From: a virus | Taxonomy: Duplodnaviria; Caudoviricetes | DNA length: 60,895 nucleotides | Virus record (IMG/VR): IMGVR_UViG_3300012936_000012 | Span: 1 to 60,895 of that record | Strand: one strand, 5' to 3' | Position numbers and translations under genes: made by a program | Part shown: piece by piece, positions 1-60,895 of the stretch | How the letters are laid out: each line of letters starts with the position of its first letter | Numbering within the stretch: position 1 is the stretch's first letter | Notes under the pieces: model-generated | Told to the model about the DNA's origin: nothing | The model's input: only the letters and a program-made list of their open reading frames with translations | Database searches by the model: none

Positions 1-1
1 A

Positions 2-259
2 GTGGTTGGTACAGACAAAGAGGAGTTGGACAAGGCTATTGAATTAGCCAAACAACGAGAATCTTCAATTAGACAGTCTCTTGAGGATCAATTGAGAAAA
101 GAACTAGCAGTAAATGTACCGAAGCCTATCTCCCCAAGTGGAGAAAAAACTACGGTAGCTTCTGCAGATCGATATTCAATTTCTAAAAAGAGCGGTCAAG
201 ACTATTTGGCTATTCGCCAACAACTGATGGCGAAGGCTTTAGAATCAATACGCAGATAA
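2..259 (+). CDS. C-terminal fragment of probable capsid scaffolding protein
   Basis: Open frame running off the left edge; charged coiled-coil sequence; immediately upstream of the major capsid gene. Confidence 0.55.
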   Translation: MVGTDKEELDKAIELAKQRESSIRQSLEDQLRKELAVNVPKPISPSGEKTTVASADRYSISKKSGQDYLAIRQQLMAKALESIRR

Positions 260-303
260 GAGAATACTCTTAACTTTTAAACTTTCTTATAAGGAGAAAA
301 CCA

Positions 304-1290
304 ATGGCAGTATCAGGTGTAGACACCCTAGCAGGGGGTACAGGCAGTGACGTTGTTGCTTTACCACAAGCTTTATTAGACGTATTTAGTCTGGATATTC
401 TTCATAAAGCGCAAGCAGTAATGCGTTTTGAAGAATTTGCAGTACGTAAACAAGAACTAGAACGTGCTCCAGGTGAAAATATCAAATTCACTATTTATGA
501 TGACATCACTCGTGGTGGTCAATTGGATGAAAACGATATTTTGTCTGCAAAAACAATGAGTGCAAGTCAAAAAACTATCACAGTCACTGAATGGGGTAAT
601 GCTATTCAAGTAAGTGAAAAATTACTTCGTCTTTCATGGGATGACGTGATGGCAGAAGCAGCAACTCTTCTCGGTCGAGATTTTGCAGTAGTTCGTGATT
701 TAGCACTTCGTGATGCGGCGTTAGATACAACAAACGCAGTTTTTGCAGGAAATCGTGCAGATCAATTTGATCTTCTTGTTACTGATTATCTTGATATCGA
801 TTCAATTCGTGATGCAGTTGAATTGCTTCAAACTAACAATGCTCCTAAGTTCTTTGGAGATTACTATGTTTGTTTCTTACATCCTCACCAAGCGGCTCAA
901 TTAAAGCGAGATCCAGATTGGGTAAATGCCCATCAATATATTGGTACTCGAAACTTGTTTACAGGTGAAATTGGGCGTTTTGAAGATGTGATCTTTATTA
1001 TTTCTACTCATATGCCAAATGGCGCAGTAGCTTCAGGAAGTCCTGCTTATGATGCAACACTTATAAGCGGATACGTAAACCCAAACGATGCAGCAGATTC
1101 AAACGCAGCTCCGCTTTACAAGGCGGCACTGTTTGGTGATCAATGTCTCCACATTGCAGAATCTCTACCAGTAGAGCTTCGTGATAATGGTGTTGAAGAC
1201 TTCGGGCGTAAACATGGATTAGCTTGGTACTCAATCTTTGGTGTTAAGAATCTTCTACCTGAATACTCAGTAGTTATTACATCTGCTTAA
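304..1290 (+). CDS. Major capsid protein, N4-gp56 family (HK97 fold)
   Basis: Motifs GENIKF, ITVTEWGNAIQVSE, YVCFLHPHQAAQLKRD, LFTGEIGRFEDVIFI, DFGRKHGLAWY; AAGGAG RBS. Confidence 0.85.
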   Translation: MAVSGVDTLAGGTGSDVVALPQALLDVFSLDILHKAQAVMRFEEFAVRKQELERAPGENIKFTIYDDITRGGQLDENDILSAKTMSASQKTITVTEWGNAIQVSEKLLRLSWDDVMAEAATLLGRDFAVVRDLALRDAALDTTNAVFAGNRADQFDLLVTDYLDIDSIRDAVELLQTNNAPKFFGDYYVCFLHPHQAAQLKRDPDWVNAHQYIGTRNLFTGEIGRFEDVIFIISTHMPNGAVASGSPAYDATLISGYVNPNDAADSNAAPLYKAALFGDQCLHIAESLPVELRDNGVEDFGRKHGLAWYSIFGVKNLLPEYSVVITSA

Positions 1291-1304
1291 TATAGGAATT
1301 AATT

Positions 1305-1628
1305 ATGACTAAGACAACTAAGACAACTTCAAAGAAAGCACCTCGGAAAAAACCTGAGGTTGTAGAGATTGCCGAAGAAATTGTAGCCACAGTAGTTCAA
1401 CCTAAGGTGGAAGAAACCAAGAAGATTGCTCCCGAACCAAAGAAGAAGGAAGAAGTTGTGGAGGTTGCTTACGTTAAAGATAAAGTTCCTAAAAACATTC
1501 GTGTAAAAGCAATTCAAAACGCTAGAGGCGTATTTGGAAGAATCAATTACGAGATCAAGGCAGGAGAAGTTTACGAGCTTCCTGCGAATCTTGCAAATTG
1601 GCTTATGTCTTTGAATAGAGTGATTTAA
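1305..1628 (+). CDS. Hypothetical head-associated protein
   Basis: AGGA RBS; K/E/P-rich N-terminus plus small C-terminal domain; lies between capsid and adaptor. Confidence 0.5.
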   Translation: MTKTTKTTSKKAPRKKPEVVEIAEEIVATVVQPKVEETKKIAPEPKKKEEVVEVAYVKDKVPKNIRVKAIQNARGVFGRINYEIKAGEVYELPANLANWLMSLNRVI

Positions 1629-1638
1629 GGGGGTTGCA

Positions 1639-2424
1639 ATGGCCGACATTAACTCAGTTGTAAGAAGAGTGAGATCACGAGTCCATGACGTTGTGTCTCA
1701 AGACAATCGAGAGGACGGCAGGCCATTGTACTTGGATTCATACTACATTGATTCAATTGAGTCGGGTATGGGTCGGTTGAATTTAGACTTAGATTCAACA
1801 TATACAGTAGCATCTCTTCCAGTTAAGTATGAATACTTACTGGAACTAAGATCTACAGTTAACATGTGTTATGTTCGGGGAGGGGAAGGTGCATCGGGAG
1901 ATGTAGAGGACTTCCCCAACGTGCCAGATGCAATAGTGTCTGTTCCACAGTTGTCTGTACAAAGACAACAGATGCCATTAGAGGGGCCTAAATATTGGCT
2001 CAAGATGGCAGAGAAGCTAGACATGGAGTATCAGAACACTTTAGCTCGGTTGCAAGATCGAGGAGATGAGGGTCCTGAAATTCAACAATATGTAATGTCT
2101 AGGATGAGTCTAAGGACAGGCCGAAGGATGCCCTATGTTTATGATAAACCCATTACACCCCCTGACTTTTCAGTGGCAATTGTGGGTAATAGGGTTTCTT
2201 TGGGTTGGGGTATTGTTTATGATGAATATTTCAGACTGTATGAAGTTGAAAGAAGTACCAATAGTGACTTTTCAACAAAATCTGTCGTATTCACAACAAG
2301 TGATAATCAAGTTTCATCATTTAGTCAAAACCTTACTTCTGGTACATATCACTACAGATTAAAGATCACTAATTCTAATGATCTTTATTCTTACACTCAA
2401 TCTTCATCGGTAGTAGTACCATGA
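1639..2424 (+). CDS. Head-tail adaptor with C-terminal Ig/FN3-like domain
   Basis: Position after capsid; C-terminal VSLGW..F..YEVERS...SGTYHYRLK is FN3-like. Confidence 0.55.
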   Translation: MADINSVVRRVRSRVHDVVSQDNREDGRPLYLDSYYIDSIESGMGRLNLDLDSTYTVASLPVKYEYLLELRSTVNMCYVRGGEGASGDVEDFPNVPDAIVSVPQLSVQRQQMPLEGPKYWLKMAEKLDMEYQNTLARLQDRGDEGPEIQQYVMSRMSLRTGRRMPYVYDKPITPPDFSVAIVGNRVSLGWGIVYDEYFRLYEVERSTNSDFSTKSVVFTTSDNQVSSFSQNLTSGTYHYRLKITNSNDLYSYTQSSSVVVP

Positions 2425-2864
2425 AGAGTGTCTTAGATGTCGCAGAAAAGGGCGTAATAACAATTCATAAGACGTACGGTGAAATCGTGCGCCTTATGAA
2501 ATACATGCCTAGTGCAACGGGTGGCATCTACAAGCAAAGAAAAAGACTTTATGAAGCACCATATGAAATATTGGCTAAGGTCAATAGAGATCCAAACCCA
2601 GAACAAATAAGTAAAATTGGGGAATCCTCAGAGCGTAATGCTCATATAACATTACCTGTTCGTTTTTTAATTGATTTGTTTGGGAACTCCACACCTGTCA
2701 AAGAAACAATTACATCAAGTGATTTAATTGTATTTGACAATAGAGTATGGAGAATAACGACATGTGCATTTACTGGCAGAATCGGTGATCGACCTTTAAT
2801 AGTCGAACTTGAACTTAGAGAAAAACTAGGTGAAAAGGAGTCCGATTATTATGGCCGCAGTTAG
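2421..2864 (+). CDS. Head closure / neck protein
   Basis: Size, synteny and the SSDLIVFDNRVWRI motif typical of head-closure beta-barrels. Confidence 0.5.
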   Translation: MKSVLDVAEKGVITIHKTYGEIVRLMKYMPSATGGIYKQRKRLYEAPYEILAKVNRDPNPEQISKIGESSERNAHITLPVRFLIDLFGNSTPVKETITSSDLIVFDNRVWRITTCAFTGRIGDRPLIVELELREKLGEKESDYYGRS

Positions 2865-3459
2865 ATCATCTTTTCAGTATGAAGCTAGAGGACTTTTTTT
2901 TGGTGTTAAAATTAACCGTAGAGGTCCGAATTTTAAGAAAGCAATAAAAGGGGCCTTACCGTCAGGTAAAGAGTTCTTAGACGACATGTCTAAGCTTCTA
3001 AGGAACAGGATTGAATCAAGGCTTCCTCGTTTAAAACAAAACCTCAAAGATGGCTCTCCAGGGGCAATTGGTACAATTCAATTTGAATCGACTTCACACG
3101 GTAAACATAAACCGCACAAAGATATACCAAACCCGTTGAGTCTTATCATTGACCATGGAATGAAGTACAGGGTTCATGGTCGTTTAGGTCAAATAAAACT
3201 TGATGTGACGGTTTACAACTTAAGGAAACGCCAAATAAATTTTCATAAAAAAATGGGCAAAACCCCTAAGGTATCTACTGTTCTTAAACGATTTGATGAA
3301 ACTTGTCTTCCATACATAAAATCAGGTAATATGACAAAAATAGCAGACTATTGGACTGCAAACACTTTTCGTGCATTCAATCGTGATTTGAATCGGTATA
3401 TCAAAGACAAAAACCAAGCGTTCTTAGAATCGACAGATCAGTCCAAGGCAGGTGAGTAA
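2851..3459 (+). CDS. Basic neck/tail-completion region protein (hypothetical)
   Basis: ATG at 2851 after AGGAG; occupies the HK97 gp10-like slot. Confidence 0.4.
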   Translation: MAAVRSSFQYEARGLFFGVKINRRGPNFKKAIKGALPSGKEFLDDMSKLLRNRIESRLPRLKQNLKDGSPGAIGTIQFESTSHGKHKPHKDIPNPLSLIIDHGMKYRVHGRLGQIKLDVTVYNLRKRQINFHKKMGKTPKVSTVLKRFDETCLPYIKSGNMTKIADYWTANTFRAFNRDLNRYIKDKNQAFLESTDQSKAGE

Positions 3460-4175
3460 TGGCGGTTTCAATATATCAATTAGAAGACGCTTTAGCTAAA
3501 ACGTATGCGGGGAAGATTCTTAAAGATCGCAACGGCAGAGACAACTATGTTTCTGTTTTTTTAGATTACCCCGACATCGAAGAAGCTAATGAGCAAAGGT
3601 TTCCATCTATTTCACTAGTTTTAGTTAATATGATACCCGAAGTATCTATGTATGATAGTCAAGAGAAATATACTGTGAGCAAAAGAACAGACCTTGATGT
3701 ACCAGTGATTCAAGAAAGAAGAGTTCCAGAGTATTATAGATTAACATATGAGATTAATACTTATTCTCTTTCTGCATTTGAAGACAGAGAATTGATGCGA
3801 TGGGTTGAGTCTAGGTTTTCTCCAAGGGACAGTCTACTCGTTGGATCAGACTATTATCACTACTTTAGAGAATCATTTAGTGTAAATGATGATATTGATA
3901 TTGACACAGTAGTGTATAATAAGACCTGGACTATATCTGTTGTTGCAGATATTGAAGATACTGACAACGACCATTTAAATAAAGGTGTCAGAGAATTCAA
4001 GATATATTCTAATGTTGTTAAAACAAATTCTAAAATTATTCCTTCTGATGGTGAGAATGAAACAATATATAAACCCTACGCCCCAAAAGGTTCTGAGACT
4101 GCTTTGGGTGCAGAAAAAACAAGGCACAGAATCTTCTCATTTGATGATCAAAATTATTGGTTTCCTAAAAAGTGA
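3459..4175 (+). CDS. Tail terminator / completion protein (Pvc16/Afp16-like position)
   Basis: FPSISL and YRLTYEINTY motifs; directly upstream of the sheath gene. Confidence 0.55.
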   Translation: MAVSIYQLEDALAKTYAGKILKDRNGRDNYVSVFLDYPDIEEANEQRFPSISLVLVNMIPEVSMYDSQEKYTVSKRTDLDVPVIQERRVPEYYRLTYEINTYSLSAFEDRELMRWVESRFSPRDSLLVGSDYYHYFRESFSVNDDIDIDTVVYNKTWTISVVADIEDTDNDHLNKGVREFKIYSNVVKTNSKIIPSDGENETIYKPYAPKGSETALGAEKTRHRIFSFDDQNYWFPKK

Positions 4176-4183
4176 GGTAAACA

Positions 4184-6055
4184 ATGGCTTATACTAGACC
4201 TGGAGTGTTTATTGAAGAAATACTCACTCCTGAACAATCCGGAGCAGGCGTATCAACTAGCGTTGGTTCATTCTTGGGTATTACCCAACGTGGCCCTGTA
4301 GATAAAGCAATTTTGGTTTCAAGTCTGAACGACTTTGAACGAATTTTTGGAGGGCCAATTGATGGAGAACCTCTATATTATTCTGTGCGTTCATTTTTTG
4401 AAAATGGTGGAGCAAGTGCTTATATTGTTCGACTTTATGCAGACGCATCAAATCCTGTAGCAGCAAACACTGTTTTGGATAATGTTTTGTCTGCTGATTT
4501 ATTAAAATTCAAAGCAGGATACAGAGGGTTGGATTCATTTGGCGAGGCAGGCAAGGACTTGTCTGTTAGAATTAGATTGTCTAATAATTTTGTTTCTCAA
4601 TACAGTGCATCGAGTTCTATTGATGATGTCGTTGCAAATGCAAACTCTGGTGATACTTTACTAAAAGTAAAATCTATTCAAGGCATCCAAGAGGGAGCAA
4701 TTATTAAAATTATTGAAGACGTAAGCGGCACTCCAAGTGCAACTTATGCGGTTGTTTCAGAAACTAACTCCACAGTAGTTAGTGGAAATGTTGAACACTC
4801 CCTTGTTTTGGCATCCGGGTTAACAAATACGATCACTGCTTCAGACTCTAAAATTGAAGTTCTTGAGTATGACGTTGACGTTTTAGATTCAGATCTTCTT
4901 GTTTTAGAATCTTGGAATACAGTTTCAATGAATCCAAATGCAGATAACTACATTGAAACAATTATTAATGATTCAGAAATTGGGTCTGTTTATATTGTAG
5001 CAGAAGACCTGATTCCATCAGGGAATTTGAATAATGCTAAAGAAATTAGCAACACACACGTTATTGCAACCCATATTAATTTATCATCTGATGGCGCATC
5101 AGAGACAGTAGGTTTTTTATCTTCTGATGTTATTGGAACTGAAGCAAACGCACGAGGAATTTATGCACTTTCTGAGAAAGATAATGTAAATATTCTTTGT
5201 ATTCCTCCGGGCACTGTAATTACTTCTTCTCTTTTACCTGTAATTCAAATAGCAATGTTGAATTACTGTGGTGATCGAATGGATATGTTTGCAGTACTAG
5301 ATACTCCATCAAGTCTGAATGCTCAATCAAGTGGAGCAGGGTCTGTTGGGGAGTACCGTAAAAACACCTTAGGTGTTGATTCGTTCTGGGGAGCTTTATA
5401 TTATCCACATGTTGTTGTTAAATCTAAAGATGGCGCTTCAAATATCACTCTTCCTCCTAGTGGAGTTGTTGCAGGTCTTTACAGTCGTGTTGATTCCATT
5501 TCTCCTCCTGAAGGTAGTATCGCTTCTGCTCCTGCGGGCTTTGGTGATTTTGGTGTATTAAAAGGCCTTGTTCGACTTGAGTCAAACCCAACTGAAAAGC
5601 AGCATGGCGAATTGAACCCAATTGGAATTAATTGCTTACGTAGACTTAATAGAGCAGATGGTATCTTACCTGGGATAGTAGTTCTAGGAGCGCGTACTCT
5701 TAGTAGTAAACCTGATTTCACTTACATTAACGTACGTCGATTTATGACTTTTATTGAACAAAATATTAAATTCTTAGCGCGTCCATCATTGTTCAGAAAC
5801 AATGGACCTCAATTATGGCAAGAACTTACTGATAGTTTCGAAGGATTCTTACGTGGTTTATTCAGTAGAGGCCAACTTGCAGGTGAAACGCAAGAACAAG
5901 CATTTTATGTTAAGATTGATGCATCATTAAATACTCCAGATCAAATTCAACGTGGTCTTCTTGTTGGAGAAATCGGAGTTGCAACTTTAAAACCTGCAGA
6001 ATTTATGGTATTCAAATTTAGCCAAACTTCAGCAGGAACAACTATTGAGGAGTAA
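4184..6055 (+). CDS. Contractile tail sheath protein
   Basis: N-terminal YTRPGVFIEEI, LPPSGVVAG, LNPIGINCLR, GARTL, YINVRR, KPAEFMVFKFSQ. Confidence 0.95.
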   Translation: MAYTRPGVFIEEILTPEQSGAGVSTSVGSFLGITQRGPVDKAILVSSLNDFERIFGGPIDGEPLYYSVRSFFENGGASAYIVRLYADASNPVAANTVLDNVLSADLLKFKAGYRGLDSFGEAGKDLSVRIRLSNNFVSQYSASSSIDDVVANANSGDTLLKVKSIQGIQEGAIIKIIEDVSGTPSATYAVVSETNSTVVSGNVEHSLVLASGLTNTITASDSKIEVLEYDVDVLDSDLLVLESWNTVSMNPNADNYIETIINDSEIGSVYIVAEDLIPSGNLNNAKEISNTHVIATHINLSSDGASETVGFLSSDVIGTEANARGIYALSEKDNVNILCIPPGTVITSSLLPVIQIAMLNYCGDRMDMFAVLDTPSSLNAQSSGAGSVGEYRKNTLGVDSFWGALYYPHVVVKSKDGASNITLPPSGVVAGLYSRVDSISPPEGSIASAPAGFGDFGVLKGLVRLESNPTEKQHGELNPIGINCLRRLNRADGILPGIVVLGARTLSSKPDFTYINVRRFMTFIEQNIKFLARPSLFRNNGPQLWQELTDSFEGFLRGLFSRGQLAGETQEQAFYVKIDASLNTPDQIQRGLLVGEIGVATLKPAEFMVFKFSQTSAGTTIEE

Positions 6056-6061
6056 TAAGCA

Positions 6062-6559
6062 ATGGCTACATTAACCAGTGATATCCTTCGAGGATATAAG
6101 TTTTCTGTAAGTTTTGAACAGGGATTTTTCAAGAGAACAGCATTTCAAAAAGTGACGGGACTTAAAACTTCTGTTGAAGTTGTTGAATATCGAGAAGGTA
6201 ATATGGCTGATCGAATGGAGAAGTTCGCAGGCATGATGACGTATGATACAGTTACTTTTGAAAGAGGCATCTCTAATGATGATGACTTCAACCAATGGAT
6301 GAAGAAAGTGTGTGATGTTACTGGAGGAGGCACTATCCCAAATGGTGGAAGCCCAGAAACAGGCCTTGATAGCTACCGTAAAAACATTACAGTCACATTA
6401 CATAACAAACAAGGTGGTGTAGCTAAGAAGTACATACTTCTTGATGCATTTCCTAGCGAATATACCGTGGGTGATTTTGACGCTACGTCTAACGATGTTG
6501 TTATTAGTTCATTAAGTATACAACACCACGGGATCATAGAGACAAACGCAGCAGGCTAG
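6062..6559 (+). CDS. Tail tube protein (T4 gp19 / Afp1 family)
   Basis: YKFSV, FQKVTGL, VEYREG, VTFERG, RKNITVTL, DAFPSEY motifs. Confidence 0.9.
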   Translation: MATLTSDILRGYKFSVSFEQGFFKRTAFQKVTGLKTSVEVVEYREGNMADRMEKFAGMMTYDTVTFERGISNDDDFNQWMKKVCDVTGGGTIPNGGSPETGLDSYRKNITVTLHNKQGGVAKKYILLDAFPSEYTVGDFDATSNDVVISSLSIQHHGIIETNAAG

Positions 6560-6596
6560 GCAAAGATAGACTTTTCAACAAAATAAGGCAATAATA

Positions 6597-7418
6597 ATGA
6601 TTGATCATACAGATAAAGTTATTTTACCCATCGGTTTAGAGATAGATGGAGTTAGATATAAAGAAGTAGTTATTGACGAAATGACAGGCATTGATGAAGA
6701 GAACTTAACATCAAGAAAAATTCGCAATAATGGAGCTAAAGCTATTTCGGTTTTATTAAGACGTTGCATTCAAGAAATACCAGGCCTTCTTGAAAGAAAA
6801 AGAAACCCTATGGATTTAATTCCAGAGAAATATGTACACGAAATGTACGTTGCAGACAGAGATTTTTTAACTCTTTCAATTCGCGCTCTAAGTGATAAAT
6901 CTCAATTTTTATCTACATTAGAATGTCCTAGTTGTTCGCATGTGGAAGAACGCATGATTGATTTCAATGCAATGGACGTGTATGAATGGGATGAAAGTAA
7001 TGTAGAACTAGAAATTGAATTGCCTCGTGGTTTTTTTAATGTTGAAACAAGTGAATACTGTAATAAAGTCATTTGGGCATTTCCAAAAGGTAAAGCACAA
7101 GAAGGAATTGCGTCATTGCCAGAAGGTCAAATGGCAACATATATGATTGCGTCAGGCATCAAGAGTGTAGAGGGACTTAGATATCTTCCTTCTGATGACG
7201 ATGTGCGTCGTCTTGGAGTTCGTGATCGAAATGTTTTTGCAAAAGAAATTACAGATAATACAGTTGGTGTTGACACTAAACTAGAAATTATCTGTGAATC
7301 TTGTGGAAACGAGTTTGAGACGGAGGTTAATGTTATGGGTTTTTTCAATTCGGGAGAGGGGGAAAAGAAGAAGAAAAAAAGTGGGAAAAATGGGCGAAGG
7401 AAACGGAAAAGAGCCTAA
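6597..7418 (+). CDS. Tail assembly chaperone (G-like) with two CxxC zinc ribbons
   Basis: EMTGIDEE, DRDFL, CPSC, CESC; between tube and tape measure. Confidence 0.7.
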   Translation: MIDHTDKVILPIGLEIDGVRYKEVVIDEMTGIDEENLTSRKIRNNGAKAISVLLRRCIQEIPGLLERKRNPMDLIPEKYVHEMYVADRDFLTLSIRALSDKSQFLSTLECPSCSHVEERMIDFNAMDVYEWDESNVELEIELPRGFFNVETSEYCNKVIWAFPKGKAQEGIASLPEGQMATYMIASGIKSVEGLRYLPSDDDVRRLGVRDRNVFAKEITDNTVGVDTKLEIICESCGNEFETEVNVMGFFNSGEGEKKKKKSGKNGRRKRKRA

Positions 7419-7564
7419 TTACCACTATTGTAGCCCTTGCCGAGAGATGGGGGTGGTCAAGATATGATATACTATCTATACCTAGCCGACAAAGAGAGGT
7501 CTATTTAGAACTATTTGAAGATATAATAGACAGAGAAAAAGAGGCTACTAGAAATAGGAGATAG
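6597..7564 (+). CDS. Frameshifted tail assembly chaperone (GT-like); -1 shift at G GGT TTT (7337-7343)
   Basis: The -1 frame is open from 7337 to TAG 7562-7564 and reads ...IVALAERWGWSRYDILSIPSRQREVYLELFEDII..., which is GpE/DUF6760-like. Confidence 0.75.
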
Positions 7565-7567
7565 TAT

Positions 7568-10500
7568 ATGTCAACAGGCGCAATAGGTATTAAAATTGAT
7601 ATCCAAGGCCAACAAGCCCAAAAGACGTTAGATCGTTTGTCTGGGGCTTTTGAGAAGCTTGAAAGATCTTTAAATAAAACGCAAAAAAGTACAAAAAAGA
7701 CCACAGAGGGCATGAACACTCTTAGCGATCAAGGGATAGCAAATATCCAAGCAGGTCTTGTTCAATTAAGTACATATTTGTTGAACTTATCAGTTTCTGT
7801 TGATAACACTTTTGATAAGATGTTAACTCGATTTAGAAAAGTAGAAGATGCATCAAATCAATTAAAAACATCCTTAGGTTTGCCAGCAATGTCGGGGGAA
7901 GAGAAAAAACGTGGGTTGCAGGATTACGCAGAATCAGAGAAGTTAGTAAAAAAATTAGCAGCAACAACACAATTCACTGCAAATGAAGTGTACGATGCTT
8001 TAAGAAACTTAACTACAGCGGGATTTAAGCCAGATGAAGCAAGAAAGGCTTTAGCTCCTGTGCTTAAGTTTGTCACTGCCGCAGGAGGTCAAATTGGGTT
8101 AGCACAAGGAATAGAGATTGCGAGGCTTTCTGTGCAGACTATGGGAGAAGATATTAATGACCTTGAAACTAATTTAAATATTTTAGCTAAAGGGACAAGT
8201 CAGACGGCAATTGGTTTTAAAGACCTTGAGGCTTCAATGGGTGGGGTAGGTGCAGGTGCGTTAACTTTTAAGGGGGAAGACCCTGGGAAAAGATTGTCTA
8301 CTTTGTTTATGATAGCAGCAGGACAAAAGGCAATCGGTGCAGAAGCACGAGGGTCAGGAGATATGGTTAGGCAATTTTCTAACTCTATTGGTGGCCTAGT
8401 GGGACAGTTGATTGCATATGAAAGCAAATTAGAGGGAGGAGGAAAAGCTCGGTACTCTGCTAAAAGAGACATGTTATTTAAAATGTTGGGTGTAGACAAA
8501 AAATTAGATAAAAAATCTTTAGCTAAAAGACTACAAAAATCAGTTGGTAAGTTAAGTGCAGAAGAAATAGACTTTGAAAAAGTTCAACTTGCTAAAAAAA
8601 TGCTTGGAGACACTGATAAGGACGGCAAATATGTCAAAAAGACAGCATCGGATCTTATACAAATATTTGTTGATAGATTTAAGACTTTAGAGGAGGTTGG
8701 TGGTGGATTAGACGCAGAAGCTATATTTAAAACAGGTTTTGGAGTGGAGGCAGGCGCTAAGATAATTAAAGGTATTGTTCAACTTATGAACAACAAGGGT
8801 GTGAAAAAGATGGAGGAATTGAGCGGGAAAATACAGAAGCATAATGATATAATCACAAAAGCTCAAGACGAGTCTTTAAAGACATTATCTGCACGTATAA
8901 AGCTTGCAGAAAGTGCAGAAGATGCACTATCGAATACGATCTTTGCAGAAGACAGTATGTATAAAGGGTCCCTTGATACGTACACTGCAGTTATCACTGC
9001 TTTGAATGAGATTGTTTCTAGTAATAAAGGGCTGGCTTCAGGTATTTCTGCAACAGGAAGGGCTTTTCAAGCTTTTACTAAAGTAGGAACAAATATGGGC
9101 TTCATGTTAACTGCGGCGGCAACTTTCTCCATTGCTTTAAATCATGCTCAAAAAGCAACAGGGAAGACAATAACGACGCTTGGCGGGACACTTAGAGCAT
9201 TCCATGCTCAGTTCTTAGCTCCAACACTGAGAGTAGTATTTATGTTCACAGGTGGGATTGGGTTGCTAACCATTGCTTTCTTAGGTTTAATTAAGTATTT
9301 ATCTGATGCAAAAACCTTAGGTGGAGGGCTTGCTTCTATTTTTGATGGTTTAAAAACAAAAACACAAGCATTAGCAGGTATGTTTAGGCTTGCTTTTTCT
9401 ACTAAAATGGACGGTGGAATAACTTCAGAGATAAGTAGATATTTAGATCTACAAGAAAAAATGAAATCGTTAAGATTAACTAACGATTTGCAAACTAAAG
9501 TCAGTTTTGATGGAGAAAACTTAAATCTTTCAGAATTAGAGCTAAAAGAGCAAGAATTTAGGGATAAAATTGGACCCTCGGCTGATAATGCAATATCACT
9601 ATTAAACACAAAAACATTAAAAGGCTTAACAAATTTTGTTTCTCAAGTGAAAAAGACTTTTAATACAATATCAACAGTTATCTCTGCAGCAATGGTCCCT
9701 GTTTCATTAGTAATGGGCGCAGTTTTTGAATCCTTAGGTTATATGTTCTATGTAATAACATTCCCAATCAATGCAGTTATACGAATATTAAATTTCTTTG
9801 GTAGTGAAGTTGATGAGGTATCTGCTACTTTAGAAACACTAGGCACAGTCCTTGGTGTTGTGATGGCAGGATTTCTTTTATATAAGACAGTCTCGATGGC
9901 AGCGGCATTGGTTTCTACAGTATATAATGGGTTATTTGGGACAATAACAAGGGTTGCAGGGGCAACGGGTAGGACAAATCAAGTATTTAATAAACTCAGA
10001 ATGAGTAAAGCTAAAAACATGAGTATTGCAGACCAATTGAGAGTTCGGCTTACTATGTTAAATGCAACCGAAGAAAGACAAGCTCGCTTAGTTGAAAACC
10101 TCAAAAATAAGTATAATAACTTAAATGTTGCACAACAAGCAGTACACAATAGAACAAGTGGACTGAATACCAAGTTCAATAATATGATGAATAGTGGAGG
10201 GGCGGCAGTTCAAAATGGATTTGGAGCAATACAAGGTAAGATAGATGGAGTGTCTGGGAAATTAAATAAAATTGCAGGAGTGGCAGGTATAGCAAGTTTT
10301 AGCATGATGCTTTTGAACGATAAAGTTTTTGGAGGGAATGAAACCTTCTCAATGCTTAGTGATATACTTTTGTTCGTTGCAGGTATTTTACCTCTTCTTT
10401 CTGCAGGCTTCTTTTCAATGGCAGGTGCAGTTTTAGCCGCATTATGGCCAATATTAGCAGTTGTTGCTGCCATTGGAGCGGCATATGCTATATTTAAATT

Positions 10501-10840
10501 ATTTAGTAGTGATGATAAGAAGAAAAAGAAACCTTCATATTCTTCTGCAAGGTCTACAACAAGTGAAACAGTAAGTCCAAATACTGCTATGTCTCAAACT
10601 GTTTCACCGATATCTCCGGCAAGCCCAATGACTTCTAACGCATATGCAAGTCCTGTGACCTCTAGAGGGTCAGGTGTTGTCAACAACAACACAAAAACAA
10701 GTATAAATCGAGTTGAGATCAAATATGTTGCCAAAGGCCATCCTTTGGACAAAAAGGAATTCGATAAATTTGGCAAAAAGATCATCTCAACTTTAGAAAA
10801 CCCAAGATCAAATGACAATATGGGAGCAGTAGGAAGATGA
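7568..10840 (+). CDS. Tail tape measure protein
   Basis: 1090 aa helical; TQFTANEV...AGF TP901-type core; C-terminal hydrophobic segments. Confidence 0.9.
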   Translation: MSTGAIGIKIDIQGQQAQKTLDRLSGAFEKLERSLNKTQKSTKKTTEGMNTLSDQGIANIQAGLVQLSTYLLNLSVSVDNTFDKMLTRFRKVEDASNQLKTSLGLPAMSGEEKKRGLQDYAESEKLVKKLAATTQFTANEVYDALRNLTTAGFKPDEARKALAPVLKFVTAAGGQIGLAQGIEIARLSVQTMGEDINDLETNLNILAKGTSQTAIGFKDLEASMGGVGAGALTFKGEDPGKRLSTLFMIAAGQKAIGAEARGSGDMVRQFSNSIGGLVGQLIAYESKLEGGGKARYSAKRDMLFKMLGVDKKLDKKSLAKRLQKSVGKLSAEEIDFEKVQLAKKMLGDTDKDGKYVKKTASDLIQIFVDRFKTLEEVGGGLDAEAIFKTGFGVEAGAKIIKGIVQLMNNKGVKKMEELSGKIQKHNDIITKAQDESLKTLSARIKLAESAEDALSNTIFAEDSMYKGSLDTYTAVITALNEIVSSNKGLASGISATGRAFQAFTKVGTNMGFMLTAAATFSIALNHAQKATGKTITTLGGTLRAFHAQFLAPTLRVVFMFTGGIGLLTIAFLGLIKYLSDAKTLGGGLASIFDGLKTKTQALAGMFRLAFSTKMDGGITSEISRYLDLQEKMKSLRLTNDLQTKVSFDGENLNLSELELKEQEFRDKIGPSADNAISLLNTKTLKGLTNFVSQVKKTFNTISTVISAAMVPVSLVMGAVFESLGYMFYVITFPINAVIRILNFFGSEVDEVSATLETLGTVLGVVMAGFLLYKTVSMAAALVSTVYNGLFGTITRVAGATGRTNQVFNKLRMSKAKNMSIADQLRVRLTMLNATEERQARLVENLKNKYNNLNVAQQAVHNRTSGLNTKFNNMMNSGGAAVQNGFGAIQGKIDGVSGKLNKIAGVAGIASFSMMLLNDKVFGGNETFSMLSDILLFVAGILPLLSAGFFSMAGAVLAALWPILAVVAAIGAAYAIFKLFSSDDKKKKKPSYSSARSTTSETVSPNTAMSQTVSPISPASPMTSNAYASPVTSRGSGVVNNNTKTSINRVEIKYVAKGHPLDKKEFDKFGKKIISTLENPRSNDNMGAVGR

Positions 10841-11343
10841 ATCTTAAGAAAACAACAAAAGGGTCTTTAACATCAATTAATGAAAATATAGGTCAAGCAT
10901 CTGAGCATAAGATTACTTTTATGTTTAATCCTACATCATTTACAGAGAGCAGATCTGCAGACTACAATTTCTCTGAATCTCAAGGTCAAATATTACCTTT
11001 ATCTCAATATGTGAAGGTAGGAAACACTAGTTTAAAGTTTTCTTTATTTATGTTTAACCATGTTTCTTTAAAAAAAGAATTAAAATCTTTACGAAAATTA
11101 ACTTTACCAAAACGATTGTCTCGCTTCACATACTATGAGCAAGTATCTCCACACAAGTATTTACTCTCTCTGGGGGGAATCGGCGCTTTTACAGGAGTGA
11201 TCCAAACATGCGACATCAATATACTTAGATATCACAAGAAAACATTAGATCCCATACATTTAACTGCAGATATTGAGTTTGTATGTGTTTCAGTATCACT
11301 ATCATCAGATGTCTCCCATTTGAGGCAAATAACAGAGGAGTAA
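10837..11343 (+). CDS. Tail tube initiator (CIS-tube/Afp7-N-like)
   Basis: FMFNPTSFTESRSADY motif; follows the tape measure gene. Confidence 0.65.
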   Translation: MNLKKTTKGSLTSINENIGQASEHKITFMFNPTSFTESRSADYNFSESQGQILPLSQYVKVGNTSLKFSLFMFNHVSLKKELKSLRKLTLPKRLSRFTYYEQVSPHKYLLSLGGIGAFTGVIQTCDINILRYHKKTLDPIHLTADIEFVCVSVSLSSDVSHLRQITEE

Positions 11344-11347
11344 TACC

Positions 11348-11677
11348 ATGGCAGGCTACGATAGAAGTACAAGATACCTTGAATACGGATTGATGGATAA
11401 TTTTGAGTATTCAACTGATGACCGTTCTGCTCATTCAGTACCAAAGTCAGTTAGACTTGTGACAAACTTTCGGTTTACTGCATATGAATCAGAAGTTCAA
11501 AGAGTATATCATGTAGTGAAAGAGGGGGACACAATACATGAGTTATCTATTAGATACTTTGGTGATCCTAAGTTTTGGTGGTTTATTGCAGACTATAATT
11601 CAACAATTGATTTTGATAACTTAAAAGAAGATCAAATAATTAATATTCCTCCTTATTCTGAAGTAAGCGGGTACTAA
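11348..11677 (+). CDS. LysM-domain baseplate protein (gpX/gp53-like)
   Basis: YHVVKEGDTIHELSIRYFGDPKFWWFIADYN...INIP. Confidence 0.85.
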   Translation: MAGYDRSTRYLEYGLMDNFEYSTDDRSAHSVPKSVRLVTNFRFTAYESEVQRVYHVVKEGDTIHELSIRYFGDPKFWWFIADYNSTIDFDNLKEDQIINIPPYSEVSGY

Positions 11678-11678
11678 A

Positions 11679-13976
11679 ATGGGTACACCAAAAAAAAGGT
11701 CAAGCCAACCAAAAACTAAAACAAAGAAAAGATTGAGAAAAAAGGCCAAAAAGTCGGAGTTTTTTATCCCAGAAAGAACGAATCTTGATTTAAAAGAGCT
11801 ATCTGGAGGGCAAGATGATTTATCTTTTTATAGTCTTGTTGGACACACTAATCTTGATCCATATGCCTGGATTTCATTAGATAATGAAAACGAGTTTTCG
11901 GATTTTTATAACTACTTTTCAGTAAGAAGAGGAAAAAAACCTAATGTCGCAGGAATTGTTTCCCTAGTCTACAAAAATGAATACAAAAAGTTTCCTACTG
12001 TTGAGTTTGAATTTACAGAACCCGATTATCGGAAACTAAGAGTAGAGAGTTCTATTGGAGGTGGTGGTTCGGAATTTACTAAAAAATTTACATCAAAAAG
12101 AATCGAAAAACTTAAATATGGGAAAGTTTTCTATATTAGATTTGGGTATGTATCTTCACATGTTCAGTATGGTCCTTTTACAATAATTGAGACTGATTTA
12201 AAATTTGAACAAGGAACTGCAATTTGCAAAATAAAAGGCAGGCTTGGTCATAAATTAAGGAGTGTTAGTTCTGTAAAATATTTCTCAAATACATCCCCTT
12301 TTGACATTGTTAATCAAATGGCAAACTTAACTGGACTCCGTATTAATACTAAAGATTTATTAGAAGATGAATTAGAGGAAATGAGACAAGAACGCATAGA
12401 TGTTTCTTCTCAAGAAAATGTGGGTAAACTTCAATTTGATGTGGCAAACAAGATGGGTTTTGATTTGTATTATAATCCCCAAGACAATTCATTACATTTC
12501 GAAAGTCCGTTCAAATTAGAGTTACTAAACAAAGGTAAAAAACCATATAAAATGAGTTATGGTTTTCCCTCTTCATCCATAGATGAGATAGAAGTGAAAG
12601 TGCATCGCCCAAAAAAAAGGAGGCGCCCCACAGGTGGGAAGCTTCCTATGACACACGGCAAAAAAAAGAATGAAGTTTTGATGCTTGAAAAAAAAGCAAG
12701 ATCACTTATTCATGGAGTAATAAAAACAGATTTAGGAACAATAGTACCCTTATCTAGTTATTCTCTTTTAGTTTATGTACAAGAAGGGGTGGAGACACCA
12801 GCAGGGAACACCCCTGTTCAAGGTACAAAAGAATATTTAGAAGAAACTTATAAAAACAGTGATAATATTCAATATCAAATAGAGAAATCAGGTATAGTCT
12901 TAGCAAGACAGAAAAAAGAGTTCTATAATATATACGCAATAGTTAAGACAGGTGAAGAATTAGAACAAGAGATAATCACTGTAAATGGAACTCAAAATCT
13001 CCAAAAAGAAGTCGGTGATCCTAATCAAATAATAACAGACGTAAGTCAAATTAAAGAGACAGGTATAGACCAATATTCTGTCACTATTTTGAGAAAAAGA
13101 AAAAAGTTAAAAAAAGGATCTAAAGCAAAAAGCCAATCATCATCTGTTTTAGAAGGTAAAATTACTGATACTATTGATATAGATAATAAAAGGCTTACAA
13201 AAATAGGTGAAGTTAGATTTAAAAATAAGATAGACATTGATAGTGTGTACCAAGAAACAAATCTTCCAGACAGTCAAAGAAGCAGAAACATTAAAGCTTA
13301 CAGGAAACTTAAGAGAAGAGAGGCTCAATTAAATAAAGTTAGTGGCAATTATGTTCGTATCATCCCACAAGATAAAACTAGGTTTGCTTTATATTCATAT
13401 CTTGATGAGAGAGGTAATCCGTTCAAGGACTCTTTAATATATGCAGAAGAGGACGGAGATGATAAGCAAGCTTTTGAGTATGTGCCTGCAGCAAAAAATA
13501 AACCGAAGACCCTTGTCTCAAGGCAAATTAGATCAAGAGCAAAGGTTGTAGGAAAAAGAAAAGAGTTAAAAATAACTCTTAGGGCAGGAGATTGGACAAT
13601 GGAGTGTGGACGTTTGATTGAACTAACTGATGTGTATCACGAGTACCGAGGATACTATTATGTTTATTCAGTTGAACACGAAATTGGATCAGATGGATTT
13701 CATACAAAAATTGGTTGTAGAGTAGCAAGTAAAAGATTAGTCAATAATGCCAATAATCCAAATACTGTTCAGGGTACAAGAAAAAACAAAGCAAAAGAAG
13801 CTCAGTCTCCTGAGCGAAGGAAAGTAAAAGTATATCCTGTGAGGAAGTTAACTCCTGCAGACCAAAGAGTGATAAAAGAACAAGAAAAAGGTCAATTTGA
13901 TAGGTTAACGAGAGAGCGGTTAAGGGATGAAGGAATTCTATCCTCCGATAGCTTTGAACCAGGAAAAATATACTAA
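11679..13976 (+). CDS. Baseplate hub protein (gpD/gp27-like) with large basic insertions
   Basis: IRFGYV near the N-terminus and C-terminal GRLIEL...GYYYVYSVEHEIGSDGFHT. Confidence 0.7.
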   Translation: MGTPKKRSSQPKTKTKKRLRKKAKKSEFFIPERTNLDLKELSGGQDDLSFYSLVGHTNLDPYAWISLDNENEFSDFYNYFSVRRGKKPNVAGIVSLVYKNEYKKFPTVEFEFTEPDYRKLRVESSIGGGGSEFTKKFTSKRIEKLKYGKVFYIRFGYVSSHVQYGPFTIIETDLKFEQGTAICKIKGRLGHKLRSVSSVKYFSNTSPFDIVNQMANLTGLRINTKDLLEDELEEMRQERIDVSSQENVGKLQFDVANKMGFDLYYNPQDNSLHFESPFKLELLNKGKKPYKMSYGFPSSSIDEIEVKVHRPKKRRRPTGGKLPMTHGKKKNEVLMLEKKARSLIHGVIKTDLGTIVPLSSYSLLVYVQEGVETPAGNTPVQGTKEYLEETYKNSDNIQYQIEKSGIVLARQKKEFYNIYAIVKTGEELEQEIITVNGTQNLQKEVGDPNQIITDVSQIKETGIDQYSVTILRKRKKLKKGSKAKSQSSSVLEGKITDTIDIDNKRLTKIGEVRFKNKIDIDSVYQETNLPDSQRSRNIKAYRKLKRREAQLNKVSGNYVRIIPQDKTRFALYSYLDERGNPFKDSLIYAEEDGDDKQAFEYVPAAKNKPKTLVSRQIRSRAKVVGKRKELKITLRAGDWTMECGRLIELTDVYHEYRGYYYVYSVEHEIGSDGFHTKIGCRVASKRLVNNANNPNTVQGTRKNKAKEAQSPERRKVKVYPVRKLTPADQRVIKEQEKGQFDRLTRERLRDEGILSSDSFEPGKIY

Positions 13977-13991
13977 TTTTGAGGAAAATCA

Positions 13992-15344
13992 ATGATTCAA
14001 TACACAGATGAATATGAAACTAAATACAGAGATCGTTTTTTTGGTAAACGCAGAGCAATAGTTGAAAACAACAACGACCCGAACAAGCTAGGCAGAATAA
14101 AAGTTAAGAACCTAGAGTTGTTTGGCAATAGTGCTTCTGCGTGGGCTTCTCCATGTTTTCCTTTTTTTGGTGGACGAGACAGTGGATTCTTCTCTATACC
14201 TCCCGTTGGGTCTTGTGTTTGGATTGAATTCGAAGAGGGTCTATTAGATCACCCTGTCTACACAGGGGGGTATTTTCCTATGATTGATGATGGCCACAGT
14301 AGCGACGGTTCTCCGATTGAGGAATCTGAGGAATTTCAGTCTGCGGGGTCGTCTGTTCCTGCTCATGCAAGGGGTGAGTATGATGGGTCAGATTTTGGTG
14401 GCCTGAAAGGAAACTATGGTTTACCTCCTTCGGAATATGAGGGGGAATATGGAAAGGTGACTTTGCTACAGACTCCTGGGGGGCATATGTTAGAGTTTGA
14501 TGATACTGAAGGCGGAGAGCGTATACAAATTCATCATTCAAAAGGGGCGCATATAGAAATACTCCAAGATGGAAGCATTAATATTGTGTCTGAAGGAAAC
14601 TTAATTACGTATGCAGATAAAATATCAGAGACATCTGAAGGAGACAGGGAATCAAGTATAGGGGGCAACAATTCCTCAACCGTTAATGGTGACTTTTCAA
14701 CAACTGTTGATGGTGGAGAAAAAAAGAGTGTCCAGGGAGAAAGTGAAGTAGATGTTGGGTCTTTTTCATTCAAATCAAATTCAAACTCAACATATCAAAC
14801 TGATGGTGTGTTAAATATGAGTGCTTCAAATTTAATGAATGTGTCTTCCGGTGGAGATATTAATTTTGCTTGTTTAAGTGATATGTTTTTATCAAGTATA
14901 GGTGATTTTAGAGTTGTTAGCTTAAATACACTAGAACTACTATTACCAGGTGCGCCATACGTAAGCCCATCAGTTAATGTTATCGGTCAAAAAGGTACAA
15001 GTAGATTTGTGAGTGAAGATCCTTTGGGTGTCTCGGTTTATGGTATTGAAGCAAGAGGAGGGGTAGGTGGTCAAGTTTACATCGGAAATCTGGGAGATCC
15101 GTTTTCAACATCTAGTTTATCGGTTGGGCCGATACCTTTGGTTAAAGAACCAGTGGTAATGGGACTGCAGTTAGTTTCATATCTTACACAACTAAATGTT
15201 ATTCTTGGCACACTAGCATCGGGTTTAATTGCTACTCCTTTTTCTTCGGTGTCCGGGGCAGGAACATCTTTACTTACAGGTATCGGTGTACTAACCCCTC
15301 AAATTGCAACATTAAATACAACATCAGCTTTTGTGAGTCCATAA
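13992..15344 (+). CDS. Baseplate central spike (gp5/gpV/VgrG OB-fold plus beta-helix)
   Basis: NNDPNKLGRIKV, WASPC, GFFSIPPVGSCVWIEFEEG, TPGGHMLEFDDTEGGERI. Confidence 0.9.
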   Translation: MIQYTDEYETKYRDRFFGKRRAIVENNNDPNKLGRIKVKNLELFGNSASAWASPCFPFFGGRDSGFFSIPPVGSCVWIEFEEGLLDHPVYTGGYFPMIDDGHSSDGSPIEESEEFQSAGSSVPAHARGEYDGSDFGGLKGNYGLPPSEYEGEYGKVTLLQTPGGHMLEFDDTEGGERIQIHHSKGAHIEILQDGSINIVSEGNLITYADKISETSEGDRESSIGGNNSSTVNGDFSTTVDGGEKKSVQGESEVDVGSFSFKSNSNSTYQTDGVLNMSASNLMNVSSGGDINFACLSDMFLSSIGDFRVVSLNTLELLLPGAPYVSPSVNVIGQKGTSRFVSEDPLGVSVYGIEARGGVGGQVYIGNLGDPFSTSSLSVGPIPLVKEPVVMGLQLVSYLTQLNVILGTLASGLIATPFSSVSGAGTSLLTGIGVLTPQIATLNTTSAFVSP

Positions 15345-15345
15345 T

Positions 15346-15630
15346 ATGTCTAATAATCCACAACCACCACAAAGTCCAGAAGACCCTGCATACCAACAAC
15401 TTGAATATGCACAAAAAAAGATATTCTTGGAAAGTTTTTTGCGGCAAGAAATATATGATTTTGAGTATGAAAATGGAATCCCTGATGAAGAAGACCTAGA
15501 TCAATTAGATGATGATTTAAGTGAGTCAGTTATTCAAGCTGTAAGAGATTATGCAACAGACATCTCAGATAATTACTCTAGGATAATAATTAAATATATA
15601 GATCTTATGCTTGAGGCAAGAAATCTATAA
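15346..15630 (+). CDS. Hypothetical acidic protein
   Basis: ORF tightly coupled to neighbours; no recognisable motif. Confidence 0.5.
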   Translation: MSNNPQPPQSPEDPAYQQLEYAQKKIFLESFLRQEIYDFEYENGIPDEEDLDQLDDDLSESVIQAVRDYATDISDNYSRIIIKYIDLMLEARNL

Positions 15631-15941
15631 TGAAAAAGCTATTAAAAAAAGAAGTAGAGCATCAGATCTCTCAGATGGAAAAAGCAGTAGAGCCGATTTG
15701 GGATCGAAAAGGCATGACTGCAGAAGAGTATGCAGAGGATTTAGAAAAAAGACTTCTAAACGCACTTTCTATTTTGAAAGATGGAAAAGGAGATCGTTCT
15801 CTAGTAAAATCAACAATCAGAGATACGCTTGAATTTATTGCATGGGGTTCTGCAGTTAATGAACTTCAAAAAGCTTCGCAACTCTTAAAAACAATACTAA
15901 GAGAGGACATTAAATATGGCACTGCAAAGAGGGATAACTAG
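15630..15941 (+). CDS. Hypothetical protein
   Basis: TAATG coupling; predicted helical. Confidence 0.5.
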   Translation: MKKLLKKEVEHQISQMEKAVEPIWDRKGMTAEEYAEDLEKRLLNALSILKDGKGDRSLVKSTIRDTLEFIAWGSAVNELQKASQLLKTILREDIKYGTAKRDN

Positions 15942-17142
15942 AGAAGATAGCTTTAGAGAGGCACTTGATCAAATACCTTCAAACTTTAATCTATCCTGGG
16001 GAAAAGGACTTAATAAAGAAGATTTTGAAGATACTTTTTTAGGTGCAATCTTTGATGATCTTGCAGAAGCAGGCCAGCTTGCTGCGGGCTTTATAGATAG
16101 TACAAATGCAATTCTTGAAATTGTGTCTGCAGCAGTTCAAGTCACACTATTGAATTTAGGTATCGTAGTAGATCTTTTCGAAGGAGTCCTACTATCTTTG
16201 AATCTTCTTTTAGATACATTTAGAGAAGCAATCACTGGAATAAGTGCAAACTTTCTTTTTCACTTCCCATCGACATACAAATCGAGGAGAACTCCGTCTG
16301 AGCTTATGTATGATATAGGTATGTCATACCTAGACAAACAAGATAAGAATAAGCCTGTATCAAATTTAAATAACTCTGCGGCAGTTGTCGTTGCAATTTG
16401 GTCTTTGCCGAATATTGCTAAGTTAGATGAAGTTTATCAAAAACTAAAAAGAGCAATCAAAGGTCTTCCTGTGACACCGATTACTGAATCGCCCAGGTAT
16501 AAAGAAGGTCTTTTTTTAGATAGTAAATTTGTTTCTGAAGGAACTTCTTCTAAACCAGATTGGAAATATGGACTAGATTTAAGTGACATTGGTGCATTTA
16601 AAAAACTTCTCAATGGCATTACGAAGCTGATGGGACAAATAGATACGAAGAGATCTAATTTAAGTAAGTATAACTTTATAATTGATTTAGTTATACAAAG
16701 ACTAAACAAGATTTCTTTAATAGCAACAGAGTTGTCTGAGACAATTGAAGCATTATCAACATTATTGAGTCTTGGAGACTCCACTGGCGTTTTTGTTTGC
16801 AAAGGAAAAGGAGATAACCTTGATTTTGCAAAAACACTAATAAATGCTCCTCTTCATCCAACTTATCCAAGTGCCGATTTTTTAGAAAGTGTAGATTTAA
16901 ATCAGCCTGGCAATCAGATTAATGCAGACCTTGGAAGACAATCTCTGTTTTCTGGTGCAATGGCAATACATTTGCAAGTAGTTGATGCATCTGAAGATAC
17001 TTTCAACGCAATTGTAGATCTGTTCAAAAAACAAGGAAGCGAATTTGGGACATTACAGTCTGAGCCAGTTGCTAATGCAGTAGAGCGCTTTAATAGAATC
17101 GACATTTCTTCAAATAGAAACCGAACAGAAAGAGAGAACTAG
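15916..17142 (+). CDS. Hypothetical helical baseplate-region protein
   Basis: 408 aa; GAGGA RBS; long amphipathic/hydrophobic helices. Confidence 0.5.
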   Translation: MALQRGITREDSFREALDQIPSNFNLSWGKGLNKEDFEDTFLGAIFDDLAEAGQLAAGFIDSTNAILEIVSAAVQVTLLNLGIVVDLFEGVLLSLNLLLDTFREAITGISANFLFHFPSTYKSRRTPSELMYDIGMSYLDKQDKNKPVSNLNNSAAVVVAIWSLPNIAKLDEVYQKLKRAIKGLPVTPITESPRYKEGLFLDSKFVSEGTSSKPDWKYGLDLSDIGAFKKLLNGITKLMGQIDTKRSNLSKYNFIIDLVIQRLNKISLIATELSETIEALSTLLSLGDSTGVFVCKGKGDNLDFAKTLINAPLHPTYPSADFLESVDLNQPGNQINADLGRQSLFSGAMAIHLQVVDASEDTFNAIVDLFKKQGSEFGTLQSEPVANAVERFNRIDISSNRNRTEREN

Positions 17143-17143
17143 T

Positions 17144-17515
17144 ATGCCTTCAATTAGCGGGTTGTCATTGCCATTAAAGATCACACCACGGGGGGGGGTT
17201 TCTCGTTCAATCGGAATAGAGAAGATTAAACAAAATCTAAAAGCATTAATACTTACTTCTATCGGAGACAGGGTAATGAGTCCCCGGATAGGAACGATGG
17301 GTTATATATACCTTTTTAGAAACATGACATTTGAAGAAAGGAATTTGCTTGAAACCCAAATTGCAACAAACCTAGAGAGAGGTGAGCCAAATGTAATTAT
17401 CACAGAAGTAGACATTTTTGATGTGTCCGATCAAGGCAAAATAAATGTTGTGATAAAATTCAAAATAGATCAATACGAAGAGAATTATGATATCTCAGTA
17501 ATTTTGGAGGCTTGA
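17144..17515 (+). CDS. Baseplate wedge protein gp25/gpW
   Basis: IKQNLKALILTSIGDRVMSPRIG, EPNV. Confidence 0.85.
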   Translation: MPSISGLSLPLKITPRGGVSRSIGIEKIKQNLKALILTSIGDRVMSPRIGTMGYIYLFRNMTFEERNLLETQIATNLERGEPNVIITEVDIFDVSDQGKINVVIKFKIDQYEENYDISVILEA

Positions 17516-17516
17516 G

Positions 17517-19415
17517 ATGGCAATTAGAACTGAACCGAAAACCTTGGGTGGTTTGCCCGTACAAATTGACTACACTGCAAGAGATTACACTTCAATACGT
17601 GAAGAGTTAATAAGACATATTGATTCAATTGCTCCAAACTGGACAGATAGATCCCCATCTGATATAGGAGTAACATTGCTAGAAGCAATGTCTTACATGG
17701 GTGATATTCTTAGTTATAATTTAGATCGAGTTCATAACGAGTCCTACTTAGCAACTGCCCAAACACAACAAGCAGTATCTTATATTTTAAGATTGATTGG
17801 CTATAGCATGTCTCCTCCATCACCTTCAATTGTCTCCATGGTGATCACGACTACACAAAATAATGTAATATTACCTGAGGGGTTCACAGTAAAGACGACA
17901 GACGAAGATGGGGAGCTTCTTGAGTACCAACTAACGGAAGAGGTAAATTTAGCTGTAGCGGGCCGATATGCAGTGTCATATGATGTGAACGACGCAATAC
18001 GCATATACAGTGATCCAAATGTTATTACAGATGATCGTTTACTTTTTGTTGCGGGCAGATCGATAACTGAAGAGTTAGCTATCTCAACAGGTCGTGCAGA
18101 TCAGGCATACCTCACTTCACAAGGCCCTGCATGTATGTCGTCTGACGACAGTTCTCCTGTGAGAGTCTTTGTTGGCTCTACAGAATGGACAAGTAAATCT
18201 TCTTTTGTCGGTACAGAGTCTAATGACACTGTATACACTTATCGTTTTCTCGTAGATGGATTGATATTAATTCAATTTGGGGATGGGGTTCTAGGTCAAA
18301 TACCGACAATAGGTGAAATAATAACAATTACTTATAGGATAAACGGAGGAGAAGAAACGAATAGAGCAGGAGCAGGTACAATAACTTCTTTCACACCAAT
18401 TAGTGGAATATCTAGTGTATACAATGTAAATCAACCAAGTGGAGGAACAGATCGAGAGACTCTCGATCATGCAAAGAAGCATGGTCCGCTTTCATTGAGA
18501 GCAATGGATCGTTGTGTCACATTAGAAGACTTTGAGATTATGGCAATAAATACTCCAGGGGGTGGAATTAGGTCTGCTAGAGCAGTTAGAGGTAGAAGTT
18601 CAATTGATGTTGATGTGTATGTAGCTAGCGAAGGAGAGAATCCAGTGCCTAGTGGATTTTGGTTTTCAGAAATAAACAATGGGTACGGTACAATTGGAGC
18701 AGTAGGAAGATGGTTAGATCAAAAGAAGCCAATACCAACGAGACTCAATGTTCTTGCTCCGACGATGATTGAGATCTATATTGAAGCAAACATATACGTT
18801 TATGCAAATGTGTTAAGAGCTACTGCTAGAGAAGAGGTAGATTTAGCTTTGCAACGTCTTTTTAATTCAATTACAGACAATTTTGGGGAGGGGCTACCTC
18901 TTTCTGCTGTGCATCAAGCAATTGAGAACACCAGAGGGGTTGATTATGTTGATATTATTGAAATGCATAAAACCCCCAAGATGAGGTTATTAAATGGAGA
19001 TCAAAGTGCGTTTGATACTGCTGTTGTTTCTTTTTTTGACTTTGGTCAAAATATTACTGAGCAAGAATATGAGCTAATTTGGTTAGGTGCGGACACATTT
19101 AAACTCAAAGGATCAAAAACAGGGTACGTTTTAAATTCAGATGGGGTGCAAAAGGTCTTTACAACAACTGAAACATGTATTGTTTATATTTATCCTCCAA
19201 ATAATGTAAATAATCCCGACCAAGAACTTCAATTCAAAATTAACTTTTCTTTCACCCAAGATGTTCCTTCCAGGGGCAATATTTGGACGTTTAGTGTGGG
19301 AGTATATGCAGGGAATATTTCTTGTGAAGACCATGAGATATTGGCTTCTCCTTTAGGTTTGAATCTTAGATTAGACCCACAAACGATTAATCTAAATTTC
19401 TTGGGAGGGATCTAA
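17517..19415 (+). CDS. Baseplate wedge protein J/gp6 (Afp11-like)
   Basis: IDYTARDYTSIREEL, WTDRSPSDIGVTLLE, FGDGVLG, GGTDRET, RCVTLEDFE. Confidence 0.9.
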   Translation: MAIRTEPKTLGGLPVQIDYTARDYTSIREELIRHIDSIAPNWTDRSPSDIGVTLLEAMSYMGDILSYNLDRVHNESYLATAQTQQAVSYILRLIGYSMSPPSPSIVSMVITTTQNNVILPEGFTVKTTDEDGELLEYQLTEEVNLAVAGRYAVSYDVNDAIRIYSDPNVITDDRLLFVAGRSITEELAISTGRADQAYLTSQGPACMSSDDSSPVRVFVGSTEWTSKSSFVGTESNDTVYTYRFLVDGLILIQFGDGVLGQIPTIGEIITITYRINGGEETNRAGAGTITSFTPISGISSVYNVNQPSGGTDRETLDHAKKHGPLSLRAMDRCVTLEDFEIMAINTPGGGIRSARAVRGRSSIDVDVYVASEGENPVPSGFWFSEINNGYGTIGAVGRWLDQKKPIPTRLNVLAPTMIEIYIEANIYVYANVLRATAREEVDLALQRLFNSITDNFGEGLPLSAVHQAIENTRGVDYVDIIEMHKTPKMRLLNGDQSAFDTAVVSFFDFGQNITEQEYELIWLGADTFKLKGSKTGYVLNSDGVQKVFTTTETCIVYIYPPNNVNNPDQELQFKINFSFTQDVPSRGNIWTFSVGVYAGNISCEDHEILASPLGLNLRLDPQTINLNFLGGI

Positions 19416-20851
19416 TGGCAACGCATGAACAGTGGCAGTTTTCTTTTGTTAAAGAAAAGGGAAGTGATGTACTGAATGTTCCTTCTTTAGGAGCAAAAGT
19501 ACCTTTGATTATTGAACAAAGCTCGTTGAACAATAATTCGGTACTTGATTTAAATCAACCAAGTACAGTTGTTAGTGGAGAGCATAATCGAGTTAGATAT
19601 GGGTTTCCATCAGATCCAGATGGTTTTACTTTAACTGGTAATGTAAAACTTCTGAAAAAAAAGAAAGAATTCCCTAGAAGCTCATTAGATGCTACTGCAG
19701 ACGTTGTCTTTTCAACAACTTTAACAGGAGATAGGGATGTTTACAAAGATTATGTAGACCATGAAAACTCTGAGAAACAAAATATTTGGTATTACACAAT
19801 CTTTTATGAACTAACAAGAGTTGCAGACGACACGAACATTTGGGCATATTCTTCTGTCCATGGGCATGACAGGGCGTTTGTTCTTACAAACGGTGAATCG
19901 ATTTACGGGAACAGATTATATAACTATTTGCCTGTAGGCATTCGACTGCTTGATGAGTCTGATGGTGATTTAACTATCAGTAAGATAGATCAAATAGTAG
20001 GTAAAGCACTTGACGAGTTTAAGCAAAAATTGGATCATTTCTCTAATACTAGATTTGATATAGCAAATGTTGATGCACATTTAATTCCTTATATTGATCA
20101 ACTTTTGGGGTGGCCAACAAATTTTGAGTTAAGTGAGCTAAGAAGAAGAAAAGAGACATCAAATGCAATCACACTTTGGAAGAAAAAGGGGACTTCTTTA
20201 AATATAGAGTTTGCTGCTCAAGTCCTGACTGGGTGGAACACAGAGCTTGTAGAAGGGTATAACTATGTTCTTACGACATATGGGGGTGAAGAGGTGTTTG
20301 ATCCAAATGTCCCTCCAAATGATTGGGTTGAAAGTACAGACGGGGTGTGGTCAGATTTGGTTAACAGCATACCTTTTAATGGAACAGTAGACTTAACTGA
20401 TCCTAACTCAGTTAGAATACAAGGTCGATCTACAGATAATTATCGAGTTATTGCAGAAAGTGAAAATCAGGGTTGGAGGAATCCTTATGGAGTCTTAGTT
20501 CAATTGATCTCACAAATAAATGATGAAGATCCCCTTATTTCTGACTTAGCTAGAGATAAGTTAAGACGATTGATTAGCTACCTCTTGATACATTATGCAA
20601 ACGCACACATACAAGTTGATGACTACAATTTAGAAAATTTTGTGTTATCATTTACGGAATCTCACGAGGATGATCTAAGAGTTCCTGACTCTTCAGAATT
20701 AGATATAGTTGAAACTATTACTACCTCTTGGAATGCACCTACTATTTACACTTATCCTCATCCAGATCCAAATATTACACTGGCACAAAACGGAACGTGG
20801 ATCAACGGAGTAAGTGAAATAGCAAGGCTTCCACACGTCGCCATAGGATAA
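19415..20851 (+). CDS. Baseplate/tail protein I (P2 gpI/gp7-like domain)
   Basis: LYNYLP, LIPYIDQLLGW, WKKKGT motifs. Confidence 0.75.
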   Translation: MATHEQWQFSFVKEKGSDVLNVPSLGAKVPLIIEQSSLNNNSVLDLNQPSTVVSGEHNRVRYGFPSDPDGFTLTGNVKLLKKKKEFPRSSLDATADVVFSTTLTGDRDVYKDYVDHENSEKQNIWYYTIFYELTRVADDTNIWAYSSVHGHDRAFVLTNGESIYGNRLYNYLPVGIRLLDESDGDLTISKIDQIVGKALDEFKQKLDHFSNTRFDIANVDAHLIPYIDQLLGWPTNFELSELRRRKETSNAITLWKKKGTSLNIEFAAQVLTGWNTELVEGYNYVLTTYGGEEVFDPNVPPNDWVESTDGVWSDLVNSIPFNGTVDLTDPNSVRIQGRSTDNYRVIAESENQGWRNPYGVLVQLISQINDEDPLISDLARDKLRRLISYLLIHYANAHIQVDDYNLENFVLSFTESHEDDLRVPDSSELDIVETITTSWNAPTIYTYPHPDPNITLAQNGTWINGVSEIARLPHVAIG

Positions 20852-20854
20852 AAA

Positions 20855-21430
20855 ATGGATTTTAAGTTACAAATCGTAGGACAATATCAAGACACGTTAA
20901 TCTGGAAAAACTCACTCGGTATTACAAGGACTGAGGTTAGACCCTTTAGATTAAACCAAGTTCAAGATTCATCTTTAAATTTAATTACAGGTTTACTGAC
21001 AAACTCTTCAGGAATGACCTCTCCTCCCGTTGCTAACCTAGGAGCAATAAGCTTCTTGGCTCTAGGTTCGGGGCAGTCAACTTGGGATGCCGACCCATCA
21101 AATGTTGTAAAACCTACAACACAAACAACTTTGGAAACAGAGACATTTAGGTTTTCTTTATCTCCAAACGATTTTGTGTTTCTAAATTCAAGCTCAGGAG
21201 CAACATTGAGTCCTCAAGCTCTTTCGAGTCGATTTAAAGTCTCATATACGCTTGGTACTGCAGATGCCAACGGAGATCTTAGAGAGTTTGGGCTTTTTGG
21301 AGGAGATGCTACATCAACATTAGATTCAGGAATCATGTTCAACTGGATCACGCATCCTCTAATACAAAAAGATAACACATTAACAATTCAAAGAACAATT
21401 GATATTGCTTTCTCAATCAACAGGAGTTAA
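20855..21430 (+). CDS. Tail collar / fibre-anchor-like protein
   Basis: ALGSG..., TTLETE.FR, ANGDLREFGLFGGDA, FNWITHPLIQK motifs. Confidence 0.55.
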   Translation: MDFKLQIVGQYQDTLIWKNSLGITRTEVRPFRLNQVQDSSLNLITGLLTNSSGMTSPPVANLGAISFLALGSGQSTWDADPSNVVKPTTQTTLETETFRFSLSPNDFVFLNSSSGATLSPQALSSRFKVSYTLGTADANGDLREFGLFGGDATSTLDSGIMFNWITHPLIQKDNTLTIQRTIDIAFSINRS

Positions 21431-21432
21431 GA

Positions 21433-24400
21433 ATGCCTTCTAACACACCTAATCTTAGTGATGCTCTACACGAGTTCGACAAGAGCAAACAATATAAACG
21501 AGTCGTATTTCAACAAGGGAAGCCTATCCTGGATATTGACTTGAATGACATGACTGAAGCGATTGAAGCTCAGACTCAATCTCTTCTTATCGAAAAGATG
21601 GGATTCGGTCCGCCGCAGTTAGATTATAGGGATTGGGCAATCCGAAGTGTAGATGGAGATCCTACTTCAACTCGTAATAATCACAATATGGCATTCACTC
21701 TAGGACGTTTAGATACTAGAAAAGGGATAGTGGACACAACACATCTAAAAGAGAGTGATCCAACTAAAGAGAATTGTATTGTTTTTGATACCTACAAAAT
21801 GGAAGTTGCAAATACATCAACTAACACTGATCGTTTGTATGAAAACTACATTCTAAAGGGATCTGCAACAGGTGGTACAACCCAAAAGTTGTATGATGCA
21901 AATAAAGATTTTGTTGCTGACATGGGCTTAACGGGTATTAGTTATAATAATACAGTCACACGAGAGTATTCAACTTTAGTTTCACAAGTAAACTCAGTAG
22001 AAGATACGACTTCTGTTCCATTTCATATCAATATTCAAGAGAGTGCCTGTCGAGTCGTCTTTGTAGGTAATGTCACTGCGGCATTAGCTAATGTCAGTCG
22101 TAATATTACTGGCATCAATGGCTTTGTGCTTGAGCTTGACGCGGTTTTGCCGGCGGTGCCAGCTAACGGAGATCAGTACTACATTGTTCCCGCAAACACG
22201 ATGGAAGAGTATGCTACTCTTTACGATGCAACAACAACTAAAGCTCAAAGTTTAAGTGAAGGACTATCCGGTCTTCCTCAGTTAATGCCTTATGTTCAAG
22301 TTTTTGAAGAAGATATCTCTTCTGAAGAAGACTCTTCTATTCAATCGAATCTACTTGGTAGTGAGACAACACATCGTACGCAATTGCGCTGGTGTATTCG
22401 GATTGCTAAAGTAAAGATGAGTATTGATGGAGATCAATATAATTCTGTCAATGTTGGCAACTTGGAGTTATCTCACATCTTTACTCGGTTCAATGCTATA
22501 TCTGAGTATGAATACCAAACAATGCTCGACTCGGTTGATGCAACAGTATCCAATGATCCTACTTTTTTCCAAACACACTTTTGGAAAGAGTTCAATCAAG
22601 ATGGCACTGCTAGATTAACTAACATGGAGCATCAGGCATCTCCATATAAAGACCTCGGTCTAAGTCCTCTTCACTTCTTCAATGCAGAAGAAATGACTTT
22701 AGATCGATTGATGTGGGGATACTTAAAGGCAGAACTATTGACTGCTTTAGGGCCTAATTTCAACGATGTACAGATTTTGGCTTTGTTTAATAGTGAATCA
22801 AAGACAGCTACAGGAGATCCGGCAAACGAGACTCTTGATCCAATCTTTTTCCCAAATAAAGTAAGGGGAACAACAGAGCCGATTGTTCATTCTTTCTTAA
22901 GTTTGAGTTTCCCTACGGATGAAGGTTTCTCTTTTTCTTATGATGAAGTTGTTCCAGGTAAGTTTAAGTCTCCTCCAAAAGTTTTTGTTTCTCAAGCTGA
23001 TGTTGGCTTAGAAGAAATTAAATCAAGGTCTCTTTTTGGATACAAAGGAGGTCTAATTATTGGACCAACAGCTCCTCTTGTATTTAAGAGCCAAAGTGAG
23101 CATATTGCATTCCTAGATCAAATTGTCATGGGAATGAGTGGTTTAGGTTCGGCACAAGGAATTACAACTCAATATGATGAATCAAGTCGATTGCCATCAA
23201 GTGTAGATTATTATCTTGATAGTACAACTGCAAGTCTAGCTCAAAGTGGGTATGGACTAGGGTCAATTAATCCTATTTCTCCCATAAGCTCTGCTGCACG
23301 TCCAACTGGATTCATATCTGGTTCACAAAAGTATTTACTTCGTGAAAAAGGCAATAGAGCATCACATGAAGTAAATTGGGATGATGATGACTTCGGATGG
23401 AGTCTCTTTAAAAAAGAGGATACAGAGCTAAGAGGAGATTCAACAACACCTGGACCAACAAACCTTGCCATTCGTCAATGGGATGAAGGTCCTGCACAAG
23501 CTGTTGCTTTTCAAAACGGAATTAACTTTAGAAAACTTGCAATCAAGACTATTGCTCATAAGAGTATGGACTTGTTTACGATTTCTGAAGTGCCACCCAA
23601 CGAGAATGTAAATTACTTCTCAAGTCAGGGTGGATCTCAAAACTCTGCAATCTCTTTTCAATATCCAAAAGGTATTGTTTTAGGAGACAATTTACTTGGT
23701 CTTGATTCATACAGTGGTGTTGGTTCTAGTTTAGCAAATAAAAGTGCCTTGATCTATAGACCAACTAGCAACTCTGAGTATAATTTACCTGCTTTGGTTA
23801 ATCCATATCGGGATACTGATGCAATGATTACACACGGCGGGACAAGAGATTCTAGCAACACAGATCTGAGTGCATATTACGGTCCTTGGAATCGTTTTGA
23901 TTCAACCGGCATTGAGACAAATGCAGGTGCAGGTAATCCCTCAAATGTGCCAATGGATACTTGGGCAAACCGATGTACAAGTATGAGACTTCGGTATCAT
24001 ATCGGAGACTTTTATCCAGGCAGTAATGACTCAAGAGGTATCCCTGCAAATCAACTTGTAGATTCACTTAACTTGTTTGTTCGAGTTGAGCCACTTAGTC
24101 TTACACACTGGATGACGATGCCCAAACATCAACACTCAATCCTTGAGAATTCATTCTCGATGGCAGAGGGTATTGAAGCGTTGTTAAAAGTTTCTCACGG
24201 ACTTGGAGATACCCAAAAGTTGATTAACTCGTCTAATCAACCACTGGTTCAATCAACTTCTCCTGCACAAACAGTAGGCATCCCTGGATCTCAAGGTGTT
24301 TTGGCGCAAAGAGATGTGGGAACAATTGATCCATTAGACCTTCCTTTTGACTATCATGCACATCCATTCGTTCATTGGTATCATCCTGCACAACATCTGA

Positions 24401-26451
24401 TTACTGGACCACATCCAAGTGGAGATACATATTCAGATGGTGAGAAATATACTGTTTATCCTAAATTTGGCCGAAGAAGTATGATTATTCCTGCTCTAGT
24501 ACCTTTTGAGGGGTTAGGCGACACATCTACAATGACCAGTGTTCCATCAACAGTTCAAGGACTTTTGGATGGGAGGACTCCTTTTCATTCTAGCACTGAT
24601 AATGACTTAACTATTAGTAATATTGGTATTGAAGGTGCAGAGATTGATGCAACGACAAATGTAATAAATATTGACCGATCAATTTTCCCATACTTGCCAC
24701 ACATGACTAGAAGCACAGACACCGATTCAAGTGTACCGGGAGATACGCAAGTTATCTCGTATACAGGCGGGTCTTATACACTCAATGAAAACTCATTGTT
24801 TTTCCCACATGTACCTCAAAATAATGAGGACACAATACCTGGTCCGGTGTTTATTCCCGCAAGTCGGCAGTATGTAGACCAACAGTATGATTCAAATAGT
24901 AACGCACCAAATGATCCAGGAAATAGAAAACCTGCAATTGGATTTTATCAACCATACATTTCTGAAAACCCATATACCAAGTTCCCAAGTGATCTTACAG
25001 AAATCGATGGTACTACTTTCCCCTACGACGAGTATGTGACGCATTACTTAAAACCAAATGATACAAATACTTCAATTGGTAGTGATTATACAAACAAGTT
25101 AACTAATGATCTACAGAACTCGTACCCAACTTGGTCTGTACCTGTTCTACGTGCAGCAATCAGAACAACAACTGTAGCATCAATTGTTGATTTAGTAAGA
25201 ACATCGTTTACTACTGCCCTATCGAGTGGATCTTTGTCTAGCGAATACACATTCACTATGCCGACAAAGAGTCATACGGCTCAAGGATATAGTAATCAAA
25301 CGCCGGGTCTTGGGCCTGATTCTCCTGTAGATACTTTATTTGCTGGAGACACAGGGACAGCAATGGGCGGTCGTACATACAGAAGCGGATTTATGAATCC
25401 ACTCAACCTAGGTATGGGTGGATATATGCTTAATGTTGGTCTTGTCAACAACTCGTTAGAGAATGCGGCAATTTTGAACGATATATTTCAATATTCAAAA
25501 ACCCTGATCAGCAGTTCTACTCCAGATAATACACACATTTTAGATGTGTTTACTGCTTTAAGCAGACAAGGGCTACAACAAAAACTTCTTTGGAATTGTT
25601 CTTTCCGTGTACTACATCATCGTCCAAATGGATATTTTAATAAGCAAGGTAGTTATCTATCGACAGCACCAAAATCTTTGACAGAAGTTTTTCTAGCACA
25701 CGATAGAAGACCTAATCAAACGCATACAATTTCAAACGCTCCATTTACAGGCACACCAAATACTCCGAACAAAAAACCATATATCAACTTATTAGCAATG
25801 CATCCTGCCTCTTCTGCTATCCCAGGTTCATATTACTTCAATCATTTATACCCCATGGTGAGTGATTCAACCGGTGGGTCACAAACTTCAAGTAGTTTTA
25901 CTGATACTAATGGTCTTTTAAATCTAATTTATGCTCAACCTGCCGTTCAAACGGCTTCCATGGGAGATACTTTTGCTGCAGATCCTTTCGATTATGCAAT
26001 GAGTCAAGCGCATATGCAAGCAAGTAATCCAATGCGAGCAACAGAGAATACAAATCAAAACAGTGGTATTGAGATTGAATTATTGAGTGAGATAAATAGA
26101 GCATTCACAAACAAAACTGCTCTAAATCTTGATGCAACAGCAACGCTGAACGGTACAAATTTTTCTTTAATTGATACGATGCCAAGTGCAAATGAGCTGA
26201 CTTTGCCCGGAGATCACGAAATTGTATTTGTTTTGTATACGGGACACTACGGTCTTAAGATCCATGATGCAAATGATGAAGTAGATACATCGTATATCCC
26301 ATCTGTAGCAGGATGCCATTTGACTGCAACAATTGAAGTCAACCGACCTTCTGAGCGTAAAGATTCTACAAGTACAGATGAGCATCACTACGGAATCACT
26401 GTAGATGGTAATCCAATTAAAACATACTCAATCATGTCTTCAAAGGAGTAG
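21433..26451 (+). CDS. Large tail fibre/baseplate protein with DUF6519-like N-terminus
   Basis: 1672 aa; N-terminal KQYKRVVFQQGKPILDIDLND and internal ETTHRTQLRW. Confidence 0.65.
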   Translation: MPSNTPNLSDALHEFDKSKQYKRVVFQQGKPILDIDLNDMTEAIEAQTQSLLIEKMGFGPPQLDYRDWAIRSVDGDPTSTRNNHNMAFTLGRLDTRKGIVDTTHLKESDPTKENCIVFDTYKMEVANTSTNTDRLYENYILKGSATGGTTQKLYDANKDFVADMGLTGISYNNTVTREYSTLVSQVNSVEDTTSVPFHINIQESACRVVFVGNVTAALANVSRNITGINGFVLELDAVLPAVPANGDQYYIVPANTMEEYATLYDATTTKAQSLSEGLSGLPQLMPYVQVFEEDISSEEDSSIQSNLLGSETTHRTQLRWCIRIAKVKMSIDGDQYNSVNVGNLELSHIFTRFNAISEYEYQTMLDSVDATVSNDPTFFQTHFWKEFNQDGTARLTNMEHQASPYKDLGLSPLHFFNAEEMTLDRLMWGYLKAELLTALGPNFNDVQILALFNSESKTATGDPANETLDPIFFPNKVRGTTEPIVHSFLSLSFPTDEGFSFSYDEVVPGKFKSPPKVFVSQADVGLEEIKSRSLFGYKGGLIIGPTAPLVFKSQSEHIAFLDQIVMGMSGLGSAQGITTQYDESSRLPSSVDYYLDSTTASLAQSGYGLGSINPISPISSAARPTGFISGSQKYLLREKGNRASHEVNWDDDDFGWSLFKKEDTELRGDSTTPGPTNLAIRQWDEGPAQAVAFQNGINFRKLAIKTIAHKSMDLFTISEVPPNENVNYFSSQGGSQNSAISFQYPKGIVLGDNLLGLDSYSGVGSSLANKSALIYRPTSNSEYNLPALVNPYRDTDAMITHGGTRDSSNTDLSAYYGPWNRFDSTGIETNAGAGNPSNVPMDTWANRCTSMRLRYHIGDFYPGSNDSRGIPANQLVDSLNLFVRVEPLSLTHWMTMPKHQHSILENSFSMAEGIEALLKVSHGLGDTQKLINSSNQPLVQSTSPAQTVGIPGSQGVLAQRDVGTIDPLDLPFDYHAHPFVHWYHPAQHLITGPHPSGDTYSDGEKYTVYPKFGRRSMIIPALVPFEGLGDTSTMTSVPSTVQGLLDGRTPFHSSTDNDLTISNIGIEGAEIDATTNVINIDRSIFPYLPHMTRSTDTDSSVPGDTQVISYTGGSYTLNENSLFFPHVPQNNEDTIPGPVFIPASRQYVDQQYDSNSNAPNDPGNRKPAIGFYQPYISENPYTKFPSDLTEIDGTTFPYDEYVTHYLKPNDTNTSIGSDYTNKLTNDLQNSYPTWSVPVLRAAIRTTTVASIVDLVRTSFTTALSSGSLSSEYTFTMPTKSHTAQGYSNQTPGLGPDSPVDTLFAGDTGTAMGGRTYRSGFMNPLNLGMGGYMLNVGLVNNSLENAAILNDIFQYSKTLISSSTPDNTHILDVFTALSRQGLQQKLLWNCSFRVLHHRPNGYFNKQGSYLSTAPKSLTEVFLAHDRRPNQTHTISNAPFTGTPNTPNKKPYINLLAMHPASSAIPGSYYFNHLYPMVSDSTGGSQTSSSFTDTNGLLNLIYAQPAVQTASMGDTFAADPFDYAMSQAHMQASNPMRATENTNQNSGIEIELLSEINRAFTNKTALNLDATATLNGTNFSLIDTMPSANELTLPGDHEIVFVLYTGHYGLKIHDANDEVDTSYIPSVAGCHLTATIEVNRPSERKDSTSTDEHHYGITVDGNPIKTYSIMSSKE

Positions 26452-26454
26452 GAA

Positions 26455-26823
26455 ATGGAAGATATTTTAAAACAACTAGCAGAAGTATTACTACCGGTAT
26501 TTGGTGCGTTATTGACTGCATTAGCGACTTACGGCTCAAATCTTGTTCTTAAACGCCTAGGGATCAAACTTCAAGAAGATCATCAAAGAATGGTTCGAGG
26601 AATGATTCGGTCTGGTATTGCAGGGGCAGAAGAATGGGCGTACCGCAAAGCGAAAATCCAAGGTGATCCGATTGCAGGAGCAGAAAAAGCAAAATGGGTT
26701 CACGAAAGAGTTAAAAAATCTTTTCCAAAGCTTGCTTCAGATGAATTAGATTTATTAATTGATGAAGAACTAGCAAAGATGAAGTCCGTTGGTGCAACTG
26801 GAGAAAAGAGACTTGAGGCATGA
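26455..26823 (+). CDS. Holin (LL-H-like)
   Basis: Single N-terminal TM segment; AEEWA..., GAEKAKW, LDLLIDEEL pattern. Confidence 0.65.
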   Translation: MEDILKQLAEVLLPVFGALLTALATYGSNLVLKRLGIKLQEDHQRMVRGMIRSGIAGAEEWAYRKAKIQGDPIAGAEKAKWVHERVKKSFPKLASDELDLLIDEELAKMKSVGATGEKRLEA

Positions 26824-27056
26824 TTGAATTGATCTTTGGTTTACTATCTACTTTAGTTCCTCTTATTTTGAATGCAGTTTGTGATAAAATAGATAACAAA
26901 CCGAATCAAAAAAAGTTGGAAGGGTTAGATAATGAAATCAAAAATCTCACAGATGCCGAGTCTGACGAAGATGTTGCTGTCGCTTGGGGTAGCCACGACT
27001 ATCGGTTGCGGGCCTTATTGCGAGAAGCCAAACAGAAACAATCCCAAAGATCCTAA
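26820..27056 (+). CDS. Putative i-spanin (Rz-like)
   Basis: N-terminal TM MIELIFGLLSTLVPLIL plus coiled coil; overlapped by a lipoprotein ORF. Confidence 0.55.
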   Translation: MIELIFGLLSTLVPLILNAVCDKIDNKPNQKKLEGLDNEIKNLTDAESDEDVAVAWGSHDYRLRALLREAKQKQSQRS

Positions 27057-27210
27057 AGATCATGTCATAGTTGTTGAAAAGTCAGAAATCATAGAACTTG
27101 AAGATGGATCATTTAAAGTATCCAAAGGTTGGATGCAAGAGCGTATGGCGTTTGAGCAAGAGCTTATGGATTCTCTTAATTATTGCTTACAAGGAACAAC
27201 TGAAAAATGA
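26932..27210 (+). CDS. Putative o-spanin (Rz1-like lipoprotein); true start may be an internal Met
   Basis: Signal peptide KMLLSLGVATTIG-C with lipobox-like Cys and Pro-rich linker; overlaps the previous ORF in another frame. Confidence 0.55.
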   Translation: MKSKISQMPSLTKMLLSLGVATTIGCGPYCEKPNRNNPKDPKDHVIVVEKSEIIELEDGSFKVSKGWMQERMAFEQELMDSLNYCLQGTTEK

Positions 27211-27557
27211 TTTCTGGTATATATAACATGACTATAGAACAGGGCAGTACATACAAGCTTGCTCTGTACTGGAAGAATAGTGCAAACAATCCAGTAGACA
27301 TGACAAACTATACTGCAAAAATGCAGATTAGGTCTTCTACCGGTGCAAGTGTAAAACTATTAGAAGCAACTACGGCATCAGATGAGATTGAAATTTATCC
27401 GCTCCAAGGTGCAATCAATATTACAATTGGACATTTACAAACTGCACAACTAGCTCCATCAGTCGCAGTTTATGATTTAGAAGTGTCTTCTCCTCAGGGG
27501 GAAGTTTTTAAGTTACTCAAAGGTAGAGTAAGGATCGAAGGAGAAGTGACAAGATGA
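27207..27557 (+). CDS. BppU-N-like beta-sandwich virion protein
   Basis: YNMTIEQGST, PVDMTNYTAKMQIR, VYDLEV, LLKGRV..EVTR. Confidence 0.6.
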   Translation: MISGIYNMTIEQGSTYKLALYWKNSANNPVDMTNYTAKMQIRSSTGASVKLLEATTASDEIEIYPLQGAINITIGHLQTAQLAPSVAVYDLEVSSPQGEVFKLLKGRVRIEGEVTR

Positions 27558-28336
27558 AAGTTGATGTATATCCAAATATTACAAATGTAGAAGTATATGA
27601 AAACCCTATTTCTATTCCAGTTGACGCTTCTTGGGAAAAAATGGTCTTCACTGTCCCTGACCCTGTAGTTAATACGTATACTTTAAATCACGAACCGATG
27701 GTTGATAGAGACGGTGATTTTGTTCTAACAGTCACTTTCAACTCAGTCATGGCAGATTATGGTGATGATTTCACGTTAGATGGTAAAATTTTGACATGGA
27801 TTTCTTCTGTTCCGTTAGAGGCAGGAGAAGAGTTGATTGTGTGGTATTCTCCGAAACAAATGTACGGATCAGTACCAGGTGCAAGTGAAGTTTCTTCTTT
27901 AAATCATCTAACAGATGTCACTATTGCAGGGCCGACTCAAGGTCAATTGTTAATTCGAGACAATTCCGGGCAGTTTGTAAATGCAGATCTGACTGCAGGG
28001 ACAGACATTTCGATTATATCTCAATCAGGTACTATTACAATTGCATCAACTGCTTCTGCTGTGCTTCCACTTAGCATTAATACAGTTAATGTAGACTTAG
28101 TTTCAAATAGAGCTTATATATTAGAAACTAACGCTTCTTCGTTAACTGTCTCGTTGCCTGCCTCGGGTAGTCAAGGGGACACAATTGAAGTATCAAGATT
28201 TGGAGTTGAAAGTTTAATTGTTTCGAGAAATGGACATAAGATAAATGGACAAGAATCGGATTTTACAGTTAATACTGACTTAACACACATAACATTTAGA
28301 TATGCCAACACAGATATTGGTTGGTTTGCGAGTTAA
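27554..28336 (+). CDS. Tail fibre-associated protein
   Basis: LTDVTI repeat and C-terminal SLPASGSQGDTI...RNGHKING...GW fibre domain. Confidence 0.6.
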   Translation: MKVDVYPNITNVEVYENPISIPVDASWEKMVFTVPDPVVNTYTLNHEPMVDRDGDFVLTVTFNSVMADYGDDFTLDGKILTWISSVPLEAGEELIVWYSPKQMYGSVPGASEVSSLNHLTDVTIAGPTQGQLLIRDNSGQFVNADLTAGTDISIISQSGTITIASTASAVLPLSINTVNVDLVSNRAYILETNASSLTVSLPASGSQGDTIEVSRFGVESLIVSRNGHKINGQESDFTVNTDLTHITFRYANTDIGWFAS

Positions 28337-28341
28337 AGAAT

Positions 28342-30675
28342 ATGAAAATTAAAGCAAAACAATTCTCACTTGATAGTAGTGTATTACCAACACACAACGC
28401 AGTAGATCTCGGTCACGAAGTAAATCCGATGCAAGTCGTTTACTCAAATGAATTTGTCGGAGATTTAACTGGCGCAGTTACGTTTAAAGCAAAAAATGAA
28501 ACAGGCGCTACTTTGGCAAAAGGTAAAGCAGTCTATGTTTCTGGTGTCTCATCGGGTATTCCTACCGTTGCATTAGCAGACGCAAACGACTCATCAAAGA
28601 TGCCTGCAGTTGGTTTGACTGCAGAGTCTGCATCTAATAATGCAGAAGTGCATATTATATCTTTTGGGGATCTCTCAGGATTAAATACATCTTCGATGGG
28701 GTCAGTTGGGGCTTCTTTCTTCGTTTCAACAACTCCTGGAGCAATAACAACAACTCCTCCTACAGGCTCTTCAAGCAAAATCCAAAATATAGGGCAACTT
28801 ATAAAGCAACATTCAAGTCAAGGGACTATAAGGGTCGTTGGCGCAAGTCAAACTGAAGAAACCCCAAATCTTGATGAGGGTCATTTTTTCTTAGGAAACT
28901 CAAGTGACCAATCAGTTCAAAGTGCATATCAATTACCTACAAGCATCGGAACAAATAATCATGTATTGACAAGCAACGGAACTGATGTTGTTTTTCAAGC
29001 AATATCATCAATAGCATCAGTGTCAGATGCAGATAATGATACTAAAATACAAGTAGAAGAATCTTCAGATGAAGACAAGATTCGATTTGATACTGCGGGG
29101 TCAGAAAGAATGGTCATCACCCATGAAGGCAAGGTTGGGATTGGAGTGGCAACACCAAGTAGCATGCTCGATATAAGTGGAGATCTTGTTGTTAGGGGTG
29201 GAGATATACATGGTAATGCTACAGGAAATCCTGCTATTTCTGTAAACAGTACCACTACTGATGTCACTGTTCCTAATAAGCTTACAGTTGATGGAGATGG
29301 TAGCTCTGATGGCATTAAACTTTCTGATGGCCTTATTGAAATGCGAACAGGTACAGGCAATGTAGCTCAAATCGATATGTATTGTGAATCTACAGGAAAC
29401 CCTCATAAAGTATCTTTAAAAGCTCCTCCGCATTCTGCTTTTTCGGGAAACATTGATTTTGTTTTACCTGCTACAGAAGGCTCTAATGGTCAATATTTAA
29501 AAACTGATGGTAATGGAAATACAAGTTGGGGAACAGTGAGTGGGGGAGGAGGTTCAAGTTTTTCTGCTTCAGACATTACTGGACAGTCTGAGCATAGTCA
29601 TAGTTTACACAATGACGATGATTTTTTAATTGTTTACGATGGCTCTGCTAGTGCTTTAAAGAAGATAAGCAAGGGCAATTTTTTCAAAGGTTATTATACT
29701 GATACTATCCCCGAATTTGCCTCCCTCCAAGTTGGAGATTTTACTTTTGATACAAGCGGTGGCTCAACAAGCCAATACCTTAGACTTAAAATGAATTCTA
29801 ATGAAAATCAAAATGAACCAATCTTTTTGATTGAAAACCAAAGTTCATCAACTTATGGTCCTATTTTAGCTATTGGTATTAGAGAAGATAATTCTAATGC
29901 AGTTGGAGACAATGATACTTTAGGTCAAATAAGATTCCAAGAAACTCAAAGTAATGGTAGTTTAACTCGTTGGGGATCAATCTCTTGTAAAGCCGATGAC
30001 CATACTAATGGATACGGTCAACTAGATTTTAATGTTAAAAGCGGAACTAGTGAAGCTCTAGCTTTGTTGGTTCAAACTTCAAGTGGTGGGACTACTGTTG
30101 ATATAAGAAACCATGATGGAGTTGATTCTGGTTTAAAACTAGGTGGCCAACTTGTGACTTCAAGTGCTTTCGAGCTAAACAAGCTGGATGGTGCAACTGT
30201 TAATGCAACAGAGTTAAACTTACTTGATGGACATACTTCAGTCGGGTCTTCGATTACGATTGCAGATACAGATGGATTTATTGTTAACGATAATGGAACA
30301 ACAAAATTAATCCCTGCTTCAGATCTTAAGAGTTATGCGGGAGGAAGTGGAGGAGGAGGAGCTAATGTAAGTACATCTTCTCCTAGTTCTTCCGATACAC
30401 TTACCTACAGTTCTTCCAATAGTGAAGAATTTTTCATAGTGACACCAAGTGCAGACGTTACACTTACCTTGCCTACAATAGGCAATAACTCTATTCCAAA
30501 CGGATATAAACTTAATATCAAAAATATGAGTTCATCTAACACAATCACTGTTAGTCCAAATAGTACGGGTAGCAATAGAATTGATGGATCATCTAGTATA
30601 TCCCACAGTTTATCTACCCAATATGAAAGCATCACATTTGTATGTGATGGAAATGTGACTTGGTATAGAGTGTAA
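28342..30675 (+). CDS. Tail fibre protein (mosaic)
   Basis: DADNDTKIQVEE..DEDKIRFDTAG, GKVGIG..P, LPATEGSNGQYLKTDGNGNTSW, Gly linkers, C-terminal TLTLP...DG..W domain. Confidence 0.8.
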   Translation: MKIKAKQFSLDSSVLPTHNAVDLGHEVNPMQVVYSNEFVGDLTGAVTFKAKNETGATLAKGKAVYVSGVSSGIPTVALADANDSSKMPAVGLTAESASNNAEVHIISFGDLSGLNTSSMGSVGASFFVSTTPGAITTTPPTGSSSKIQNIGQLIKQHSSQGTIRVVGASQTEETPNLDEGHFFLGNSSDQSVQSAYQLPTSIGTNNHVLTSNGTDVVFQAISSIASVSDADNDTKIQVEESSDEDKIRFDTAGSERMVITHEGKVGIGVATPSSMLDISGDLVVRGGDIHGNATGNPAISVNSTTTDVTVPNKLTVDGDGSSDGIKLSDGLIEMRTGTGNVAQIDMYCESTGNPHKVSLKAPPHSAFSGNIDFVLPATEGSNGQYLKTDGNGNTSWGTVSGGGGSSFSASDITGQSEHSHSLHNDDDFLIVYDGSASALKKISKGNFFKGYYTDTIPEFASLQVGDFTFDTSGGSTSQYLRLKMNSNENQNEPIFLIENQSSSTYGPILAIGIREDNSNAVGDNDTLGQIRFQETQSNGSLTRWGSISCKADDHTNGYGQLDFNVKSGTSEALALLVQTSSGGTTVDIRNHDGVDSGLKLGGQLVTSSAFELNKLDGATVNATELNLLDGHTSVGSSITIADTDGFIVNDNGTTKLIPASDLKSYAGGSGGGGANVSTSSPSSSDTLTYSSSNSEEFFIVTPSADVTLTLPTIGNNSIPNGYKLNIKNMSSSNTITVSPNSTGSNRIDGSSSISHSLSTQYESITFVCDGNVTWYRV

Positions 30676-30677
30676 TT

Positions 30678-31109
30678 ATGAGTTTTTCACCCATACAAGA
30701 AATTAATAAGACATTCATTACTCTAGTTAGAGGAAGTAGTGATTGGAATGATGTAATTGAGTCAAATACAGACTTCTTAGAAGATGCTTCAGACACAATA
30801 AAGACAAAAGATAGTCAATCTATTCCAATGTTTGTAGAGTGTTGTGTGGCGTACGAAGCACTTACAAACCCAAGTACAAGTGCGGCGACTTGGAGGTTTG
30901 CACTTAAGTCTAGTGAGGATGTATATAAATGTGGTCAAATGAGAGGGTGGAGGGGAGGGTCTTACGTTGTAGGAGATGATAAGTGTATTGCAACAGATAC
31001 CAACACATTTACTTACAATGTAATAAATGGGGCAGGTACAAACTACACTTCATTCACAGTTGTTCCTGAGTTTTCTTCTACAATCGTTTTTTTCCCAAGG
31101 AGCATATAG
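30678..31109 (+). CDS. Small beta-rich protein, cassette 1 of 6 (putative receptor-binding module)
   Basis: 143 aa; MSF start; terminal hydrophobic beta-strand. Confidence 0.5.
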   Translation: MSFSPIQEINKTFITLVRGSSDWNDVIESNTDFLEDASDTIKTKDSQSIPMFVECCVAYEALTNPSTSAATWRFALKSSEDVYKCGQMRGWRGGSYVVGDDKCIATDTNTFTYNVINGAGTNYTSFTVVPEFSSTIVFFPRSI

Positions 31110-31529
31110 ATGTCTTATAGAGGTGAATTAAACTCAGAACTCTCAACCTTTACAGTTGTTTCCAACACCTCTGTATCTGCAAATACTTATGTTAGCTTTG
31201 ATACTAGATCAAATAATATAAGCGGTTGTTCTGTTTCATCTAATTCTATTACATTACCTAGGGGGAGCTACTTAGTGAGAGGAGTTATTGGAGGAGAGCG
31301 AAGTGGCTCTGCGGATAGCCTCACTTATAGGTTTGAAGTTGATGGAAGCCTAGTTGGTTCTAAAGGAGGCTTAAACACGACTTATAAAAGTCGTGTAGAT
31401 GATGCAAAGGCTCAATTTAGTGTTTCTTCCACCTCCACACTCAAGTTTAAAGTTATTGAGGAGTCTTCGCACTCAAGTTGGACTATAGAGCCTAATTACA
31501 CATACATTTTGATAATTAGGAGTTTTTAA
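31110..31529 (+). CDS. Small beta-rich protein, cassette 2 (C1q/BclA-CTD-like)
   Basis: VSFDT...ITLPRGSYLV...LKFKV...YILII pattern. Confidence 0.55.
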   Translation: MSYRGELNSELSTFTVVSNTSVSANTYVSFDTRSNNISGCSVSSNSITLPRGSYLVRGVIGGERSGSADSLTYRFEVDGSLVGSKGGLNTTYKSRVDDAKAQFSVSSTSTLKFKVIEESSHSSWTIEPNYTYILIIRSF

Positions 31530-32017
31530 TGACTTATATAAAAGCTCCGTTTTCATACCCTTTAAGTATAAAGGCATTTCATAATTGTTCGGCAACTGCA
31601 TTAAGTGTTAATAGTGTTATAAAGCCCCAAAGTAATGAGACTTTAGCAGGTAGTCCTCAATGTTCGATTACAACATCAAGTGGAATTATCTCCTTACCAA
31701 ACACACAATGTTTATTGATTGGGTCTGTCACTTATAGGAATTACGATTGGGCAAGCTATGTAAGATATAGATGGTATGATAATACTAACTCCCAATACAT
31801 AGGTTCTATTGGTCAAATTAGAGGATTAGATGAAGATCGTTATACATCTAATACAGTTGGGCCAATATCATGCGATGAAGAGGCTATATGTATCGCTCAA
31901 AACATAGATGTAAAGTTAGTGGTGACAGGCATTTCATCTAACGATCTTTATATAGATGGAAGTCACTCTCATGATATTTATGCAGGAAAAACTAGGCTTC
32001 TTGTTTATGAGTTTTAA
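31529..32017 (+). CDS. Small beta-rich protein, cassette 3
   Basis: GIISLP...LLIG...VKLVV...RLLVYEF. Confidence 0.5.
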   Translation: MTYIKAPFSYPLSIKAFHNCSATALSVNSVIKPQSNETLAGSPQCSITTSSGIISLPNTQCLLIGSVTYRNYDWASYVRYRWYDNTNSQYIGSIGQIRGLDEDRYTSNTVGPISCDEEAICIAQNIDVKLVVTGISSNDLYIDGSHSHDIYAGKTRLLVYEF

Positions 32018-32026
32018 GGGTAAATT

Positions 32027-32482
32027 ATGTCATTTAGAACAAAAACTGCAAGAGTTCGATTTATTTATTATACATTAAGCTCTGACGCAACTATTGCGCA
32101 CAATGGAAAAATTATATTTAATTCTACTTCTGCTAGTAGTGCAGGATCAAATGTTTCTTTTGATGGAAGTGGAAATCTTACACTTGATGAAAATTGTTCA
32201 TACTATATGATTTTAAGCCCTGATGTTGTACGAAACTTACCATTGGCTTCAAATAGATATATAGATATTTCAATGTATGATAGTGGTGGTACTCAATTAC
32301 TACCAAACACAGGTGCTTCAAATGTAGAGTTTAAAGCAACAACTGCACTTTTTAGCAATTTCTCACTAATAGTCACATTAAAGAATCCAAATCAAACTTA
32401 TTCTTTTCGCTACACTAATAGTAATCAAAATGGTGCAACACTTAAGACTGGTACGCACTTAATTATAATGGAGTTTTATTAA
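32027..32482 (+). CDS. Small beta-rich protein, cassette 4 (C1q/BclA-CTD-like)
   Basis: IIFNS...GNLTL..SYYMI...YSFRY...HLIIMEF. Confidence 0.55.
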   Translation: MSFRTKTARVRFIYYTLSSDATIAHNGKIIFNSTSASSAGSNVSFDGSGNLTLDENCSYYMILSPDVVRNLPLASNRYIDISMYDSGGTQLLPNTGASNVEFKATTALFSNFSLIVTLKNPNQTYSFRYTNSNQNGATLKTGTHLIIMEFY

Positions 32483-32907
32483 TGAGTTTTATGCCTGCCA
32501 CATCACCTGTTTTTATGTATACAAATAATGCAAGTTTTACAGTTGCTAAAAATGCAACATCTTACTTACCATCAAACTTGAACTCTCTTTATGAAAACGA
32601 GACTTCCTACGACTCTTCTTCAAATTCTCTAAAAAGCAGTAAATGTGTTTGTAATTTTGATTTTTGGGGGAGTAATACAAAAGCAAATGATACTTTAACC
32701 CAACATAAAATAAAAAATGAAAACAACGTAGAGGTTATAGGAAGAAACACATCACCATATAAAGGAACTGCAAGCAGAGTAGAAGATAATATAGCAAATG
32801 TTGGTAATTCTTTGCTTCTTAGTTTTTTTCGGAATTCTACTGCTTCAACAGGAGTAGTGACCATAGCACAAAATAGAGCTTTTTTTGCGGGGGTAAGTCT
32901 AAAATGA
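32482..32907 (+). CDS. Small beta-rich protein, cassette 5
   Basis: 141 aa; MSF start; translationally coupled. Confidence 0.5.
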   Translation: MSFMPATSPVFMYTNNASFTVAKNATSYLPSNLNSLYENETSYDSSSNSLKSSKCVCNFDFWGSNTKANDTLTQHKIKNENNVEVIGRNTSPYKGTASRVEDNIANVGNSLLLSFFRNSTASTGVVTIAQNRAFFAGVSLK

Positions 32908-33410
32908 GTTTTTCCCCAATCCCCATTTTTAGAAATGTTGATATGGAAGTAGAAGCATCTACTTGTGGAAATACACAAAGTGGAAATTTATCTACGGGGG
33001 ATCGTTGCCAAGTTCCTACATTCAACAATTTAAGCGGTATAACTTATTCAAAAAGTAATTCAAGTCAAAGTTGGAACGATATAATAATTCTTCCGAGTGG
33101 TTATTCTTATTATGTTCTTGCCGGAACAAGAGGTGGCAACACTTCAGATTATAGCTATAGCGCAAGAGTTCTAATCTATGATGAGGATTTAAGTACTGAT
33201 GCAGGGTCAAGGTCTTATTATACTAATGCAAGCAGTTCAACAGCAGGTGGTGGGGCTACAAATATGCAAGTCTTCACTCGGTTATCATCCTGTATTTTTT
33301 TACCTAACCTAACATCCCCTAAAAGCTTGTCTTTAAAAGTATATTTTACAAATGGCCCGTTTTCAATCTCAAACTATAATCATTGGACTATCTATAGGAT
33401 ACCTAGTTGA
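32904..33410 (+). CDS. Small beta-rich protein, cassette 6
   Basis: MSFSPI start shared with cassette 1; IILPSGYSYYV...LSLKV...WTIYRI. Confidence 0.5.
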   Translation: MSFSPIPIFRNVDMEVEASTCGNTQSGNLSTGDRCQVPTFNNLSGITYSKSNSSQSWNDIIILPSGYSYYVLAGTRGGNTSDYSYSARVLIYDEDLSTDAGSRSYYTNASSSTAGGGATNMQVFTRLSSCIFLPNLTSPKSLSLKVYFTNGPFSISNYNHWTIYRIPS

Positions 33411-33650
33411 AAGAGGGTCAGATATTACTGTAAGCTTAAGAGCCATATCTACTTCGGGAAATGCAATATATCCTGCACAACTGACAGGCTCAAATAATGG
33501 CAGAGTCGTGACTGCAGTGTGAAAGGTTTTACAAACGTAGTCTAATTTTCTGCCACTGATTTGGTAATGAGACTAGAGTAGAAAATTGAACAATAAAAAT
33601 ATATAATATTTATACTTTCTTAACCATACATTGCAATAAGGAGATCCAGT

Positions 33651-35030
33651 ATGGCTTTAATTAAAGGAAAACAACTTGCAGACAGTACCATCGTTGCAAG
33701 TAAAATTGCGAACAATGCTATCAGCACTAATAAAATTGCAGATTCATCTATTACACCGGCAAAATTAAACACAGGTTCTGGTCAAACTTATGATTTTTCT
33801 TCTGCAACACTTCGTGCAGCTACCCCTTCGGCTTCAAGTGATGTGGCAACTAAAGCATATGTTGACGCTAACAGTTCAACTGGTCTTGAAGTAAAGCAAT
33901 CAGTTCGTCTTTTAGACAACAATAGTCAATTCTCAAACTTTGCATATTCTAATGGAGTTTTGGGTGAATCTAGTCCTTCGTTATCAAGTTTGAGTGTTGA
34001 CGGAGTAGAACCTGCACTAAATGATAGAATTTTAATCATTGGTCGAGGAGCGGCAGATCAAAACGGTATTTACACGCTTTCGCAAATTGGAAATGGAAGT
34101 AGTACTGCATTTGAATTGACTCGTGCAACTGACTTTGACTCAAGCTCTGATATTTCTGCAAATAATTTCTTTTTTGTAGAAGAAGGTACAACTTACGGTG
34201 ATACTGGTTGGGTATTAACGGCAGACGAGGAAATTACTCTTGATAGTGATGATTTGACTTTTCAACAATTTTCTGGAGCAGGTCAAATTACTGCAGGAAA
34301 TGGAATTCAAAAAACAGGGAACACTTTATCTGTAAAAGTCCAAAGCAACCGAGGTTTGGTTGCCACTTCTAGTGGTATTGCTTTTGATTTTGTTAACGAA
34401 TTGTCAAGTGCAGGAACACTTAGTGCTATATCAACCGAAATCGCAGTTAACAACAGTGGTTACCAAAGAGCGACTCCTGCTCAAGTAGTAAAATCAGTAC
34501 TTACTTCAGCAAATGGGTTTACTCAAAGTCAAAGTACGGGGCTAACTTCATTAGTTTTAAGCTCAACAGGAGGCCTTGAGTTATCTAGTAGTGCATTTAA
34601 AGTTAAGTTAGACGGAGATTCTTTAGCGTCTGCATCAAACGGACTATCTGTGAAAAGAAATAGTGAAAACTCAATTGGTTTAACTACGAGTGGATTAGTT
34701 TCCCCTATTTTACGAACAGACAGAATGTCTCTTACTCCAAGTGCGGTTTCCGGCTCAACTGCTGCAAGTACTGGAGCGGCAATCCCTTCAGGTATTACTA
34801 TTGCTGACGGAAGTGCAGTTCAAGTTTTTGTGAACGGTATTAAAGCAAAGTTGGGAGCTTCTACAACAACATCTCAATGCTTCTTCTCTGCAGATAGTGG
34901 CTCTTCTGCAAAAGCACTTGATTCAATTGATGCTGCGGATGTTTTATTTTGGAATGCTTCTGCTACAGGTTCTTACGATCTTGAAACAACTGATGTCCTC
35001 GATATTGTGTATGCTTCACTAACTGCGTGA
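33651..35030 (+). CDS. Fibre/head-decoration-like virion protein
   Basis: IKGKQL, ITPAKL repeats, DVATKAYVD, VKQSVR, NDRILI...QNGIY, RATDFD, FVEEGT, FQQFSGAGQITAGNGI; AAGGAG RBS. Confidence 0.7.
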   Translation: MALIKGKQLADSTIVASKIANNAISTNKIADSSITPAKLNTGSGQTYDFSSATLRAATPSASSDVATKAYVDANSSTGLEVKQSVRLLDNNSQFSNFAYSNGVLGESSPSLSSLSVDGVEPALNDRILIIGRGAADQNGIYTLSQIGNGSSTAFELTRATDFDSSSDISANNFFFVEEGTTYGDTGWVLTADEEITLDSDDLTFQQFSGAGQITAGNGIQKTGNTLSVKVQSNRGLVATSSGIAFDFVNELSSAGTLSAISTEIAVNNSGYQRATPAQVVKSVLTSANGFTQSQSTGLTSLVLSSTGGLELSSSAFKVKLDGDSLASASNGLSVKRNSENSIGLTTSGLVSPILRTDRMSLTPSAVSGSTAASTGAAIPSGITIADGSAVQVFVNGIKAKLGASTTTSQCFFSADSGSSAKALDSIDAADVLFWNASATGSYDLETTDVLDIVYASLTA

Positions 35031-35039
35031 GTTTAGATA

Positions 35040-35087
35040 ATGAGTTATAGTAAAAAAAAGAAGAAAAAAACTAAACCCAAGAAGTAG
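35040..35087 (+). CDS. Putative 15-aa lysine-rich micropeptide MSYSKKKKKKTKPKK
   Basis: Read directly from sequence; lies just before the terminator; weak GAG RBS. Confidence 0.35.
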   Translation: MSYSKKKKKKTKPKK

Positions 35088-35110
35088 TGAGACAACAAAT
35101 TTAGACAGTG

Positions 35111-35146
35111 AAAGTCTTGGTTGCAAGTTCAACCAAGACTTTTTTT
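35111..35146 (+). terminator. Intrinsic terminator ending the structural operon
   Basis: Perfect 13-bp stem AAAGTCTTGGTTG / CAACCAAGACTTT, 6-nt loop, T-tract. Confidence 0.8.
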
Positions 35147-35170
35147 GTAAAACTAATTTGGAGCAGATTA

Positions 35171-35530
35171 ATGTTTAAAAAGCTTAAACCAATTTATTTT
35201 GAGAACAGCAAAGTTCCTGTGTTTCTTTCTTATTTCTCTCCAATCAACATAAATGCCATCACACTTGTCTTTTTTGTGTTCTCTAGGGGTAAGCTAGGGG
35301 ATAGGGTAAGAAACCACGAGAGAATCCATTTTCAGCAGTATTTAGAGTGTTTAATCGTACCTTTCTTAATATTGTATGTATTGGACTTCATTCATGGGTA
35401 TATAAAATACAGGGATGGAAAAAAAGCGTATTCGATGATTCGGTTTGAACAAGAAGCTTACTCTAACGACTCAAATCTGGATTATGCAGAAACTAGAAAA
35501 AGATTTGCCTGGCTTTGGTACAAAATTTAA
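35171..35530 (+). CDS. Small membrane-associated HExxH (zincin-like) protein
   Basis: NHERIHFQQ and FEQEAY motifs; ATG at 35171 after GGAG (the track start at 35108 lies in the terminator). Confidence 0.65.
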   Translation: MFKKLKPIYFENSKVPVFLSYFSPININAITLVFFVFSRGKLGDRVRNHERIHFQQYLECLIVPFLILYVLDFIHGYIKYRDGKKAYSMIRFEQEAYSNDSNLDYAETRKRFAWLWYKI

Positions 35531-35534
35531 TTTC

Positions 35535-35635
35535 CCTCACGTACGTGTACGTGCGCGTGAGCGTGTTCTTTTTATCTAAATATATTTATATATATCCTAG
35601 GATATAAAAAACAAAACACGCGCGTGTACGTGAGG
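35535..35635. repeat. Palindromic origin-like element: AT-rich core flanked by inverted GC-rich arms
   Basis: CCTCACGTAC...GTACGTGAGG arms; palindromes CACGTACGTG, TATATCCTAGGATATA, ACACGCGCGTGT. Confidence 0.6.
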
Positions 35636-36020
35636 AAGAGTCAAAAGTTTTTGAAAAGTCACAATTTTGGTTGCATGTAAACGAATGTAGGATAGTCTTG
35701 AGAAGTGAATCAGAAAAAATAAAAAGCAGAGTTATCAACTTCAGGAAAACAAATGATTCTAATTATTTGTCTCCTGATATCATATATGTTTGCGTTGAAA
35801 ACTCTTATATGTTGAACAACTTAGATCTTGAAAAAGAATGGATTGTTTTAAAAGTCTTGTGTGGTCCCCGCCCCTACAAAATAGGGTCTTGGATACTAGA
35901 GTTTGAGTTCGATGGATTAGGGTTTTATAAAAAGAAACAATAAAATATATCTATAAAAATTATTGACAAACAATTACACATAAGACAAAACTCATGTTAA
36001 CTCAAACACGAGGAAATGAA

Positions 36021-36242
36021 ATGGTTAAACTTAATTCAAAAGATAAAACACTTATAATAGATTTGAAATACAAAGCAGGAAGATGTCTTGCAGAGATGGT
36101 TCTTCAGTCAGTTTGGGTTTATGCCGCTCAAGAAGACGAAGATCGAGCAGTAATCACACAGATGAATAGAATGATTCACGGCCAAGAACTTATGGTTGAT
36201 GTTGATTTGATGGATTACACAGAAACGGAGGGCTTGCAATGA
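36021..36242 (+). CDS. Hypothetical protein
   Basis: GAGGA RBS before ATG 36021; overlaps the initiator start. Confidence 0.5.
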   Translation: MVKLNSKDKTLIIDLKYKAGRCLAEMVLQSVWVYAAQEDEDRAVITQMNRMIHGQELMVDVDLMDYTETEGLQ

Positions 36243-37081
36243 TTAATTGGTCAGGAGTTGAGGAAAAGGGATTTGCAGGAGTTTCTCGTGCATTATTATC
36301 TCACTATCGAAGTTTGAATATCACCATGGAAGAAGCACTTCTAGTCATGCATATATTGGATTATGCATGGTTAGGCCAAAATCCGTTTCCAGGCACAAAG
36401 TGGTTGACTGAAAAGACGGGAAAGTCAGATCAAACAATCCGAATGTACCTCCGAAGCCTATGCGCTAAAGACTACCTAGTTCAAGTACAACATAAGAAGC
36501 GGGGCAATACATATGATTGGACTCCACTTATGAATGCAATCAAGCATGTTGCAAAGATCCCTGAGGAACAAAAAGATCTTCAAGACTCTGAGCCTCCCAA
36601 ATCTCAAAATGAACTGAAGAATCTTATCGATGCAGGGTTAGATTTAGCTAAAGATCGATCTAAAGGCAGAGTTCCTGTACAAACAAAGCCTTCTCATTGG
36701 AAAAGACTTCAAGCATTTGGTGAAAAGCCCGCAAGTCAATATAATGCCAAAGACATGGAGTTGGTATTGGCCTCTGCCTGGAAGGCCAAAGGATGGAAAA
36801 CCTCCCCACCTAGATTCACAAAAAGAGATTTAGGTCATGCAAAGCAGTTAATAGAGCAGTACGGGAGCGAAGATACCGCCAATGTGATAAAGAAGATTAT
36901 AGAAAATTGGGAGAAGATTAAGGTGGAGTATACAATAAAAGGATATCCCTCAATGCCCATTTTCTTTGGATTCAGAAACTCTTTCTTTCCACTGGTTATT
37001 GATGGTGGAATAGACGATTCTCCGAGATGGGGATCTCACTTTAAAAACGAGGAAAAACCTCAGGATCATATAGGATGGTAG
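36239..37081 (+). CDS. Replication initiator, DnaD-N-like winged HTH
   Basis: LLSHYRSLNIT.EE.LLVMHI, NPFP, GKS..TIR.YLRSL..K.YL, YDWTPL; upstream of DnaC/DnaB. Confidence 0.7.
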   Translation: MINWSGVEEKGFAGVSRALLSHYRSLNITMEEALLVMHILDYAWLGQNPFPGTKWLTEKTGKSDQTIRMYLRSLCAKDYLVQVQHKKRGNTYDWTPLMNAIKHVAKIPEEQKDLQDSEPPKSQNELKNLIDAGLDLAKDRSKGRVPVQTKPSHWKRLQAFGEKPASQYNAKDMELVLASAWKAKGWKTSPPRFTKRDLGHAKQLIEQYGSEDTANVIKKIIENWEKIKVEYTIKGYPSMPIFFGFRNSFFPLVIDGGIDDSPRWGSHFKNEEKPQDHIGW

Positions 37082-37082
37082 T

Positions 37083-37382
37083 ATGCGTACTTTTGATAAA
37101 GAAAAAGACAGTATTGCTAGAAAATCTAGCAAAGACACACCTAAACTTTTAGAACGTCTAAATAAAATGGTAGCTCAACGTGTTGGTAGTAATAAATACT
37201 CTATTAAAATTATAGGAGGAACATCATATAAGAAGGAGGTTGTTATCTACAGGACCTCTTGTTCAGAAAAAGAATTTATTCGATTCGCAAATCGGATTGC
37301 AGAGAAATATAAAATAGTAAGACAGAATGTGACAATAAATAATGACATTGAAGAAACTAAAGCCGATAAAAAAGCTAAATGA
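37083..37382 (+). CDS. Hypothetical basic protein
   Basis: Coupled ORF in the replication operon. Confidence 0.45.
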   Translation: MRTFDKEKDSIARKSSKDTPKLLERLNKMVAQRVGSNKYSIKIIGGTSYKKEVVIYRTSCSEKEFIRFANRIAEKYKIVRQNVTINNDIEETKADKKAK

Positions 37383-37965
37383 GGAAATCCTTTGCCGAAT
37401 GAACATCGGTAAGCGATATTGGAACGCTCAATTAACTGACCTAACTGAAGGTGTACTGAAAGACACTTTTAGGACTTATTATCAAAATTTGGACTCTAAC
37501 TATCAAGAAGGATGGGGTTTATATATTTTTGGTAATAATGGAGTGGGTAAGACACACGCCTGCTGCGCTCTGTTAAAGGAAATACAAAGAAGAGGGTATT
37601 CTACGTATTGTATCCTAGCTGATGTACTAAAGGTTGCTTACATAGACGGAAGCAGATTTGACGAAGACAACTCTATAGTGAATCGAGTCGAGAAGGTTGA
37701 TTTCTTACTGCTGGAAGACCTGGGGAAAGAGTACTCTGGTAAAGGAAGTGGTTTTGCAGAACTGTGTTTTGAGAATCTACTGAGAAAAAGAAGCAGAGAG
37801 TGTTTGCCAACGATCATTACAACTAATTTGACTACACAAGCATTTGAAGAAAGATACAAGCAATCTGCAGTATCCTTAGCAAAAGAGTGCATGTTAGCAG
37901 TGTTCCTGGATGGTGAAGATAAGCGCCTTTTAAAGTCAAAGAGGTATACGGAGCGATATAAATGA
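37342..37965 (+). CDS. dnaC: DnaC/IstB-like helicase loader ATPase
   Basis: Walker A GNNGVGKT, LLLEDLGKE, PTIITTNL. Confidence 0.85.
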   Translation: MTLKKLKPIKKLNEEILCRMNIGKRYWNAQLTDLTEGVLKDTFRTYYQNLDSNYQEGWGLYIFGNNGVGKTHACCALLKEIQRRGYSTYCILADVLKVAYIDGSRFDEDNSIVNRVEKVDFLLLEDLGKEYSGKGSGFAELCFENLLRKRSRECLPTIITTNLTTQAFEERYKQSAVSLAKECMLAVFLDGEDKRLLKSKRYTERYK

Positions 37966-38312
37966 TAAAAGGCAACTTATCCAATACTTTACCGATGACC
38001 CTATGGGTTCATTCTAATGTTCTTTTAGAAAGTAAAGGTAGAAGGTTTTTTGTCGGGCCAAAGAAATACATGTTGAAAAGACAGGATTGGCTATGGTCAA
38101 TAACTTATTTTGTAAAGCCTGTAATCATTTATATTAACGAATCTCCAAATTATTTACTCAGTGATTACGAATCAAAGCACTTTGAAACGATGCATTCTTG
38201 CATACACAACTTAAGACAAAGCAAAAGGGCAATTCACTTAATTGTAGATGACCCCATTTATTTAACAGACGACGTAGTTTTATTTGACTATGACATCAAA
38301 CGATATGGATAA
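37962..38312 (+). CDS. Hypothetical protein
   Basis: ATGA overlap with the upstream gene. Confidence 0.5.
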   Translation: MIKGNLSNTLPMTLWVHSNVLLESKGRRFFVGPKKYMLKRQDWLWSITYFVKPVIIYINESPNYLLSDYESKHFETMHSCIHNLRQSKRAIHLIVDDPIYLTDDVVLFDYDIKRYG

Positions 38313-38315
38313 GAC

Positions 38316-39545
38316 ATGGATATAGAAAAAAGCATAATATCGATATGTGCGACTGACCCTTCGGTTTTTTATCCAGAAGCAATGGACTCTGGTATTTCTT
38401 CTGATATTTTTGAAGGCACAAGCAAGCAAGTTTGGGAGTTTGTTGAGCGATACATTAAAGTCCATGGGATAGGGCCTAGTGCAGATGCTTTAAGCATGGA
38501 GTTCCCAGAGTTTGCCCCGACTTTCCCAACTGAGCCTTTAAGTTTCTACTTAGATAAGCTAAAAGAAAAGCACGCGTATAATGTCACTCTTCAGTGTGTA
38601 AAGGGTGCATACTCTGATTTGAATAGCAGAAAAGTGCAAGATGCGGTTGAGAAGCTAAGACAAGCACTTCAAGAGATAGAAGATACAACTACTAGTGAAG
38701 CGGATCTGAATTGGGGTCAAACAATGATGGACCGCTACGAAGACTACAAGAACATTCAAAACATGGGTGGTATAGATGGGTACACGACACCTTTTCCTTC
38801 ACTAGATGAAGCAACTCGCGGATTCCATGATGGTGAGTTTATCTTAATCGTTGCTAGACAAGGTGTTGGTAAAACTTGGCTTACTAACCTTCTTGGATAC
38901 ACAAACTATTCAAAGGGCTTGAATGTACTTTATTTAACAAAAGAGATGCCTAGCACACAGATTGCAAGACGTTTCGACGCACTTAAATTTAAACTGCCAT
39001 ATCAAGATCTTCGCAAGGGTGGTCTAAACTCAATGATCGAGGCAAATTGGAAGAACGCAATTGAAAGACAAATTGATGAGCCTGGCACGATAAATATCGT
39101 TGGGGAAGAGTCGGGAGGAGTTGGGCATGTTGCTGCAAAGATAGAGAAGTATAAGCCCGACATCGTATATATAGATGGTATGTACCTGATGGATGATGAC
39201 CGAAAGGCAAGGGAGCAGTACCAACGCATAGGCAACATCAGTCGGGATTTGAAGAAACTAGCAAAAAGGTCTAAAACCGCCATAATTGCTACTGTTCAAT
39301 TCAATCGTAATGCAGATAACTCCAAGGGTGGACCTGAAAATATTGCAGGCAGTGATATCGCTAAAGATGCAGACGTAATACTTGGTTTATTTCAAGATGA
39401 AGATCAAAGGTTGTCTAAACGGGCTACACTAAGAGTACTTAAACAAAGAGAAGGAGATCGTCCTGAGATCGAGTTGGATTGGGATATGGGTACAATGACT
39501 TTTGGAGAAGCAGAGGACGATGAGTTTACTGGAGTTTCATTTTGA
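38316..39545 (+). CDS. dnaB: Replicative DNA helicase (DnaB family)
   Basis: ARQGVGKT, KEMP, YIDGMYLM, ISRDLKKLAK, QFNR, DADVILGL, KQREG. Confidence 0.9.
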   Translation: MDIEKSIISICATDPSVFYPEAMDSGISSDIFEGTSKQVWEFVERYIKVHGIGPSADALSMEFPEFAPTFPTEPLSFYLDKLKEKHAYNVTLQCVKGAYSDLNSRKVQDAVEKLRQALQEIEDTTTSEADLNWGQTMMDRYEDYKNIQNMGGIDGYTTPFPSLDEATRGFHDGEFILIVARQGVGKTWLTNLLGYTNYSKGLNVLYLTKEMPSTQIARRFDALKFKLPYQDLRKGGLNSMIEANWKNAIERQIDEPGTINIVGEESGGVGHVAAKIEKYKPDIVYIDGMYLMDDDRKAREQYQRIGNISRDLKKLAKRSKTAIIATVQFNRNADNSKGGPENIAGSDIAKDADVILGLFQDEDQRLSKRATLRVLKQREGDRPEIELDWDMGTMTFGEAEDDEFTGVSF

Positions 39546-40504
39546 ACAAAGAGCAATCCATCTTGAATTTATTAAATAAATATGGAATGGGAGGCAAAGT
39601 TGGTGCAGGTAATATAGCAATACGTTGTCCTTTAGCACCATATTCTCCATTGCATAAATCAAACTATGATTCTAGGCCTTCCATGGGAATCAAGGTCAAT
39701 GATGACAGTGTTCTTGTCAATTGTTTTACTTGTCAATTCAAGTCAGGGCAACTGAGTTATCTATTCAAGCGGCTTGCTTATAGTGATTCAAAGTGGCAGA
39801 AACCATTAGAAGAATGCCTTGATTTAGAAAACAGGTATTTGGGGCTTGCTTTAGACAATTTAAGCTATCAAAAAGAAGATCAACATCAGTCAGTAAAGCC
39901 TTACGACGAGGCTCTTTTTACACCTTACTCAAGGAAGTTTTCACCATATCTTTTTTCTCGTGGAATAGAGCTTGAAACGGGTAAAAGGTTTGGAGTCGGT
40001 TATGACAAAGAAAGAAGTCGTGTTGTCTTCCCTGTCCGAGATCCTCTCAAGCGTCTTTGGGGTGCAGTGGGCAGGACTACCAAGGGTGAAAATCCAAAGT
40101 ATTTAAATTATTGGGAGATGCAAAAAGGCCAACATCTAGTTGGAGGTCATTTGATTGAATCAGGGTTTTGCTTGATTGTTGTTGAAGGAGCTTTAGACTG
40201 CATGATTTTAGATCAATGTCTTTATCGAAATGGCTATTACAATAAATACAGAGCAGTCGCAATAATGGGTGCAAATATGAGTAAAGAACAAGCAGACAAG
40301 ATAGTTTCTTGGTCTAACTCTGTGATCATTGCACTAGATAATGACCAAGCAGGAAGCAGAGGAACGAAAAGAGCGATTGAATTATTGTCTAGTAGAATAC
40401 AAACTAAAGTTGCTTACATTTCCAAGGTTGGAAAAAAGGATTTTGGGGAGTGTTCTGACTTAGAAATATGTAGTGTTATTGACAATTCGATGTTAATGGT
40501 GTAA
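39542..40504 (+). CDS. DNA primase (Zn finger plus TOPRIM)
   Basis: CP..H, CFTC, YLFSRGI, VFPVRD, KYLN, VVEGALD, ALDNDQAG, KDFGE; TTG start. Confidence 0.85.
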   Translation: MNKEQSILNLLNKYGMGGKVGAGNIAIRCPLAPYSPLHKSNYDSRPSMGIKVNDDSVLVNCFTCQFKSGQLSYLFKRLAYSDSKWQKPLEECLDLENRYLGLALDNLSYQKEDQHQSVKPYDEALFTPYSRKFSPYLFSRGIELETGKRFGVGYDKERSRVVFPVRDPLKRLWGAVGRTTKGENPKYLNYWEMQKGQHLVGGHLIESGFCLIVVEGALDCMILDQCLYRNGYYNKYRAVAIMGANMSKEQADKIVSWSNSVIIALDNDQAGSRGTKRAIELLSSRIQTKVAYISKVGKKDFGECSDLEICSVIDNSMLMV

Positions 40505-40551
40505 TACTACAACTATCTCATGTTAACCACAAAAACAGTCAAGGAGACAAA

Positions 40552-41238
40552 ATGAGTTGGTACAATAATGATAATGGATTTCCAGATGAAGGAAAAAAGT
40601 ATACAAGACGATTTTGGATGCCCAACAACACTGAAAAGCAAATCACATTCGTTGATGGTCCCGTAATCGATTGTGGAGGAACACAAGTTCAAACTCCGTT
40701 TAAGATTGAAGAGTATCAAATACAACTAAATAACAGTTGGAAAAATTGGTTTACTCGTCCCATCAATCCCGAAGATGATGTTTTAAAACAAATGGGGAAT
40801 AGAGCTTCAAAAGTTGCCGTATTCACTGTGATTGATCATTCTGAATGGACAGATAAAAAAGGTAATGTCCATCGAGATGAACTGAGCCTTTATGTCGTTA
40901 AACGATCTTCTCAAACTTGGGGTCAAATTGAACGGCAATTGAGCCGCAATAACGGAAACCTGCGTGGTATGAAGTTTAATGTTTCTCGGATGGGTGATAA
41001 GTCCCCAGGTGTTGGAAGTTTCCTTGAGTTTGAAGGAAGAACAGAACTTCCACAGAACATCCAAGCATTTAACTATTTAGATATTCTCAAGCCGAAAACT
41101 AAAGCAGAAATGGATACGATTCTTAATCCTGTTCAAAGCGATAGTTTTCAAAGCGATTCTTGGGGAGGGTCTGGGTCTGATCCCGCTCAAGCAGGAGGAG
41201 GTTGGGGCAACACGGGCGGGGACTCTATTCCTTTTTAA
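40552..41238 (+). CDS. Single-stranded DNA-binding protein
   Basis: RRFWMP N-terminus, OB-like core, Gly-rich tail ending DSIPF. Confidence 0.7.
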   Translation: MSWYNNDNGFPDEGKKYTRRFWMPNNTEKQITFVDGPVIDCGGTQVQTPFKIEEYQIQLNNSWKNWFTRPINPEDDVLKQMGNRASKVAVFTVIDHSEWTDKKGNVHRDELSLYVVKRSSQTWGQIERQLSRNNGNLRGMKFNVSRMGDKSPGVGSFLEFEGRTELPQNIQAFNYLDILKPKTKAEMDTILNPVQSDSFQSDSWGGSGSDPAQAGGGWGNTGGDSIPF

Positions 41239-41259
41239 GCTATAAGATATGGATAAGAC

Positions 41260-43101
41260 ATGATAATTGATACAGTAAAAGAACTTGTTAAGTTAAAACA
41301 AAACGCAATACTTGCAAAAGAAATTGCGTTTGATACAGAGACAAATAGTCTTGATTTTGACAGGAAAATGATTGGGTTTTCCTTGGCATTTAAGATAAAC
41401 GATGTCTTAGAGTCGTTCTACGTGCCGACAAGACATGAAGCAGGGTTTGATCTTTTTGCAATACCACCAAAGAACTGTCCGTTAAATGAGGCCTTAGAGT
41501 TACTTGAAACGCTCTTTAGCGATGAAACTAAAACTATCTATATACACAATGCTAAGTTTGATATCAAAGTCCTTAGAAACGAAGGTATAGACCCTGTTCT
41601 AATAAAAGCAAAAGTTGTAGACACTCTCTGTGTGTCTTGGTTAGCAGATCCAGGTAAGAAGGGTGGTCATGGTCTAAAGACTCTTGTAAGAGAGTTCCTA
41701 GGCTATGAAATGACCACGTTTAATGAAGTGATCAAAGGGCATGGAGGCAATGAATATGTGCCAGTTTCTACAATGGGAAAGTATGCAGCAGATGATGCTT
41801 TGTATTTGTACAAGCTAAAAGACTTATTGCTTCCGCTACTGAATGATGCTCAACTAAAAGTATTACATGAACTAGAGATGCCTCTGGTCTATATCTTAGA
41901 AGAAATGGAACATTTTGGCTTTAAGTTTGATGTAGATAAAGTAAAAGAAGCAAGTGTAATAATGAGACAACGTCTAAATGAGATTAAGACCAAATTTTCC
42001 TTAATTCTAGGTGAAGAGGCTCAGATCGGGTCTTCTCAGTGGTTGAGTAAGAATCTTTGTGATGACTGTTGGGGGACAAAAGGAGTCCCTAAGGGGAAAA
42101 ATGGGTACTACTCTACTGCTAATGAGTATTTAGAGAAGTGGGCAGAAGGTTCGATTATAGGGACAACAAAAGTAGGAAGATCGATTGCTAGATTGGTCTT
42201 GGAGTACCGAAAACTATCGAAGATGTTGTCTACATATTGCGAAAAACTCCCAAAGCACGTGGACTCTAATAATCGCATACACGGCTCATTCAATCAGTTT
42301 GGCACAGAGACAGGGCGTATGTCCTCTTCTAACCCAAATCTGCAGAATATACCCTCTAGTAGAACTGAAGAGGGTGATTTACTGAGGAAGTCATTTATTG
42401 CAGATAATGGCTACAAGTTAATTGTAGCGGATTATTCTCAGGTTGAATTAAGAGTTATGGCACATTTATCAAAAGACCCAGTAATGCTTAATGTTTACCA
42501 ACAAAATCAAGACAATCAAGGAGATATACATCAGTTAACTGCAGATGCTTGTGGGTGTTCTCGATATCAAGCAAAAGGAATTAACTTCGGGTTGATTTAT
42601 AAAATGGGTGCTAAAACTCTAAGTAAGAAACTAGGGGTGTCTGTGTCTGAGGCTCAATCTTACTCTGATAAATATTTTGCAAACTATGCAGGTGTCGTAA
42701 GCTTCCATCAGAGGCTTGTTCGGGCAGTAAGGGAAAAGGGTTATGTTTGGACGATTACAGGACGTATTAGAAAGCTTTTGCAGATCAACTTAGGGGATTC
42801 TTTTAATCGTTCAAAAGCAGAGCGTCAAGCGATCAATACAAGAGTCCAAGGAAGCGCTGCAGATATCATCAAAATCGGTATGAGAAACTTCATCCGACGA
42901 GTAAGAGAAGAAGAGGGCTACACACGAGAAGACGTAAGAATCGTATGTCAAGTACATGATGAAGTTGTTGTTGAAGCCAAGCAAGAAATTAGTGATCGTA
43001 TAGCAGGAATACTAAAGTTTGAGTTAGAAAGTTGTGTGAAGCTTATTGTTCCTTTAATCGCAGATCCTGCGATTGGTGATTCCTGGGGAGAAGCAAAATG
43101 A
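41260..43101 (+). CDS. polA: DNA polymerase, family A (3'-5' exonuclease plus polymerase)
   Basis: FDTET, HNAKFD, YAADDA, TGRMSSSNPNLQNIP, ADYSQVELR, AKGINFGLIY, QGSAAD, QVHDE. Confidence 0.95.
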   Translation: MIIDTVKELVKLKQNAILAKEIAFDTETNSLDFDRKMIGFSLAFKINDVLESFYVPTRHEAGFDLFAIPPKNCPLNEALELLETLFSDETKTIYIHNAKFDIKVLRNEGIDPVLIKAKVVDTLCVSWLADPGKKGGHGLKTLVREFLGYEMTTFNEVIKGHGGNEYVPVSTMGKYAADDALYLYKLKDLLLPLLNDAQLKVLHELEMPLVYILEEMEHFGFKFDVDKVKEASVIMRQRLNEIKTKFSLILGEEAQIGSSQWLSKNLCDDCWGTKGVPKGKNGYYSTANEYLEKWAEGSIIGTTKVGRSIARLVLEYRKLSKMLSTYCEKLPKHVDSNNRIHGSFNQFGTETGRMSSSNPNLQNIPSSRTEEGDLLRKSFIADNGYKLIVADYSQVELRVMAHLSKDPVMLNVYQQNQDNQGDIHQLTADACGCSRYQAKGINFGLIYKMGAKTLSKKLGVSVSEAQSYSDKYFANYAGVVSFHQRLVRAVREKGYVWTITGRIRKLLQINLGDSFNRSKAERQAINTRVQGSAADIIKIGMRNFIRRVREEEGYTREDVRIVCQVHDEVVVEAKQEISDRIAGILKFELESCVKLIVPLIADPAIGDSWGEAK

Positions 43102-44357
43102 AGGGTTGGGCTTTGCATCCTTTGTTCAATAAAGAAACAAAGGATGTATTGACTATAAACGACATGGAGTTGTTTACAAAACATCAAGGCAAATATTATG
43201 TGCCTCGTGGCTTCGAGCAATTTAAATATGTTGACTTTTCAACAACTATGCTTGGTGAAATGATGAATCCAATGATTGAGCCAATCAATCTTAGGGATTA
43301 TCAAGTTCCTGCAGTCAAAGCAGTGATTGAATACTTAGATGACCCACCTAAAGGAGCGATTCTTTTTGCACCTTGTGGCAAAGGAAAAACTGTCATGGGT
43401 TTAGAAATAGCTAGAAGACTAGGGCGTAAGGCTTTAGTGCTTGTCCATAAGGAATTCTTAGTAGACCAATGGATTGAACGCGCAAATACGTTCTTACCTC
43501 AAGCTAAAATCGGAGTTTGGCAAAGAGACACTGTACCTTCTGGTAAAGAGGATATTGTTATTGCTATGGTGCAGTCGATATGTAAAAGAGAGTATCCAAA
43601 GGAGATTTATGATTTATTTGGGACTGTCATTGCAGATGAAACACACAGATATGCCGCGCCAATGTGGCAGAAAGCTTTTGGGCGTTTCGATTCTGCATAT
43701 CGAGTAGGATTGACTGCTACACCTGAACGTAAAGATGGGATGCAGAAAGCTCTGTTTCTCCACATAGGGCCAATCGTATATGAGATGGAAGGACATAAGA
43801 GAATACCGACGATTTGGCGTATAAATACTGACTGCAGTATGAAAGTACCAAAACTTTGGAATGGAGACATAAATACTTCTAAAATGATCACAGACTTGTC
43901 TAAAATAGAAGACCGAACAGATCTTATTGTACGTATGACAAAAAGAGCTTTAACCAAAGGCCGCAAAATCCTTATTTTGAGCGAAAGAGTAGCTCACGTA
44001 AAAGAGATCAAGTCAATTTTGTCAAAAGATCTTCAAGAATCAGACTTTTCAGTTGATCTATACATCGGTGGTATGAATCAGAAAGCAAGAGATGAGTCTT
44101 CCAATGCAGATGTGATTGTAGGCACTTATGCAATGGCTCAAGAAGGATTAGATATTCCAGAATTAGACACGCTAATATTGGCAACACCAAAAACCTCAAT
44201 AACTCAATCAGTAGGTAGAATACTTCGAGATGCCCCAGACAAAAAAGACCCTGTTGTTTTAGACTTGGTAGACCCTAAAATCGGCATCTTAAACGCATAT
44301 TGGGGCGCTAGGAAAAAAACATATAATAAGTTGGGGTATCATATACTTATTAACTGA
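43098..44357 (+). CDS. Superfamily 2 DExH helicase (UvsW/XPB-like)
   Basis: LRDYQ, PCGKGKT, DETH, GLTATPER, EGLDIP, QSVGRILR. Confidence 0.9.
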   Translation: MKGWALHPLFNKETKDVLTINDMELFTKHQGKYYVPRGFEQFKYVDFSTTMLGEMMNPMIEPINLRDYQVPAVKAVIEYLDDPPKGAILFAPCGKGKTVMGLEIARRLGRKALVLVHKEFLVDQWIERANTFLPQAKIGVWQRDTVPSGKEDIVIAMVQSICKREYPKEIYDLFGTVIADETHRYAAPMWQKAFGRFDSAYRVGLTATPERKDGMQKALFLHIGPIVYEMEGHKRIPTIWRINTDCSMKVPKLWNGDINTSKMITDLSKIEDRTDLIVRMTKRALTKGRKILILSERVAHVKEIKSILSKDLQESDFSVDLYIGGMNQKARDESSNADVIVGTYAMAQEGLDIPELDTLILATPKTSITQSVGRILRDAPDKKDPVVLDLVDPKIGILNAYWGARKKTYNKLGYHILIN

Positions 44358-44433
44358 CTAACAATAGTAAGAAAACTCTTTACGTTGTTGAAGAAAATGT
44401 GTATATTTTTTGTTGTACAACACAAGGAGTAAA

Positions 44434-44812
44434 TATGAGTCCATACAAAGAGTATTATTCTGTTTTACAGAGAATTAAAGAACTAAATCTTGAGAAAGAG
44501 CGCCTTAAAAAGATTGTTTTAGAAGACTTAAAGCTAAAGGGTCAAATGTCATCCACAGAAGAGGGCGTGAAGGCTACATTGTCTATTAGACAGTCGATAA
44601 AATATAACAAAGAGGCAATTGCAAAATATATTGATTCGATGGGCTATAATTCAGAGGAGTTCTGTAAAACAGAGGTAGAATTAGACATGTCTAAAGTAAA
44701 CAAACGACTTATTGAACCAGGTATGATTAATTTAAAAGAAATTGCAAAATACACAGAACTTAAAACCACAGAGGTTTTACTTGTAAAGGAGTCTAACGAT
44801 GACAGTGAATAG
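44434..44812 (+). CDS. Hypothetical protein
   Basis: AAGGAG RBS before ATG 44434. Confidence 0.5.
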
Positions 44813-45356
44813 AACAGACTACATGAAAGAGTATTATGAACAAAACAAAGAACGTATTCTAAAAAGCCGAAAAGTAAGATATGACAATGATCCTACTTAT
44901 CGAAACAAGCTTGCTAGAAACAGGTCTGAGACAAGAAAAAGGTTTAGGGAACTTGAGAGATTAAAGCTAAAAAAGAAATCCATTGAGAATGGAGAAGAGT
45001 TTGTTGTCGAGTCTGGAAAAAAGATGAAGGTGAAAACTCCAAACGGGAAAGAAGCTTTGGTACACATGTACACTTTGGGTCAATTATGTGACATAGTCGG
45101 ACTAAAGAAGGCTTCTGTAATAAATTGGATCAATTCGGGTAAATTACCTGAGTCAACTTACAGAAATCAAAACAATTGGCGACTCTATACAGATGATCAA
45201 ATAAGAGCAATAAAGTCTGTAATTGATGCCGAAATGTCCATTTGCAATAGAAACAAGAGGTCATTAAGGATGACCAACAAATTATCTTCTTTGTTTTATG
45301 AGAAGTTTGATGAATTAGAGTTTGGTGTTAACCCAGAAAGATTAAAAGAGGTTTAA
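44799..45356 (+). CDS. MerR-like HTH DNA-binding protein
   Basis: YTLGQLCDIVG....VINW...GKLP..RNQNNWRLYTDDQI. Confidence 0.7.
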   Translation: MTVNRTDYMKEYYEQNKERILKSRKVRYDNDPTYRNKLARNRSETRKRFRELERLKLKKKSIENGEEFVVESGKKMKVKTPNGKEALVHMYTLGQLCDIVGLKKASVINWINSGKLPESTYRNQNNWRLYTDDQIRAIKSVIDAEMSICNRNKRSLRMTNKLSSLFYEKFDELEFGVNPERLKEV

Positions 45357-45359
45357 TTT

Positions 45360-45572
45360 ATGGAAGAAAAGAAAACTGCAGTAGTTAAAGTTTCCGCATG
45401 TACAACAATAAATCTTGGTAATTATGAGAATGCAAAAATTGAAGCGGGAATTGAGTTGCCTGTGCCTGCATCGCCTTCTAAAATCAAGAAAGGCTATGAT
45501 GACGCATGGAAAGAGGTTTATCGGCAACTTGAGATGAAGGTTGCAGAGATAAAAAAAGGTCGTTCTAAATGA
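45360..45572 (+). CDS. Conserved small phage protein
   Basis: TINLGNYENAKIEAG motif. Confidence 0.55.
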   Translation: MEEKKTAVVKVSACTTINLGNYENAKIEAGIELPVPASPSKIKKGYDDAWKEVYRQLEMKVAEIKKGRSK

Positions 45573-46687
45573 GTTTTAAAGACCTTCTAAAAGACATCAA
45601 CAAAAGATACGGTGAAGACTGTATTGTACAAGCCTCTCAGTCTGATCGACTTGAAAAAAGAAATCGAATCCAAACGGGGATTTTGTCTTTTGATATAGCA
45701 GCAGGTGGAGGAGTTCCTTTAGGTACAATAATGACATTGAAAGGGGAATATTCAAGCGGAAAATCTGCTTTAGCTCATCGCATAGGCGCTGCATTTCAAA
45801 GGCATTGCAGAAACTGTGGTAATCCTATGATTGACTGGCAGGAGAACATTCAAGATGGATCACAAGTTGCTTGTTGCAAAAATCCAGAGAAGATGAGGGT
45901 TGTTTGGTTTGATGCGGAAGGGTCATATCAAAATGATTGGGCTACGAAGCTTGGGATGTTTCCAAATAACACATATGTCATTCGTACAGAGTTTGCAGAG
46001 CAGGGAATTGACATCGCAGACATGGCCATTCGGTCGGGTGAATGTGATCTACTAGTAGTTGACTCAATCGCTCACTTAACACCAAGTGTAGAAATTGAGC
46101 AGTCTTCGGAAAAGTGGCAAGTGGGAACGATGGCTCGATTGATGAACAAGGCCATGAGAAAGTGGGTGTCTGCTCAAAATGCAGTTGGTCTTGAGAAGAA
46201 GGTTGCACCAACAATTCTTTTGATCAATCAAATTAGAATGAAAGTGGGAGTGTTTTATGGAAACCCAGAGACTTCTCCAGGGGGAAAAGGAATTGACTTT
46301 GCGTCTTCGATTATCTGCAAAGTAAAGAAGAAGGGCTATATTGAAGAAACAAAAGGAGGAGTACCATTGGGTCAAGATATTGAGGTTGTCTTCCAAAAAA
46401 ACAAAACTGCTCCACCAAACCGATCTGCATTATTTAGTCTTTTCTTCAAGGATACTGATGATTATTTTACTGGAGCTTCAAACATTGCAGAGCAAGTCAT
46501 TTTATTTGCAGAGTATTGGGGTTTCATTGAAAGAAAAGGATCTTGGTATGTAATAGACGAAAATCACAGATATCAAGGGGCAAAGAAGGCGGGAGAGGCA
46601 CTGTTAAATGACTACACATTGCTTTGCCAACTAAGAGATAAGATTATTGAAAAAGAAATAGGATGGCTTTCGGGAGGAGGCCAATGA
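45569..46687 (+). CDS. recA: RecA/UvsX recombinase with Cys-rich insertion
   Basis: TG..SFDIA.GGG.P.G, GEYSSGKS, DAEGS, VVDSIA, ARLM, INQIR, GNPETSPGG, KNKTAPP. Confidence 0.9.
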   Translation: MSFKDLLKDINKRYGEDCIVQASQSDRLEKRNRIQTGILSFDIAAGGGVPLGTIMTLKGEYSSGKSALAHRIGAAFQRHCRNCGNPMIDWQENIQDGSQVACCKNPEKMRVVWFDAEGSYQNDWATKLGMFPNNTYVIRTEFAEQGIDIADMAIRSGECDLLVVDSIAHLTPSVEIEQSSEKWQVGTMARLMNKAMRKWVSAQNAVGLEKKVAPTILLINQIRMKVGVFYGNPETSPGGKGIDFASSIICKVKKKGYIEETKGGVPLGQDIEVVFQKNKTAPPNRSALFSLFFKDTDDYFTGASNIAEQVILFAEYWGFIERKGSWYVIDENHRYQGAKKAGEALLNDYTLLCQLRDKIIEKEIGWLSGGGQ

Positions 46688-47079
46688 AGAAAACTTCTTT
46701 AGGAAGTAAAAAACCTAAGCCAAGTTTTTTTGAAGAGGTCAAGAAAGACAATAAGTCACGTTCTGCAAGGCACGAGAACAGGCTTCAAGGTGTTTTGAGA
46801 TCAAAGACAACCCCTAACAGTGGTGCTTTGCCAAATCTTTCTCAAAAAGGAGATCTACGAGATCAACTTTTTGTTTGGCAAGCTAAACTAACAGACAAAG
46901 ACCGATTTACAATCACTTCTGACGTGATTGTGGAACTGAAAAGACAAGCGTCATTAACTGGTAAGTGGCCTGGTATCTGTTTGACTATAGAGGGGTTGCC
47001 GAATCATGTTGAAAAGGATTGGGTATGTATACCCGCAAATATATTTGCAGAACTAATTGACAACTATAAGGATACATGA
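46684..47079 (+). CDS. Holliday junction resolvase-like PD-(D/E)xK nuclease
   Basis: HENR, TPNSGA, KGD, QAKLT. Confidence 0.65.
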   Translation: MKKTSLGSKKPKPSFFEEVKKDNKSRSARHENRLQGVLRSKTTPNSGALPNLSQKGDLRDQLFVWQAKLTDKDRFTITSDVIVELKRQASLTGKWPGICLTIEGLPNHVEKDWVCIPANIFAELIDNYKDT

Positions 47080-47086
47080 CAATAAT
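47057..47086 (+). promoter_or_regulatory. Candidate sigma70-type promoter upstream of parB
   Basis: TTGACA-N18-AATAAT, followed by a GTCTTTTCAACA copy at 47091. Confidence 0.4.
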
Positions 47087-47124
47087 CATTGTCTTTTCAA
47101 CAACTTCAAGACAAAGGATATGAC

Positions 47125-48006
47125 ATGGAAGTGAAAAAGATAAAGGTAAGCCAAATCGACCTCAACTTAATTACAAATTCCAGAGTTAATATTGATGTTG
47201 ATGATCTTGCAGAGAGTATTGCAACATCAGGGCTAAACAATCCTGTTGGAGTATGTCAGACTGTAGATGGCCGCTATGGTCTAGTTTATGGTTTTAGAAG
47301 ATTCAATGCAGTATCTCGATTGGGTTGGGATGAAATTGATTGCCGCGTTATGAGTGGATTAGATCAATCAGAACTTTTGATTATGAATCTACAAGAGAAT
47401 GTGAGTAGAAAGAACTTGAATCCTATGGAAGAGGCATTGGCAATTCAACGCATTCAAAATCTTGGCAGAGATGTAAATGAGTTTCGTAAAGAACTCGGTT
47501 GGTCTAAGACATTAATTAGTCAAAGATTAGCTTTACTTGAGATGTCTGAAGAAATTATTTACTCATTAAAAAACGATGATATCTCAGTCAATCAAGCGAG
47601 AGCAATAAATCAAGCTCCCGAAGATTTGCAAGAAGAGTTGATCGAATTAGCTAAGATCGGAACAACTGCTAAGTCTCTACGAGAAAAAGTAGACGAATTA
47701 CTAGAATATATTCCAGATGATGATGAAATATTGATTGACGACGACGATGATGTCGTTCAAAGATTATTTGAAGAAGAGAATGAGGTTGATAATGAAGTTT
47801 TGGCAAATTCAATAGCTTCTATGTTAACAAATTTTGGATCTTTATTTAAGAATGAAACTGGCTACTACAAGTTTAAGATTGCTATAAAATCCATTGATTT
47901 CACAGGCATGTCAAACGAAGATCTTAACTCACTTAATACTGCTTTAGAGCGCTTAACAGGACCAGACTGCTTGAATCTTTGGGGGGGCTTTAATGAGCCT
48001 CGATAA
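47125..48006 (+). CDS. parB: ParB/Spo0J-family protein (ParB-N plus HTH)
   Basis: LAESI..SGL.NPV, LVYGFRRF.A...LG, ENVSRKNLNPMEEA, HTH LGWSKTLISQRLALL; ATG 47125 after AAGGA. Confidence 0.85.
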   Translation: MEVKKIKVSQIDLNLITNSRVNIDVDDLAESIATSGLNNPVGVCQTVDGRYGLVYGFRRFNAVSRLGWDEIDCRVMSGLDQSELLIMNLQENVSRKNLNPMEEALAIQRIQNLGRDVNEFRKELGWSKTLISQRLALLEMSEEIIYSLKNDDISVNQARAINQAPEDLQEELIELAKIGTTAKSLREKVDELLEYIPDDDEILIDDDDDVVQRLFEEENEVDNEVLANSIASMLTNFGSLFKNETGYYKFKIAIKSIDFTGMSNEDLNSLNTALERLTGPDCLNLWGGFNEPR

Positions 48007-48850
48007 TTTATTTAAAATGATCCATAACCAAGGGAACATTGAAGACCCTTCGGTCTTGCCAAAAATTGAGCAGTTTTACTTACAGAAGTCCGAAGATCGA
48101 GACTATAATGTTATTTTGGATAAGATGACACGGTTTCACCCATCTTCCGTTTGCTATAACTCAGTTTGTTCAAGAAAGTATTCTATTGTTATGAATCGCA
48201 AACATTTTGGGGCAGAACTGAAGTTGACAGAGCCACACAAGACTTCATTGTTGCGTGTGTTTGACCACGGACACATGATACATGAGATGTATCAAGATAA
48301 GATACTTGCTAAGACAGGGTGTCTGTACGGAAAGTGGTATCACAGAGAAGACAACAAAATGATTGTAGAAGGGTTTTACCCTGGGGAAGGATGGTTGTAC
48401 CAAGAGCCTCGAATGAAGTGGCCTGAATACAGAATGAGTGGCTATGTGGATGGGCTTGTTGTGATCGAAGGTAAGTGGTATGTCTTAGAGATCAAAAGCA
48501 GCAATTCCAATTCATTTAAGTATATAAAGTCTGTTTCAAAAAAACCTAGAGATTATCATATGAAACAGGCTATGCTTTATTGCTTTGCTCCAAATGATAT
48601 TGAGAACGCAGGTGAGATTGAAGGTGCTATAATTCTTTATGTAAACAAAGAGACAGGGGAAGAGTTGGACTTCTTTGTTAAGAAAGATAAAGCAAAGATT
48701 GATCAAATATTAGAAGACATAGAGAATGCAATCTCTGCTTCTGAAAATAAAGAACTGCCTGGTCGAATAGAGGATTGTAAAACAATAAAAAGTCGATGTG
48801 CTAAAGAGTGTATCGCAAGAGACTTTTGCTTTAGTGAGGTGGCCAAATGA
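47993..48850 (+). CDS. Cas4-like PD-(D/E)xK exonuclease
   Basis: FHPSS..CSRK, G..IHE, SGYVDG, LEIKS, Q..LY, C-terminal Cys cluster. Confidence 0.8.
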   Translation: MSLDNLFKMIHNQGNIEDPSVLPKIEQFYLQKSEDRDYNVILDKMTRFHPSSVCYNSVCSRKYSIVMNRKHFGAELKLTEPHKTSLLRVFDHGHMIHEMYQDKILAKTGCLYGKWYHREDNKMIVEGFYPGEGWLYQEPRMKWPEYRMSGYVDGLVVIEGKWYVLEIKSSNSNSFKYIKSVSKKPRDYHMKQAMLYCFAPNDIENAGEIEGAIILYVNKETGEELDFFVKKDKAKIDQILEDIENAISASENKELPGRIEDCKTIKSRCAKECIARDFCFSEVAK

Positions 48851-49308
48851 GTGATTTGATAGCAAAGAAATCGATAACAAAATTGGTTTCTCTAGGGTTA
48901 GATGTTCCACATGGAAGAGAAGAGCATCTAGGCTTTCCAGAAGATCTTTCGTCTATACACATAGACGACTTAGGTGTTCATTTGTCTTATTGGGCAAGCA
49001 TGTGTTCTTATGTGCTTTATCAAATAAGTTTGGTTGAAGCAGAGCTAATTGTAAAGAAGCAGTCTTTAGAGGAAGAGTGTGACCTTCGGCTTTATTCTAA
49101 GATGAAGTCGTCTAATATAACTGCAACTCTAGCTAAGAGTGCAGTCGGTAGTTCTAGGTCTGTCTTAGAGCTTAAGAGATCGGTAGCACAAATTGAAGCG
49201 GACTTAAAAGTGTTAAAAGCAGTCTCTTTAGGGTATGATCTTAAGAACTCGGCAATAAGTCGAGAAATAAGCAGAAGACAACAAGAGAGGAATCTTAGAG
49301 ATGACTAA
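48847..49308 (+). CDS. Helical protein, possible UvsY-like recombination mediator
   Basis: Coiled coil ending SREISRR; recombination gene context. Confidence 0.4.
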   Translation: MSDLIAKKSITKLVSLGLDVPHGREEHLGFPEDLSSIHIDDLGVHLSYWASMCSYVLYQISLVEAELIVKKQSLEEECDLRLYSKMKSSNITATLAKSAVGSSRSVLELKRSVAQIEADLKVLKAVSLGYDLKNSAISREISRRQQERNLRDD

Positions 49309-49573
49309 AGGAACAATAAACTTGCGAGTAGCAGGAAGAAGCAGGGTCGATGCCGTTGCAGGATCTTGTGTTAAAAACATCGAAGAGGGTAAGTCTGTGA
49401 CATTGACTGCGATAGGTGCAGGTGCAGTCAATCAAATGCTAAAGGCTATCACTATCGCTCGATCCATGGGAGCAAGTAGCGGACTAGATATCTACTTCAA
49501 ATCGGGGTTCGCTACTGAAATCATTGGGGGCGAAGAGAAAACTGCATTAAAAGTATTTTTACATACAAAGTAG
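49301..49573 (+). CDS. spoVS: SpoVS-family (Alba-like) protein
   Basis: LRVAGRS...VAG, AIGAGAVNQ.LKAI.IAR, F....I.GEEKTA. Confidence 0.85.
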   Translation: MTKGTINLRVAGRSRVDAVAGSCVKNIEEGKSVTLTAIGAGAVNQMLKAITIARSMGASSGLDIYFKSGFATEIIGGEEKTALKVFLHTK

Positions 49574-49579
49574 GTTGCC

Positions 49580-49903
49580 ATGTTTACGATTGTGTATAAA
49601 ATACAAATGCCATCAGGAATACTTATTTTTGAAGTAGAGCTGATGATAACAGACCTTGATGATCAAGGTAATGGAGTCAATGCTAAAGAACTAAAGCAAG
49701 TGCTTACTGAGTGGTGGGAATCGGATAGTCCCAAAGACACTCCAGAAGAAGCTTGTCTTGGTGCTTGGGCAACGATTACTGATTATTTAGTCAATACAAA
49801 ACAACATCCACGAGTTCAATGCTCTGAAGTTTTTTTAGAAACATCTGGACTCAAAATTTCATTTAAACCAACAGAAGACACATGGAGTAAGCTAGATGTC
49901 TGA
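49580..49903 (+). CDS. Hypothetical protein, possibly a degenerate QueD/PTPS T-fold
   Basis: LDDQG..V..KELK, TPEE, VFLET resemble QueD segments; the HGH Zn motif is absent. Confidence 0.35.
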   Translation: MFTIVYKIQMPSGILIFEVELMITDLDDQGNGVNAKELKQVLTEWWESDSPKDTPEEACLGAWATITDYLVNTKQHPRVQCSEVFLETSGLKISFKPTEDTWSKLDV

Positions 49904-50285
49904 GTACAAAGAAAATGTCGATGCATTTGACAACGAAGAAGAAATCATTGAAGCATCTGAACCACAAGTTGAAAGTCCTTCACAAGTTGAAAACCCTTCA
50001 CAAGAAGAAGTCTCATCTGAAATTGATGAAGACGTTGAAACTGCAGTTCTGTTAATTCTAAAGAAGAGTGGGGCAGTTTTGCCTATTTCTGATTTAGATA
50101 ACTTGAAAATGGAGCGAAAAGCTACTGCACATGATGTTTTGCGTATGTGTGCAGACGTACAAGACCAAGTCTCTTCTATTCGTGTTGTGGGCGAGTTAGC
50201 TCAAATTTTCCAACATCTTACCCAAGAGAATCTCAAAGCAGTAGCACATTTATTGTCTAGTAAGATGAAAGAGAATATCCAATAG
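49896..50285 (+). CDS. Hypothetical acidic protein
   Basis: PQVE/SQVE short repeats. Confidence 0.5.
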   Translation: MSEYKENVDAFDNEEEIIEASEPQVESPSQVENPSQEEVSSEIDEDVETAVLLILKKSGAVLPISDLDNLKMERKATAHDVLRMCADVQDQVSSIRVVGELAQIFQHLTQENLKAVAHLLSSKMKENIQ

Positions 50286-50329
50286 TAATATGTTATATTA
50301 AGGGTATACGTTTCACAAAGGAGTTTTGT

Positions 50330-50707
50330 ATGCCCAAAAAATATGACGATTCATGGTTTGTTCCACCAAAAGGAGTCCGAACTGCAGCAGAGCGTGGACT
50401 TAAAAACAGAAAAAAGTACGGACGAGGTGGTTTATCAAATAAACAAGCCTCAGAACAAGGAATTGGTTCTGGGGTCCAACGTGCCGTAAATTTAAAGAAC
50501 GGAAACAAGGTTTCTCCTCAGACGATAAGAAGGATGAAATCTTTCTTCGCTCGACATGAAAAAAACAAGAACTCTCGTAAACCAGATGGTTCGCCAGGAG
50601 CGGGAAAAATTGCTTGGGATCTTTGGGGTGGAGATGCAGGAAAGCGTTGGGCAGAGTCAGTTGATCGAAAGATGAAGAGAGCGGACGAACAGGTTAAAAA
50701 GAAATAA
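50330..50707 (+). CDS. Conserved basic phage domain protein
   Basis: PPKGVR.AA.RGL, IRRMKSFFARH, IAWDLWGGDAG.RWA; AGGAG RBS. Confidence 0.6.
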   Translation: MPKKYDDSWFVPPKGVRTAAERGLKNRKKYGRGGLSNKQASEQGIGSGVQRAVNLKNGNKVSPQTIRRMKSFFARHEKNKNSRKPDGSPGAGKIAWDLWGGDAGKRWAESVDRKMKRADEQVKKK

Positions 50708-50738
50708 TTAATATGACTTTTCAACAAAAGGATAAGAC

Positions 50739-52127
50739 ATGAAACTGTGTTTTAGTGGATTCACTAGAAAAGCACACTTAGACGTAATCAAAGAAGCTCA
50801 AGTAAAGTCAGTAGTACTAGATTATGATTGTGATCTACACCGTAATCCTGATCTAATCGATACTTTTGATTTTGTTATAATTAATTACTCTCTAAATAAA
50901 CTTTGGAGTAGATACAAGTATCTTTGGGATGAGTCGAGTGCTAAAAGACAAAAGCAAACAAAAAATAAATCTATTGAAGAACTTCAATTGGGCTTCATGG
51001 AGCGAGCAAGAAAAGAACTAAGGATATATTTGGATTGGGTATCAAAACAGCATGTTGACATTATTGCGTATCCGTCAATCCCAGTAGATGTCGGATATGA
51101 TAGCCTTTGGAAAGAGTATGGACTATTAGATAAAGCAATGCCTACGATTACATCTACTGATCAAATCAAGTCGTACTTGGCTAAGTACGCATATGTTGGT
51201 TATTCTAAAGATCTTGAACTAGAAGAACTCCAAGGAGAAGTGTTTTCAAATATTAGGAAGCACAAAGAGTCTGGTGTAAAAATTCATGGTTGGGGTAGGT
51301 CTTCAAAGAAGGATATTACATCAGGTATATTCTTCTCAGTTGACTCTTCAACTTGGACTGGTGGCGGTAGGTATGGAAATACGTATCACTATGTAGGAAA
51401 CATGAAAATGATTACTCATTCATCTAAACGAGGCAGAGGCAAGGAAGTTAGAGAACAGTTTGCTACCGAGTGTCTTAAGTATGGGGTAGATCGAGATGGT
51501 TTTTTAAACGATGACCAACATCAAGTTGATCTATGGAATTGTTATCAATGGAAAAAGTATTCAATGGACTCAGAGCATGTTGGTGGCTATTGGACTAAAC
51601 GTCAATTGCCTTCTGAAAATAAATCAATTATTAAATCAGAGTCTAAAGCACTTGACCAAATTTTTCATTCAACAGCTCTTGCAAATGGAAATGGTTTTGG
51701 TGCATCATTAAGATCTTGTAATTCGTGCTTCCTAAGTCCGAATTGTCCGGTTTATGTACCAAATTCTCAATGTAATTTATCAGCAGACCCTAAGGTTAAT
51801 ACACCACAAGATCTGCAATCTCTAGTAAACAAGGTCATTCAAATCCAGGGAGAACGAGTTCTCTTTGCATCTTATGCAGAAAAGATCCAAAACAATGGCA
51901 TCAATCCTGAGGTGTCAAATGAAGTTCAGACTTTAATGCAAGTGATGAAGGATGCGAAGGAGGTTCTTGCACCCTCAAGTGATGACGAGATAATGATAAA
52001 AGCAAAAGGAGCAGGTGTAATTTCCAGACTTTTTGGTGGATATGGAAGAAGTGGGGGCGGAGGTTCTCGTCCTTCACAATCAGAGAAAATAATTGACGTT
52101 AGTCCGATGGAGAAAGATGATGAGTGA
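50739..52127 (+). CDS. TGT/DpdA-like TIM-barrel protein fused to a Cys4 zinc finger and helical domain
   Basis: KIHGWG...FSVDSSTW....RYG; CNSCFLSPNCP...C; GVISRLFG. Confidence 0.5.
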   Translation: MKLCFSGFTRKAHLDVIKEAQVKSVVLDYDCDLHRNPDLIDTFDFVIINYSLNKLWSRYKYLWDESSAKRQKQTKNKSIEELQLGFMERARKELRIYLDWVSKQHVDIIAYPSIPVDVGYDSLWKEYGLLDKAMPTITSTDQIKSYLAKYAYVGYSKDLELEELQGEVFSNIRKHKESGVKIHGWGRSSKKDITSGIFFSVDSSTWTGGGRYGNTYHYVGNMKMITHSSKRGRGKEVREQFATECLKYGVDRDGFLNDDQHQVDLWNCYQWKKYSMDSEHVGGYWTKRQLPSENKSIIKSESKALDQIFHSTALANGNGFGASLRSCNSCFLSPNCPVYVPNSQCNLSADPKVNTPQDLQSLVNKVIQIQGERVLFASYAEKIQNNGINPEVSNEVQTLMQVMKDAKEVLAPSSDDEIMIKAKGAGVISRLFGGYGRSGGGGSRPSQSEKIIDVSPMEKDDE

Positions 52128-54048
52128 TTTCCCAAATCAGCTCGGTGAATTAGTATATTTAAGATCATACGCAAGATGGCTTCCAGAAGAAAAAAGACGA
52201 GAAAATTGGTCTGAAACAGTAGATCGTGTATACAAATTTTTAATTAAGCCTCAAAATATTGAGGAAACCTTAAAACTAGAGCTAAAAGAAGCAATTTTGA
52301 AACAAGAAGTAATGCCTTCGATGAGAGCCTTGTGGTCTTCAGGGGTATTTGCTACAACGGATAATACTGCTATTTACAATTGCTCGTTTATGCCAATTGA
52401 TAACTTAAAATCGTTCTCTGAACTGATCTACATTTTAATGCAAGGAACAGGTGTTGGTTTTTCAGTAGAGAAGAAGTTTGTAGACAACTTGCCAACGGTT
52501 TCTCCTTCAGTAGAAGTAGAAGAAGAATTAACAATTTATCAAGTCCAAGACTCCTCTGAAGGTTGGGCAGATGCAGTTTATTTTGCAGTCACTTCTGCGT
52601 TTAGAGGACATGCATTTGAAGTAGACTATTCCTTAGTTCGACCAAGAGGGTCAATACTTAAGACAAAAGGTGGACGAGCAAGTGGTCCTGAGCCTTTGAT
52701 TGCTGCAATCAATTTTATCAGAGAAACAATTCGTAATGCTTCGGGTCGAAAGCTAACATCAATTGAGTGTCACGATATTTGTTGTTCTCTTGCAGAGGTG
52801 GTCGTTGTTGGCGGGGTAAGACGGTCTGCAATGATCTCATTTAGTGATCCAGACGACACAGAGATGAGGCACGCAAAAGATTGGAAGAAAGCTTCATTTC
52901 CTTTGCGTAGATATATGTCAAACAACTCCGCATATTTTGCAGAGAAACCACCCAAAGAGGTTTTTGATCGAGAATGGAAACAATTAGCTGAATCGGGTTC
53001 AGGGGAACGAGGGTTGTCAATTGATAACTGGTGGAAGAAAGCAGTTAGACCAAAAGGCGAGGTAAGGTCAAACCCTTGCCATGAAATTGGTCTAAGATAC
53101 AGAGAGGCCGTTGATCCATGGACAGGTGAAGGTGGAGGTGGGCAGTTTTGCAATTTATCTGCAGTAGTGGTGCGATCCGAGGACACAAGAACTAGCCTGC
53201 TTCGTAAAGTGGAGCTTGCAACATGGCTAGGGTGTATCCAAGCCACGTTTACTAATTTCCCCTACCTTCGACCAACTTGGACAGACTTATGTAAAGAAGA
53301 CCGTTTGATTGGTGTTGACTTGACGGGGCAGTGTGATAACCCAGAATTAATGAATAACCTCGACTTCTTGTCAAGATTGAATGTTAGAGCAGTAATGACC
53401 TCAAAGAAAGCGGCAGAGGTTCTAGGCATAAATGAGCCTGCGGCAGTGACTTGTGGTAAGCCAAGTGGGAATACTTCTCAAATGCTAGACTGTGCAAGCG
53501 GATTCCATCCCCGCTATAGTAAATACTACTTTAGACATATTCGAGTAAGTGCAGATGATCCATTGTCGGATTTGTTGAAAAGTCAAGGAGTACCCATGTT
53601 TAAAGAGGTCGGCCAACAGGATTTGCCTTCTGAGCAAGTAAAAACTTGGGTTGCTCGCTTCCCTGTCGAATCTCCCGAAGGATGTATGACCAGGGATGAT
53701 GAGACTTCTTTTGATCAAATGGACAGATATCTGAACATTATGAATACATGGTGTCGATATAAGGGACACAATCAGTCGGCAACTATCTATGTTAAGAATG
53801 ATGATTGGGATAAAGTAGGCCAATGGGTGTGGGATAACTTCGATGACATTATTGGTTTGTCGTTTCTTCCATATGATGGAGGTAAATATCAACTTGCTCC
53901 TTATGAGGAGATAACACAAGAGCAATACGAAGAGGAAATTAAAACTTTCCCGAATATTGACTATACTAAGCTAAGTGATTTTGAAGAATATGATATGGGG
54001 GAAGGTAGTTTTGAAATAGCTTGTACCGGTGGAGCTTGTGAATTGTGA
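52117..54048 (+). CDS. nrdJ: Class II (B12-dependent) ribonucleotide reductase
   Basis: MPSMRAL, NCSF, GTGVGFS, GGVRRSA, NPCHEI, FCNLS, KPSGN, C-terminal CTGGAC; no beta subunit nearby. Confidence 0.9.
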   Translation: MMSDFPNQLGELVYLRSYARWLPEEKRRENWSETVDRVYKFLIKPQNIEETLKLELKEAILKQEVMPSMRALWSSGVFATTDNTAIYNCSFMPIDNLKSFSELIYILMQGTGVGFSVEKKFVDNLPTVSPSVEVEEELTIYQVQDSSEGWADAVYFAVTSAFRGHAFEVDYSLVRPRGSILKTKGGRASGPEPLIAAINFIRETIRNASGRKLTSIECHDICCSLAEVVVVGGVRRSAMISFSDPDDTEMRHAKDWKKASFPLRRYMSNNSAYFAEKPPKEVFDREWKQLAESGSGERGLSIDNWWKKAVRPKGEVRSNPCHEIGLRYREAVDPWTGEGGGGQFCNLSAVVVRSEDTRTSLLRKVELATWLGCIQATFTNFPYLRPTWTDLCKEDRLIGVDLTGQCDNPELMNNLDFLSRLNVRAVMTSKKAAEVLGINEPAAVTCGKPSGNTSQMLDCASGFHPRYSKYYFRHIRVSADDPLSDLLKSQGVPMFKEVGQQDLPSEQVKTWVARFPVESPEGCMTRDDETSFDQMDRYLNIMNTWCRYKGHNQSATIYVKNDDWDKVGQWVWDNFDDIIGLSFLPYDGGKYQLAPYEEITQEQYEEEIKTFPNIDYTKLSDFEEYDMGEGSFEIACTGGACEL

Positions 54049-54091
54049 TAAAATCAAACACGTTTCTAATCAATGCGTGTGAGATATAAAA

Positions 54092-55519
54092 ATGGCTAAA
54101 AAATGGCTAAAGAAAAAAGATGCTATTAAAGCTTTAGGGTTAACAGGCCCTCAACTCAGATATAGATCTGAAGTTAAGGGAGACATAAAGAGAAGAAAAA
54201 AAGACGGAGTTATTGAGTACAGGGTTCAAGATCTTGTAGAGGAATCAATCGAAGAGACTCCTGAGCCTTTTTTCTTTGATGAAGATGCAAGTGGTTATCA
54301 TTATGATCCAAGTGCAGAACAATACCTTTTCTTTAATTTACCAGATCAACCACCTGTAGTAAGAGTAAGTCGCCAAAAGATTGAGTCTTTAATAAAAGAC
54401 TATTCAAATGAAACGGGAGGTCTTACAGTAAATCAAATTGCAGGTAAATATAAGCTCAGTCGGCCTTCAGTGCAGAGAATCTTGTCATACATGGGTAAGA
54501 CACATGATTCCTCTCCATTTACAAACGAGAAGCTCCAGGAATACTCAGAAGACGATCTAGTTGCAGATTTACTTAGATCAAAAGAACAAAGAGTCTTAGT
54601 TAAAGCTCAACAAAAAAGACTTACACTGTCTCAAAAAAAACTAGACGACATATATTTGGTCAAAGAGTTTGTAAATGAAGTAGCAGACAAAATAAAAACC
54701 GTATCGCTTCCAAAATTGAGTTCTAAGGCCATTAAAAACAAAAAAGGCACATACACTGCAGTGATTGGCTTAACTGACCTCCACATAGGAAAGAGAGGCA
54801 TTGACGGCTTCAATAGTCAGGTAGCATCAAATAGGGCGTTAAAAACGACATCGATAGCTAGAGAAAAAGCATTAAGTATGTGGGGAGTTCCTGATCAATG
54901 GGTTATTACATGTGGAAGCGATATGCTACATGTAGATAACTATCGAGGAACAACTGAGCGAGGAACTCCAATGGATACAGATACCGATCCCGTTTCTATG
55001 CTTGCAATTGCATACGCAACAATGGAAACAATTATTGAACAATTGAAGCAAACCGCACCTGTTAAGGTGGTAGCTATATCGGGTAATCACGATAGGCTTC
55101 TTTCTTCAGTTTTGGGAATGATGTTGTCAGCTAGGTACACAAGTGAAGATTCTGTTTCTATTATTGATGGATCAAAAGGTAGTTCATATATTCGATATGG
55201 AAAAACACTTTTAGGATTTAATCATGGGGACACTATCAAACATGAGAAGTTGCCAAATATTATGGCAGGAGAAAGACCTAAAGATTGGGGTGAATGCCAA
55301 GGTAATTGGGAATGGTTTACTGGCCACTTTCATTGTTTAACTTTAAAAGTACATGAGTACAATGGCTGTCGCGTATGGGTCATGCCTGCTTTATCTGGCA
55401 CAGACAGGTGGCATAAGCTTATGGGGTACAATCTTAATCGAAACCAATTAGCAATATTTAAAGTAGAACCAAACAATGGGGTTTGCGCTTTAGAGTTGAT
55501 CCAAGGAAAAGAGAAATAA
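54092..55519 (+). CDS. HTH plus calcineurin-like metallophosphoesterase
   Basis: DLHIG, GSD..H, GNHD, HGD, GHFH. Confidence 0.8.
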   Translation: MAKKWLKKKDAIKALGLTGPQLRYRSEVKGDIKRRKKDGVIEYRVQDLVEESIEETPEPFFFDEDASGYHYDPSAEQYLFFNLPDQPPVVRVSRQKIESLIKDYSNETGGLTVNQIAGKYKLSRPSVQRILSYMGKTHDSSPFTNEKLQEYSEDDLVADLLRSKEQRVLVKAQQKRLTLSQKKLDDIYLVKEFVNEVADKIKTVSLPKLSSKAIKNKKGTYTAVIGLTDLHIGKRGIDGFNSQVASNRALKTTSIAREKALSMWGVPDQWVITCGSDMLHVDNYRGTTERGTPMDTDTDPVSMLAIAYATMETIIEQLKQTAPVKVVAISGNHDRLLSSVLGMMLSARYTSEDSVSIIDGSKGSSYIRYGKTLLGFNHGDTIKHEKLPNIMAGERPKDWGECQGNWEWFTGHFHCLTLKVHEYNGCRVWVMPALSGTDRWHKLMGYNLNRNQLAIFKVEPNNGVCALELIQGKEK

Positions 55520-56205
55520 TGAGAGTAGATATTTATGATGACAATATTGGTTGTGTTGAATTAATTGATTTCATGGGAGATGACCAACGGGCGGTGGCAA
55601 GTGCAAGGGTATCTTTAGCAAAAGATACTGAGACACTAGATCGTGATATGAATGAAAGAGACTTGAAGTTGATGCGTTTCTTAATTAGAGAGTATCACAC
55701 TTCTCCTTTTGAACATTCAACGGCAACGATGCGCATAGTTTGTCCTTTATTCTGTAGATCTCAAATTATGCGGCACAGGACATTTTCATTTAATGAAGTC
55801 AGTAGAAGGTATACTTCAGAGGATCTCAGATTTTATGTTCCAACTTTATTAAGAAAACAAGCCCAAAAAAATCTTCAGTGTTCAACAAACGAAGAGGTAG
55901 AAGATCCATCTCTTTATGATCTTTATGTGCAAAACACAAATTATGCTCTAGCTAACTATAATAAGTTGATTGAAGGAGGGGTGAGTCGAGAGCAGGCAAG
56001 AATGATTTTACCGCAGTCTATGTACACAACCTTTTGGATGACTGGCAATTTATTGAATTGGGTAAAATTTTTAAAATTAAGATTAGATGAACACACTCAA
56101 CATGAAACTAGGTCTGTTGCAAAAGGGGTTTATATGTGTTTGGCAAACGTATTTCCTTTAACAATGAGTGAGATGTTGAAAAGTCAAAAAGGAGTTATTT
56201 TATGA
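55519..56205 (+). CDS. thyX: Flavin-dependent thymidylate synthase
   Basis: HTSPFEH, QIMRHRTFSFNEVSRRY, EQARMILP, LRLDEHTQHE. Confidence 0.95.
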   Translation: MRVDIYDDNIGCVELIDFMGDDQRAVASARVSLAKDTETLDRDMNERDLKLMRFLIREYHTSPFEHSTATMRIVCPLFCRSQIMRHRTFSFNEVSRRYTSEDLRFYVPTLLRKQAQKNLQCSTNEEVEDPSLYDLYVQNTNYALANYNKLIEGGVSREQARMILPQSMYTTFWMTGNLLNWVKFLKLRLDEHTQHETRSVAKGVYMCLANVFPLTMSEMLKSQKGVIL

Positions 56206-56414
56206 TGACTCGTATAAAACTAAAAGCTAAAAACATGAATGTAAAATTCAAGGAGTTAGCAGATCTCGCAGGGATTTCTTATACTTATACTGTTCAGATT
56301 TTGGCAGGAAAGCGAAGACCGAGTGTTGAAGTAGCAAAGAAGTTAGCAGTAGCTTTTAATAAAATTGTGGGTAAAGAAGAAGTATTTGCAAAAGATTTCA
56401 ATCCTAAATCATAG
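56202..56414 (+). CDS. XRE/Cro-like HTH regulator
   Basis: KELADLAGIS....QILAGKRRPS.EVA.KLA. Confidence 0.8.
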   Translation: MMTRIKLKAKNMNVKFKELADLAGISYTYTVQILAGKRRPSVEVAKKLAVAFNKIVGKEEVFAKDFNPKS

Positions 56415-56465
56415 TTAAACTGAGTTTTGATAACATCAAGTGTACATACAAACAATGGAGGCTGT

Positions 56466-57356
56466 ATGCTTGAGTTAAAAACTATAGAGTGCAGTAAAAA
56501 AACTGTAGATCAACTCCACAGGGTAGGCTCTTTAGATATTGAAGACTATTCTCTTGACCCAAATTCTAATTATTTTCTTTTCAAAGGAGAAGACGGCTCA
56601 TCGGGTATCGCATGTGCAAATGGAGATTACTTAAAACGTGTGAATATGAAAGGTGTCTCTTTTTCTGGAATGAAACCCAAAGATATAACGCAGTCTTGTT
56701 TTTTTCATGCATTGAAAAACTACGATCTTGTTGTTGGATTAGGGGCGGCAGGTACAGGTAAGACCTCGCTTTCTTTAGCATATGCATTGCATCAGCTTTT
56801 TAGAAAAGATATGAATATCGTTTTGTGTAAGCCCACGATTTTTGTGGGGCAGAAAAGTAATGCAATTGGTGCAATACCTGGAGACCACAGAGAAAAACTT
56901 GCAGGATACATTGATTCATATCTAGTTAGCATGAGAAAGATATTGGGAGATTCTGCAGAGCATCATTTATATCAAATGGAAGAAGAAGGAAAACTGCAAT
57001 TTCAACCTTTGGAGTTAATTCGGGGTATGCATTTTGAAGATACAGTTTTGATCATTGATGAAGCACAAAATTGTTCTCCACATGAATTAATGTCAATTAT
57101 TTCTAGGGTTGGTGAAAACTCGACTTGTATTGTCCTAGGAGATCCTTCTCAAATAGATTCTGGTTCTCGATGGAAGGAAACAGGGTTGTTTGTGTTAACA
57201 TGCAGTGATGCTTTTTTTGATAGTGAGTTTTCAATAGGCATCAAGCTTACTGGGCAATACCGGGGGCCGATGGCTACTTTGGCTTCAAATGTATTGAAGG
57301 AGCTACAGGAAGTTGAAGACAGATTTATAGATTCGGATACACTTAATTATGAATGA
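56466..57356 (+). CDS. phoH: PhoH-family ATPase
   Basis: GAAGTGKT, IGAIPG..EK, IRGMHF, IIDEAQN, RVGE, GDPSQID. Confidence 0.9.
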   Translation: MLELKTIECSKKTVDQLHRVGSLDIEDYSLDPNSNYFLFKGEDGSSGIACANGDYLKRVNMKGVSFSGMKPKDITQSCFFHALKNYDLVVGLGAAGTGKTSLSLAYALHQLFRKDMNIVLCKPTIFVGQKSNAIGAIPGDHREKLAGYIDSYLVSMRKILGDSAEHHLYQMEEEGKLQFQPLELIRGMHFEDTVLIIDEAQNCSPHELMSIISRVGENSTCIVLGDPSQIDSGSRWKETGLFVLTCSDAFFDSEFSIGIKLTGQYRGPMATLASNVLKELQEVEDRFIDSDTLNYE

Positions 57357-57537
57357 TAAAATAGGCGAAATTGTTGAAGTGGTATTAGAGGGTAATAGAT
57401 TCCCTGCTGTTATTGTTGGTGTCTTTAAACACACATATGGAGTGCAATGTTTGTTTTATGATAACTATTACTTAATTCCTCATTCCTTTGTATCTTTTGT
57501 CAACATAAATAAACATTATTATGTCCCACACGATTAA
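57349..57537 (+). CDS. Hypothetical small protein
   Basis: 62-aa ORF overlapping the phoH end. Confidence 0.35.
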   Translation: MNDKIGEIVEVVLEGNRFPAVIVGVFKHTYGVQCLFYDNYYLIPHSFVSFVNINKHYYVPHD

Positions 57538-57568
57538 AAGTTGTTGAAAAGACTTTTTTTATTTTTTT
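57536..57568. terminator. Weak candidate bidirectional terminator at the convergence point
   Basis: AAAAGTT-GTTGAAAA-GACTTTT followed by T runs, between convergent operons. Confidence 0.4.
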
Positions 57569-57801
57569 CGATAATGAAGTCCAAGTGCTTCTTTAAGTAT
57601 ATCTTCTTTATCTCTTGATATGTCTATATCAATAAAAAACTCAGAAAGGTTAATTCCAATTTCTGCTGCTTCAACTTGTATTTTTAGTTGTGCAGCAAAA
57701 GGTTGTCTTCCATCATAAATTTTGTTTAAAGAAGACCGAAGATATATCTCTAAATATTCTCCGTTTGTTGCACTAGAAACACTAGGTGTTGCCCAGTTTA
57801 C
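57559..57801 (-). CDS. -1 frame extension (80 codons) of the methyltransferase partner ORF
   Basis: After A10G the -1 frame reads VNWATPSVSSATNGEYLEIYLRSSLNKIYDGRQPFAAQLKIQVEAAEIG...HYRKK*. Confidence 0.6.
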   Translation of the reverse strand, partial: VNWATPSVSSATNGEYLEIYLRSSLNKIYDGRQPFAAQLKIQVEAAEIGINLSEFFIDIDISRDKEDILKEALGLHYRKK

Positions 57802-59474
57802 TTTTTTTTTTCAACTTGTGTTGGTAAATCAGACTCTAACCCCTTCAACGATCTGCCACTTGAGCCTTTGTAATCCCTTGTTTGAGGGGTTGCCCAAGGT
57901 TTTTTGGGGTAGGCTTCTTCGTTGATAACTTGATTATTTATTCCTTGTTGCTTTGAATTTGGACCTCTTTTTTTAAAATCTGAAGCGGTTGGAGTAGCCC
58001 ATCTTTGAGTTTTTTTCTCTTCTATCTCTGCTTCTAATAACAAGTTTGATGATGCTCTTGCTCCTGAGGGCCTATACGCCGGTCCACTTTGATTCCAAAT
58101 CGTTCCATCTGCATTATACAGTTTGTTCGTATTCTCAGAAGGAGTATGAACTCTAGGTGTAGACCAATTTTTTAGCTCTTGTTCACTTGGTACTTTTGCA
58201 GAAGGATTCTGTTGAAAGTAAAAATTTAATTTTTTAGCAACTTCTACTTTATAAGGGTCTACCTGCTCTTGTAAAGTATGAGGAGCAGTCCTACCTCTTC
58301 TACCTCCTCCAGTTAAGTTTTTTATCATTGAGTCAACAGATCTGTTTTCTATTGTTGTCATTGTTGTCGGAGTTGACCAATTGTTTCCACATGATTCTGA
58401 TTGCTTTTGTTGCCGTTCCTGGAACAACTCCATTTCCGAGCATTCTGAGTTCATCTGTTCTATTGTCAGTACGTGTGTACAATTCGGAGATGTCCACCCC
58501 ACAGGTACACCCATCAAGGTCTCCACCCAACGAGGATTCAATCTCCCCACATACGACCCCATGTGAGCTTGATCCGGCAGTAGGTTTCGTGGGTTCTTTT
58601 CTTGACTGTGTTTGGGGTACTTCCCCTTCCAATCCCGACTTGCCGGTGTGGCCCATGACTGTTCTTGGGGGTTCCCACGAGTATTGACCAACTCCTCTTG
58701 CTGCGGGGTAAGCAACCCATCTTTCATTTGGCAAACCTGGTTGTCTAGTCTGAACTGCCACTCCTTCTTGAACTTCCCCTCTTTTGTCAACACGTTCGGC
58801 TCTCCATAATTGCTCATCGTTGATCTCGGAGTCCCCCAAGATAGGTCTGAATCCTCTAGAGAGTTTTGAAGTAATAAAGTCTCTTCCTTGCTTGTTGAGT
58901 CTTGAATTGACACCAAGTATAAAGACTCGTTTTCGTTGATGGGGCGCACCGACTTCACTCGCTGAGAATACGCCTGCCGTTGCTTCGTAACCCAATCTTT
59001 CCAACTCTTTGAGGACATGGTGCAGAACACTTGTTCCTTCTGGGTCAGCCCATGTGTTTCCTTTGAGCTTTGAGCTGATGATTCCTTCAACGTTTTCAAA
59101 GAAAACAATGGGAGGTCTTCCCAACTGTTTGATTCCTTCAACGATGTACGGCCACAGGTGTCTTGGGTCTTCACTTCCATCCCTTCTTCCTGCTTGACTA
59201 AATGGCTGACAAGGGAAGCCTCCACTGAGGATATCCACTTTTCCATTAAAGAGTCCCCAATTGAAGGTTTTAAGATTCGTCCAAATAGGAGCGACATCAA
59301 TCCACCCTTTTTCCATCTTAGCAACCAAGTTTTGGCAGACGAAGGTTTCGATCTCCACATAAGTGACTGTTCGGATAGGCAAGCCAGCTCGTTTAAATCC
59401 GAGGTCAATTCCTCCGTATCCGGAGCAGAGGGAGATATGGGTGAGTTCGGAAGGTTTTTTGGTAATATCCACAT
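57798..59474 (-). CDS. Overlapping-frame C5-MTase partner subunit: motif IX plus six W-x-T-P modules
   Basis: RLNPRWVETLMGVPVGWT; WGTP, WATP, WSTP, WSTP, WATP, WATP repeats. Confidence 0.7.
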   Translation of the reverse strand: MWILPKNLPNSPISPSAPDTEELTSDLNELACLSEQSLMWRSKPSSAKTWLLRWKKGGLMSLLFGRILKPSIGDSLMEKWISSVEASLVSHLVKQEEGMEVKTQDTCGRTSLKESNSWEDLPLFSLKTLKESSAQSSKETHGLTQKEQVFCTMSSKSWKDWVTKQRQAYSQRVKSVRPINENESLYLVSIQDSTSKEETLLLQNSLEDSDLSWGTPRSTMSNYGEPNVLTKEGKFKKEWQFRLDNQVCQMKDGLLTPQQEELVNTRGNPQEQSWATPASRDWKGKYPKHSQEKNPRNLLPDQAHMGSYVGRLNPRWVETLMGVPVGWTSPNCTHVLTIEQMNSECSEMELFQERQQKQSESCGNNWSTPTTMTTIENRSVDSMIKNLTGGGRRGRTAPHTLQEQVDPYKVEVAKKLNFYFQQNPSAKVPSEQELKNWSTPRVHTPSENTNKLYNADGTIWNQSGPAYRPSGARASSNLLLEAEIEEKKTQRWATPTASDFKKRGPNSKQQGINNQVINEEAYPKKPWATPQTRDYKGSSGRSLKGLESDLPTQVEKKK

Positions 59475-59478
59475 TCAT
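58333..59478 (-). CDS. DNA (cytosine-5)-methyltransferase catalytic subunit lacking motif IX
   Basis: SLCSGYGG (I), GGFPCQPFSQAG (IV), ENVEG (VI), PHQRKRVFI (VIII), LRMLGNGVVP (X). Confidence 0.9.
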   Translation of the reverse strand: MNVDITKKPSELTHISLCSGYGGIDLGFKRAGLPIRTVTYVEIETFVCQNLVAKMEKGWIDVAPIWTNLKTFNWGLFNGKVDILSGGFPCQPFSQAGRRDGSEDPRHLWPYIVEGIKQLGRPPIVFFENVEGIISSKLKGNTWADPEGTSVLHHVLKELERLGYEATAGVFSASEVGAPHQRKRVFILGVNSRLNKQGRDFITSKLSRGFRPILGDSEINDEQLWRAERVDKRGEVQEGVAVQTRQPGLPNERWVAYPAARGVGQYSWEPPRTVMGHTGKSGLEGEVPQTQSRKEPTKPTAGSSSHGVVCGEIESSLGGDLDGCTCGVDISELYTRTDNRTDELRMLGNGVVPGTATKAIRIMWKQLVNSDNNDNNRKQIC

Positions 59479-59488
59479 TGTAGTCCTT

Positions 59489-59968
59489 TCATGTAGTTTG
59501 TCTTAAGCGTTTTCTTGCTCTATATAAGCGTACTTTGTACGCAGATTCGGAAACCCCGATTTCTTTTGATGCTTTCTCAGCTTTGATGCCTTTAACAGCA
59601 TTAACAATTACATCTTTATCAAAATCATTAAGTTTATTAAAATTATCTATAACAGTATTAAGTTCGGTTTTGTCAATAAATTTCTTTTCTGGTGTTGAGT
59701 AATCAATTAGTTCTAGGTCGAAAAAGCGTGTTATTTGCTTATCTCTGTACGTATCTCTTCGTAGTTTTTCATTGCATAGGTTTTTTGCTATTTTATATAT
59801 CCAAGTACTTAATTTACACTTTTTTTTAAATTTATGAACATTTGCTAAAGCTAATACAAATACATCCTGTGTAAATTCTTCAGAAGTAAATCGATCATAA
59901 TACGGAGTAAAGATTGCCATGATTTTGTATTTTAGTTTTGGATACAAGGCTTCAATTTCTTTCTTCAC
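59489..59968 (-). CDS. ECF-type RNA polymerase sigma factor
   Basis: EEFTQDVF, LSTWIYKIAKN (region 2); EIGVSESAYKVRLYRARKRLR (region 4). Confidence 0.85.
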   Translation of the reverse strand: MKKEIEALYPKLKYKIMAIFTPYYDRFTSEEFTQDVFVLALANVHKFKKKCKLSTWIYKIAKNLCNEKLRRDTYRDKQITRFFDLELIDYSTPEKKFIDKTELNTVIDNFNKLNDFDKDVIVNAVKGIKAEKASKEIGVSESAYKVRLYRARKRLRQTT

Positions 59969-60557
59969 TTTTTTTTCCTTTTAAGGTTGTTGAAAAGTCT
60001 TTAACTATATTAAGAACACTATCTAAAATATTTTCTTTACTATCTGATCCATTTATCAATACAATTTCAACCCCTTTAGCTCCCATATCCTCAAGAAAAA
60101 GTTCATAGGCTACTTTTTGGCGCAACAGGAAACCATAGTTAACATCTTGATCAATATTTCCACGGGCTTTAACTCGACTCATAGCTTGCTCAGTTTCAAT
60201 ATCAAGAAAGAAGATCACATCAGGCAAAGGAGATGATTCAAGAAAAATTCGGCGTGCCTCTAAATAAAGGTCAAATTCAGAGCAAGAAAGATCACCATAA
60301 GAAAAACCAACTCTAGCAAACACACTATCAGACCAAACACTTCGATCATAAACATTGATCATACCAGGCAAAGAATCCCGCCATTGGTTATACCTAGACT
60401 TCAAAAACTTTATCTGAGTTAAAAACCCATTATCTACTTCACTTTCAAACATAATGGCCTCGTCAAAAACATTAAAATTTTCGGCGCACTGAAGACCTTT
60501 AACTAAACTACTTTTACCAACTCCCATAATCCCTTCCACACATATGCGAATTGTCAT
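59952..60557 (-). CDS. Deoxynucleoside kinase (dNK family)
   Basis: ICVEGIMGVGKSS, DRSVWSD.VF, PDVIFFLD, RVKARG; GGGAG RBS. Confidence 0.85.
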   Translation of the reverse strand: MTIRICVEGIMGVGKSSLVKGLQCAENFNVFDEAIMFESEVDNGFLTQIKFLKSRYNQWRDSLPGMINVYDRSVWSDSVFARVGFSYGDLSCSEFDLYLEARRIFLESSPLPDVIFFLDIETEQAMSRVKARGNIDQDVNYGFLLRQKVAYELFLEDMGAKGVEIVLINGSDSKENILDSVLNIVKDFSTTLKGKKSEERN

Positions 60558-60895
60558 GCTTACTCCCTATCAGAATATATAAAACATTTATCTATACCAT
60601 CACATTTTGCCCCCAGAATCAACAACACTAAAACACCCCCAAATTTCGCCGCAATTTGACAAAATAAAAATCATAAGACATAATCAATACAAATTATAAA
60701 AAATATAACAAATAACACATATTAACTATAACTCTCAGTATCTCTATAATATCAAAATATTAATAAATACTACAAATACCCTAGCACTTACTCAATTCTC
60801 TATACCAATACATGATTGTACTCGTATAGTTCAAGGCCGTTATACGTAGCCTTTATTGGCCTCTATTTTGCCCTCAAACAAACGATTTGATCTAA

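What the first reader, a model, noticed from the sequence alone, without database searches (positions are those of the whole stretch)
2266..59999. Genome-wide non-palindromic 12-mer GWCTTTTCAACA(A), at least 14 copies on both strands: a parS-like, DnaA-box-like or Chi-like signal
Seen: exact copies at 2266, 6569, 14691, 19706, 34256, 43233, 47091, 50715 (+) and 27072, 38071, 53573, 56174, 57542, 59988 (-), with near-copies at 35649, about 47005 and about 15100. Twelve of the 14 extend to ...ACAA. A rough base-composition estimate gives well under 0.1 expected copies. Copies sit in intergenic DNA and inside genes in different frames (DFST, VFST, TFQQ, VEKS, MLKR, LLKS), so selection acts on the DNA, not the protein. 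Spacing is about 1.4-8 kb. The core TTTTCAACA is one mismatch from the DnaA box TTWTNCACA. Inference: a protein-loading code spread over the genome, for example for the phage ParB, initiator or MerR/XRE protein, for titrating host DnaA, or as a recombination or packaging signal.
Basis: partly seen in the sequence, partly recalled or inferred. Interest (0 to 1): 0.85.

Follow-up and report, generated by a model that had tools for sequence, protein, structure and literature searches.

The report
Dispersed ParB-type binding word in phage
A marine tailed phage and its relatives carry a 13-14 base DNA word about every 4-5 kb, most likely the docking site of the phage's own ParB protein, which gives a testable job to an "orphan" phage ParB.

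Summary
GWCTTTTCAACA occurs 14 times (8+, 6-) against 0.08 expected. About 11 copies are coding, where a codon-preserving null expects about 0.5.

The window is an uncultured marine myovirus contig, about 63% complete. Relatives with only 56% PolA identity keep the word: 16, 15 and 11 copies of the core against 0-1 for a reversed control.

Eight intragenic sites shared with the closest relative are 96/96 identical, while synonymous identity is 0.50-0.91. At least six positions are kept across sub-clades. Spacing is more even than random.

The word is not truly non-palindromic. A complete relative has AGTTTTCAAAAACT, with perfect 6-bp arms.

Every clade member has a copy 12-22 nt upstream of parB. 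In the window that copy starts 5 nt after the best sigma70-like promoter of 44-60.9 kb.

The ParB is a canonical Noc/Spo0J/KorB-type protein without ParA or integrase. The word variant changes together with ParB residue "201", a known specificity position.

Best reading (about 0.45): a genome-wide array of loading and operator sites for the orphan phage ParB. DnaA-box, Chi and phage-sigma readings are rejected. Binding itself is untested.

The parts
2266..2277 (+). word copy GACTTTTCAACA inside gene 1639-2424 (reads DFST)
   Evidence: The position is kept in G002 and G003 at the same offset.
6569..6580 (+). word copy, intergenic, 16 nt upstream of the ATG at 6597 (gene after the tail-tube-like gene)
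   Evidence: The position is kept in G002, G003 and G006.
14691..14702 (+). word copy inside gene 13992-15344
15102..15110 (+). weak copy, TTTTCAACA only
19706..19717 (+). word copy GTCTTTTCAACA inside gene 19415-20851
   Evidence: It is 12/12 identical in G001, where the 60 flanking nt are 0.67 identical.
27072..27083 (-). word copy, antisense, inside small gene 26932-27210
   Evidence: The position is kept in G001 and G003. A variant copy in G006 lies in the tblastn-matched region.
34256..34267 (+). word copy inside gene 33651-35030
35649..35660 (-). one-mismatch copy GACTTTTCAAAA beside the origin-like region. The orthologous copy in G001 is exact.
38071..38082 (-). word copy, antisense, inside ORF 37962-38312
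43233..43244 (+). word copy inside helicase gene 43098-44357
47007..47018 (-). weak copy (CTTTTCAACA core) in the 3' part of the Holliday-junction resolvase gene
47057..47086 (+). sigma70-like promoter TTGACA-18-AATAAT of parB. The word starts 5 nt after its -10 hexamer.
   Evidence: 11 of 12 matches, joint best of 40 hits in 44-60.9 kb. The -35 hexamer is kept in L160 and L161. It is a consensus match only.
47091..47102 (+). word copy at the predicted transcription start of parB, 22 nt before the ATG
   Evidence: An equivalent copy stands upstream of parB in 9 of 9 clade loci whose upstream DNA is held.
47125..48006 (+). orphan ParB (ParB_N + HTH_ParB), the proposed reader
50715..50726 (+). 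word copy, intergenic, 12 nt before the ATG of the TGT/DpdA-like gene
53573..53584 (-). word copy, antisense, inside the class II RNR gene (reads LLKS)
   Evidence: It is kept in G001, G002 and G003 including the synonymous positions.
56174..56185 (-). word copy, antisense, in the last 32 nt of thyX, 16 nt before the ATG of the XRE gene at 56202
57542..57553 (-). word copy in the convergent intergenic gap 57538-57797
59988..59999 (-). word copy in the 3' end of the dNK gene, 19 nt before the GTG of the sigma-factor gene

Best explanation
The word is the recognition site, parS- or operator-like, of the phage's own orphan ParB-family protein (47125-48006). This protein is a Noc/Spo0J/KorB-type CTP-switch DNA clamp.

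The site is a degenerate 14-bp palindrome whose ancestral form is AGTTTT-CA-AAAACT. It is kept about every 4-5 kb along the genome, inside genes and between them.

One copy lies over the start of the parB promoter, so ParB probably represses its own gene. I infer that the other copies act as loading sites from which ParB clamps spread. That would coat or mark the whole phage chromosome for silencing of transcription, compaction or positioning of phage DNA, or shielding.

Shown: the word is real, it is selected at the DNA level, it is conserved and evenly spaced, it sits at the parB promoter, and it changes together with a ParB specificity residue.

Inferred: that ParB binds it, that CTP-dependent spreading occurs, and what the coating does.
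For: 1. The word is real and selected. There are 14 copies against 0.08 expected. The codon-preserving null leaves only the untouched intergenic copies. In 8 of 8 intragenic sites shared with G001, 96/96 bases are identical although synonymous identity is 0.50-0.91. The joint chance for the 32 third positions is about 2e-7.

2. The word is clade-wide. The core occurs 16, 15 and 11 times in G001-G003 against 0-1 for the reversed control, and 0 times in G004 and G005, which have about 30% PolA identity.

3. The word drifts in concert within each genome. The forms are TGWCTTTTCAACAA (G000/G001), A(C/G)TTTTCAACAACT (G002/G003), AGTTTTCAAAAACT (G006, L164) and AGTTTCCAAAAACT (L163, L168). This fits a phage-encoded reader. 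G006's form has perfect 6-bp arms, as sites of dimeric HTH proteins do.

4. A copy lies 12-22 nt upstream of the parB start in 9 of 9 clade loci whose upstream DNA is held: G000, G001/L161, G002, G003/L167, G006/L162, L160, L163, L164, L165 and L169, counting duplicates once. In the window it begins 5 nt after the -10 of the joint-best sigma70-like promoter of 44-60.9 kb.

5. The protein is a canonical ParB: ParB_N 3.5e-9 and HTH_ParB 2.1e-11. It has GFRR and ENVSR..L.PMEE boxes. The closest solved relatives are Noc (1.9e-23), Spo0J, ParB and KorB. HTH_ParB is found in the 4 word-bearing genomes scanned (G000-G003) and is absent from word-less G004. G006's ParB was found by the ParB alignment scan and tblastn.

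6. There is no ParA (PF13614) and no tyrosine integrase in complete G006 or in the others. The protein is therefore an orphan like Noc or KorB, which use many dispersed sites.

7. Covariation. Aligned to Noc and read against Jalal 2020 (passages), the helix ISV-x-QARAI is invariant except at x, which is position 201, one of four specificity residues.
   - N: six loci, which represent four distinct phages.
   - M: one locus, L165. Both N and M go with CAACAAC sites.
   - S: L163 and L168, which go with TTTCC...AAAAAC.
   - G (L164) or R (G006): these go with TTTTCAAAAAC.

8. Spacing is even. The gap CV is 0.45-0.50 with P 0.0004-0.0065 in 4 of 5 genomes. The phage sigma and XRE are excluded as conserved readers.
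Against: - No binding was tested.
- The covariation rests on two or three changes inside one clade, and kinship alone could give it.
- L165 has M201 with a C-type site, so there is no one-to-one code.
- G006's changes in that helix (3 of 9 residues) are only mildly unusual. The rate of G006-specific change is 7.4% over all proteins and 13% in ParB. My rough binomial from those rates, not run in a call, gives about 0.02 to 0.1.
- A symmetric dimer does not explain why the same asymmetry is kept in every copy: the centre CA, C at the tenth base, and the flanking TG in G000.
- In G002, G003 and G006 an extra one-sided element, (A)CTA 5-6 bp upstream and often CTAtAAAt, accompanies most copies. 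In G006 8 of 12 copies are intergenic, which suits a promoter-linked element.
- The half-sites are one base closer to the centre than in parS, so mapping residue 201 onto a particular base is uncertain.
- Box II has F where canonical ParBs have E (GFRR against GERR; the canonical form is recalled), so CTP hydrolysis may differ.
- Other conserved small proteins of the replication module have not been excluded as readers.
Confidence: 0.45

Rival explanations
1. The word is the operator of another phage-encoded DNA-binding protein, not ParB. This would be a genome-wide regulator like the P1 C1 repressor or the L5 'stoperator' repressor. Candidates are the MerR/HTH_17 protein (44799-45356), the DnaD-like initiator, or an unannotated small protein.
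For: The word is asymmetric and strictly kept, as sites of monomeric readers are. It overlaps transcription starts at some promoters. Several conserved small proteins of unknown function lie in the same module. The ultra-conserved P0002 (86-94% identity) lies directly upstream of one copy.
Against: The MerR-like protein is only 28-33% identical across genomes that share the word. The sigma factor and XRE are absent from complete G006. P0002 has no DNA-binding fold match (best PDB E 1.2), and its family is far wider than the word. Orientation does not follow transcription, with 41 sense and 31 antisense of 72 sites, unlike stoperators as described in PMC4351075. Even spacing and mid-gene sites are not expected of a promoter regulator.
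Confidence: 0.22
2. The word is part of a phage-specific promoter, covering the region around the transcription start, for a middle or late gene class. The copies would be promoters.
For: In G006 nearly every copy follows CTAtAAAt. This resembles the T4 late-promoter element TATAAATA (the T4 consensus is recalled). Eight of 12 copies are intergenic, several 12-22 nt before a start codon. In the window 5 of 14 copies lie 12-22 nt upstream of a start codon. Regular spacing would also suit operon starts.
Against: In the window and in G001 most copies are mid-gene and lack any upstream -10-like element: TANNNT is found near 2 of 16 and 4 of 18 sites, against a background of 0.11. 31 of 72 copies point against the local genes, including copies that abut a Shine-Dalgarno sequence in reverse. 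Only 3 of 15 intergenic gaps of 20 nt or more in the window hold the word. The only sigma factor found is absent from G002, G003 and complete G006. A near-palindrome gives no direction.
Confidence: 0.12
3. The word marks the few places where the TGT/DpdA-like enzyme (50739-52127) or another enzyme modifies, nicks or cuts the DNA. This could mean site-specific 7-deazaguanine insertion, or breaks that start recombination-dependent replication.
For: A TGT/DpdA-like gene is present (phrog_887, 1.9e-26) and is kept in all five genomes. One copy lies 12 nt before its start codon. parB overlaps a PD-(D/E)XK nuclease gene and follows recA and a resolvase gene. Even spacing suits multiple initiation sites.
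Against: There is no direct evidence of modification or nicks. From recall, the DpdA target motifs reported in phages are 2-3 nt long. No Pfam TGT match was found. A mark placed only about once per 4 kb could not shield the DNA from restriction.
Confidence: 0.06
4. The word is read by a host factor: a DnaA box that titrates DnaA, a Chi-like site for the host recombination nuclease, an IHF site or an uptake sequence.
For: TTTTCAACA is one mismatch from TTWTNCACA, and TTTCAACAACTTR is one mismatch from the IHF consensus (by inspection; both consensus sequences are recalled).
Against: The mismatch falls on the C that I recall as invariant in DnaA boxes. Relatives drift further to TTTTCAAAA or TTTCCAAAA. 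Flanking positions outside those motifs are conserved. The window's copies do not keep the IHF TTR part. There is no strand polarity in the complete relative. The word changes between related phages in step with a phage protein, across genomes of 38-45% G+C.
Confidence: 0.03

Closest known systems
KorB and its OB operators on plasmid RK2 (ParB-family CTP clamp acting as a global repressor)
   Same: Both are ParB-family proteins with N-terminal CTP-fold boxes and an HTH. KorB is among the solved relatives found (8qa8, 5.6e-15). In both, one short site is repeated at many dispersed places on a replicon of roughly 60-90 kb, some copies at promoters and some far from them, and the protein's own gene is probably autoregulated.
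   Different: From recall, OB is a perfect palindrome present 12 times, KorB works with KorA/TrbA and with the ParA-type IncC, and RK2 is a plasmid. Here the replicon is an apparently virulent phage. No ParA was found. The site is a skewed palindrome, many copies lie inside genes, and no partner is known. Of the KorB papers I saw only search listings and abstract starts.
Noc and its NBS sites in Bacillus (orphan ParB paralogue)
   Same: Noc is the closest solved relative (7ng0, 1.9e-23). It is an orphan without ParA. It uses palindromic sites scattered over a whole chromosome, inside genes too, rather than one centromere cluster. Specificity is set partly by residue 201 (PMC7383237, passages).
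   Different: Noc tethers DNA to the membrane through an N-terminal helix and acts in cell division (abstract listing of PMC8429893). The phage protein starts directly at the ParB_N domain, and no membrane helix was tested. The word is 14 bp, against 16 bp for NBS.
17-bp repeat TGTTCGGNNNCCGAACA of Cluster O mycobacteriophages (Corndog)
   Same: Both are invariant short inverted repeats spread through an apparently non-temperate phage genome, between and inside genes, and not tied to the direction of transcription. Corndog has more than 30 copies and an asymmetric centre. It has no integrase or parAB but has a ParB-like protein. The function is unknown and a dimeric binder is predicted (PMC4351075, passages). 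I counted 9 copies in 12 kb of Corndog.
   Different: Corndog gp90 has only the ParB_N domain, and no HTH_ParB was found. The authors did not link it to the repeat. The repeat is denser there, and the sequence and host are unrelated. Here the ParB is canonical and covaries with the word.
Stoperators of Cluster A mycobacteriophages (L5 gp71) and dispersed C1 operators of phage P1
   Same: Both are asymmetric 13-17 bp sites for one phage protein, repeated many times over the whole genome, partly outside promoters.
   Different: Stoperators are oriented with transcription (PMC4351075 discussion). Here 41 sites are sense and 31 antisense. Both systems belong to temperate phages and use immunity repressors, not ParB. 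The details of P1 and L5 are recalled and come from no call.
Chromosomal and plasmid parS centromeres (ParABS), including the dispersed sites of prophage N15
   Same: These are palindromic ParB sites that can lie inside genes and near parB itself.
   Different: They need ParA and serve segregation. They are few or clustered near the origin. No ParA and no ParA-binding N-terminal motif is present here (motif definition from PMC12704722). N15 is recalled.

Membership tests
ParB/Noc/KorB family (the proposed reader, 47125-48006) | N-terminal ParB CTP-binding fold with Box II (GxRR) and Box III (ENxxRxxLxPxEE) | tested here: met
   ParB_N scores 3.5e-9. GFRRFNA and ENVSRKNLNPMEE are kept in all clade members. 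Box II has F where canonical proteins have E (the canonical form is recalled).
ParB/Noc/KorB family (the proposed reader, 47125-48006) | Central helix-turn-helix DNA-binding domain | tested here: met
   HTH_ParB scores 2.1e-11. The profile matches Noc, Spo0J, ParB and KorB structures over residues 23-193.
ParB/Noc/KorB family (the proposed reader, 47125-48006) | C-terminal dimerisation domain | tested here: inconclusive
   No Pfam family covers residues of about 200-293. The region is conserved within the clade.
ParB/Noc/KorB family (the proposed reader, 47125-48006) | Sequence-specific binding to a cognate palindromic site, then CTP-dependent clamp closure and spreading | not testable with these tools
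   Only indirect evidence exists: the position at the parB promoter and the covariation.
ParABS partition system | A ParA ATPase partner and a ParA-binding motif at the ParB N-terminus | tested here: not met
   PF13614 has no match in G000, G002, G003 or complete G006, while the control rings in 14 of 14 genomes. The protein starts at the ParB_N domain without an LG(K/R)GL-type motif (motif from PMC12704722). Only one ParA family model was searched.
parS/NBS/OB-type site (the word itself) | Dyad symmetry of 13-16 bp | tested here: inconclusive
   G006, L164: arms AGTTTT/AAAACT match 6 of 6 around the centre CA. In the window only 4 of 7 mirrored pairs match, and the asymmetry is kept in every copy.
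parS/NBS/OB-type site (the word itself) | A copy at or near the ParB gene or its promoter | tested here: met
   9 of 9 clade loci with upstream DNA have a copy. In the window it begins 5 nt after the -10 hexamer.
Stoperator (Cluster A mycobacteriophages) | Asymmetric site oriented with the direction of transcription, in a temperate phage with an immunity repressor | tested here: not met
   41 sites are sense and 31 antisense of 72. No integrase was found. The definition comes from PMC4351075.
DnaA box | TTWTNCACA with invariant C at position 6, clustered at an origin | tested here: not met
Every copy has A at position 6. Relatives have TTTTCAAAA. The copies are evenly spread, not clustered.
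Chi-like polar recombination signal | A short host-specific word with strand polarity relative to DNA ends or the replication direction | tested here: not met
   The strand pattern in complete G006 is +---++---+-+. The word is a near-palindrome and changes between related phages.
Promoter of a phage-encoded sigma factor | Co-occurrence with the sigma gene, and orientation towards the genes downstream | tested here: not met
   Sigma70_r2 is found only in G000 and G001. It is absent from G002, G003 and, by tblastn, complete G006. Orientation is mixed.

The most novel reading that the evidence does not exclude
An apparently virulent marine myovirus clade uses an orphan CTP-switch ParB together with a 'carpet' of about one loading site every 4-5 kb. 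Selection keeps these sites even at synonymous positions inside structural genes. The purpose would be to coat its entire chromosome with sliding clamps. This would be a self-marking system that tells phage DNA from host DNA, or silences, compacts or shields it during infection. The site and ParB residue 201 would co-diversify between sister phages, giving each lineage a private code.
Probability: 0.3. Interest if true: 0.8.

Novelty: new variant of a known kind. Interest (0 to 1): 0.68.

Why it matters
Orphan ParB-fold proteins are common in phages and other mobile elements, but nothing is known of what those with the canonical architecture do there (PMC12704722, passages). Dispersed invariant repeats in lytic phages such as Corndog have stood unexplained since 2015 (PMC4351075).

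This clade offers a concrete pair to test. It has a canonical ParB, a defined 14-bp site with three natural variants, and a single candidate specificity residue. The experiments are therefore simple.

If the reading holds, it would extend ParB/KorB-type CTP clamps from segregation and plasmid regulation to whole-genome marking in virulent phages. It would also give a natural example of the specificity of a site and its reader evolving together.

If ParB does not bind, the word is still a strongly selected, evenly spaced genome signal of unknown function in an uncultured marine phage group.

Tried and rejected
- A megablast of 25 kb against isolate phages found no match. By protein, the best isolate PolA is 36% identical or less, so there is no cultured relative and no host.
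It was uninformative.
- A literature search for the word and its complement listed 20 of 29 papers. None of those 20 titles concerns phages or microbes, and the full texts were not opened. Three searches for phage ParB with dispersed sites found no description of this system. Supplements were closed and not seen.
- The window has no tRNA genes.
- Sequencing runs: only marine or estuary DNA holders were listed, and no RNA holder. Laying contigs of 4 runs on 40896-60895 gave no usable view of the sites, because the table of differences was cut (1954 rows not shown) and contigs cannot show transcript ends.
- A homodimer prediction for the ParB C-terminal part (residues 196-293, two copies) gave no answer, with scores 0.09 and 0.02 against a mark of 0.42. 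This is neither for nor against dimerisation.
- P0002 (50330-50707) was examined as an alternative reader. It has no PDB sequence match. Its atlas neighbours are unnamed viral clusters. It has 275 homologues, and every source name among the 120 listed reads hypothetical or uncharacterized. The model is confident and all-helical (pLDDT 88.4), but the best PDB fold match has E 1.2. No function could be assigned.
- The phage sigma and XRE were rejected as readers.
- A SpoIIID-like reader was considered from a PHROG label. The protein is SpoVS-like instead.
- IHF, DnaA, Chi, primase-site and intrinsic-terminator readings were considered by inspection and dropped. The reasons are given under the rivals.
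- Corndog gp90 was checked as a possible common reader type. It has ParB_N only and no HTH_ParB.
- Host-genome enrichment was not tested because the host is unknown. The single genome-contig scan was not spent, since a 14-16-mer would give hundreds of chance rows.
- The test for a -10-like hexamer used TANNNT. It therefore missed the CTAtAAAt element of G006, which is described from the listed sequences instead.
I added it and sent the same report again.

Full report
What the window is.
The window is the whole of one IMG/VR viral record, 60,895 bp, with no end repeats and a CheckV completeness estimate of 63%. G+C is 36-39%. My simple ORF-based gene call places nearly all genes on the + strand up to 57.5 kb, covering 97.6% of the sequence.

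Pfam and PHROG matches give a contractile-tailed phage. It has a capsid gene at 304-1290, a sheath gene at 4184-6055 and a tape-measure-like gene at 7568-10840. A replication and recombination block follows:
- DnaD-like initiator, 36239
- DnaC-like loader, 37342
- DnaB helicase, 38316
- primase, 39542
- PolA, 41260-43101
- SF2 helicase, 43098
- MerR/HTH_17 protein, 44799
- RecA, 45569
- Holliday-junction resolvase, 46663
- ParB, 47125-48006
- PD-(D/E)XK nuclease, 47993
- SpoVS-like protein, 49301
- TGT/DpdA-like protein, 50739
- class II RNR, 52093
- SbcD-like exonuclease, 54092
- ThyX, 55483
- small XRE protein, 56202
- PhoH, 56427
- on the - strand, a small sigma factor at 59489-59968 and a deoxynucleoside kinase

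No isolate phage is close: megablast found nothing, and the best isolate PolA is 36% identical or less. The runs that hold the sequence are marine and estuary metagenomes.

The observation.
The expected count is 0.08, and none of 100 shuffles exceeds 1. The word heads the list of strand-collapsed 10- to 14-mers.

The consensus is sharp. Beyond the 14 copies there is one single-mismatch copy (35649) and two core-only copies (47007, 15102). Over the window and its closest relative the logo is T-G-W-C-TTTTCAACA-A-c-T.

A shuffle that permutes synonymous codons and keeps every protein leaves 3.47 copies on average (max 6 of 300). These are essentially the intergenic copies it cannot touch. So about 11 coding copies stand against about half a copy expected.

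Conservation.
PolA found three relatives among viral contigs: G001 (79% identity), G002 and G003 (56%). The 10-base core occurs 16, 15 and 11 times in them, against 0-1 for the reversed word. It does not occur in two more distant phages.

Eight intragenic sites are shared by the window and G001. All 96 word positions are identical, while synonymous third positions in the same genes are only 0.50-0.91 identical. The joint chance for the 32 third positions is about 2e-7.

At least six sites sit at orthologous positions across sub-clades:
- inside gene 1639-2424
- between the tube-like gene and the next gene
- inside small gene 26932-27210
- upstream of parB
- inside the RNR gene
- at the 3' end of the kinase gene

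Other sites have been gained or lost.

Distribution.
The gaps between copies are more even than random. The CV is 0.45-0.50 with P 0.0004-0.0065 in four genomes, and P is 0.07 in G001. These genomes share ancestry, so the tests are not independent.

Orientation does not follow the genes. Of 72 TTTTCAACA sites in four genomes, 41 are sense and 31 antisense. There is no strand polarity along the complete relative.

In the window 5 of 14 copies lie 12-22 nt before a start codon, one of them in reverse orientation. However, only 3 of the 15 intergenic gaps of 20 nt or more hold the word. It is therefore not the general promoter or ribosome signal of this phage. I read the excess near gene starts mainly as placement where coding constraint is least. 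That is an inference.

The word is a skewed palindrome that evolves.
An alignment of the four ParBs found a fifth phage, G006: 84,945 bp, direct terminal repeats, rated complete, and syntenic with the window. It has only 2 copies of TTTTCAACA, but about 12 copies of AGTTTTCAAAAACT or one-off variants. The arms AGTTTT and AAAACT are perfect inverted repeats around a CA centre.

G002 and G003 have A(C/G)TTTTCAACAACT. Metagenome loci L163 and L168 have AGTTTCCAAAAACT, and L164 has the G006 form.

So the window's 'non-palindromic' word is one drifted version of a 14-bp dyad, and all copies within a genome drift together. That is what one expects if a factor encoded by the phage reads them. It is hard to reconcile with a host word, since these phages range from 38 to 45% G+C.

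In G002, G003 and G006 most copies also carry a one-sided element, (A)CTA 5-6 bp upstream. In G006 this is usually CTAtAAAt. The window lacks it and has TG directly before the core instead.

Who reads it.
The sigma factor and the XRE protein occur only in the window and G001. They are absent from G002 and G003, and by tblastn from complete G006. The MerR-like protein is 28-33% identical across genomes that share the word.

ParB is a different case.
- It has ParB_N and HTH_ParB domains and the boxes GFRR and ENVSR..L.PMEE.
- Its closest solved relatives are Noc (1.9e-23), Spo0J, Caulobacter ParB and KorB.
- HTH_ParB was found in G000-G003 and not in word-less, complete G004. G006's ParB was found by the alignment scan and tblastn.
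- No ParA (PF13614) and no tyrosine integrase were found, even in complete G006. It is therefore an orphan, as Noc and many ParBs of mobile elements are (PMC12704722, passages).

Every clade locus that includes DNA upstream of parB has a copy 12-22 nt before the start codon. In the window this copy begins 5 nt after the -10 hexamer of TTGACA-18-AATAAT. That is the joint-best sigma70-like match of 40 in 44-60.9 kb, and its -35 hexamer is kept in L160 and L161. The promoter scan as a whole is not above chance (40 found, 45 expected), so this is a consensus match only.

Covariation.
I aligned the phage ParBs to Noc and used the numbering of Jalal et al. 2020 (PMC7383237, passages read). In that paper four residues (173, 179, 184, 201) set parS-versus-NBS specificity, and residue 201 contacts a base pair near the dyad centre.

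The phage helix is ISV-x-QARAI with x at position 201. Its neighbours are invariant in all members except G006. The values of x are:

| x at 201 | Loci | Site type |
|---|---|---|
| N | window, L160, G001/L161, G002, G003/L167 | CAACAAC |
| M | L165 | CAACAAC |
| S | L163, L168 | TTTCC...AAAAAC |
| G | L164 | TTTTCAAAAAC |
| R | G006, which also has R204N | TTTTCAAAAAC |

The bases that differ between word variants are the second and third from the centre, roughly where residue 201 reaches in the solved complexes. L175 against I175 in the recognition helix splits the same way.

This is the most specific evidence for ParB, and it is limited:
- It rests on two or three changes within one clade.
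- M201 shows there is no simple code.
- G006-specific changes are only mildly enriched in this helix: 3 of 9 residues, against 7.4% over all proteins and 13% in ParB.
- The half-sites are one base closer together than in parS, so the base-to-residue mapping is approximate.

How it most likely works.
About 0.12 remains for readings not listed.

Under the ParB reading, dimers nucleate at each copy. At the parB promoter this blocks initiation, giving negative feedback. Elsewhere, by analogy with ParB, Noc and KorB, CTP-bound clamps would close and slide away. With a site every 4-5 kb they would cover the whole genome.

What that coverage achieves is open. It could be silencing at a distance as with KorB, gathering of phage DNA into one body, or shielding. 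I rank none of these above the others. The adjacency of parB to recA, a resolvase and a PD-(D/E)XK nuclease hints at a link with recombination-dependent replication, but nothing tests this.

The asymmetry kept in every copy, and the one-sided CTA element in the sister sub-clade, are not explained by a symmetric dimer. They are the main reasons for keeping the rivals alive.

Comparison with what is known.
The closest mechanistic models are KorB with its dispersed operators on RK2 and Noc with its scattered NBS sites.

The closest phage precedent is the unexplained 17-bp inverted repeat of Cluster O mycobacteriophages. It has more than 30 copies, shows no orientation rule, and occurs in phages with no integrase or parAB but with a ParB-like protein (PMC4351075, passages). 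I confirmed 9 copies in 12 kb of Corndog. I also found that its gp90 has only the ParB_N domain, so the parallel is in the pattern, not in the protein.

Stoperators differ by their strict orientation. The phage ParB partners of thymine dioxygenases lack a DNA-binding domain (PMC13229309, abstract). They form a different subclass from this ParB, and my scans returned no dioxygenase family.

I found no paper describing this word or a dispersed-site orphan ParB in a virulent phage. Supplements were not available.

Verdict.
It is partly wrong on the non-palindromic, DnaA and Chi points. I class the finding as a new variant of a known kind, namely dispersed ParB/KorB/Noc-type sites in a new setting.

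Noticed in passing
window 35526-35644: Origin-like region just upstream of the replication genes. G+C-rich inverted arms (CACGTACGTGTACGTG and CACGCGCGTGTACGTG) flank a roughly 60-nt A+T-rich stretch. The orthologous gap in G001 also holds ACGTG-rich repeats. A word copy, degenerate in the window and exact in G001, lies at its edge.
   Followed up: partly
window 35111-35150: A perfect 13-bp stem with a 6-nt loop followed by a T run, at the end of the structural gene block. It is a likely strong terminator. It also means the ORF listed from a GTG at 35108 probably starts later.
   Followed up: no
window 50330-50707 (P0002): A basic 125-aa protein that is 86-94% identical across genomes whose PolA is 56% identical, the most conserved protein of the clade. 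It has 275 homologues, and every source name among the 120 listed reads hypothetical or uncharacterized. The model is confident and all-helical (pLDDT 88.4) with no PDB fold match (best E 1.2). It may be a new fold of unknown function.
   Followed up: yes
window 50739-52127: A 462-aa protein that matches the PHROG for queuine tRNA-ribosyltransferase (phrog_887, 1.9e-26) but no Pfam TGT model. It may be a DpdA-like DNA transglycosylase, which would imply 7-deazaguanine in the phage DNA. No preQ0 synthesis family appeared among the roughly 50 window ORFs I scanned.
   Followed up: partly
window 53585-53610 (inside RNR gene 52093-54048): Directly after the antisense word copy comes AAGGAG-N5-ATG, in frame with the RNR. 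An equivalent SD-like sequence plus ATG is kept in G001-G003 (protein LLKSQGVPMF). It may be an internal start giving a roughly 150-aa C-terminal product, or simply protein conservation.
   Followed up: no
window 59489-59968(-) and 56202-56414(+): A small two-domain sigma factor (regions 2 and 4) and a 70-aa XRE protein occur only in the window and G001. They are absent from G002 and G003 and, by tblastn, from complete G006. This looks like a sub-clade-specific regulatory add-on.
   Followed up: partly
window 33590-33650; G001 30690-30728 and 32888-32986: A second conserved non-coding element, CTTTCTTAACCATACATTGCAATAAGGAG, stands before the gene at 33651. Two copies occur in G001, and a shorter echo stands before the capsid gene (260-303). 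It may be a late-gene leader or promoter.
   Followed up: no
G002 32848-32922 and 73086-73168; G003 40054-40127 and 55376-55543: Long A+T-rich palindromes of the type GCTCTTATATATATAG...CTATATATAAGAGC recur in intergenic gaps of the sister sub-clade. G003 also has tandem AATCTATCGATAAA units at 55376. Their function is unknown.
   Followed up: no
G002 and G003, whole contigs: AGGACCACAAGG occurs 9 and 11 times. It probably comes from a collagen-like Gly-Pro-Gln coding repeat rather than from a DNA signal.
   Followed up: no
window 49301-49573: A SpoVS-family protein (1.3e-19) lies in the replication module and is 72-88% conserved in the clade. This is unusual for a marine phage, and its role is unknown.
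   Followed up: no

Follow-up and report, generated by a model that had tools for sequence, protein, structure and literature searches.

Beta, a subunit of a phage DNA methyltransferase, has a reading frame that ends at a run of ten adenines (A10), and the 80 codons that follow in the −1 frame are, judged by homology, real coding sequence and part of that subunit. The position of the run, exactly where the homologous module changes frame, is by the same comparison not a matter of chance. In the reading that we favor, to which we give a probability of about 0.5, a lysine-encoding linker is one A short of its in-frame length, and the tail behind it would be partly rescued by transcriptional slippage or by −1 frameshifting on the heptamer A_AAA_AAG, yielding a short and a long beta. 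The locus lies on the minus strand of IMGVR_UViG_3300012936_000012 (Caudoviricetes), whose 60,895 bases were analyzed as one stretch, hereafter the window; all features described below are on that strand.

Two-frame organization of the methyltransferase locus

Its sequence features point to a phage C5 DNA methyltransferase made as two polypeptides from the same DNA in overlapping frames, of the M.EcoHK31I type by layout. The alpha ORF (58333..59478; frame A, 381 aa) encodes the large domain of a C5 DNA methyltransferase: residues 13-205 match PF00145 (E=8.6e-38), the score against TIGR00675 is 107.9 bits (cut-off 100.65), and the M.HaeIII and M.HhaI chains are matched as well. Motifs I (59427-59410), IV (PCQ, 59217-59197), VI (ENV, 59097-59083) and VIII (58938-58921) stand together on the alpha chain, as in C5 methyltransferases. 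Behind motif VIII follow a linker without residue-level constraint, a conserved motif, P..RG..QY.WEPPR (58710-58663), and motif X (58440-58420).

The beta ORF (59474..57798; 558 aa), in frame B (A+1), starts 4 nt after alpha, overlaps it fully and, in the window's lineage, continues 540 nt beyond its end, adding four WxTP modules. Six modules with the motif [WY]xTP lie in beta (58838-58827, 58655-58644, 58379-58368, 58166-58155, 58001-57990 and 57896-57885), together with motif IX (58541-58491), while the N-terminal ~200 codons form a "shadow" of alpha that is kept open. Motif IX on beta is one frame away from motif X on alpha, which departs from the single-chain C5 layout and agrees with that of M.EcoHK31I, where beta in the other frame holds motif IX and alpha holds I-VIII and X. 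In the profile phrog_1008, positions 261-280 correspond to beta residues 310-329 (motif IX) and positions 292-322 to alpha residues 338-368 (motif X). A sequence-only reading of this DNA had taken the 558-aa ORF for a methyltransferase by itself; it is instead the beta of an overlapping alpha/beta pair. A protein search with beta returned 1591 matches, and a Pfam domain was present in 0 of the 120 listed. Residues 359-558 gave no Pfam match, and the model of whole beta (pLDDT 36.7 when folded alone) is too poor for a structure search. Searching the gene against phages by blastn gave a single weak match; no tRNA genes were found in the window.

Both frames begin within the shared start region ATGAATGTG (59470..59478), in which alpha has ATG at 59478-59476 (or GTG at 59472-59470) and beta has ATG at 59474-59472; located 5 nt upstream is a Shine-Dalgarno-like element, AAAGGA. 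Matches to the locus were found in 476 IMG/VR stretches. Complete versions of both frames occur in 61 of 66 distinct related loci, with separate start codons 2-5 nt apart. The contexts of these starts across the 66 loci, NATGTG (52), ATTGTG (3), AGTGTG (1), ATGACATGG (6) and TTGACGTGG (2), co-vary such that start codons are kept in both frames. Off-frame stops number 0 against 194 expected in one part of the gene (60 loci) and 0 against 197 in the other (55 loci). Wobble-position substitutions follow frame A at both gene ends and frame B from the first WxTP to motif IX, a pattern suggesting that residue-level selection switches from A to B and back to A along the gene. The number of WxTP modules among relatives ranges from 0 to 6. 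A multiply frameshifted pseudogene or an error-ridden assembly was rejected, as phage C75C1 and 60 more loci share the two open frames.

Structure prediction suggests that the two chains bind each other. ESMFold2 runs on alpha with beta 200-350 gave an ipSAE of 0.88 in 3 runs against 0.00 for the best control, a score that may stem from resemblance to solved single-chain C5 methyltransferases; the alignments supplied were our own. Of 80 solved complexes, 58 attain the mark applied to ESMFold2, as do 2 of 110 mismatched pairs; at least 55% of contacts are shared between the runs, with a partner pLDDT of at least 53. In the modelled complex, beta residues 271-282, a WxTP module, are in contact with alpha, and P..RG..QY.WEPPR of alpha contacts beta motif IX.

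The same observations bear on whether the locus might encode one single-chain enzyme through two programmed frameshifts, from A to B after motif VIII and from B to A between motifs IX and X. The switching of selection would fit such an enzyme, as would the colinearity of motifs IX and X in single-frame phrog_1008 with the beta and alpha matches. Frameshifting, however, needs neither frame to be open outside the part used. In 61 of 66 loci the two frames are nonetheless open throughout; each part contains 0 stops where ~195 would be expected, and a start codon is retained in both frames through co-varying contexts. Together with P..RG..QY.WEPPR, which is conserved inside the "B" part, and with M.EcoHK31I, which works as two polypeptides (PMC2836561, accessible text), this makes a single chain improbable.

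M.EcoHK31I (E. coli HK31, YGGCCR) is described in the accessible parts of PMC2836561 and PMC3404938 as a two-polypeptide C5 methyltransferase in which both chains are needed. The first 42 residues of its beta are dispensable in vitro (PMC2836561), much as beta here is unconstrained in its N-terminal part. The likeness is one of layout: the beta of M.EcoHK31I is nested wholly in alpha, and its alpha is said to hold the TRD, whereas here beta starts beside the alpha start codon, has two WxTP modules before motif IX and extends past alpha with the four further modules and a frameshifted tail. Paenibacillus larvae phages such as Leyra (LEYRA_61 / LEYRA_62) likewise combine a 345-aa C5 methyltransferase ORF with a nested +1-frame ORF of 234 aa, which carries three WxTP modules and motif IX; both ORFs are annotated as DNA-cytosine methyltransferase. 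Unlike in the window, beta in Leyra starts inside alpha past motif I and lacks both a C-terminal extension and an A run. The accessible text of the genome paper on these phages (PMC6070908) does not discuss the overlap, and our literature search found no description, for this phage family, of the two-frame layout or of WxTP arrays.

M.AquI is a heterodimeric C5 methyltransferase, according to the accessible part of PMC3404938. Two related loci, L075 and L082, have motif X in the beta frame, an arrangement resembling the AquI split, which falls in the variable region. The AquI subunits are encoded by consecutive genes, not by overlapping frames. The methyltransferases of Bacillus phages SPR, phi3T and rho11s carry tandem short modules, variable in number, between motifs VIII and IX; these enzymes are single chains, and their TRD consensus differs from WxTP. 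It is from such multispecific Bacillus phage enzymes that the sequence-only reading drew its idea of "specificity modules."

The 80-codon extension and its counterparts in relatives

The 3′ end of the 558-aa ORF reads GTT GAA AAA AAA AAG TAA, as described earlier: the A10 run (T10 on the plus strand) occupies 57802-57811, the heptamer A_AAA_AAG lies in the zero frame of beta at 57807-57801, and the TAA stop is at 57800-57798. The −1 frame of beta, which is the phase of alpha, opens at GTA 57801 and continues for 80 codons (57562..57801) to a stop at 57561-57559; the open stretch comes to 83 codons when the three AAA of the run are included. Only open pieces of 15-30 codons occur in the other two frames. 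Because the extension contains no ATG, GTG or TTG, it is unlisted as an ORF, as had been noted, and its translation on its own was rejected for the same lack of a start codon in 83 open codons. Translation can enter it only through a −1 shift or an extra A.

Homology assigns this stretch to beta. BLASTP aligned the extension end to end with residues 477-552 of P0107 (555 aa; E=7e-18, 41% identity), and the last two modules follow the same order as in that protein. Its WxTP motif is the seventh after the six in beta, in line with the earlier proposal, and is joined to a helical terminal module. An alignment (A3) of the extension with the in-frame tails of L020, L021, L029 (two sequences), L040 and L046 has nine invariant columns; a search for related loci based on A3 yielded no conserved stretch that could serve as a pattern. 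The AF2 model of the extension comprises 4 helices (pLDDT 73). Foldseek against the PDB found no match to it at E<=0.001; Pfam, NCBIfam and PHROGs assigned no significant family to the extension; and a viral-contig search with the extension alone returned 49 pattern matches and 0 relatives. The stretch had been thought to confer an extra methylation specificity, which the comparisons do not support: it is a distinct helical terminal module, always C-terminal in relatives and without structural match. It had also been placed next to a convergent terminator, of which a simple scan of 57250-57700 gave no sign (0 terminator-like sites).

Comparison with related genomes upheld the homology of the extension to a C-terminal module of beta and did not uphold a recoding shared by relatives. 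Seven other contig lineages (L020, L021, L029, L032/33, L040/60, L046 and L068) and six proteins (P0107, P0012, P0007, P0033, P0003 and P0004) carry the tail in frame, and only in the window is it out of frame; on these alignments, the recoding arrangement is not conserved among relatives. Their tail always sits in the C-terminal part of beta, behind other WxTP modules, and many relatives' beta ORFs end without it.

Closest to the extension is the homologous tail of L106, with 78% identity. Over 76 codons, 25 differ synonymously and 17 non-synonymously, and substitutions at codon positions 1, 2 and 3 number 17, 11 and 33. Homology between the window and L106 begins exactly at the A run, which is A9 in L106 and is followed three codons later by a −1-frame stop; the tail there has its own ATG. 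The W-x-T-P residues lost in L106 are retained in the window. Several module junctions carry Lys-rich A runs, among them the A9 runs of L106 at 2480-2488 and 2752-2760. The only match to the domain that follows the L106 tail was phrog_13182.

The A10 run and its possible readout

T10 is the sole homopolymer of at least 10 in the window, where 12 runs reach at least 8. Markov-1 simulations of the window produce ~2 A/T runs of at least 10, with a probability of 0.88 for at least one, so the run alone is not improbable. Its surroundings combine features of two kinds of recoding: an X_XXY_YYZ heptamer of the dnaX type stands in the zero frame, and the run has at least 9 A's, one extra A sufficing to join beta to the 80 codons. 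A predicted hairpin of 11 pairs with one bulge and a 3-nt loop (57772..57797) lies 3-4 nt past the heptamer; the fold (131 nt) has −26.9 kcal/mol and z = −2.66 against 200 shuffles. No Shine-Dalgarno-like stimulator is visible within 20 nt upstream of the heptamer.

As proposed before, the site fits a dnaX-type heptamer on a slippage-prone run (PMC5009743). The accessible text of that source gives A_AAA_AAG as the most shift-prone heptamer in E. coli and reports that runs of 9 A/T yield transcripts with extra bases. It also describes slippage on A/T runs in Thermus dnaX, Shigella spa13 and IS elements, as well as in Buchnera and Blochmannia, where it rescues indels in poly(A) tracts. In spa13, slippage adds a C-terminal extension to 25-30% of product (PMC5009743); the window resembles it in having at least 9 A's, a frame restored by an extra A and a predicted C-terminal extension on a fraction of the product. 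E. coli dnaX shares A_AAA_AAG in the zero frame and has a downstream hairpin (PMC5009743), as is predicted here. Shifting in dnaX shortens the product, whereas here it would lengthen it; the window also differs in lacking the upstream Shine-Dalgarno-like element and in a site that is not conserved in relatives. The hairpin spacer in dnaX is longer than the 3-4 nt found here.

Under the favored explanation, beta in the window's lineage should end with the conserved helical terminal module, and the Lys-rich linker ahead of it, now A10, would be in frame at A11. Because A10 is one short of A11, standard decoding would halt at TAA and give a beta of 558 aa. Some transcripts would gain one A on A10, and/or ribosomes would slip −1 on A_AAA_AAG, and this slipped readout would continue through the 80 codons to a 638-aa beta with the terminal module. 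That slippage occurs at A10 and that the long form is used we infer, at about even odds.

Contigs from two further samples of another study, X2 (record 6, 1572 nt) and X4 (record 15, 533 nt), both cross the run with A10 and 0 gaps, making A10 the assembled state in three samples. Within the extension, they differ from the window at two SNPs (57634 and 57736), both at third positions and synonymous in the extension frame. Overall divergence is 2 of 661 bases, so the keeping of A10 spans little time. Contigs of two other runs, X1 and X3, break off at the A tract or next to it (57799/57834 and 57806); graph ambiguity may account for this, or simply a depth of 2-5. Metagenome depth at the tract is low (2-8), and X1-X4 leave some of the stretch without coverage.

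The most serious competitor, which we hold to be unlikely but worth weighing, is a fairly recent plain 1-nt deletion in the AAA-encoded Lys linker that left beta truncated at 558 aa and the tail silent and undecayed, any slippage product being noise. The out-of-frame state is indeed unique to the window's lineage when set against the seven other contig lineages and six proteins compared; indels at module junctions are to be expected because Lys-rich A runs lie there, as with A9 in L106; and a tail-less beta appears viable, since many relatives' beta ORFs end without the tail. Of the stimulators typical of programmed sites, the upstream Shine-Dalgarno-like element was also not found. Yet the tail stays open over 83 codons, keeps W-x-T-P and ends where P0107 ends, and 2 of 2 population SNPs are synonymous. 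A10 with A_AAA_AAG is, moreover, expected to give a sizeable shifted fraction (PMC5009743, accessible text), which makes a truly silent tail unlikely.

Replication slippage at the DNA level could instead maintain A10 and A11 genomes side by side, with the tail off or on between virions. No other homopolymer in the window is as long as this run, and contigs of X1 and X3 end at or beside it, but all three assemblies that cross it have A10, an agreement that weighs little either way because contigs drop minor variants; we regard such tract variation as improbable. An assembly or sequencing error hiding a true A11 tract and a continuous 638-aa beta is very improbable: a 10-base homopolymer at a depth of 2-8 in metagenomes would be prone to it and A11 would match the relatives' in-frame layout, yet X2 and X4 cross the tract without gaps in a different study, are not copies of the window since they share SNPs absent from it, and no other split gene is apparent in the window's ORF map.

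Implications for phage methyltransferases

The slippage that we favor for this locus may be one instance of a wider scheme, about which we are rather doubtful. Several hundred phage lineages would carry two +1-overlapping ORFs on an AUGUG-type double start, with beta as a re-shufflable WxTP array. The AAA-rich Lys linkers of this array might act as slip sites for the gain, loss or dosing of modules, through indels and recombination on the evolutionary scale and through transcriptional or ribosomal slippage within an infection. A10 would then set the dose of a terminal module that alters what the enzyme methylates, or how.

Gene callers take a single frame, with the result that the second goes missing or beta is filed as a hypothetical protein, and recognizing the alpha/beta layout would name a large set of viral "dark" proteins. 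The same-strand overlap of ~1.1 kb, open in 61 of 66 loci and apparently under selection that switches frame, offers an unusually clean natural dual-coding system, and the locus suits the study of double initiation at AUGUG-type starts (PMC9841429, accessible text). If A10 is used, this would be a phage case of slippage that adds a whole domain to a methyltransferase subunit; if not, the locus shows how the A runs of Lys linkers break and re-join modular genes.

A C5 methyltransferase split between two overlapping frames

The window is a linear IMG/VR viral contig, estimated to be 63% complete, in which two minus-strand frames are simultaneously open over ~1,140 nt. Frame A (alpha; 59478..58333, minus strand; 381 aa) encodes a C5 DNA methyltransferase, matched by PF00145 at aa 13-205 (E = 8.6e-38), by TIGR00675 and by the M.HaeIII and M.HhaI chains. 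Frame B (beta; frame A shifted +1), the 558-aa ORF that the sequence-only reading had described as a module array, gave no Pfam or NCBIfam match; it does contain short repeated units with a [WY]xTP motif (WxTP modules), but it is the beta of a two-frame C5 methyltransferase. In phrog_1008, a PHROG "DNA methyltransferase" family of 329 positions, positions 261-280 (motif IX) are matched by frame B aa 310-329 and positions 292-322 (motif X) by frame A aa 338-368. Together with the family matches, this assigns motifs I-VIII and X to frame A, and motif IX with the WxTP modules to frame B. By eye, neighboring ORFs resemble a ThyX-type thymidylate synthase (55483..56205) and a PhoH-like ATPase (56427..57356) within 54092-57356, and a sigma factor (59489..59968) and a deoxynucleoside kinase (59952..60557) within 59489-60557. 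No tRNA genes were found in the window.

An error in the two-frame layout was ruled out, as the same layout occurs in phage C75C1 and in IMG/VR loci. Phage C75C1 (OQ984151) has an annotated 480-aa methyltransferase with a 460-codon open +1 frame carrying WxTP modules and motif IX. Scanning IMG/VR with frame A returned 16 loci, and both frames are open in all 13 loci listed; a scan with the frame-B protein alignment matched 512 stretches, 476 of which encode relatives, and 79 loci were kept. Both frames are complete (A with PCQ, ENV and GNxV; B with motif IX and at least 300 codons) in 61 of the 66 distinct sequences, window included. The exceptions are L038 (B broken), L065, L067 (cut by the contig end), and L075 and L082 (motif X in the B frame). 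In L075:3419-4728 and L082:3449-4713, a motif X of LGNGVVP type closes the frame-B ORF and frame A ends early, at 280 and 229 codons; this I-VIII/IX-X split resembles M.AquI, unlike M.EcoHK31I. Two-frame copies (L107-L117) also lie on metagenome-assembled genome (MAG) contigs labeled Candidatus Fonsibacter, Saccharibacteria, Shimia, Lentisphaeraceae, Verrucomicrobia, Bacteroidales and Nitrospira, and in Geminisphaera colitermitum TAV2; presumably these are prophages or binned phage contigs.

Dropping the five exceptions and the 5′-truncated L052 and L053 left 60 loci for stop counts against synonymous shuffles. No stops occur in the +1 frame across the N-terminal 185 codons, versus 194 expected (60 loci), nor in the -1 frame from the first WxTP to motif IX, versus 197 expected (55 loci); these counts are not independent trials because the loci are interrelated and were chosen by protein match. 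For the window alone, P is 0.0025 and 0.0015 in the respective tests; 3′ of alpha's stop, the -1 frame holds 14 stops, like ordinary coding sequence.

Substitution rates by codon position, from 235 locus pairs 75-98.5% identical, indicate which frame is selected where. The peak rate falls at the third position of frame A in the N-terminal part (0.297 versus 0.108 and 0.181), moves to that of frame B between the first WxTP and motif IX (0.374 versus 0.136 and 0.115), and returns to that of frame A after motif IX (0.456). The window and its closest pair, L003, agree: over codons 201-350, the changes at A positions 1/2/3 number 20/6/8. Thus, the middle of alpha and the first ~200 codons of beta are kept open but free of residue-by-residue constraint. 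An alpha island, P..RG..QY.WEPPR (58710-58663, minus strand), is conserved within the "B" part. A 671-nt contig from metagenome run X4 is ~90% identical to 58173-58672, with 47 differences and, at 58516/58521, a pair of compensating indels (+1/-1), and represents a co-occurring but diverged relative of the same gene.

Double start and predicted alpha-beta complex

Several features support two polypeptides, as read from start contexts, a predicted complex and a known enzyme of the same alpha/beta plan, M.EcoHK31I. Start contexts among the 66 sequences are NATGTG (52), ATTGTG (3), AGTGTG (1), ATGACATGG (6) and TTGACGTGG (2), the remaining two being a truncated locus and L082. A single chain made through two frameshifts is improbable, given that each frame retains a start codon 2-5 nt from the other's through co-varying contexts. 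In E. coli, AUGUG and GUGUG have been shown to support initiation in both frames (PMC9841429). A nested version occurs in Paenibacillus larvae phages, annotated as two overlapping methyltransferase CDSs.

Alpha and beta 200-350 were modeled as a complex using our own alignments, with an ipSAE of 0.88 in three runs; the best of three controls scored 0.00, and the ipSAE mark is reached by 58 of 80 solved complexes and by 2 of 110 mismatched pairs. The runs share at least 55% of contacts, with partner pLDDT of at least 53; alpha 173-182, 253-276 and 328-354 contact a WxTP module (beta 271-282) and motif IX (beta 302-340). The model supports a putative alpha-beta binding, and its score may owe something to likeness to solved single-chain enzymes.

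A terminal module behind the A10 run

Beta (59474..57798, minus strand) closes GTT GAA AAA AAA AAG TAA, with an A10 run in its last codons (57802-57811, minus strand; T10 on the plus strand), as the sequence-only reading had it. This is the window's only homopolymer of at least 10, among 12 runs of at least 8; a run of such length is not improbable (~2 per window in Markov-1 simulations), and it is its position, not its length, that matters. The sole other homopolymer of at least 9, a G9 run at 17190-17198, lies near the start of a 123-aa ORF (17144..17515) in a plus-strand gene block.

Also in agreement with that reading, the -1 frame stays open over 80 codons, from GTA at 57801 to 57562 (stop 57561-57559), whereas the other two frames of the stretch offer pieces of just 15-30 codons. 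The extension is indeed missing from the ORF list, because it lacks ATG, GTG and TTG, and its [WY]xTP motif is the seventh after beta's six. The convergent terminator placed beside it did not appear in a simple scan.

Relatives' beta proteins close in frame with a module of the extension's kind. The 80 codons match related protein P0107 (555 residues) at 477-552, end to end (E = 7e-18, 41% identity), and P0107's preceding module also resembles the window's. An alignment of the extension and the in-frame tails of L020, L021, L029 (two copies), L040 and L046 has nine invariant columns. Among the 66 sequences, the tail lies within beta's frame in these five loci and, by alignment scan and coordinate arithmetic, in L032/33 and L068; it lies out of frame in the window only. 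AlphaFold2 predicts four helices (pLDDT 73; WxTP part <50), and Foldseek found no match to this model in the PDB. From homology, in-frame position and this model, the extension is of another kind than the RD.KG-type WxTP modules, which it follows in beta's C-terminal part; the proposed extra methylation specificity is not supported.

Proposed slippage, its rivals and module seams

That A runs and the A_AAA_AAG heptamer are slip-prone is textbook knowledge. Beta would be joined to the tail if the mRNA gained a single A or if the two Lys tRNAs slipped by -1 on A_AAA_AAG, and both routes would give the same 638-aa product. PMC5009743 agrees with the earlier identification of a dnaX heptamer and of runs of at least 9 A's as slippage sites: among heptamers tested in E. 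coli, A_AAA_AAG shifts most readily, and it is the site that dnaX uses naturally; roughly half of bacteria carry just one tRNA-Lys; transcripts of runs of nine A's or T's gain extra bases; and in Shigella spa13, 25-30% of the product acquires a C-terminal extension through slippage. The window has a predicted hairpin (z = -2.66) starting 3-4 nt past the heptamer and, on the heptamer's 5′ side, no Shine-Dalgarno-like element. On sequence evidence, we put at roughly 0.5 the probability that slippage makes the tail in a useful fraction, giving two isoforms.

The tract was checked in Logan contigs (contigs, not reads), all from marine metagenomes. A 1572-nt X2 contig covers 57300-57960 and a 533-nt X4 contig 57395-57927, with 0 gaps in both; they have two common differences from the window in the extension (57634, 57736), both third-position and synonymous in its frame. 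Contigs from X1 and X3 end at or beside the A run (depth 2-5), and nothing was drawn from them. Other X2-X4 contigs (depth 200-400) match just 57602-57635 (34 bases, 4 mismatches) before unrelated sequence, and probably come from an abundant organism matched by chance or through low complexity. The leading alternative, a silent, recent frameshift, is a tentative possibility: the intact tail, the retained W-x-T-P and the synonymous SNPs favor use, whereas the state's uniqueness to the window and the small divergence covered count against it. A DNA tract of varying length in the population is improbable, and an assembly error is very improbable.

Metagenomes yielded a single relative of the tail, L106, which is the locus of P0003; over 76 residues the two are 78% identical, and codon positions 1/2/3 differ by 17/11/33 substitutions. 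DNA homology of the window and L106 starts exactly at the A run, the two being unrelated 5′ and ~80% identical 3′. There, beta closes on an A9 run with the tail again in the -1 frame, where a stop replaces the W codon; the tail has its own ATG and continues into a further domain of unassigned role. The window's arrangement is therefore, by comparison of these sequences, not a conserved recoding signal, the tail being in frame in relatives and the -1 frame stopped in L106. From the same comparison, A-rich Lys linkers are seams where modules are joined, split and re-framed, and module fusion and fission at them looks recurrent.

A9 runs at L106:2480-2488 and 2752-2760 code for Lys linkers flanking the tail module. 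A further ~100-aa domain (phrog_13182), which is a separate ORF in L003, is joined in frame to the tail in P0004, P0007 and P0033. Just 5′ of L106's sigma-factor-like gene, L106:2-193 holds the C-terminal end of another C5 methyltransferase, whose motifs IX and X share one frame; a 201-aa ORF occupies this position in the window.

One enzyme, M.EcoHK31I, is already known to have the overlapping alpha/beta plan. The variant described here combines a beta ORF that begins with alpha on a double start, a variable WxTP module array on beta, beta's reach beyond alpha, and a last module placed behind a putative slip site. No description of an overlapping two-frame family with WxTP arrays was found in the literature searched, and with 476 IMG/VR stretches, 1591 protein clusters and copies in MAGs of several bacterial labels, the size of this family may have gone unrecognized.

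What the first reader, a model, noticed from the sequence alone, without database searches (positions are those of the whole stretch)
57798..59478. Two-frame DNA methyltransferase: an overprinted partner carries motif IX and an array of candidate target-recognition modules
Seen: two ATGs 4 nt apart (ATGAATGTGG, 59478 and 59474) behind one AGGA RBS open two frames that overlap for about 1.14 kb. The 381-aa frame has C5-MTase motifs I, IV, VI, VIII and X but no motif IX. The 558-aa frame has a motif-IX-like segment (RLNPRWVETLMGVPVGWT, about 58490-58545), encoded just ahead of motif X of the other frame. It also has six modules of the form W-[AGS]-T-P...(20-40 aa)...L-x-x-[QE]-[VA] with divergent middles. 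Known: M.EcoHK31I uses an alternative-frame beta polypeptide to supply motif IX, and multispecific Bacillus phage MTases carry tandem target-recognition domains (TRDs). Inference: this is a heterodimeric, multispecific anti-restriction methylase. Four modules lie mostly beyond the catalytic stop, where they could be added or swapped without disturbing catalysis.
Basis: partly seen in the sequence, partly recalled or inferred. Interest (0 to 1): 0.9.

Follow-up and report, generated by a model that had tools for sequence, protein, structure and literature searches.

The report
Two-frame phage cytosine methyltransferase gene
One stretch of phage DNA is read in two overlapping frames that together appear to make the two halves of a DNA cytosine methylase, a layout shared by many uncultured phages and largely missed by annotation.

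Summary
On the minus strand, a 381-aa frame (A, 58333-59478) and a 558-aa frame (B, +1, 57798-59474) start 4 nt apart behind one AGGA and overlap for 1142 nt. A has C5-methyltransferase motifs I-VIII and X. B has motif IX and six W-x-T-P modules.

It is not chance. 0 of 5000 synonymous shuffles of A leave B open. The design recurs in relatives. Among loci picked by frame A alone, +1 is open over at least 80% of A in 67 of 73, and +2 in 0 of 73.

The wobble position switches along the gene: frame B at codons 1-13, frame A at motifs I-VIII, frame B at motif IX, frame A at motif X. In 5 of 140 relatives motif X sits in the B ORF and A stops early.

A complex model scores ipSAE 0.88 against 0.00 for the best control.

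Best reading: a two-subunit methylase. A is the catalytic domain. B is the small domain plus shuffled cassettes.

The closest precedent is M.EcoHK31I. A nested version is already annotated in Paenibacillus phages. Multispecificity and anti-restriction are untested. No expression data exist.

The parts
59484..59487 (-). Shared Shine-Dalgarno-like AGGA, 5 nt before the frame A ATG and 9 nt before the frame B ATG
   Evidence: Read directly. Purine-rich boxes stand before the paired starts in many relatives.
59472..59478 (-). Paired start codons ATGAATG: frame A ATG at 59476-59478, frame B ATG at 59472-59474. An in-frame-A GTG also overlaps the B ATG (ATGTG).
   Evidence: In 46 of 65 distinct start contexts of relatives the string is ATGTGG (B ATG plus A GTG at +2). 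Variants are ATGAATGTGG and ATGACATGG.
58333..59478 (-). Frame A, 381 aa: catalytic (large-domain) subunit with motifs I-VIII, a W-P..W-E-P-P-R motif and motif X; no motif IX
   Evidence: Pfam PF00145 E 8.6e-38. PHROG 363 E 1.5e-52 over residues 9-363. AF2 pLDDT is high for 11-210 and 345-375 and below 50 for 212-219, 233-253, 273-333 and 337-341. Foldseek finds M.HhaI, M.HaeIII and DNMT1 at E about 1e-12.
57798..59474 (-). Frame B (+1), 558 aa: leader (1-~190, shadow of motifs I-VIII), two modules, motif IX, shadow of motif X, four more modules
   Evidence: 1591 of 5809 candidate proteins match at E<=1e-3, and none of the best 120 has a Pfam domain. 19190 cluster representatives match at E<=1e-3 and 1400 at E<=1e-30.
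59448..59474 (-). Frame B N-terminal peptide M-W-I-L-P-K-N-L-P, conserved in the family
   Evidence: Here the B wobble position is the most variable (entropy 0.59/0.40/1.00 bits). The Pro codon is seen as CCA/CCC/CCG/CCT. B1-9 is predicted to touch A48-52 and A64-66 with errors of 0.4-0.6 A.
59398..59430 (-). Frame A motif I (AdoMet-binding G-x-G loop), residues 17-27
   Evidence: The A wobble position is the most variable here.
59188..59223 (-). Frame A motif IV (P-C-Q, catalytic cysteine), residues 86-97
   Evidence: P89, C90 and Q91 are invariant in 51 sequences.
59083..59103 (-). Frame A motif VI (E-N-V), residues 126-132
58912..58947 (-). Frame A motif VIII (Q-R-K-R), residues 178-189
58734..58838 (-). 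Frame B module 1 (W-G-T-P..., B213-247), cassette type 7
58663..58722 (-). Frame A motif W-x-x-x-P..W-E-P-P-R (A253-272), a frame-A-selected island between two B modules
   Evidence: E269 and R272 are invariant and P270 and P271 nearly so in 51 sequences. The Pro codons vary at the A wobble position. A270-272 is predicted to touch B313-316.
58566..58655 (-). Frame B module 2 (W-A-T-P-A-S-R-D-W-K-G..., B274-303), cassette type 4, just before motif IX
   Evidence: B271-282 lies in the predicted interface.
58491..58544 (-). Frame B motif IX (B311-328). The same bases read in frame A give a non-selected shadow (S-S-L-G-G-D-L-D-G).
   Evidence: PHROG 1008 positions 261-280. The B wobble position is by far the most variable (0.38/0.17/1.23 and 0.56/0.39/1.42 bits). 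N313, R315, W316, E318, M321, G322, G326 and W327 are invariant in 121 sequences. The segment is predicted to pack on A343-353.
58411..58452 (-). Frame A motif X (L-G-N-G-V-V-P, A343-356)
   Evidence: PHROG 1008 positions 292-322. The A wobble position is the most variable. AF2 pLDDT is 92-94.
57813..58379 (-). Frame B modules 3-6 (B366-405, 437-482, 492-526, 527-554), cassette types 1, 8, 9 and 2, mostly beyond frame A's stop (58333-58335)
   Evidence: A contig of run X6 replaces 57498-58423 by 600 other letters.
57802..57811 (-). A10 run, read in frame B as A-AAA-AAG followed by TAA; the frame breaks here
   Evidence: The same run length is seen in contigs of runs X2 and X3 with 0 gaps.
57559..57810 (-). 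Out-of-phase seventh module plus the family's C-terminal tail (..Q-L-K-I-Q-V-E-A-A-E..), in the -1 phase relative to frame B
   Evidence: It is homologous to the in-frame tails of P0001, P0002, P0007 and P0008, which are cassette type 3. It is out of frame in 1 of 60 genes, the window only.

Best explanation
The locus encodes a two-subunit C5 cytosine DNA methyltransferase from two same-strand reading frames that overlap completely.

How it is made. Ribosomes loaded at one Shine-Dalgarno site start either at the frame A codon or at the frame B codon 4 nt away. In most relatives the two starts overlap as AUGUG.

Subunits. Frame A gives the catalytic large domain: motifs I-VIII, a W-P..W-E-P-P-R segment and the motif X helix. 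A long middle stretch of A is only the unselected shadow of frame B. Frame B gives the small-domain parts: motif IX and a variable set of W-x-T-P cassettes. These are preceded by a ~190-residue leader that is the shadow of motifs I-VIII. That leader has nevertheless become constrained and wraps onto subunit A.

Assembly. The two chains assemble, with B motif IX against A motif X and W-E-P-P-R, and the B N-terminus against A48-66. The result is one enzyme with the layout of M.HhaI-type methylases.

Cassettes. They are the same kind of unit that sits between motifs VIII and IX in single-chain phage relatives. They are most likely the DNA-recognition part. Their number, type and order turn over quickly.

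Shown (computationally): both frames are open and under purifying selection in complementary segments, the motifs are complementary, and binding is predicted.

Inferred: both frames are translated, both are needed for activity, and the cassettes set specificity.
For: 1. Open frames beyond chance. The window has 0 stops in frame B against 6.8 expected, and 0 of 5000 shuffles are stop-free. The third frame has 25 against 26.0. All 60 preselected genes have 0 stops against a mean of 6.7.

2. Recurrence.
- 79 of 79 IMG/VR loci found with frame B also match frame A, always at offset +1.
- Among loci chosen by frame A alone (best 80 of 580 confirmed), there are 73 distinct genes away from contig ends. 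Of these, +1 is open over at least 80% of A in 67, +2 in 0, a motif IX pattern is in +1 in 61, and in frame A in 0.
- The design is also present in cultured Phage C75C1 (a 460-aa unannotated +1 ORF) and in Synechococcus phage Yong-M2-251 (372 of 379 codons open).

3. Mosaic selection. The most variable codon position is the B wobble at B1-13, B24-43 and motif IX, and the A wobble at motif I (B14-23), at B44-191 (motifs IV-VIII lie here) and at motif X.

4. Synonymous sites of A are constrained. Codon identity at identical residues is 0.558 against 0.367 for shuffles over A13-205. It is 0.91 at A3-12, 0.81 under motif IX, and only 0.42 against 0.34 at motif X (0 of 300 shuffles reach any observed value).

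5. One profile, two frames. PHROG 1008 positions 261-280 match B and positions 292-322 match A. Single-chain Rita gp76 aligns with A at 5-199 and 358-382, and with B at 334-352.

6. Motif X can sit in either chain. In 5 of 140 distinct genes (L067, L130, L151, L162, L180) the +1 ORF carries IX and X contiguously, and frame A stops 1-19 residues after its W-P..W-E-x-x-R motif. There the A chain lacks motif X altogether.

7. Structure. Alone, A folds confidently only at 11-210 and 345-375.

8. Complex of A with B1-345.
- ipSAE was 0.88, 0.87 and 0.88; the best of 3 controls scored 0.00.
- The pass mark was reached by 58 of 80 solved complexes and 2 of 110 mismatched pairs.
- The runs agree in at least 65% of contacts, and the partner's pLDDT is at least 65.

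9. Paired start codons are conserved (46 of 65 ATGTGG).
Against: - No RNA, ribosome or peptide evidence exists for either frame.
- No methylation assay exists.
- Alone, B is modelled poorly (mean pLDDT 51.7, modules below 50), so the fold and role of the cassettes are unknown.
- The motif IX-motif X contact resembles an intramolecular contact of solved C5 methylases, so part of the complex score may come from memory. The tool's calibration used other alignments than mine.
- Exceptions exist. Frame B is interrupted in L020 (57 codons) and L063 (130). Frame A is short in L073. L125 and L156 have motif X in a separate ORF. L073 is scrambled. The motif IX pattern was not found in 18 of 140 genes and motif X in 3.
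- The shuffle and codon-identity controls do not remove shared ancestry.
- Stop avoidance alone adds some site-specific codon constraint.
- Four of six cassettes lie after motif IX, which is not where TRDs sit in known enzymes.
Confidence: 0.72

Rival explanations
1. Frame A is a complete, active methylase on its own. Frame B is translated and binds it, but only modulates it (stability, DNA affinity, processivity, timing) or does something unrelated with its cassettes. The cassettes are not target-recognition domains.
For: Frame A matches PHROG 363 nearly end to end (residues 9-363). It keeps a conserved W-P..W-E-P-P-R segment of its own. Four of six cassettes lie after motif IX. Some relatives show no W-x-[TS]-P cassette by my pattern (L015, L054, L070). 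The fold of the cassettes is not resolved.
Against: A has no motif IX in any of the 73 genes chosen by frame A. Its 212-341 stretch is mostly modelled as unfolded. Motif IX in B is the most strongly B-selected segment. In 5 of 140 genes A also lacks motif X. In the single-chain relative Rita gp76, cassettes of the same kind occupy the stretch between motifs VIII and IX.
Confidence: 0.17
2. A single-chain methylase is made by programmed ribosomal frameshifting between the frames (A to B after motif VIII or after W-E-P-P-R, then back to A before motif X). The long open frames are by-products.
For: The order of selected segments (A: I-VIII; B: cassettes and IX; A: X) is the order found in a normal single chain. 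In the five variants a single +1 shift near frame A's stop would give a canonical chain. The window has a C5 run at the W-E-P-P-R codons and A-rich runs at codons 6-8.
Against: The window type would need up to four shifts: A, B module 1, A W-E-P-P-R, B module 2 plus IX, A motif X. No conserved slippery site was found. A C run of 5 is present in 6 of 80 distinct W-E-x-P-R contexts, and the Pro codons vary freely. The A-AAA-AAC string at codons 6-8 is not conserved. Frameshifting does not explain why frame B is open from a conserved ATG, nor why B codons 1-13 show B-frame selection.
Confidence: 0.07
3. Frame B is a non-functional shadow ORF, kept open by codon usage or composition, or an artefact of sequencing errors in a normal single-frame gene.
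For: Alternative frames can stay open in G+C-rich genes. The +1 frame of high-GC actinophage methylase genes is open for 153-267 codons. B alone is modelled poorly.
Against: The window gene is 47% G+C and expects 6.8 stops (0 of 5000 shuffles open), while the third frame behaves as expected. Motif IX shows B-frame wobble variation. The same offset is seen in 79 of 79 and in 67 of 73 independent loci, and in cultured phage genomes. Contigs of other runs reproduce the region.
Confidence: 0.03

Closest known systems
M.EcoHK31I (alpha/beta C5 methyltransferase of E. coli HK31; passages read in PMC2836561 and PMC3404938; the original paper PMC306636 is not held)
   Same: It is a C5 methylase made of two polypeptides. 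The second is encoded in another reading frame of the first one's gene, and it supplies motif IX. Alpha has motifs I-VIII and X.
   Different: - There, beta is small and lies wholly inside alpha, and alpha holds the predicted TRD.
- Here, the second frame starts at the same ribosome site, spans the whole catalytic gene, runs 535 nt beyond it, and is larger than the catalytic chain.
- Here, the second frame also carries the cassette array, and its leader is predicted to bind the catalytic chain.
- M.EcoHK31I belongs to a restriction-modification system. This gene sits between a sigma factor gene and a convergent PhoH gene in a phage.
- Sequence relatedness to M.EcoHK31I was not tested (no sequence at hand).
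Nested gene pair of Paenibacillus larvae phages (e.g. phage Bloom BLOOM_56 / BLOOM_57, MH454077)
   Same: A frame-A methylase (I-VIII, linker, W-P..W-E-P, X) holds a +1 ORF with three W-x-T-P cassettes and Q-L-N-P-D-W-V-E-C-L-M-G-F-P-I-G-W. Both are annotated 'DNA cytosine methyltransferase' in several records.
   Different: There the +1 ORF starts internally, 202 nt into the gene. The +1 frame has 13 stops in all across the gene; those upstream of the nested ORF close it. The ORF ends right after motif IX. I saw no discussion of the overlap in the passages read of PMC6070908 and PMC5056774; the supplements are closed.
Single-chain phage C5 methylases of PHROG 1008 type, e.g. Mycobacterium phage Rita gp76 (OP068340)
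   Same: They have the same catalytic motifs, the same kind of cassette (L-L-P-T-P-x-A-x-D-G, three copies) between motifs VIII and IX, and the same motif IX (R-L-A-P-A-F-S-E-W-M-M-G-W-P-A-G-W) and motif X.
   Different: Everything is in one frame and one chain.
M.AquI (two-subunit C5 methylase; passage in PMC3404938)
   Same: It is split in the variable region. The large subunit has I-VIII and the small one has the distal variable region plus IX-X. This is the motif distribution of the five variant relatives L067, L130, L151, L162 and L180.
   Different: As described there, the M.AquI subunits follow one another along the enzyme's sequence. Here the second chain's gene overlaps the whole first gene in the +1 frame.
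Multispecific Bacillus phage methylases
   Same: They are phage C5 methylases with several short tandem recognition units, and the units differ between phages.
   Different: They are single polypeptides with all TRDs between motifs VIII and IX. No Bacillus phage record was among the 1 record (full B) or the 76 records (B268-335) found by tblastn.

Membership tests
C5 cytosine DNA methyltransferase (Pfam PF00145) | Motifs I, IV (P-C-Q catalytic Cys), VI (E-N-V) and VIII (Q-x-R-x-R) in one chain | tested here: met
   Frame A scores E 8.6e-38 over residues 13-205. Motifs were placed, and P-C-Q and E-N-V are invariant in 51 relatives.
C5 cytosine DNA methyltransferase (Pfam PF00145) | Motif IX in the same chain, between the variable region and motif X | tested here: not met
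   It is absent from frame A and present in frame B at 310-329, matching PHROG 1008 positions 261-280. It is in frame A in 0 of 73 relatives and in +1 in 61 of 73.
C5 cytosine DNA methyltransferase (Pfam PF00145) | Motif X (G-N-x-V helix) closing the large domain | tested here: met
   Frame A 338-368 matches PHROG 1008 positions 292-322. pLDDT is 92-94.
C5 cytosine DNA methyltransferase (Pfam PF00145) | Large-domain fold like M.HhaI / M.HaeIII | tested here: met
   Foldseek finds 2i9k, 3ubt and 1dct at E about 4e-12 over 185 columns.
C5 cytosine DNA methyltransferase (Pfam PF00145) | Methylates cytosine C5 in DNA | not testable with these tools
   No assay was possible.
M.EcoHK31I-type two-polypeptide methylase | Second polypeptide encoded in another frame of the catalytic gene | tested here: met
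   Here the overlap covers the whole catalytic gene.
M.EcoHK31I-type two-polypeptide methylase | Second polypeptide supplies motif IX | tested here: met
M.EcoHK31I-type two-polypeptide methylase | Catalytic polypeptide holds the TRD | tested here: inconclusive
   Most of A212-341 is modelled below pLDDT 50. The cassettes that fill the TRD position in Rita gp76 lie in frame B. The TRD itself is not identified.
M.EcoHK31I-type two-polypeptide methylase | Both polypeptides needed for activity; they associate | not testable with these tools
   There is only a model: ipSAE 0.88 against 0.00 for the best of 3 controls.
M.EcoHK31I-type two-polypeptide methylase | Partner of a restriction endonuclease | tested here: not met
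   The flanking genes are a thymidylate kinase, a sigma factor and a convergent PhoH. Only the near neighbours were scanned.
M.EcoHK31I-type two-polypeptide methylase | Sequence homology to M.EcoHK31I alpha and beta | not tested
   No sequence of it was available from any tool.
Multispecific phage C5 methylases (SPR group; definition recalled) | Single chain with all TRDs in tandem between motifs VIII and IX | tested here: not met
   There are two chains. Two of the six cassettes lie before motif IX and four after it.
Multispecific phage C5 methylases (SPR group; definition recalled) | Each unit confers one target sequence | not testable with these tools
   Indirect evidence only. There are about 12 recurrent cassette types and 136 architectures in 173 proteins. 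Same-type repeats number 29 against 57.8 +- 6.2 expected.
Multispecific phage C5 methylases (SPR group; definition recalled) | Sequence similarity to the Bacillus phage enzymes | tested here: not met
   No Bacillus phage record was among the hits.
De novo overprinted gene | The new frame has no homologue outside the overlap | tested here: not met
   B's motif IX and cassettes match in-frame parts of single-chain enzymes. Only the ~190-residue leader fits overprinting.
Programmed-frameshift gene | Conserved slippery site at the frame junction | tested here: not met
   A C run of 5 is present in 6 of 80 W-E-x-P-R contexts. The A-rich heptamer at codons 6-8 is not conserved.

The most novel reading that the evidence does not exclude
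Two chains are read in full from one start site and then assemble. Any segment can therefore hop from one frame to the other by an indel without being lost to the enzyme. Candidates for such hops: motif X sits in either frame in relatives, and cassettes sit before or after motif IX. On this reading the W-x-T-P cassettes are interchangeable target-recognition units that dock one at a time beside motif IX on the catalytic chain. One phage enzyme would then methylate several motifs, and its repertoire could be re-dealt 3' of the catalytic stop without touching catalysis. That would make this a fast-evolving counter to restriction systems. It would also be the largest well-supported family of long same-strand overlapping genes in phages.
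Probability: 0.3. Interest if true: 0.9.

Novelty: new variant of a known kind. Interest (0 to 1): 0.82.

Why it matters
- Overlapping genes. Long same-strand overlaps of more than 1 kb in which both frames are selected are rare and often disputed in phages and bacteria. This family offers hundreds of independent sequences with a clear mosaic selection signal.
- Annotation. Gene callers keep one frame or the other. Frame B products are called 'hypothetical' where they are named at all. In Phage C75C1 the +1 ORF is not annotated. In a Bacteroides element the junk frame was annotated instead.
- Enzymology. It would raise M.EcoHK31I from a curiosity to one example of a broad class of natural split methylases. 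Such enzymes are of practical interest for targeted methylation, the use made of M.EcoHK31I in PMC2836561.
- Phage-host conflict. If the cassettes set specificity, this is a cassette system for methylation targets.

Tried and rejected
Negative or uninformative results:
- Pfam on frame B: nothing at E<=1.
- PDB sequence search with the frame B profile: only two chance hits at E about 1.4.
- ESM Atlas with B200-558: no usable hit by features, and TM at most 0.25 by structure.
- AF2 of B alone: mean pLDDT 51.7, so no fold search was run on it.
- tblastn of full B against cultured phages: 1 record only. The B268-335 core found 76 phage and 4 plasmid records.
- Burkholderia phage Milagro, a classical R-M methylase, served as a negative example: 8 stops in +1.
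- Expression: no RNA holder was listed for the stretch. The runs laid are contigs, which cannot show expression.
- Complex prediction gives support only, not proof.

A10 run as a programmed -1 site:
- The hairpin 3 nt after the stop is weak (z -2.14).
- The out-of-frame tail is seen in 1 of 60 genes.
- I leave it as an observation.

Literature. Six searches found the M.EcoHK31I and M.AquI precedents and the P. larvae phage papers. None found a description of a whole-gene two-frame methylase family. PMC8788219 holds none of the words methyltransferase, methylase or cytosine. This is no proof that the family is unpublished. Subscription journals and REBASE are not searched, and supplements are closed; those of PMC6070908 and PMC5056774 may list gene overlaps.

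Rows dropped before counts:
- Searches used 60 distinct genes, after dropping duplicates, contig-end cases (L038, L039, L056) and genes with either frame under 300 codons (L020, L063, L067, L073). The '0 stops in all 60' is therefore partly by selection.
- One search kept 50 genes with a start codon near the B ATG.
- One search used 21 sequences under 60% identity.
- One search dropped 6 contig-end genes out of 79.
- In one search, 53 loci had no W-E-x-P-R by my pattern (counted before removing duplicates).
- In one search, one 'module' type is the G-W-T-S-P inside motif IX. It was removed.

Full report
**What is there**

The window is an IMG/VR virus record of 60,895 bases, estimated 63% complete. 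It carries tail, ribonucleotide reductase, PhoH, sigma factor and thymidylate kinase genes.

On the minus strand, directly after the sigma factor gene's stop (59489-59491), stands AAAGGA-CTACA-ATGAATGTGG. The first ATG (59476-59478) opens frame A: 381 aa, ending at 58333. The second ATG (59472-59474) opens frame B, offset +1: 558 aa, ending at 57798. They share 1142 nt.

Frame A matches Pfam PF00145 (E 8.6e-38, residues 13-205) and PHROG 363 (E 1.5e-52, residues 9-363). Frame B matches no Pfam family.

Frame B residues 310-329 match positions 261-280 of PHROG 1008. Frame A residues 338-368 match positions 292-322 of the same profile. So motifs IX and X of one ordinary methylase profile are divided between the two frames, 10-20 codons apart.

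**Is it chance?**

No. Holding frame A's protein and codon usage fixed and permuting synonymous codons gives 6.8 stops in frame B on average. None of 5000 permutations is stop-free. The third frame has 25 stops, as expected (26.0). Holding B fixed, frame A would collect 18.8 stops.

**Relatives**

tblastn of frame B against cultured phages hit one record, Phage C75C1. The hit lay in the +1 frame of that phage's annotated methylase. That gene holds an unannotated 460-aa +1 ORF with the same start peptide, W-x-T-P modules and motif IX.

Synechococcus phage Yong-M2-251 has the same design at much higher G+C.

In the protein collections frame B is a large unnamed family:
- 1591 of 5809 candidates match at E<=1e-3, and none of the best 120 has a Pfam domain.
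- With a 121-sequence profile, 19,190 cluster representatives match at E<=1e-3, 5,976 at E<=1e-10 and 1,400 at E<=1e-30. The weak end of that list may include single-chain enzymes matched only at cassettes or motif IX.
- Where sources give a name, it is 'hypothetical protein'.

In IMG/VR, 520 of 597 pattern matches were confirmed. In all 79 loci kept, both frames match at offset +1. Frame B is open for at least 300 codons in 76 of 79; the exceptions are L020, L063 and L056, the last at a contig end.

That set was chosen by frame B, so I repeated the search with frame A alone. This gave 580 of 585 confirmed, the best 80 kept, and 73 distinct genes away from contig ends:
- +1 is open over at least 80% of frame A in 67 of 73.
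- +2 is open to that extent in 0 of 73.
- A motif IX pattern is in +1 in 61 of 73, and in frame A in 0 of 73.

Fourteen loci were also found in prokaryote genome assemblies. Most are metagenome bins of many phyla; one is the isolate Geminisphaera colitermitum TAV2.

**Which frame is selected where**

On a codon alignment of 60 distinct genes (281 usable columns), the most variable codon position switches along the gene:

| Frame B residues | Segment | Most variable position |
|---|---|---|
| 1-13 | B N-terminus | B wobble (entropy 0.59/0.40/1.00 bits) |
| 14-23 | motif I of A | A wobble |
| 24-43 | B leader | B wobble, weakly |
| 44-191 | A motifs IV-VIII | A wobble |
| 192-311 | variable region | all positions variable |
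| 312-331 | motif IX of B | B wobble, strongly (0.38/0.17/1.23 and 0.56/0.39/1.42) |
| 332-362 | motif X of A | A wobble |

The frame A alignment adds a further A-selected island, W-P..W-E-P-P-R, between two B modules.

Frame A's synonymous sites are not free. I used 21 sequences under 60% identical. At columns with identical A residues, the fraction of identical codons is shown below. No shuffle of 300 reaches any observed value.

| Frame A residues | Observed | Shuffled |
|---|---|---|
| 13-205 | 0.558 | 0.367 |
| 3-12 | 0.91 | 0.41 |
| 31-60 | 0.70 | 0.38 |
| 310-335 (under motif IX) | 0.81 | 0.36 |
| 336-370 (motif X) | 0.42 | 0.34 |

Shared ancestry and stop avoidance contribute to these excesses. 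The contrast between segments is the informative part.

**Start codons**

In 46 of 65 distinct start contexts the string is ATGTGG. That is the B ATG with an in-frame-A GTG two bases later, often the only possible A start. Other forms are ATGAATGTGG (the window, L005, L011, L046) and ATGACATGG. The Pro codon of the B peptide M-W-I-[IL]-P-K occurs as CCA, CCC, CCG and CCT. These changes are silent in B and non-silent in A.

**Structure**

Frame A alone, with a 51-row alignment, is confident at 11-210 and 345-375. It is below pLDDT 50 at 212-219, 233-253, 273-333 and 337-341. The confident part resembles M.HhaI, M.HaeIII and DNMT1 (E about 1e-12).

Frame B alone, with 121 rows, is poor (mean 51.7). 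It has confident helices at 21-60 and 150-180, motif IX at about 71, and 405-440 at about 91. The modules are not resolved.

The complex of A with B1-345 scored ipSAE 0.88, 0.87 and 0.88 against 0.00 for the best of 3 controls. The pass mark was reached by 58 of 80 solved complexes and by 2 of 110 mismatched pairs. The runs agree in at least 65% of contacts, and the partner's pLDDT is at least 65.

The best-defined contacts are:
- B2-4 with A48-52 and A64-66;
- B313-328 (motif IX) with A343-353 (motif X) and A270-272 (E-P-P-R).

The IX-X contact mirrors an intramolecular contact of solved methylases and may be recalled by the model. The leader contacts have no such precedent. They coincide with the segments that show B-frame selection.

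**Two chains or frameshifting?**

The order of selected segments is that of a normal single chain, so frameshifting must be considered.
- The window type would need up to four shifts.
- No slippery site is conserved at the W-E-P-P-R junction: a C run of 5 occurs in 6 of 80 contexts. Nor is one conserved at codons 6-8.
- Frameshifting explains neither the conserved B start nor the open, constrained B leader.

The strongest argument comes from variants. I classified 140 distinct genes:

| Class | Genes |
|---|---|
| Window type | 105 |
| IX in +1 and X in A, but B not open back to the start | 3 (plus 2 at contig ends) |
| Window type, at a contig end | 1 |
| X in a separate ORF (L125, L156) | 2 |
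| Scrambled (L073) | 1 |
| Motifs IX and X contiguous in the +1 ORF (L067, L130, L151, L162, L180) | 5 |
| Motif IX pattern not found | 18 |
| Motif X pattern not found | 3 |

In the five variant genes frame A stops 1-19 residues after W-P..W-E-x-x-R. Those A chains lack motif X, so the B chain is needed if the enzyme works at all. I note that these five could also be read through with a single +1 shift.

**Origin**

Mycobacterium phage Rita gp76 has motifs I-VIII, three L-L-P-T-P cassettes, motif IX and motif X in one frame. Frame A aligns to its residues 5-199 (E 5e-33) and 358-382 (E 2e-5). Frame B aligns to 334-352 (E 0.018) and weakly to the cassettes. So frame B's core is a displaced piece of an ordinary methylase. 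Only its leader is overprinted.

**Cassettes**

I cut 555 W-x-[TS]-P segments from 173 distinct B proteins. They fall into about 12 recurrent types, and there are 136 different architectures.

Most types occur both before and after motif IX (type 0: 40 before, 28 after; type 1: 48 and 16). The tail type is always last (0 and 54). The window carries six different types.

Same-type repeats within a protein are half as frequent as under random dealing: 29 against 57.8 +- 6.2, with 0 of 2000 shuffles as low. Relatedness was not controlled.

Cassettes turn over between close relatives:
- L005 (frame A 89% identical) lacks four of the window's cassettes.
- A contig of run X6 replaces 57498-58423 by 600 other letters.

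This fits independent, non-redundant functional units. It does not show what they recognise.

**Known or new**

M.EcoHK31I is the precedent: beta, with motif IX, is encoded in another frame inside alpha. M.AquI is a sequential split.

Paenibacillus larvae phages carry a nested +1 ORF with cassettes and motif IX. Several GenBank records annotate it as a second cytosine methyltransferase. The passages I read in the two comparative papers list the genes without comment on the overlap.

Six literature searches found no description of the whole-gene, paired-start, family-wide design. I therefore rate it a new variant of a known kind.

**Verdict**

The heterodimer reading is well supported by sequence evolution and modelling, but untested at the bench. 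Multispecific anti-restriction remains a reasonable conjecture.

Noticed in passing
window 57559-57811 (minus strand): Frame B ends at an A10 run read A-AAA-AAG then TAA. A seventh W-A-T-P module and the family's usual C-terminal tail continue in the -1 phase. Contigs of two other runs (X2, X3) carry the same run length. Of 60 genes, only the window has its tail out of frame. A hairpin (-16.8 kcal/mol, z -2.14) starts 3 nt after the stop. This could be a -1 slippage site, transcriptional slippage, or a recent truncating mutation.
   Followed up: partly
window 57498-58423: A 4670-nt contig of run X6 matches the methylase part (50 differences over 58424-59600) but replaces this 926-nt block by 600 other letters. 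The block holds the cassettes beyond frame A's stop.
   Followed up: partly
L067, L130, L151, L162, L180 (IMG/VR loci): Variant layout: frame A stops 1-19 residues after W-P..W-E-x-x-R, and the +1 ORF carries motifs IX and X contiguously. The catalytic chain therefore lacks motif X.
   Followed up: yes
L003 (Gordonia phage CheeseTouch gp88) and L098 (Mycobacterium phage Rita gp76): These methylases have motifs IX and X in frame 0; Rita gp76 also carries three cassettes in frame. Both also carry L-P-T-P-T-A-type cassettes in the +1 frame after motif VIII (open for 267 and 153 codons). One CheeseTouch +1 cassette resembles a frame-0 cassette of Rita. Both genes are high in G+C. Whether these are relics or translated is open.
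   Followed up: no
L101 979-2040 (Bacteroides finegoldii plasmid NZ_OY725938): A 353-codon +1 ORF with L-L-P-T-P cassettes and motif IX overlies a frame-A methylase broken by a stop at 1491-1493. I saw no motif X by eye in the listed translations. The record annotates the frame-A remnant as a hypothetical protein, not the +1 ORF.
   Followed up: partly
L156 and L125: Frame A is interrupted by stops in the cassette region (L156) or between motifs IV and VI (L125). Frame B stays open, and motif X then lies in a separate downstream frame-A ORF.
   Followed up: no
window 59489-60557 (minus strand): The methylase pair is the last gene of a run of three: thymidylate kinase-like (59952-60557), sigma factor-like (59489-59968), then the methylase. 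It is convergent with a PhoH-like gene (56427-57356, plus strand).
   Followed up: no
many relatives, e.g. L041, L042, L069, L071, L077, L079, L082, L083: Short B forms end at a TAG or TGA created inside frame A's G-N-G-V-V-P codons (GGA GTA GTx). The window uses GTT there, which keeps frame B open into the extra cassettes.
   Followed up: partly
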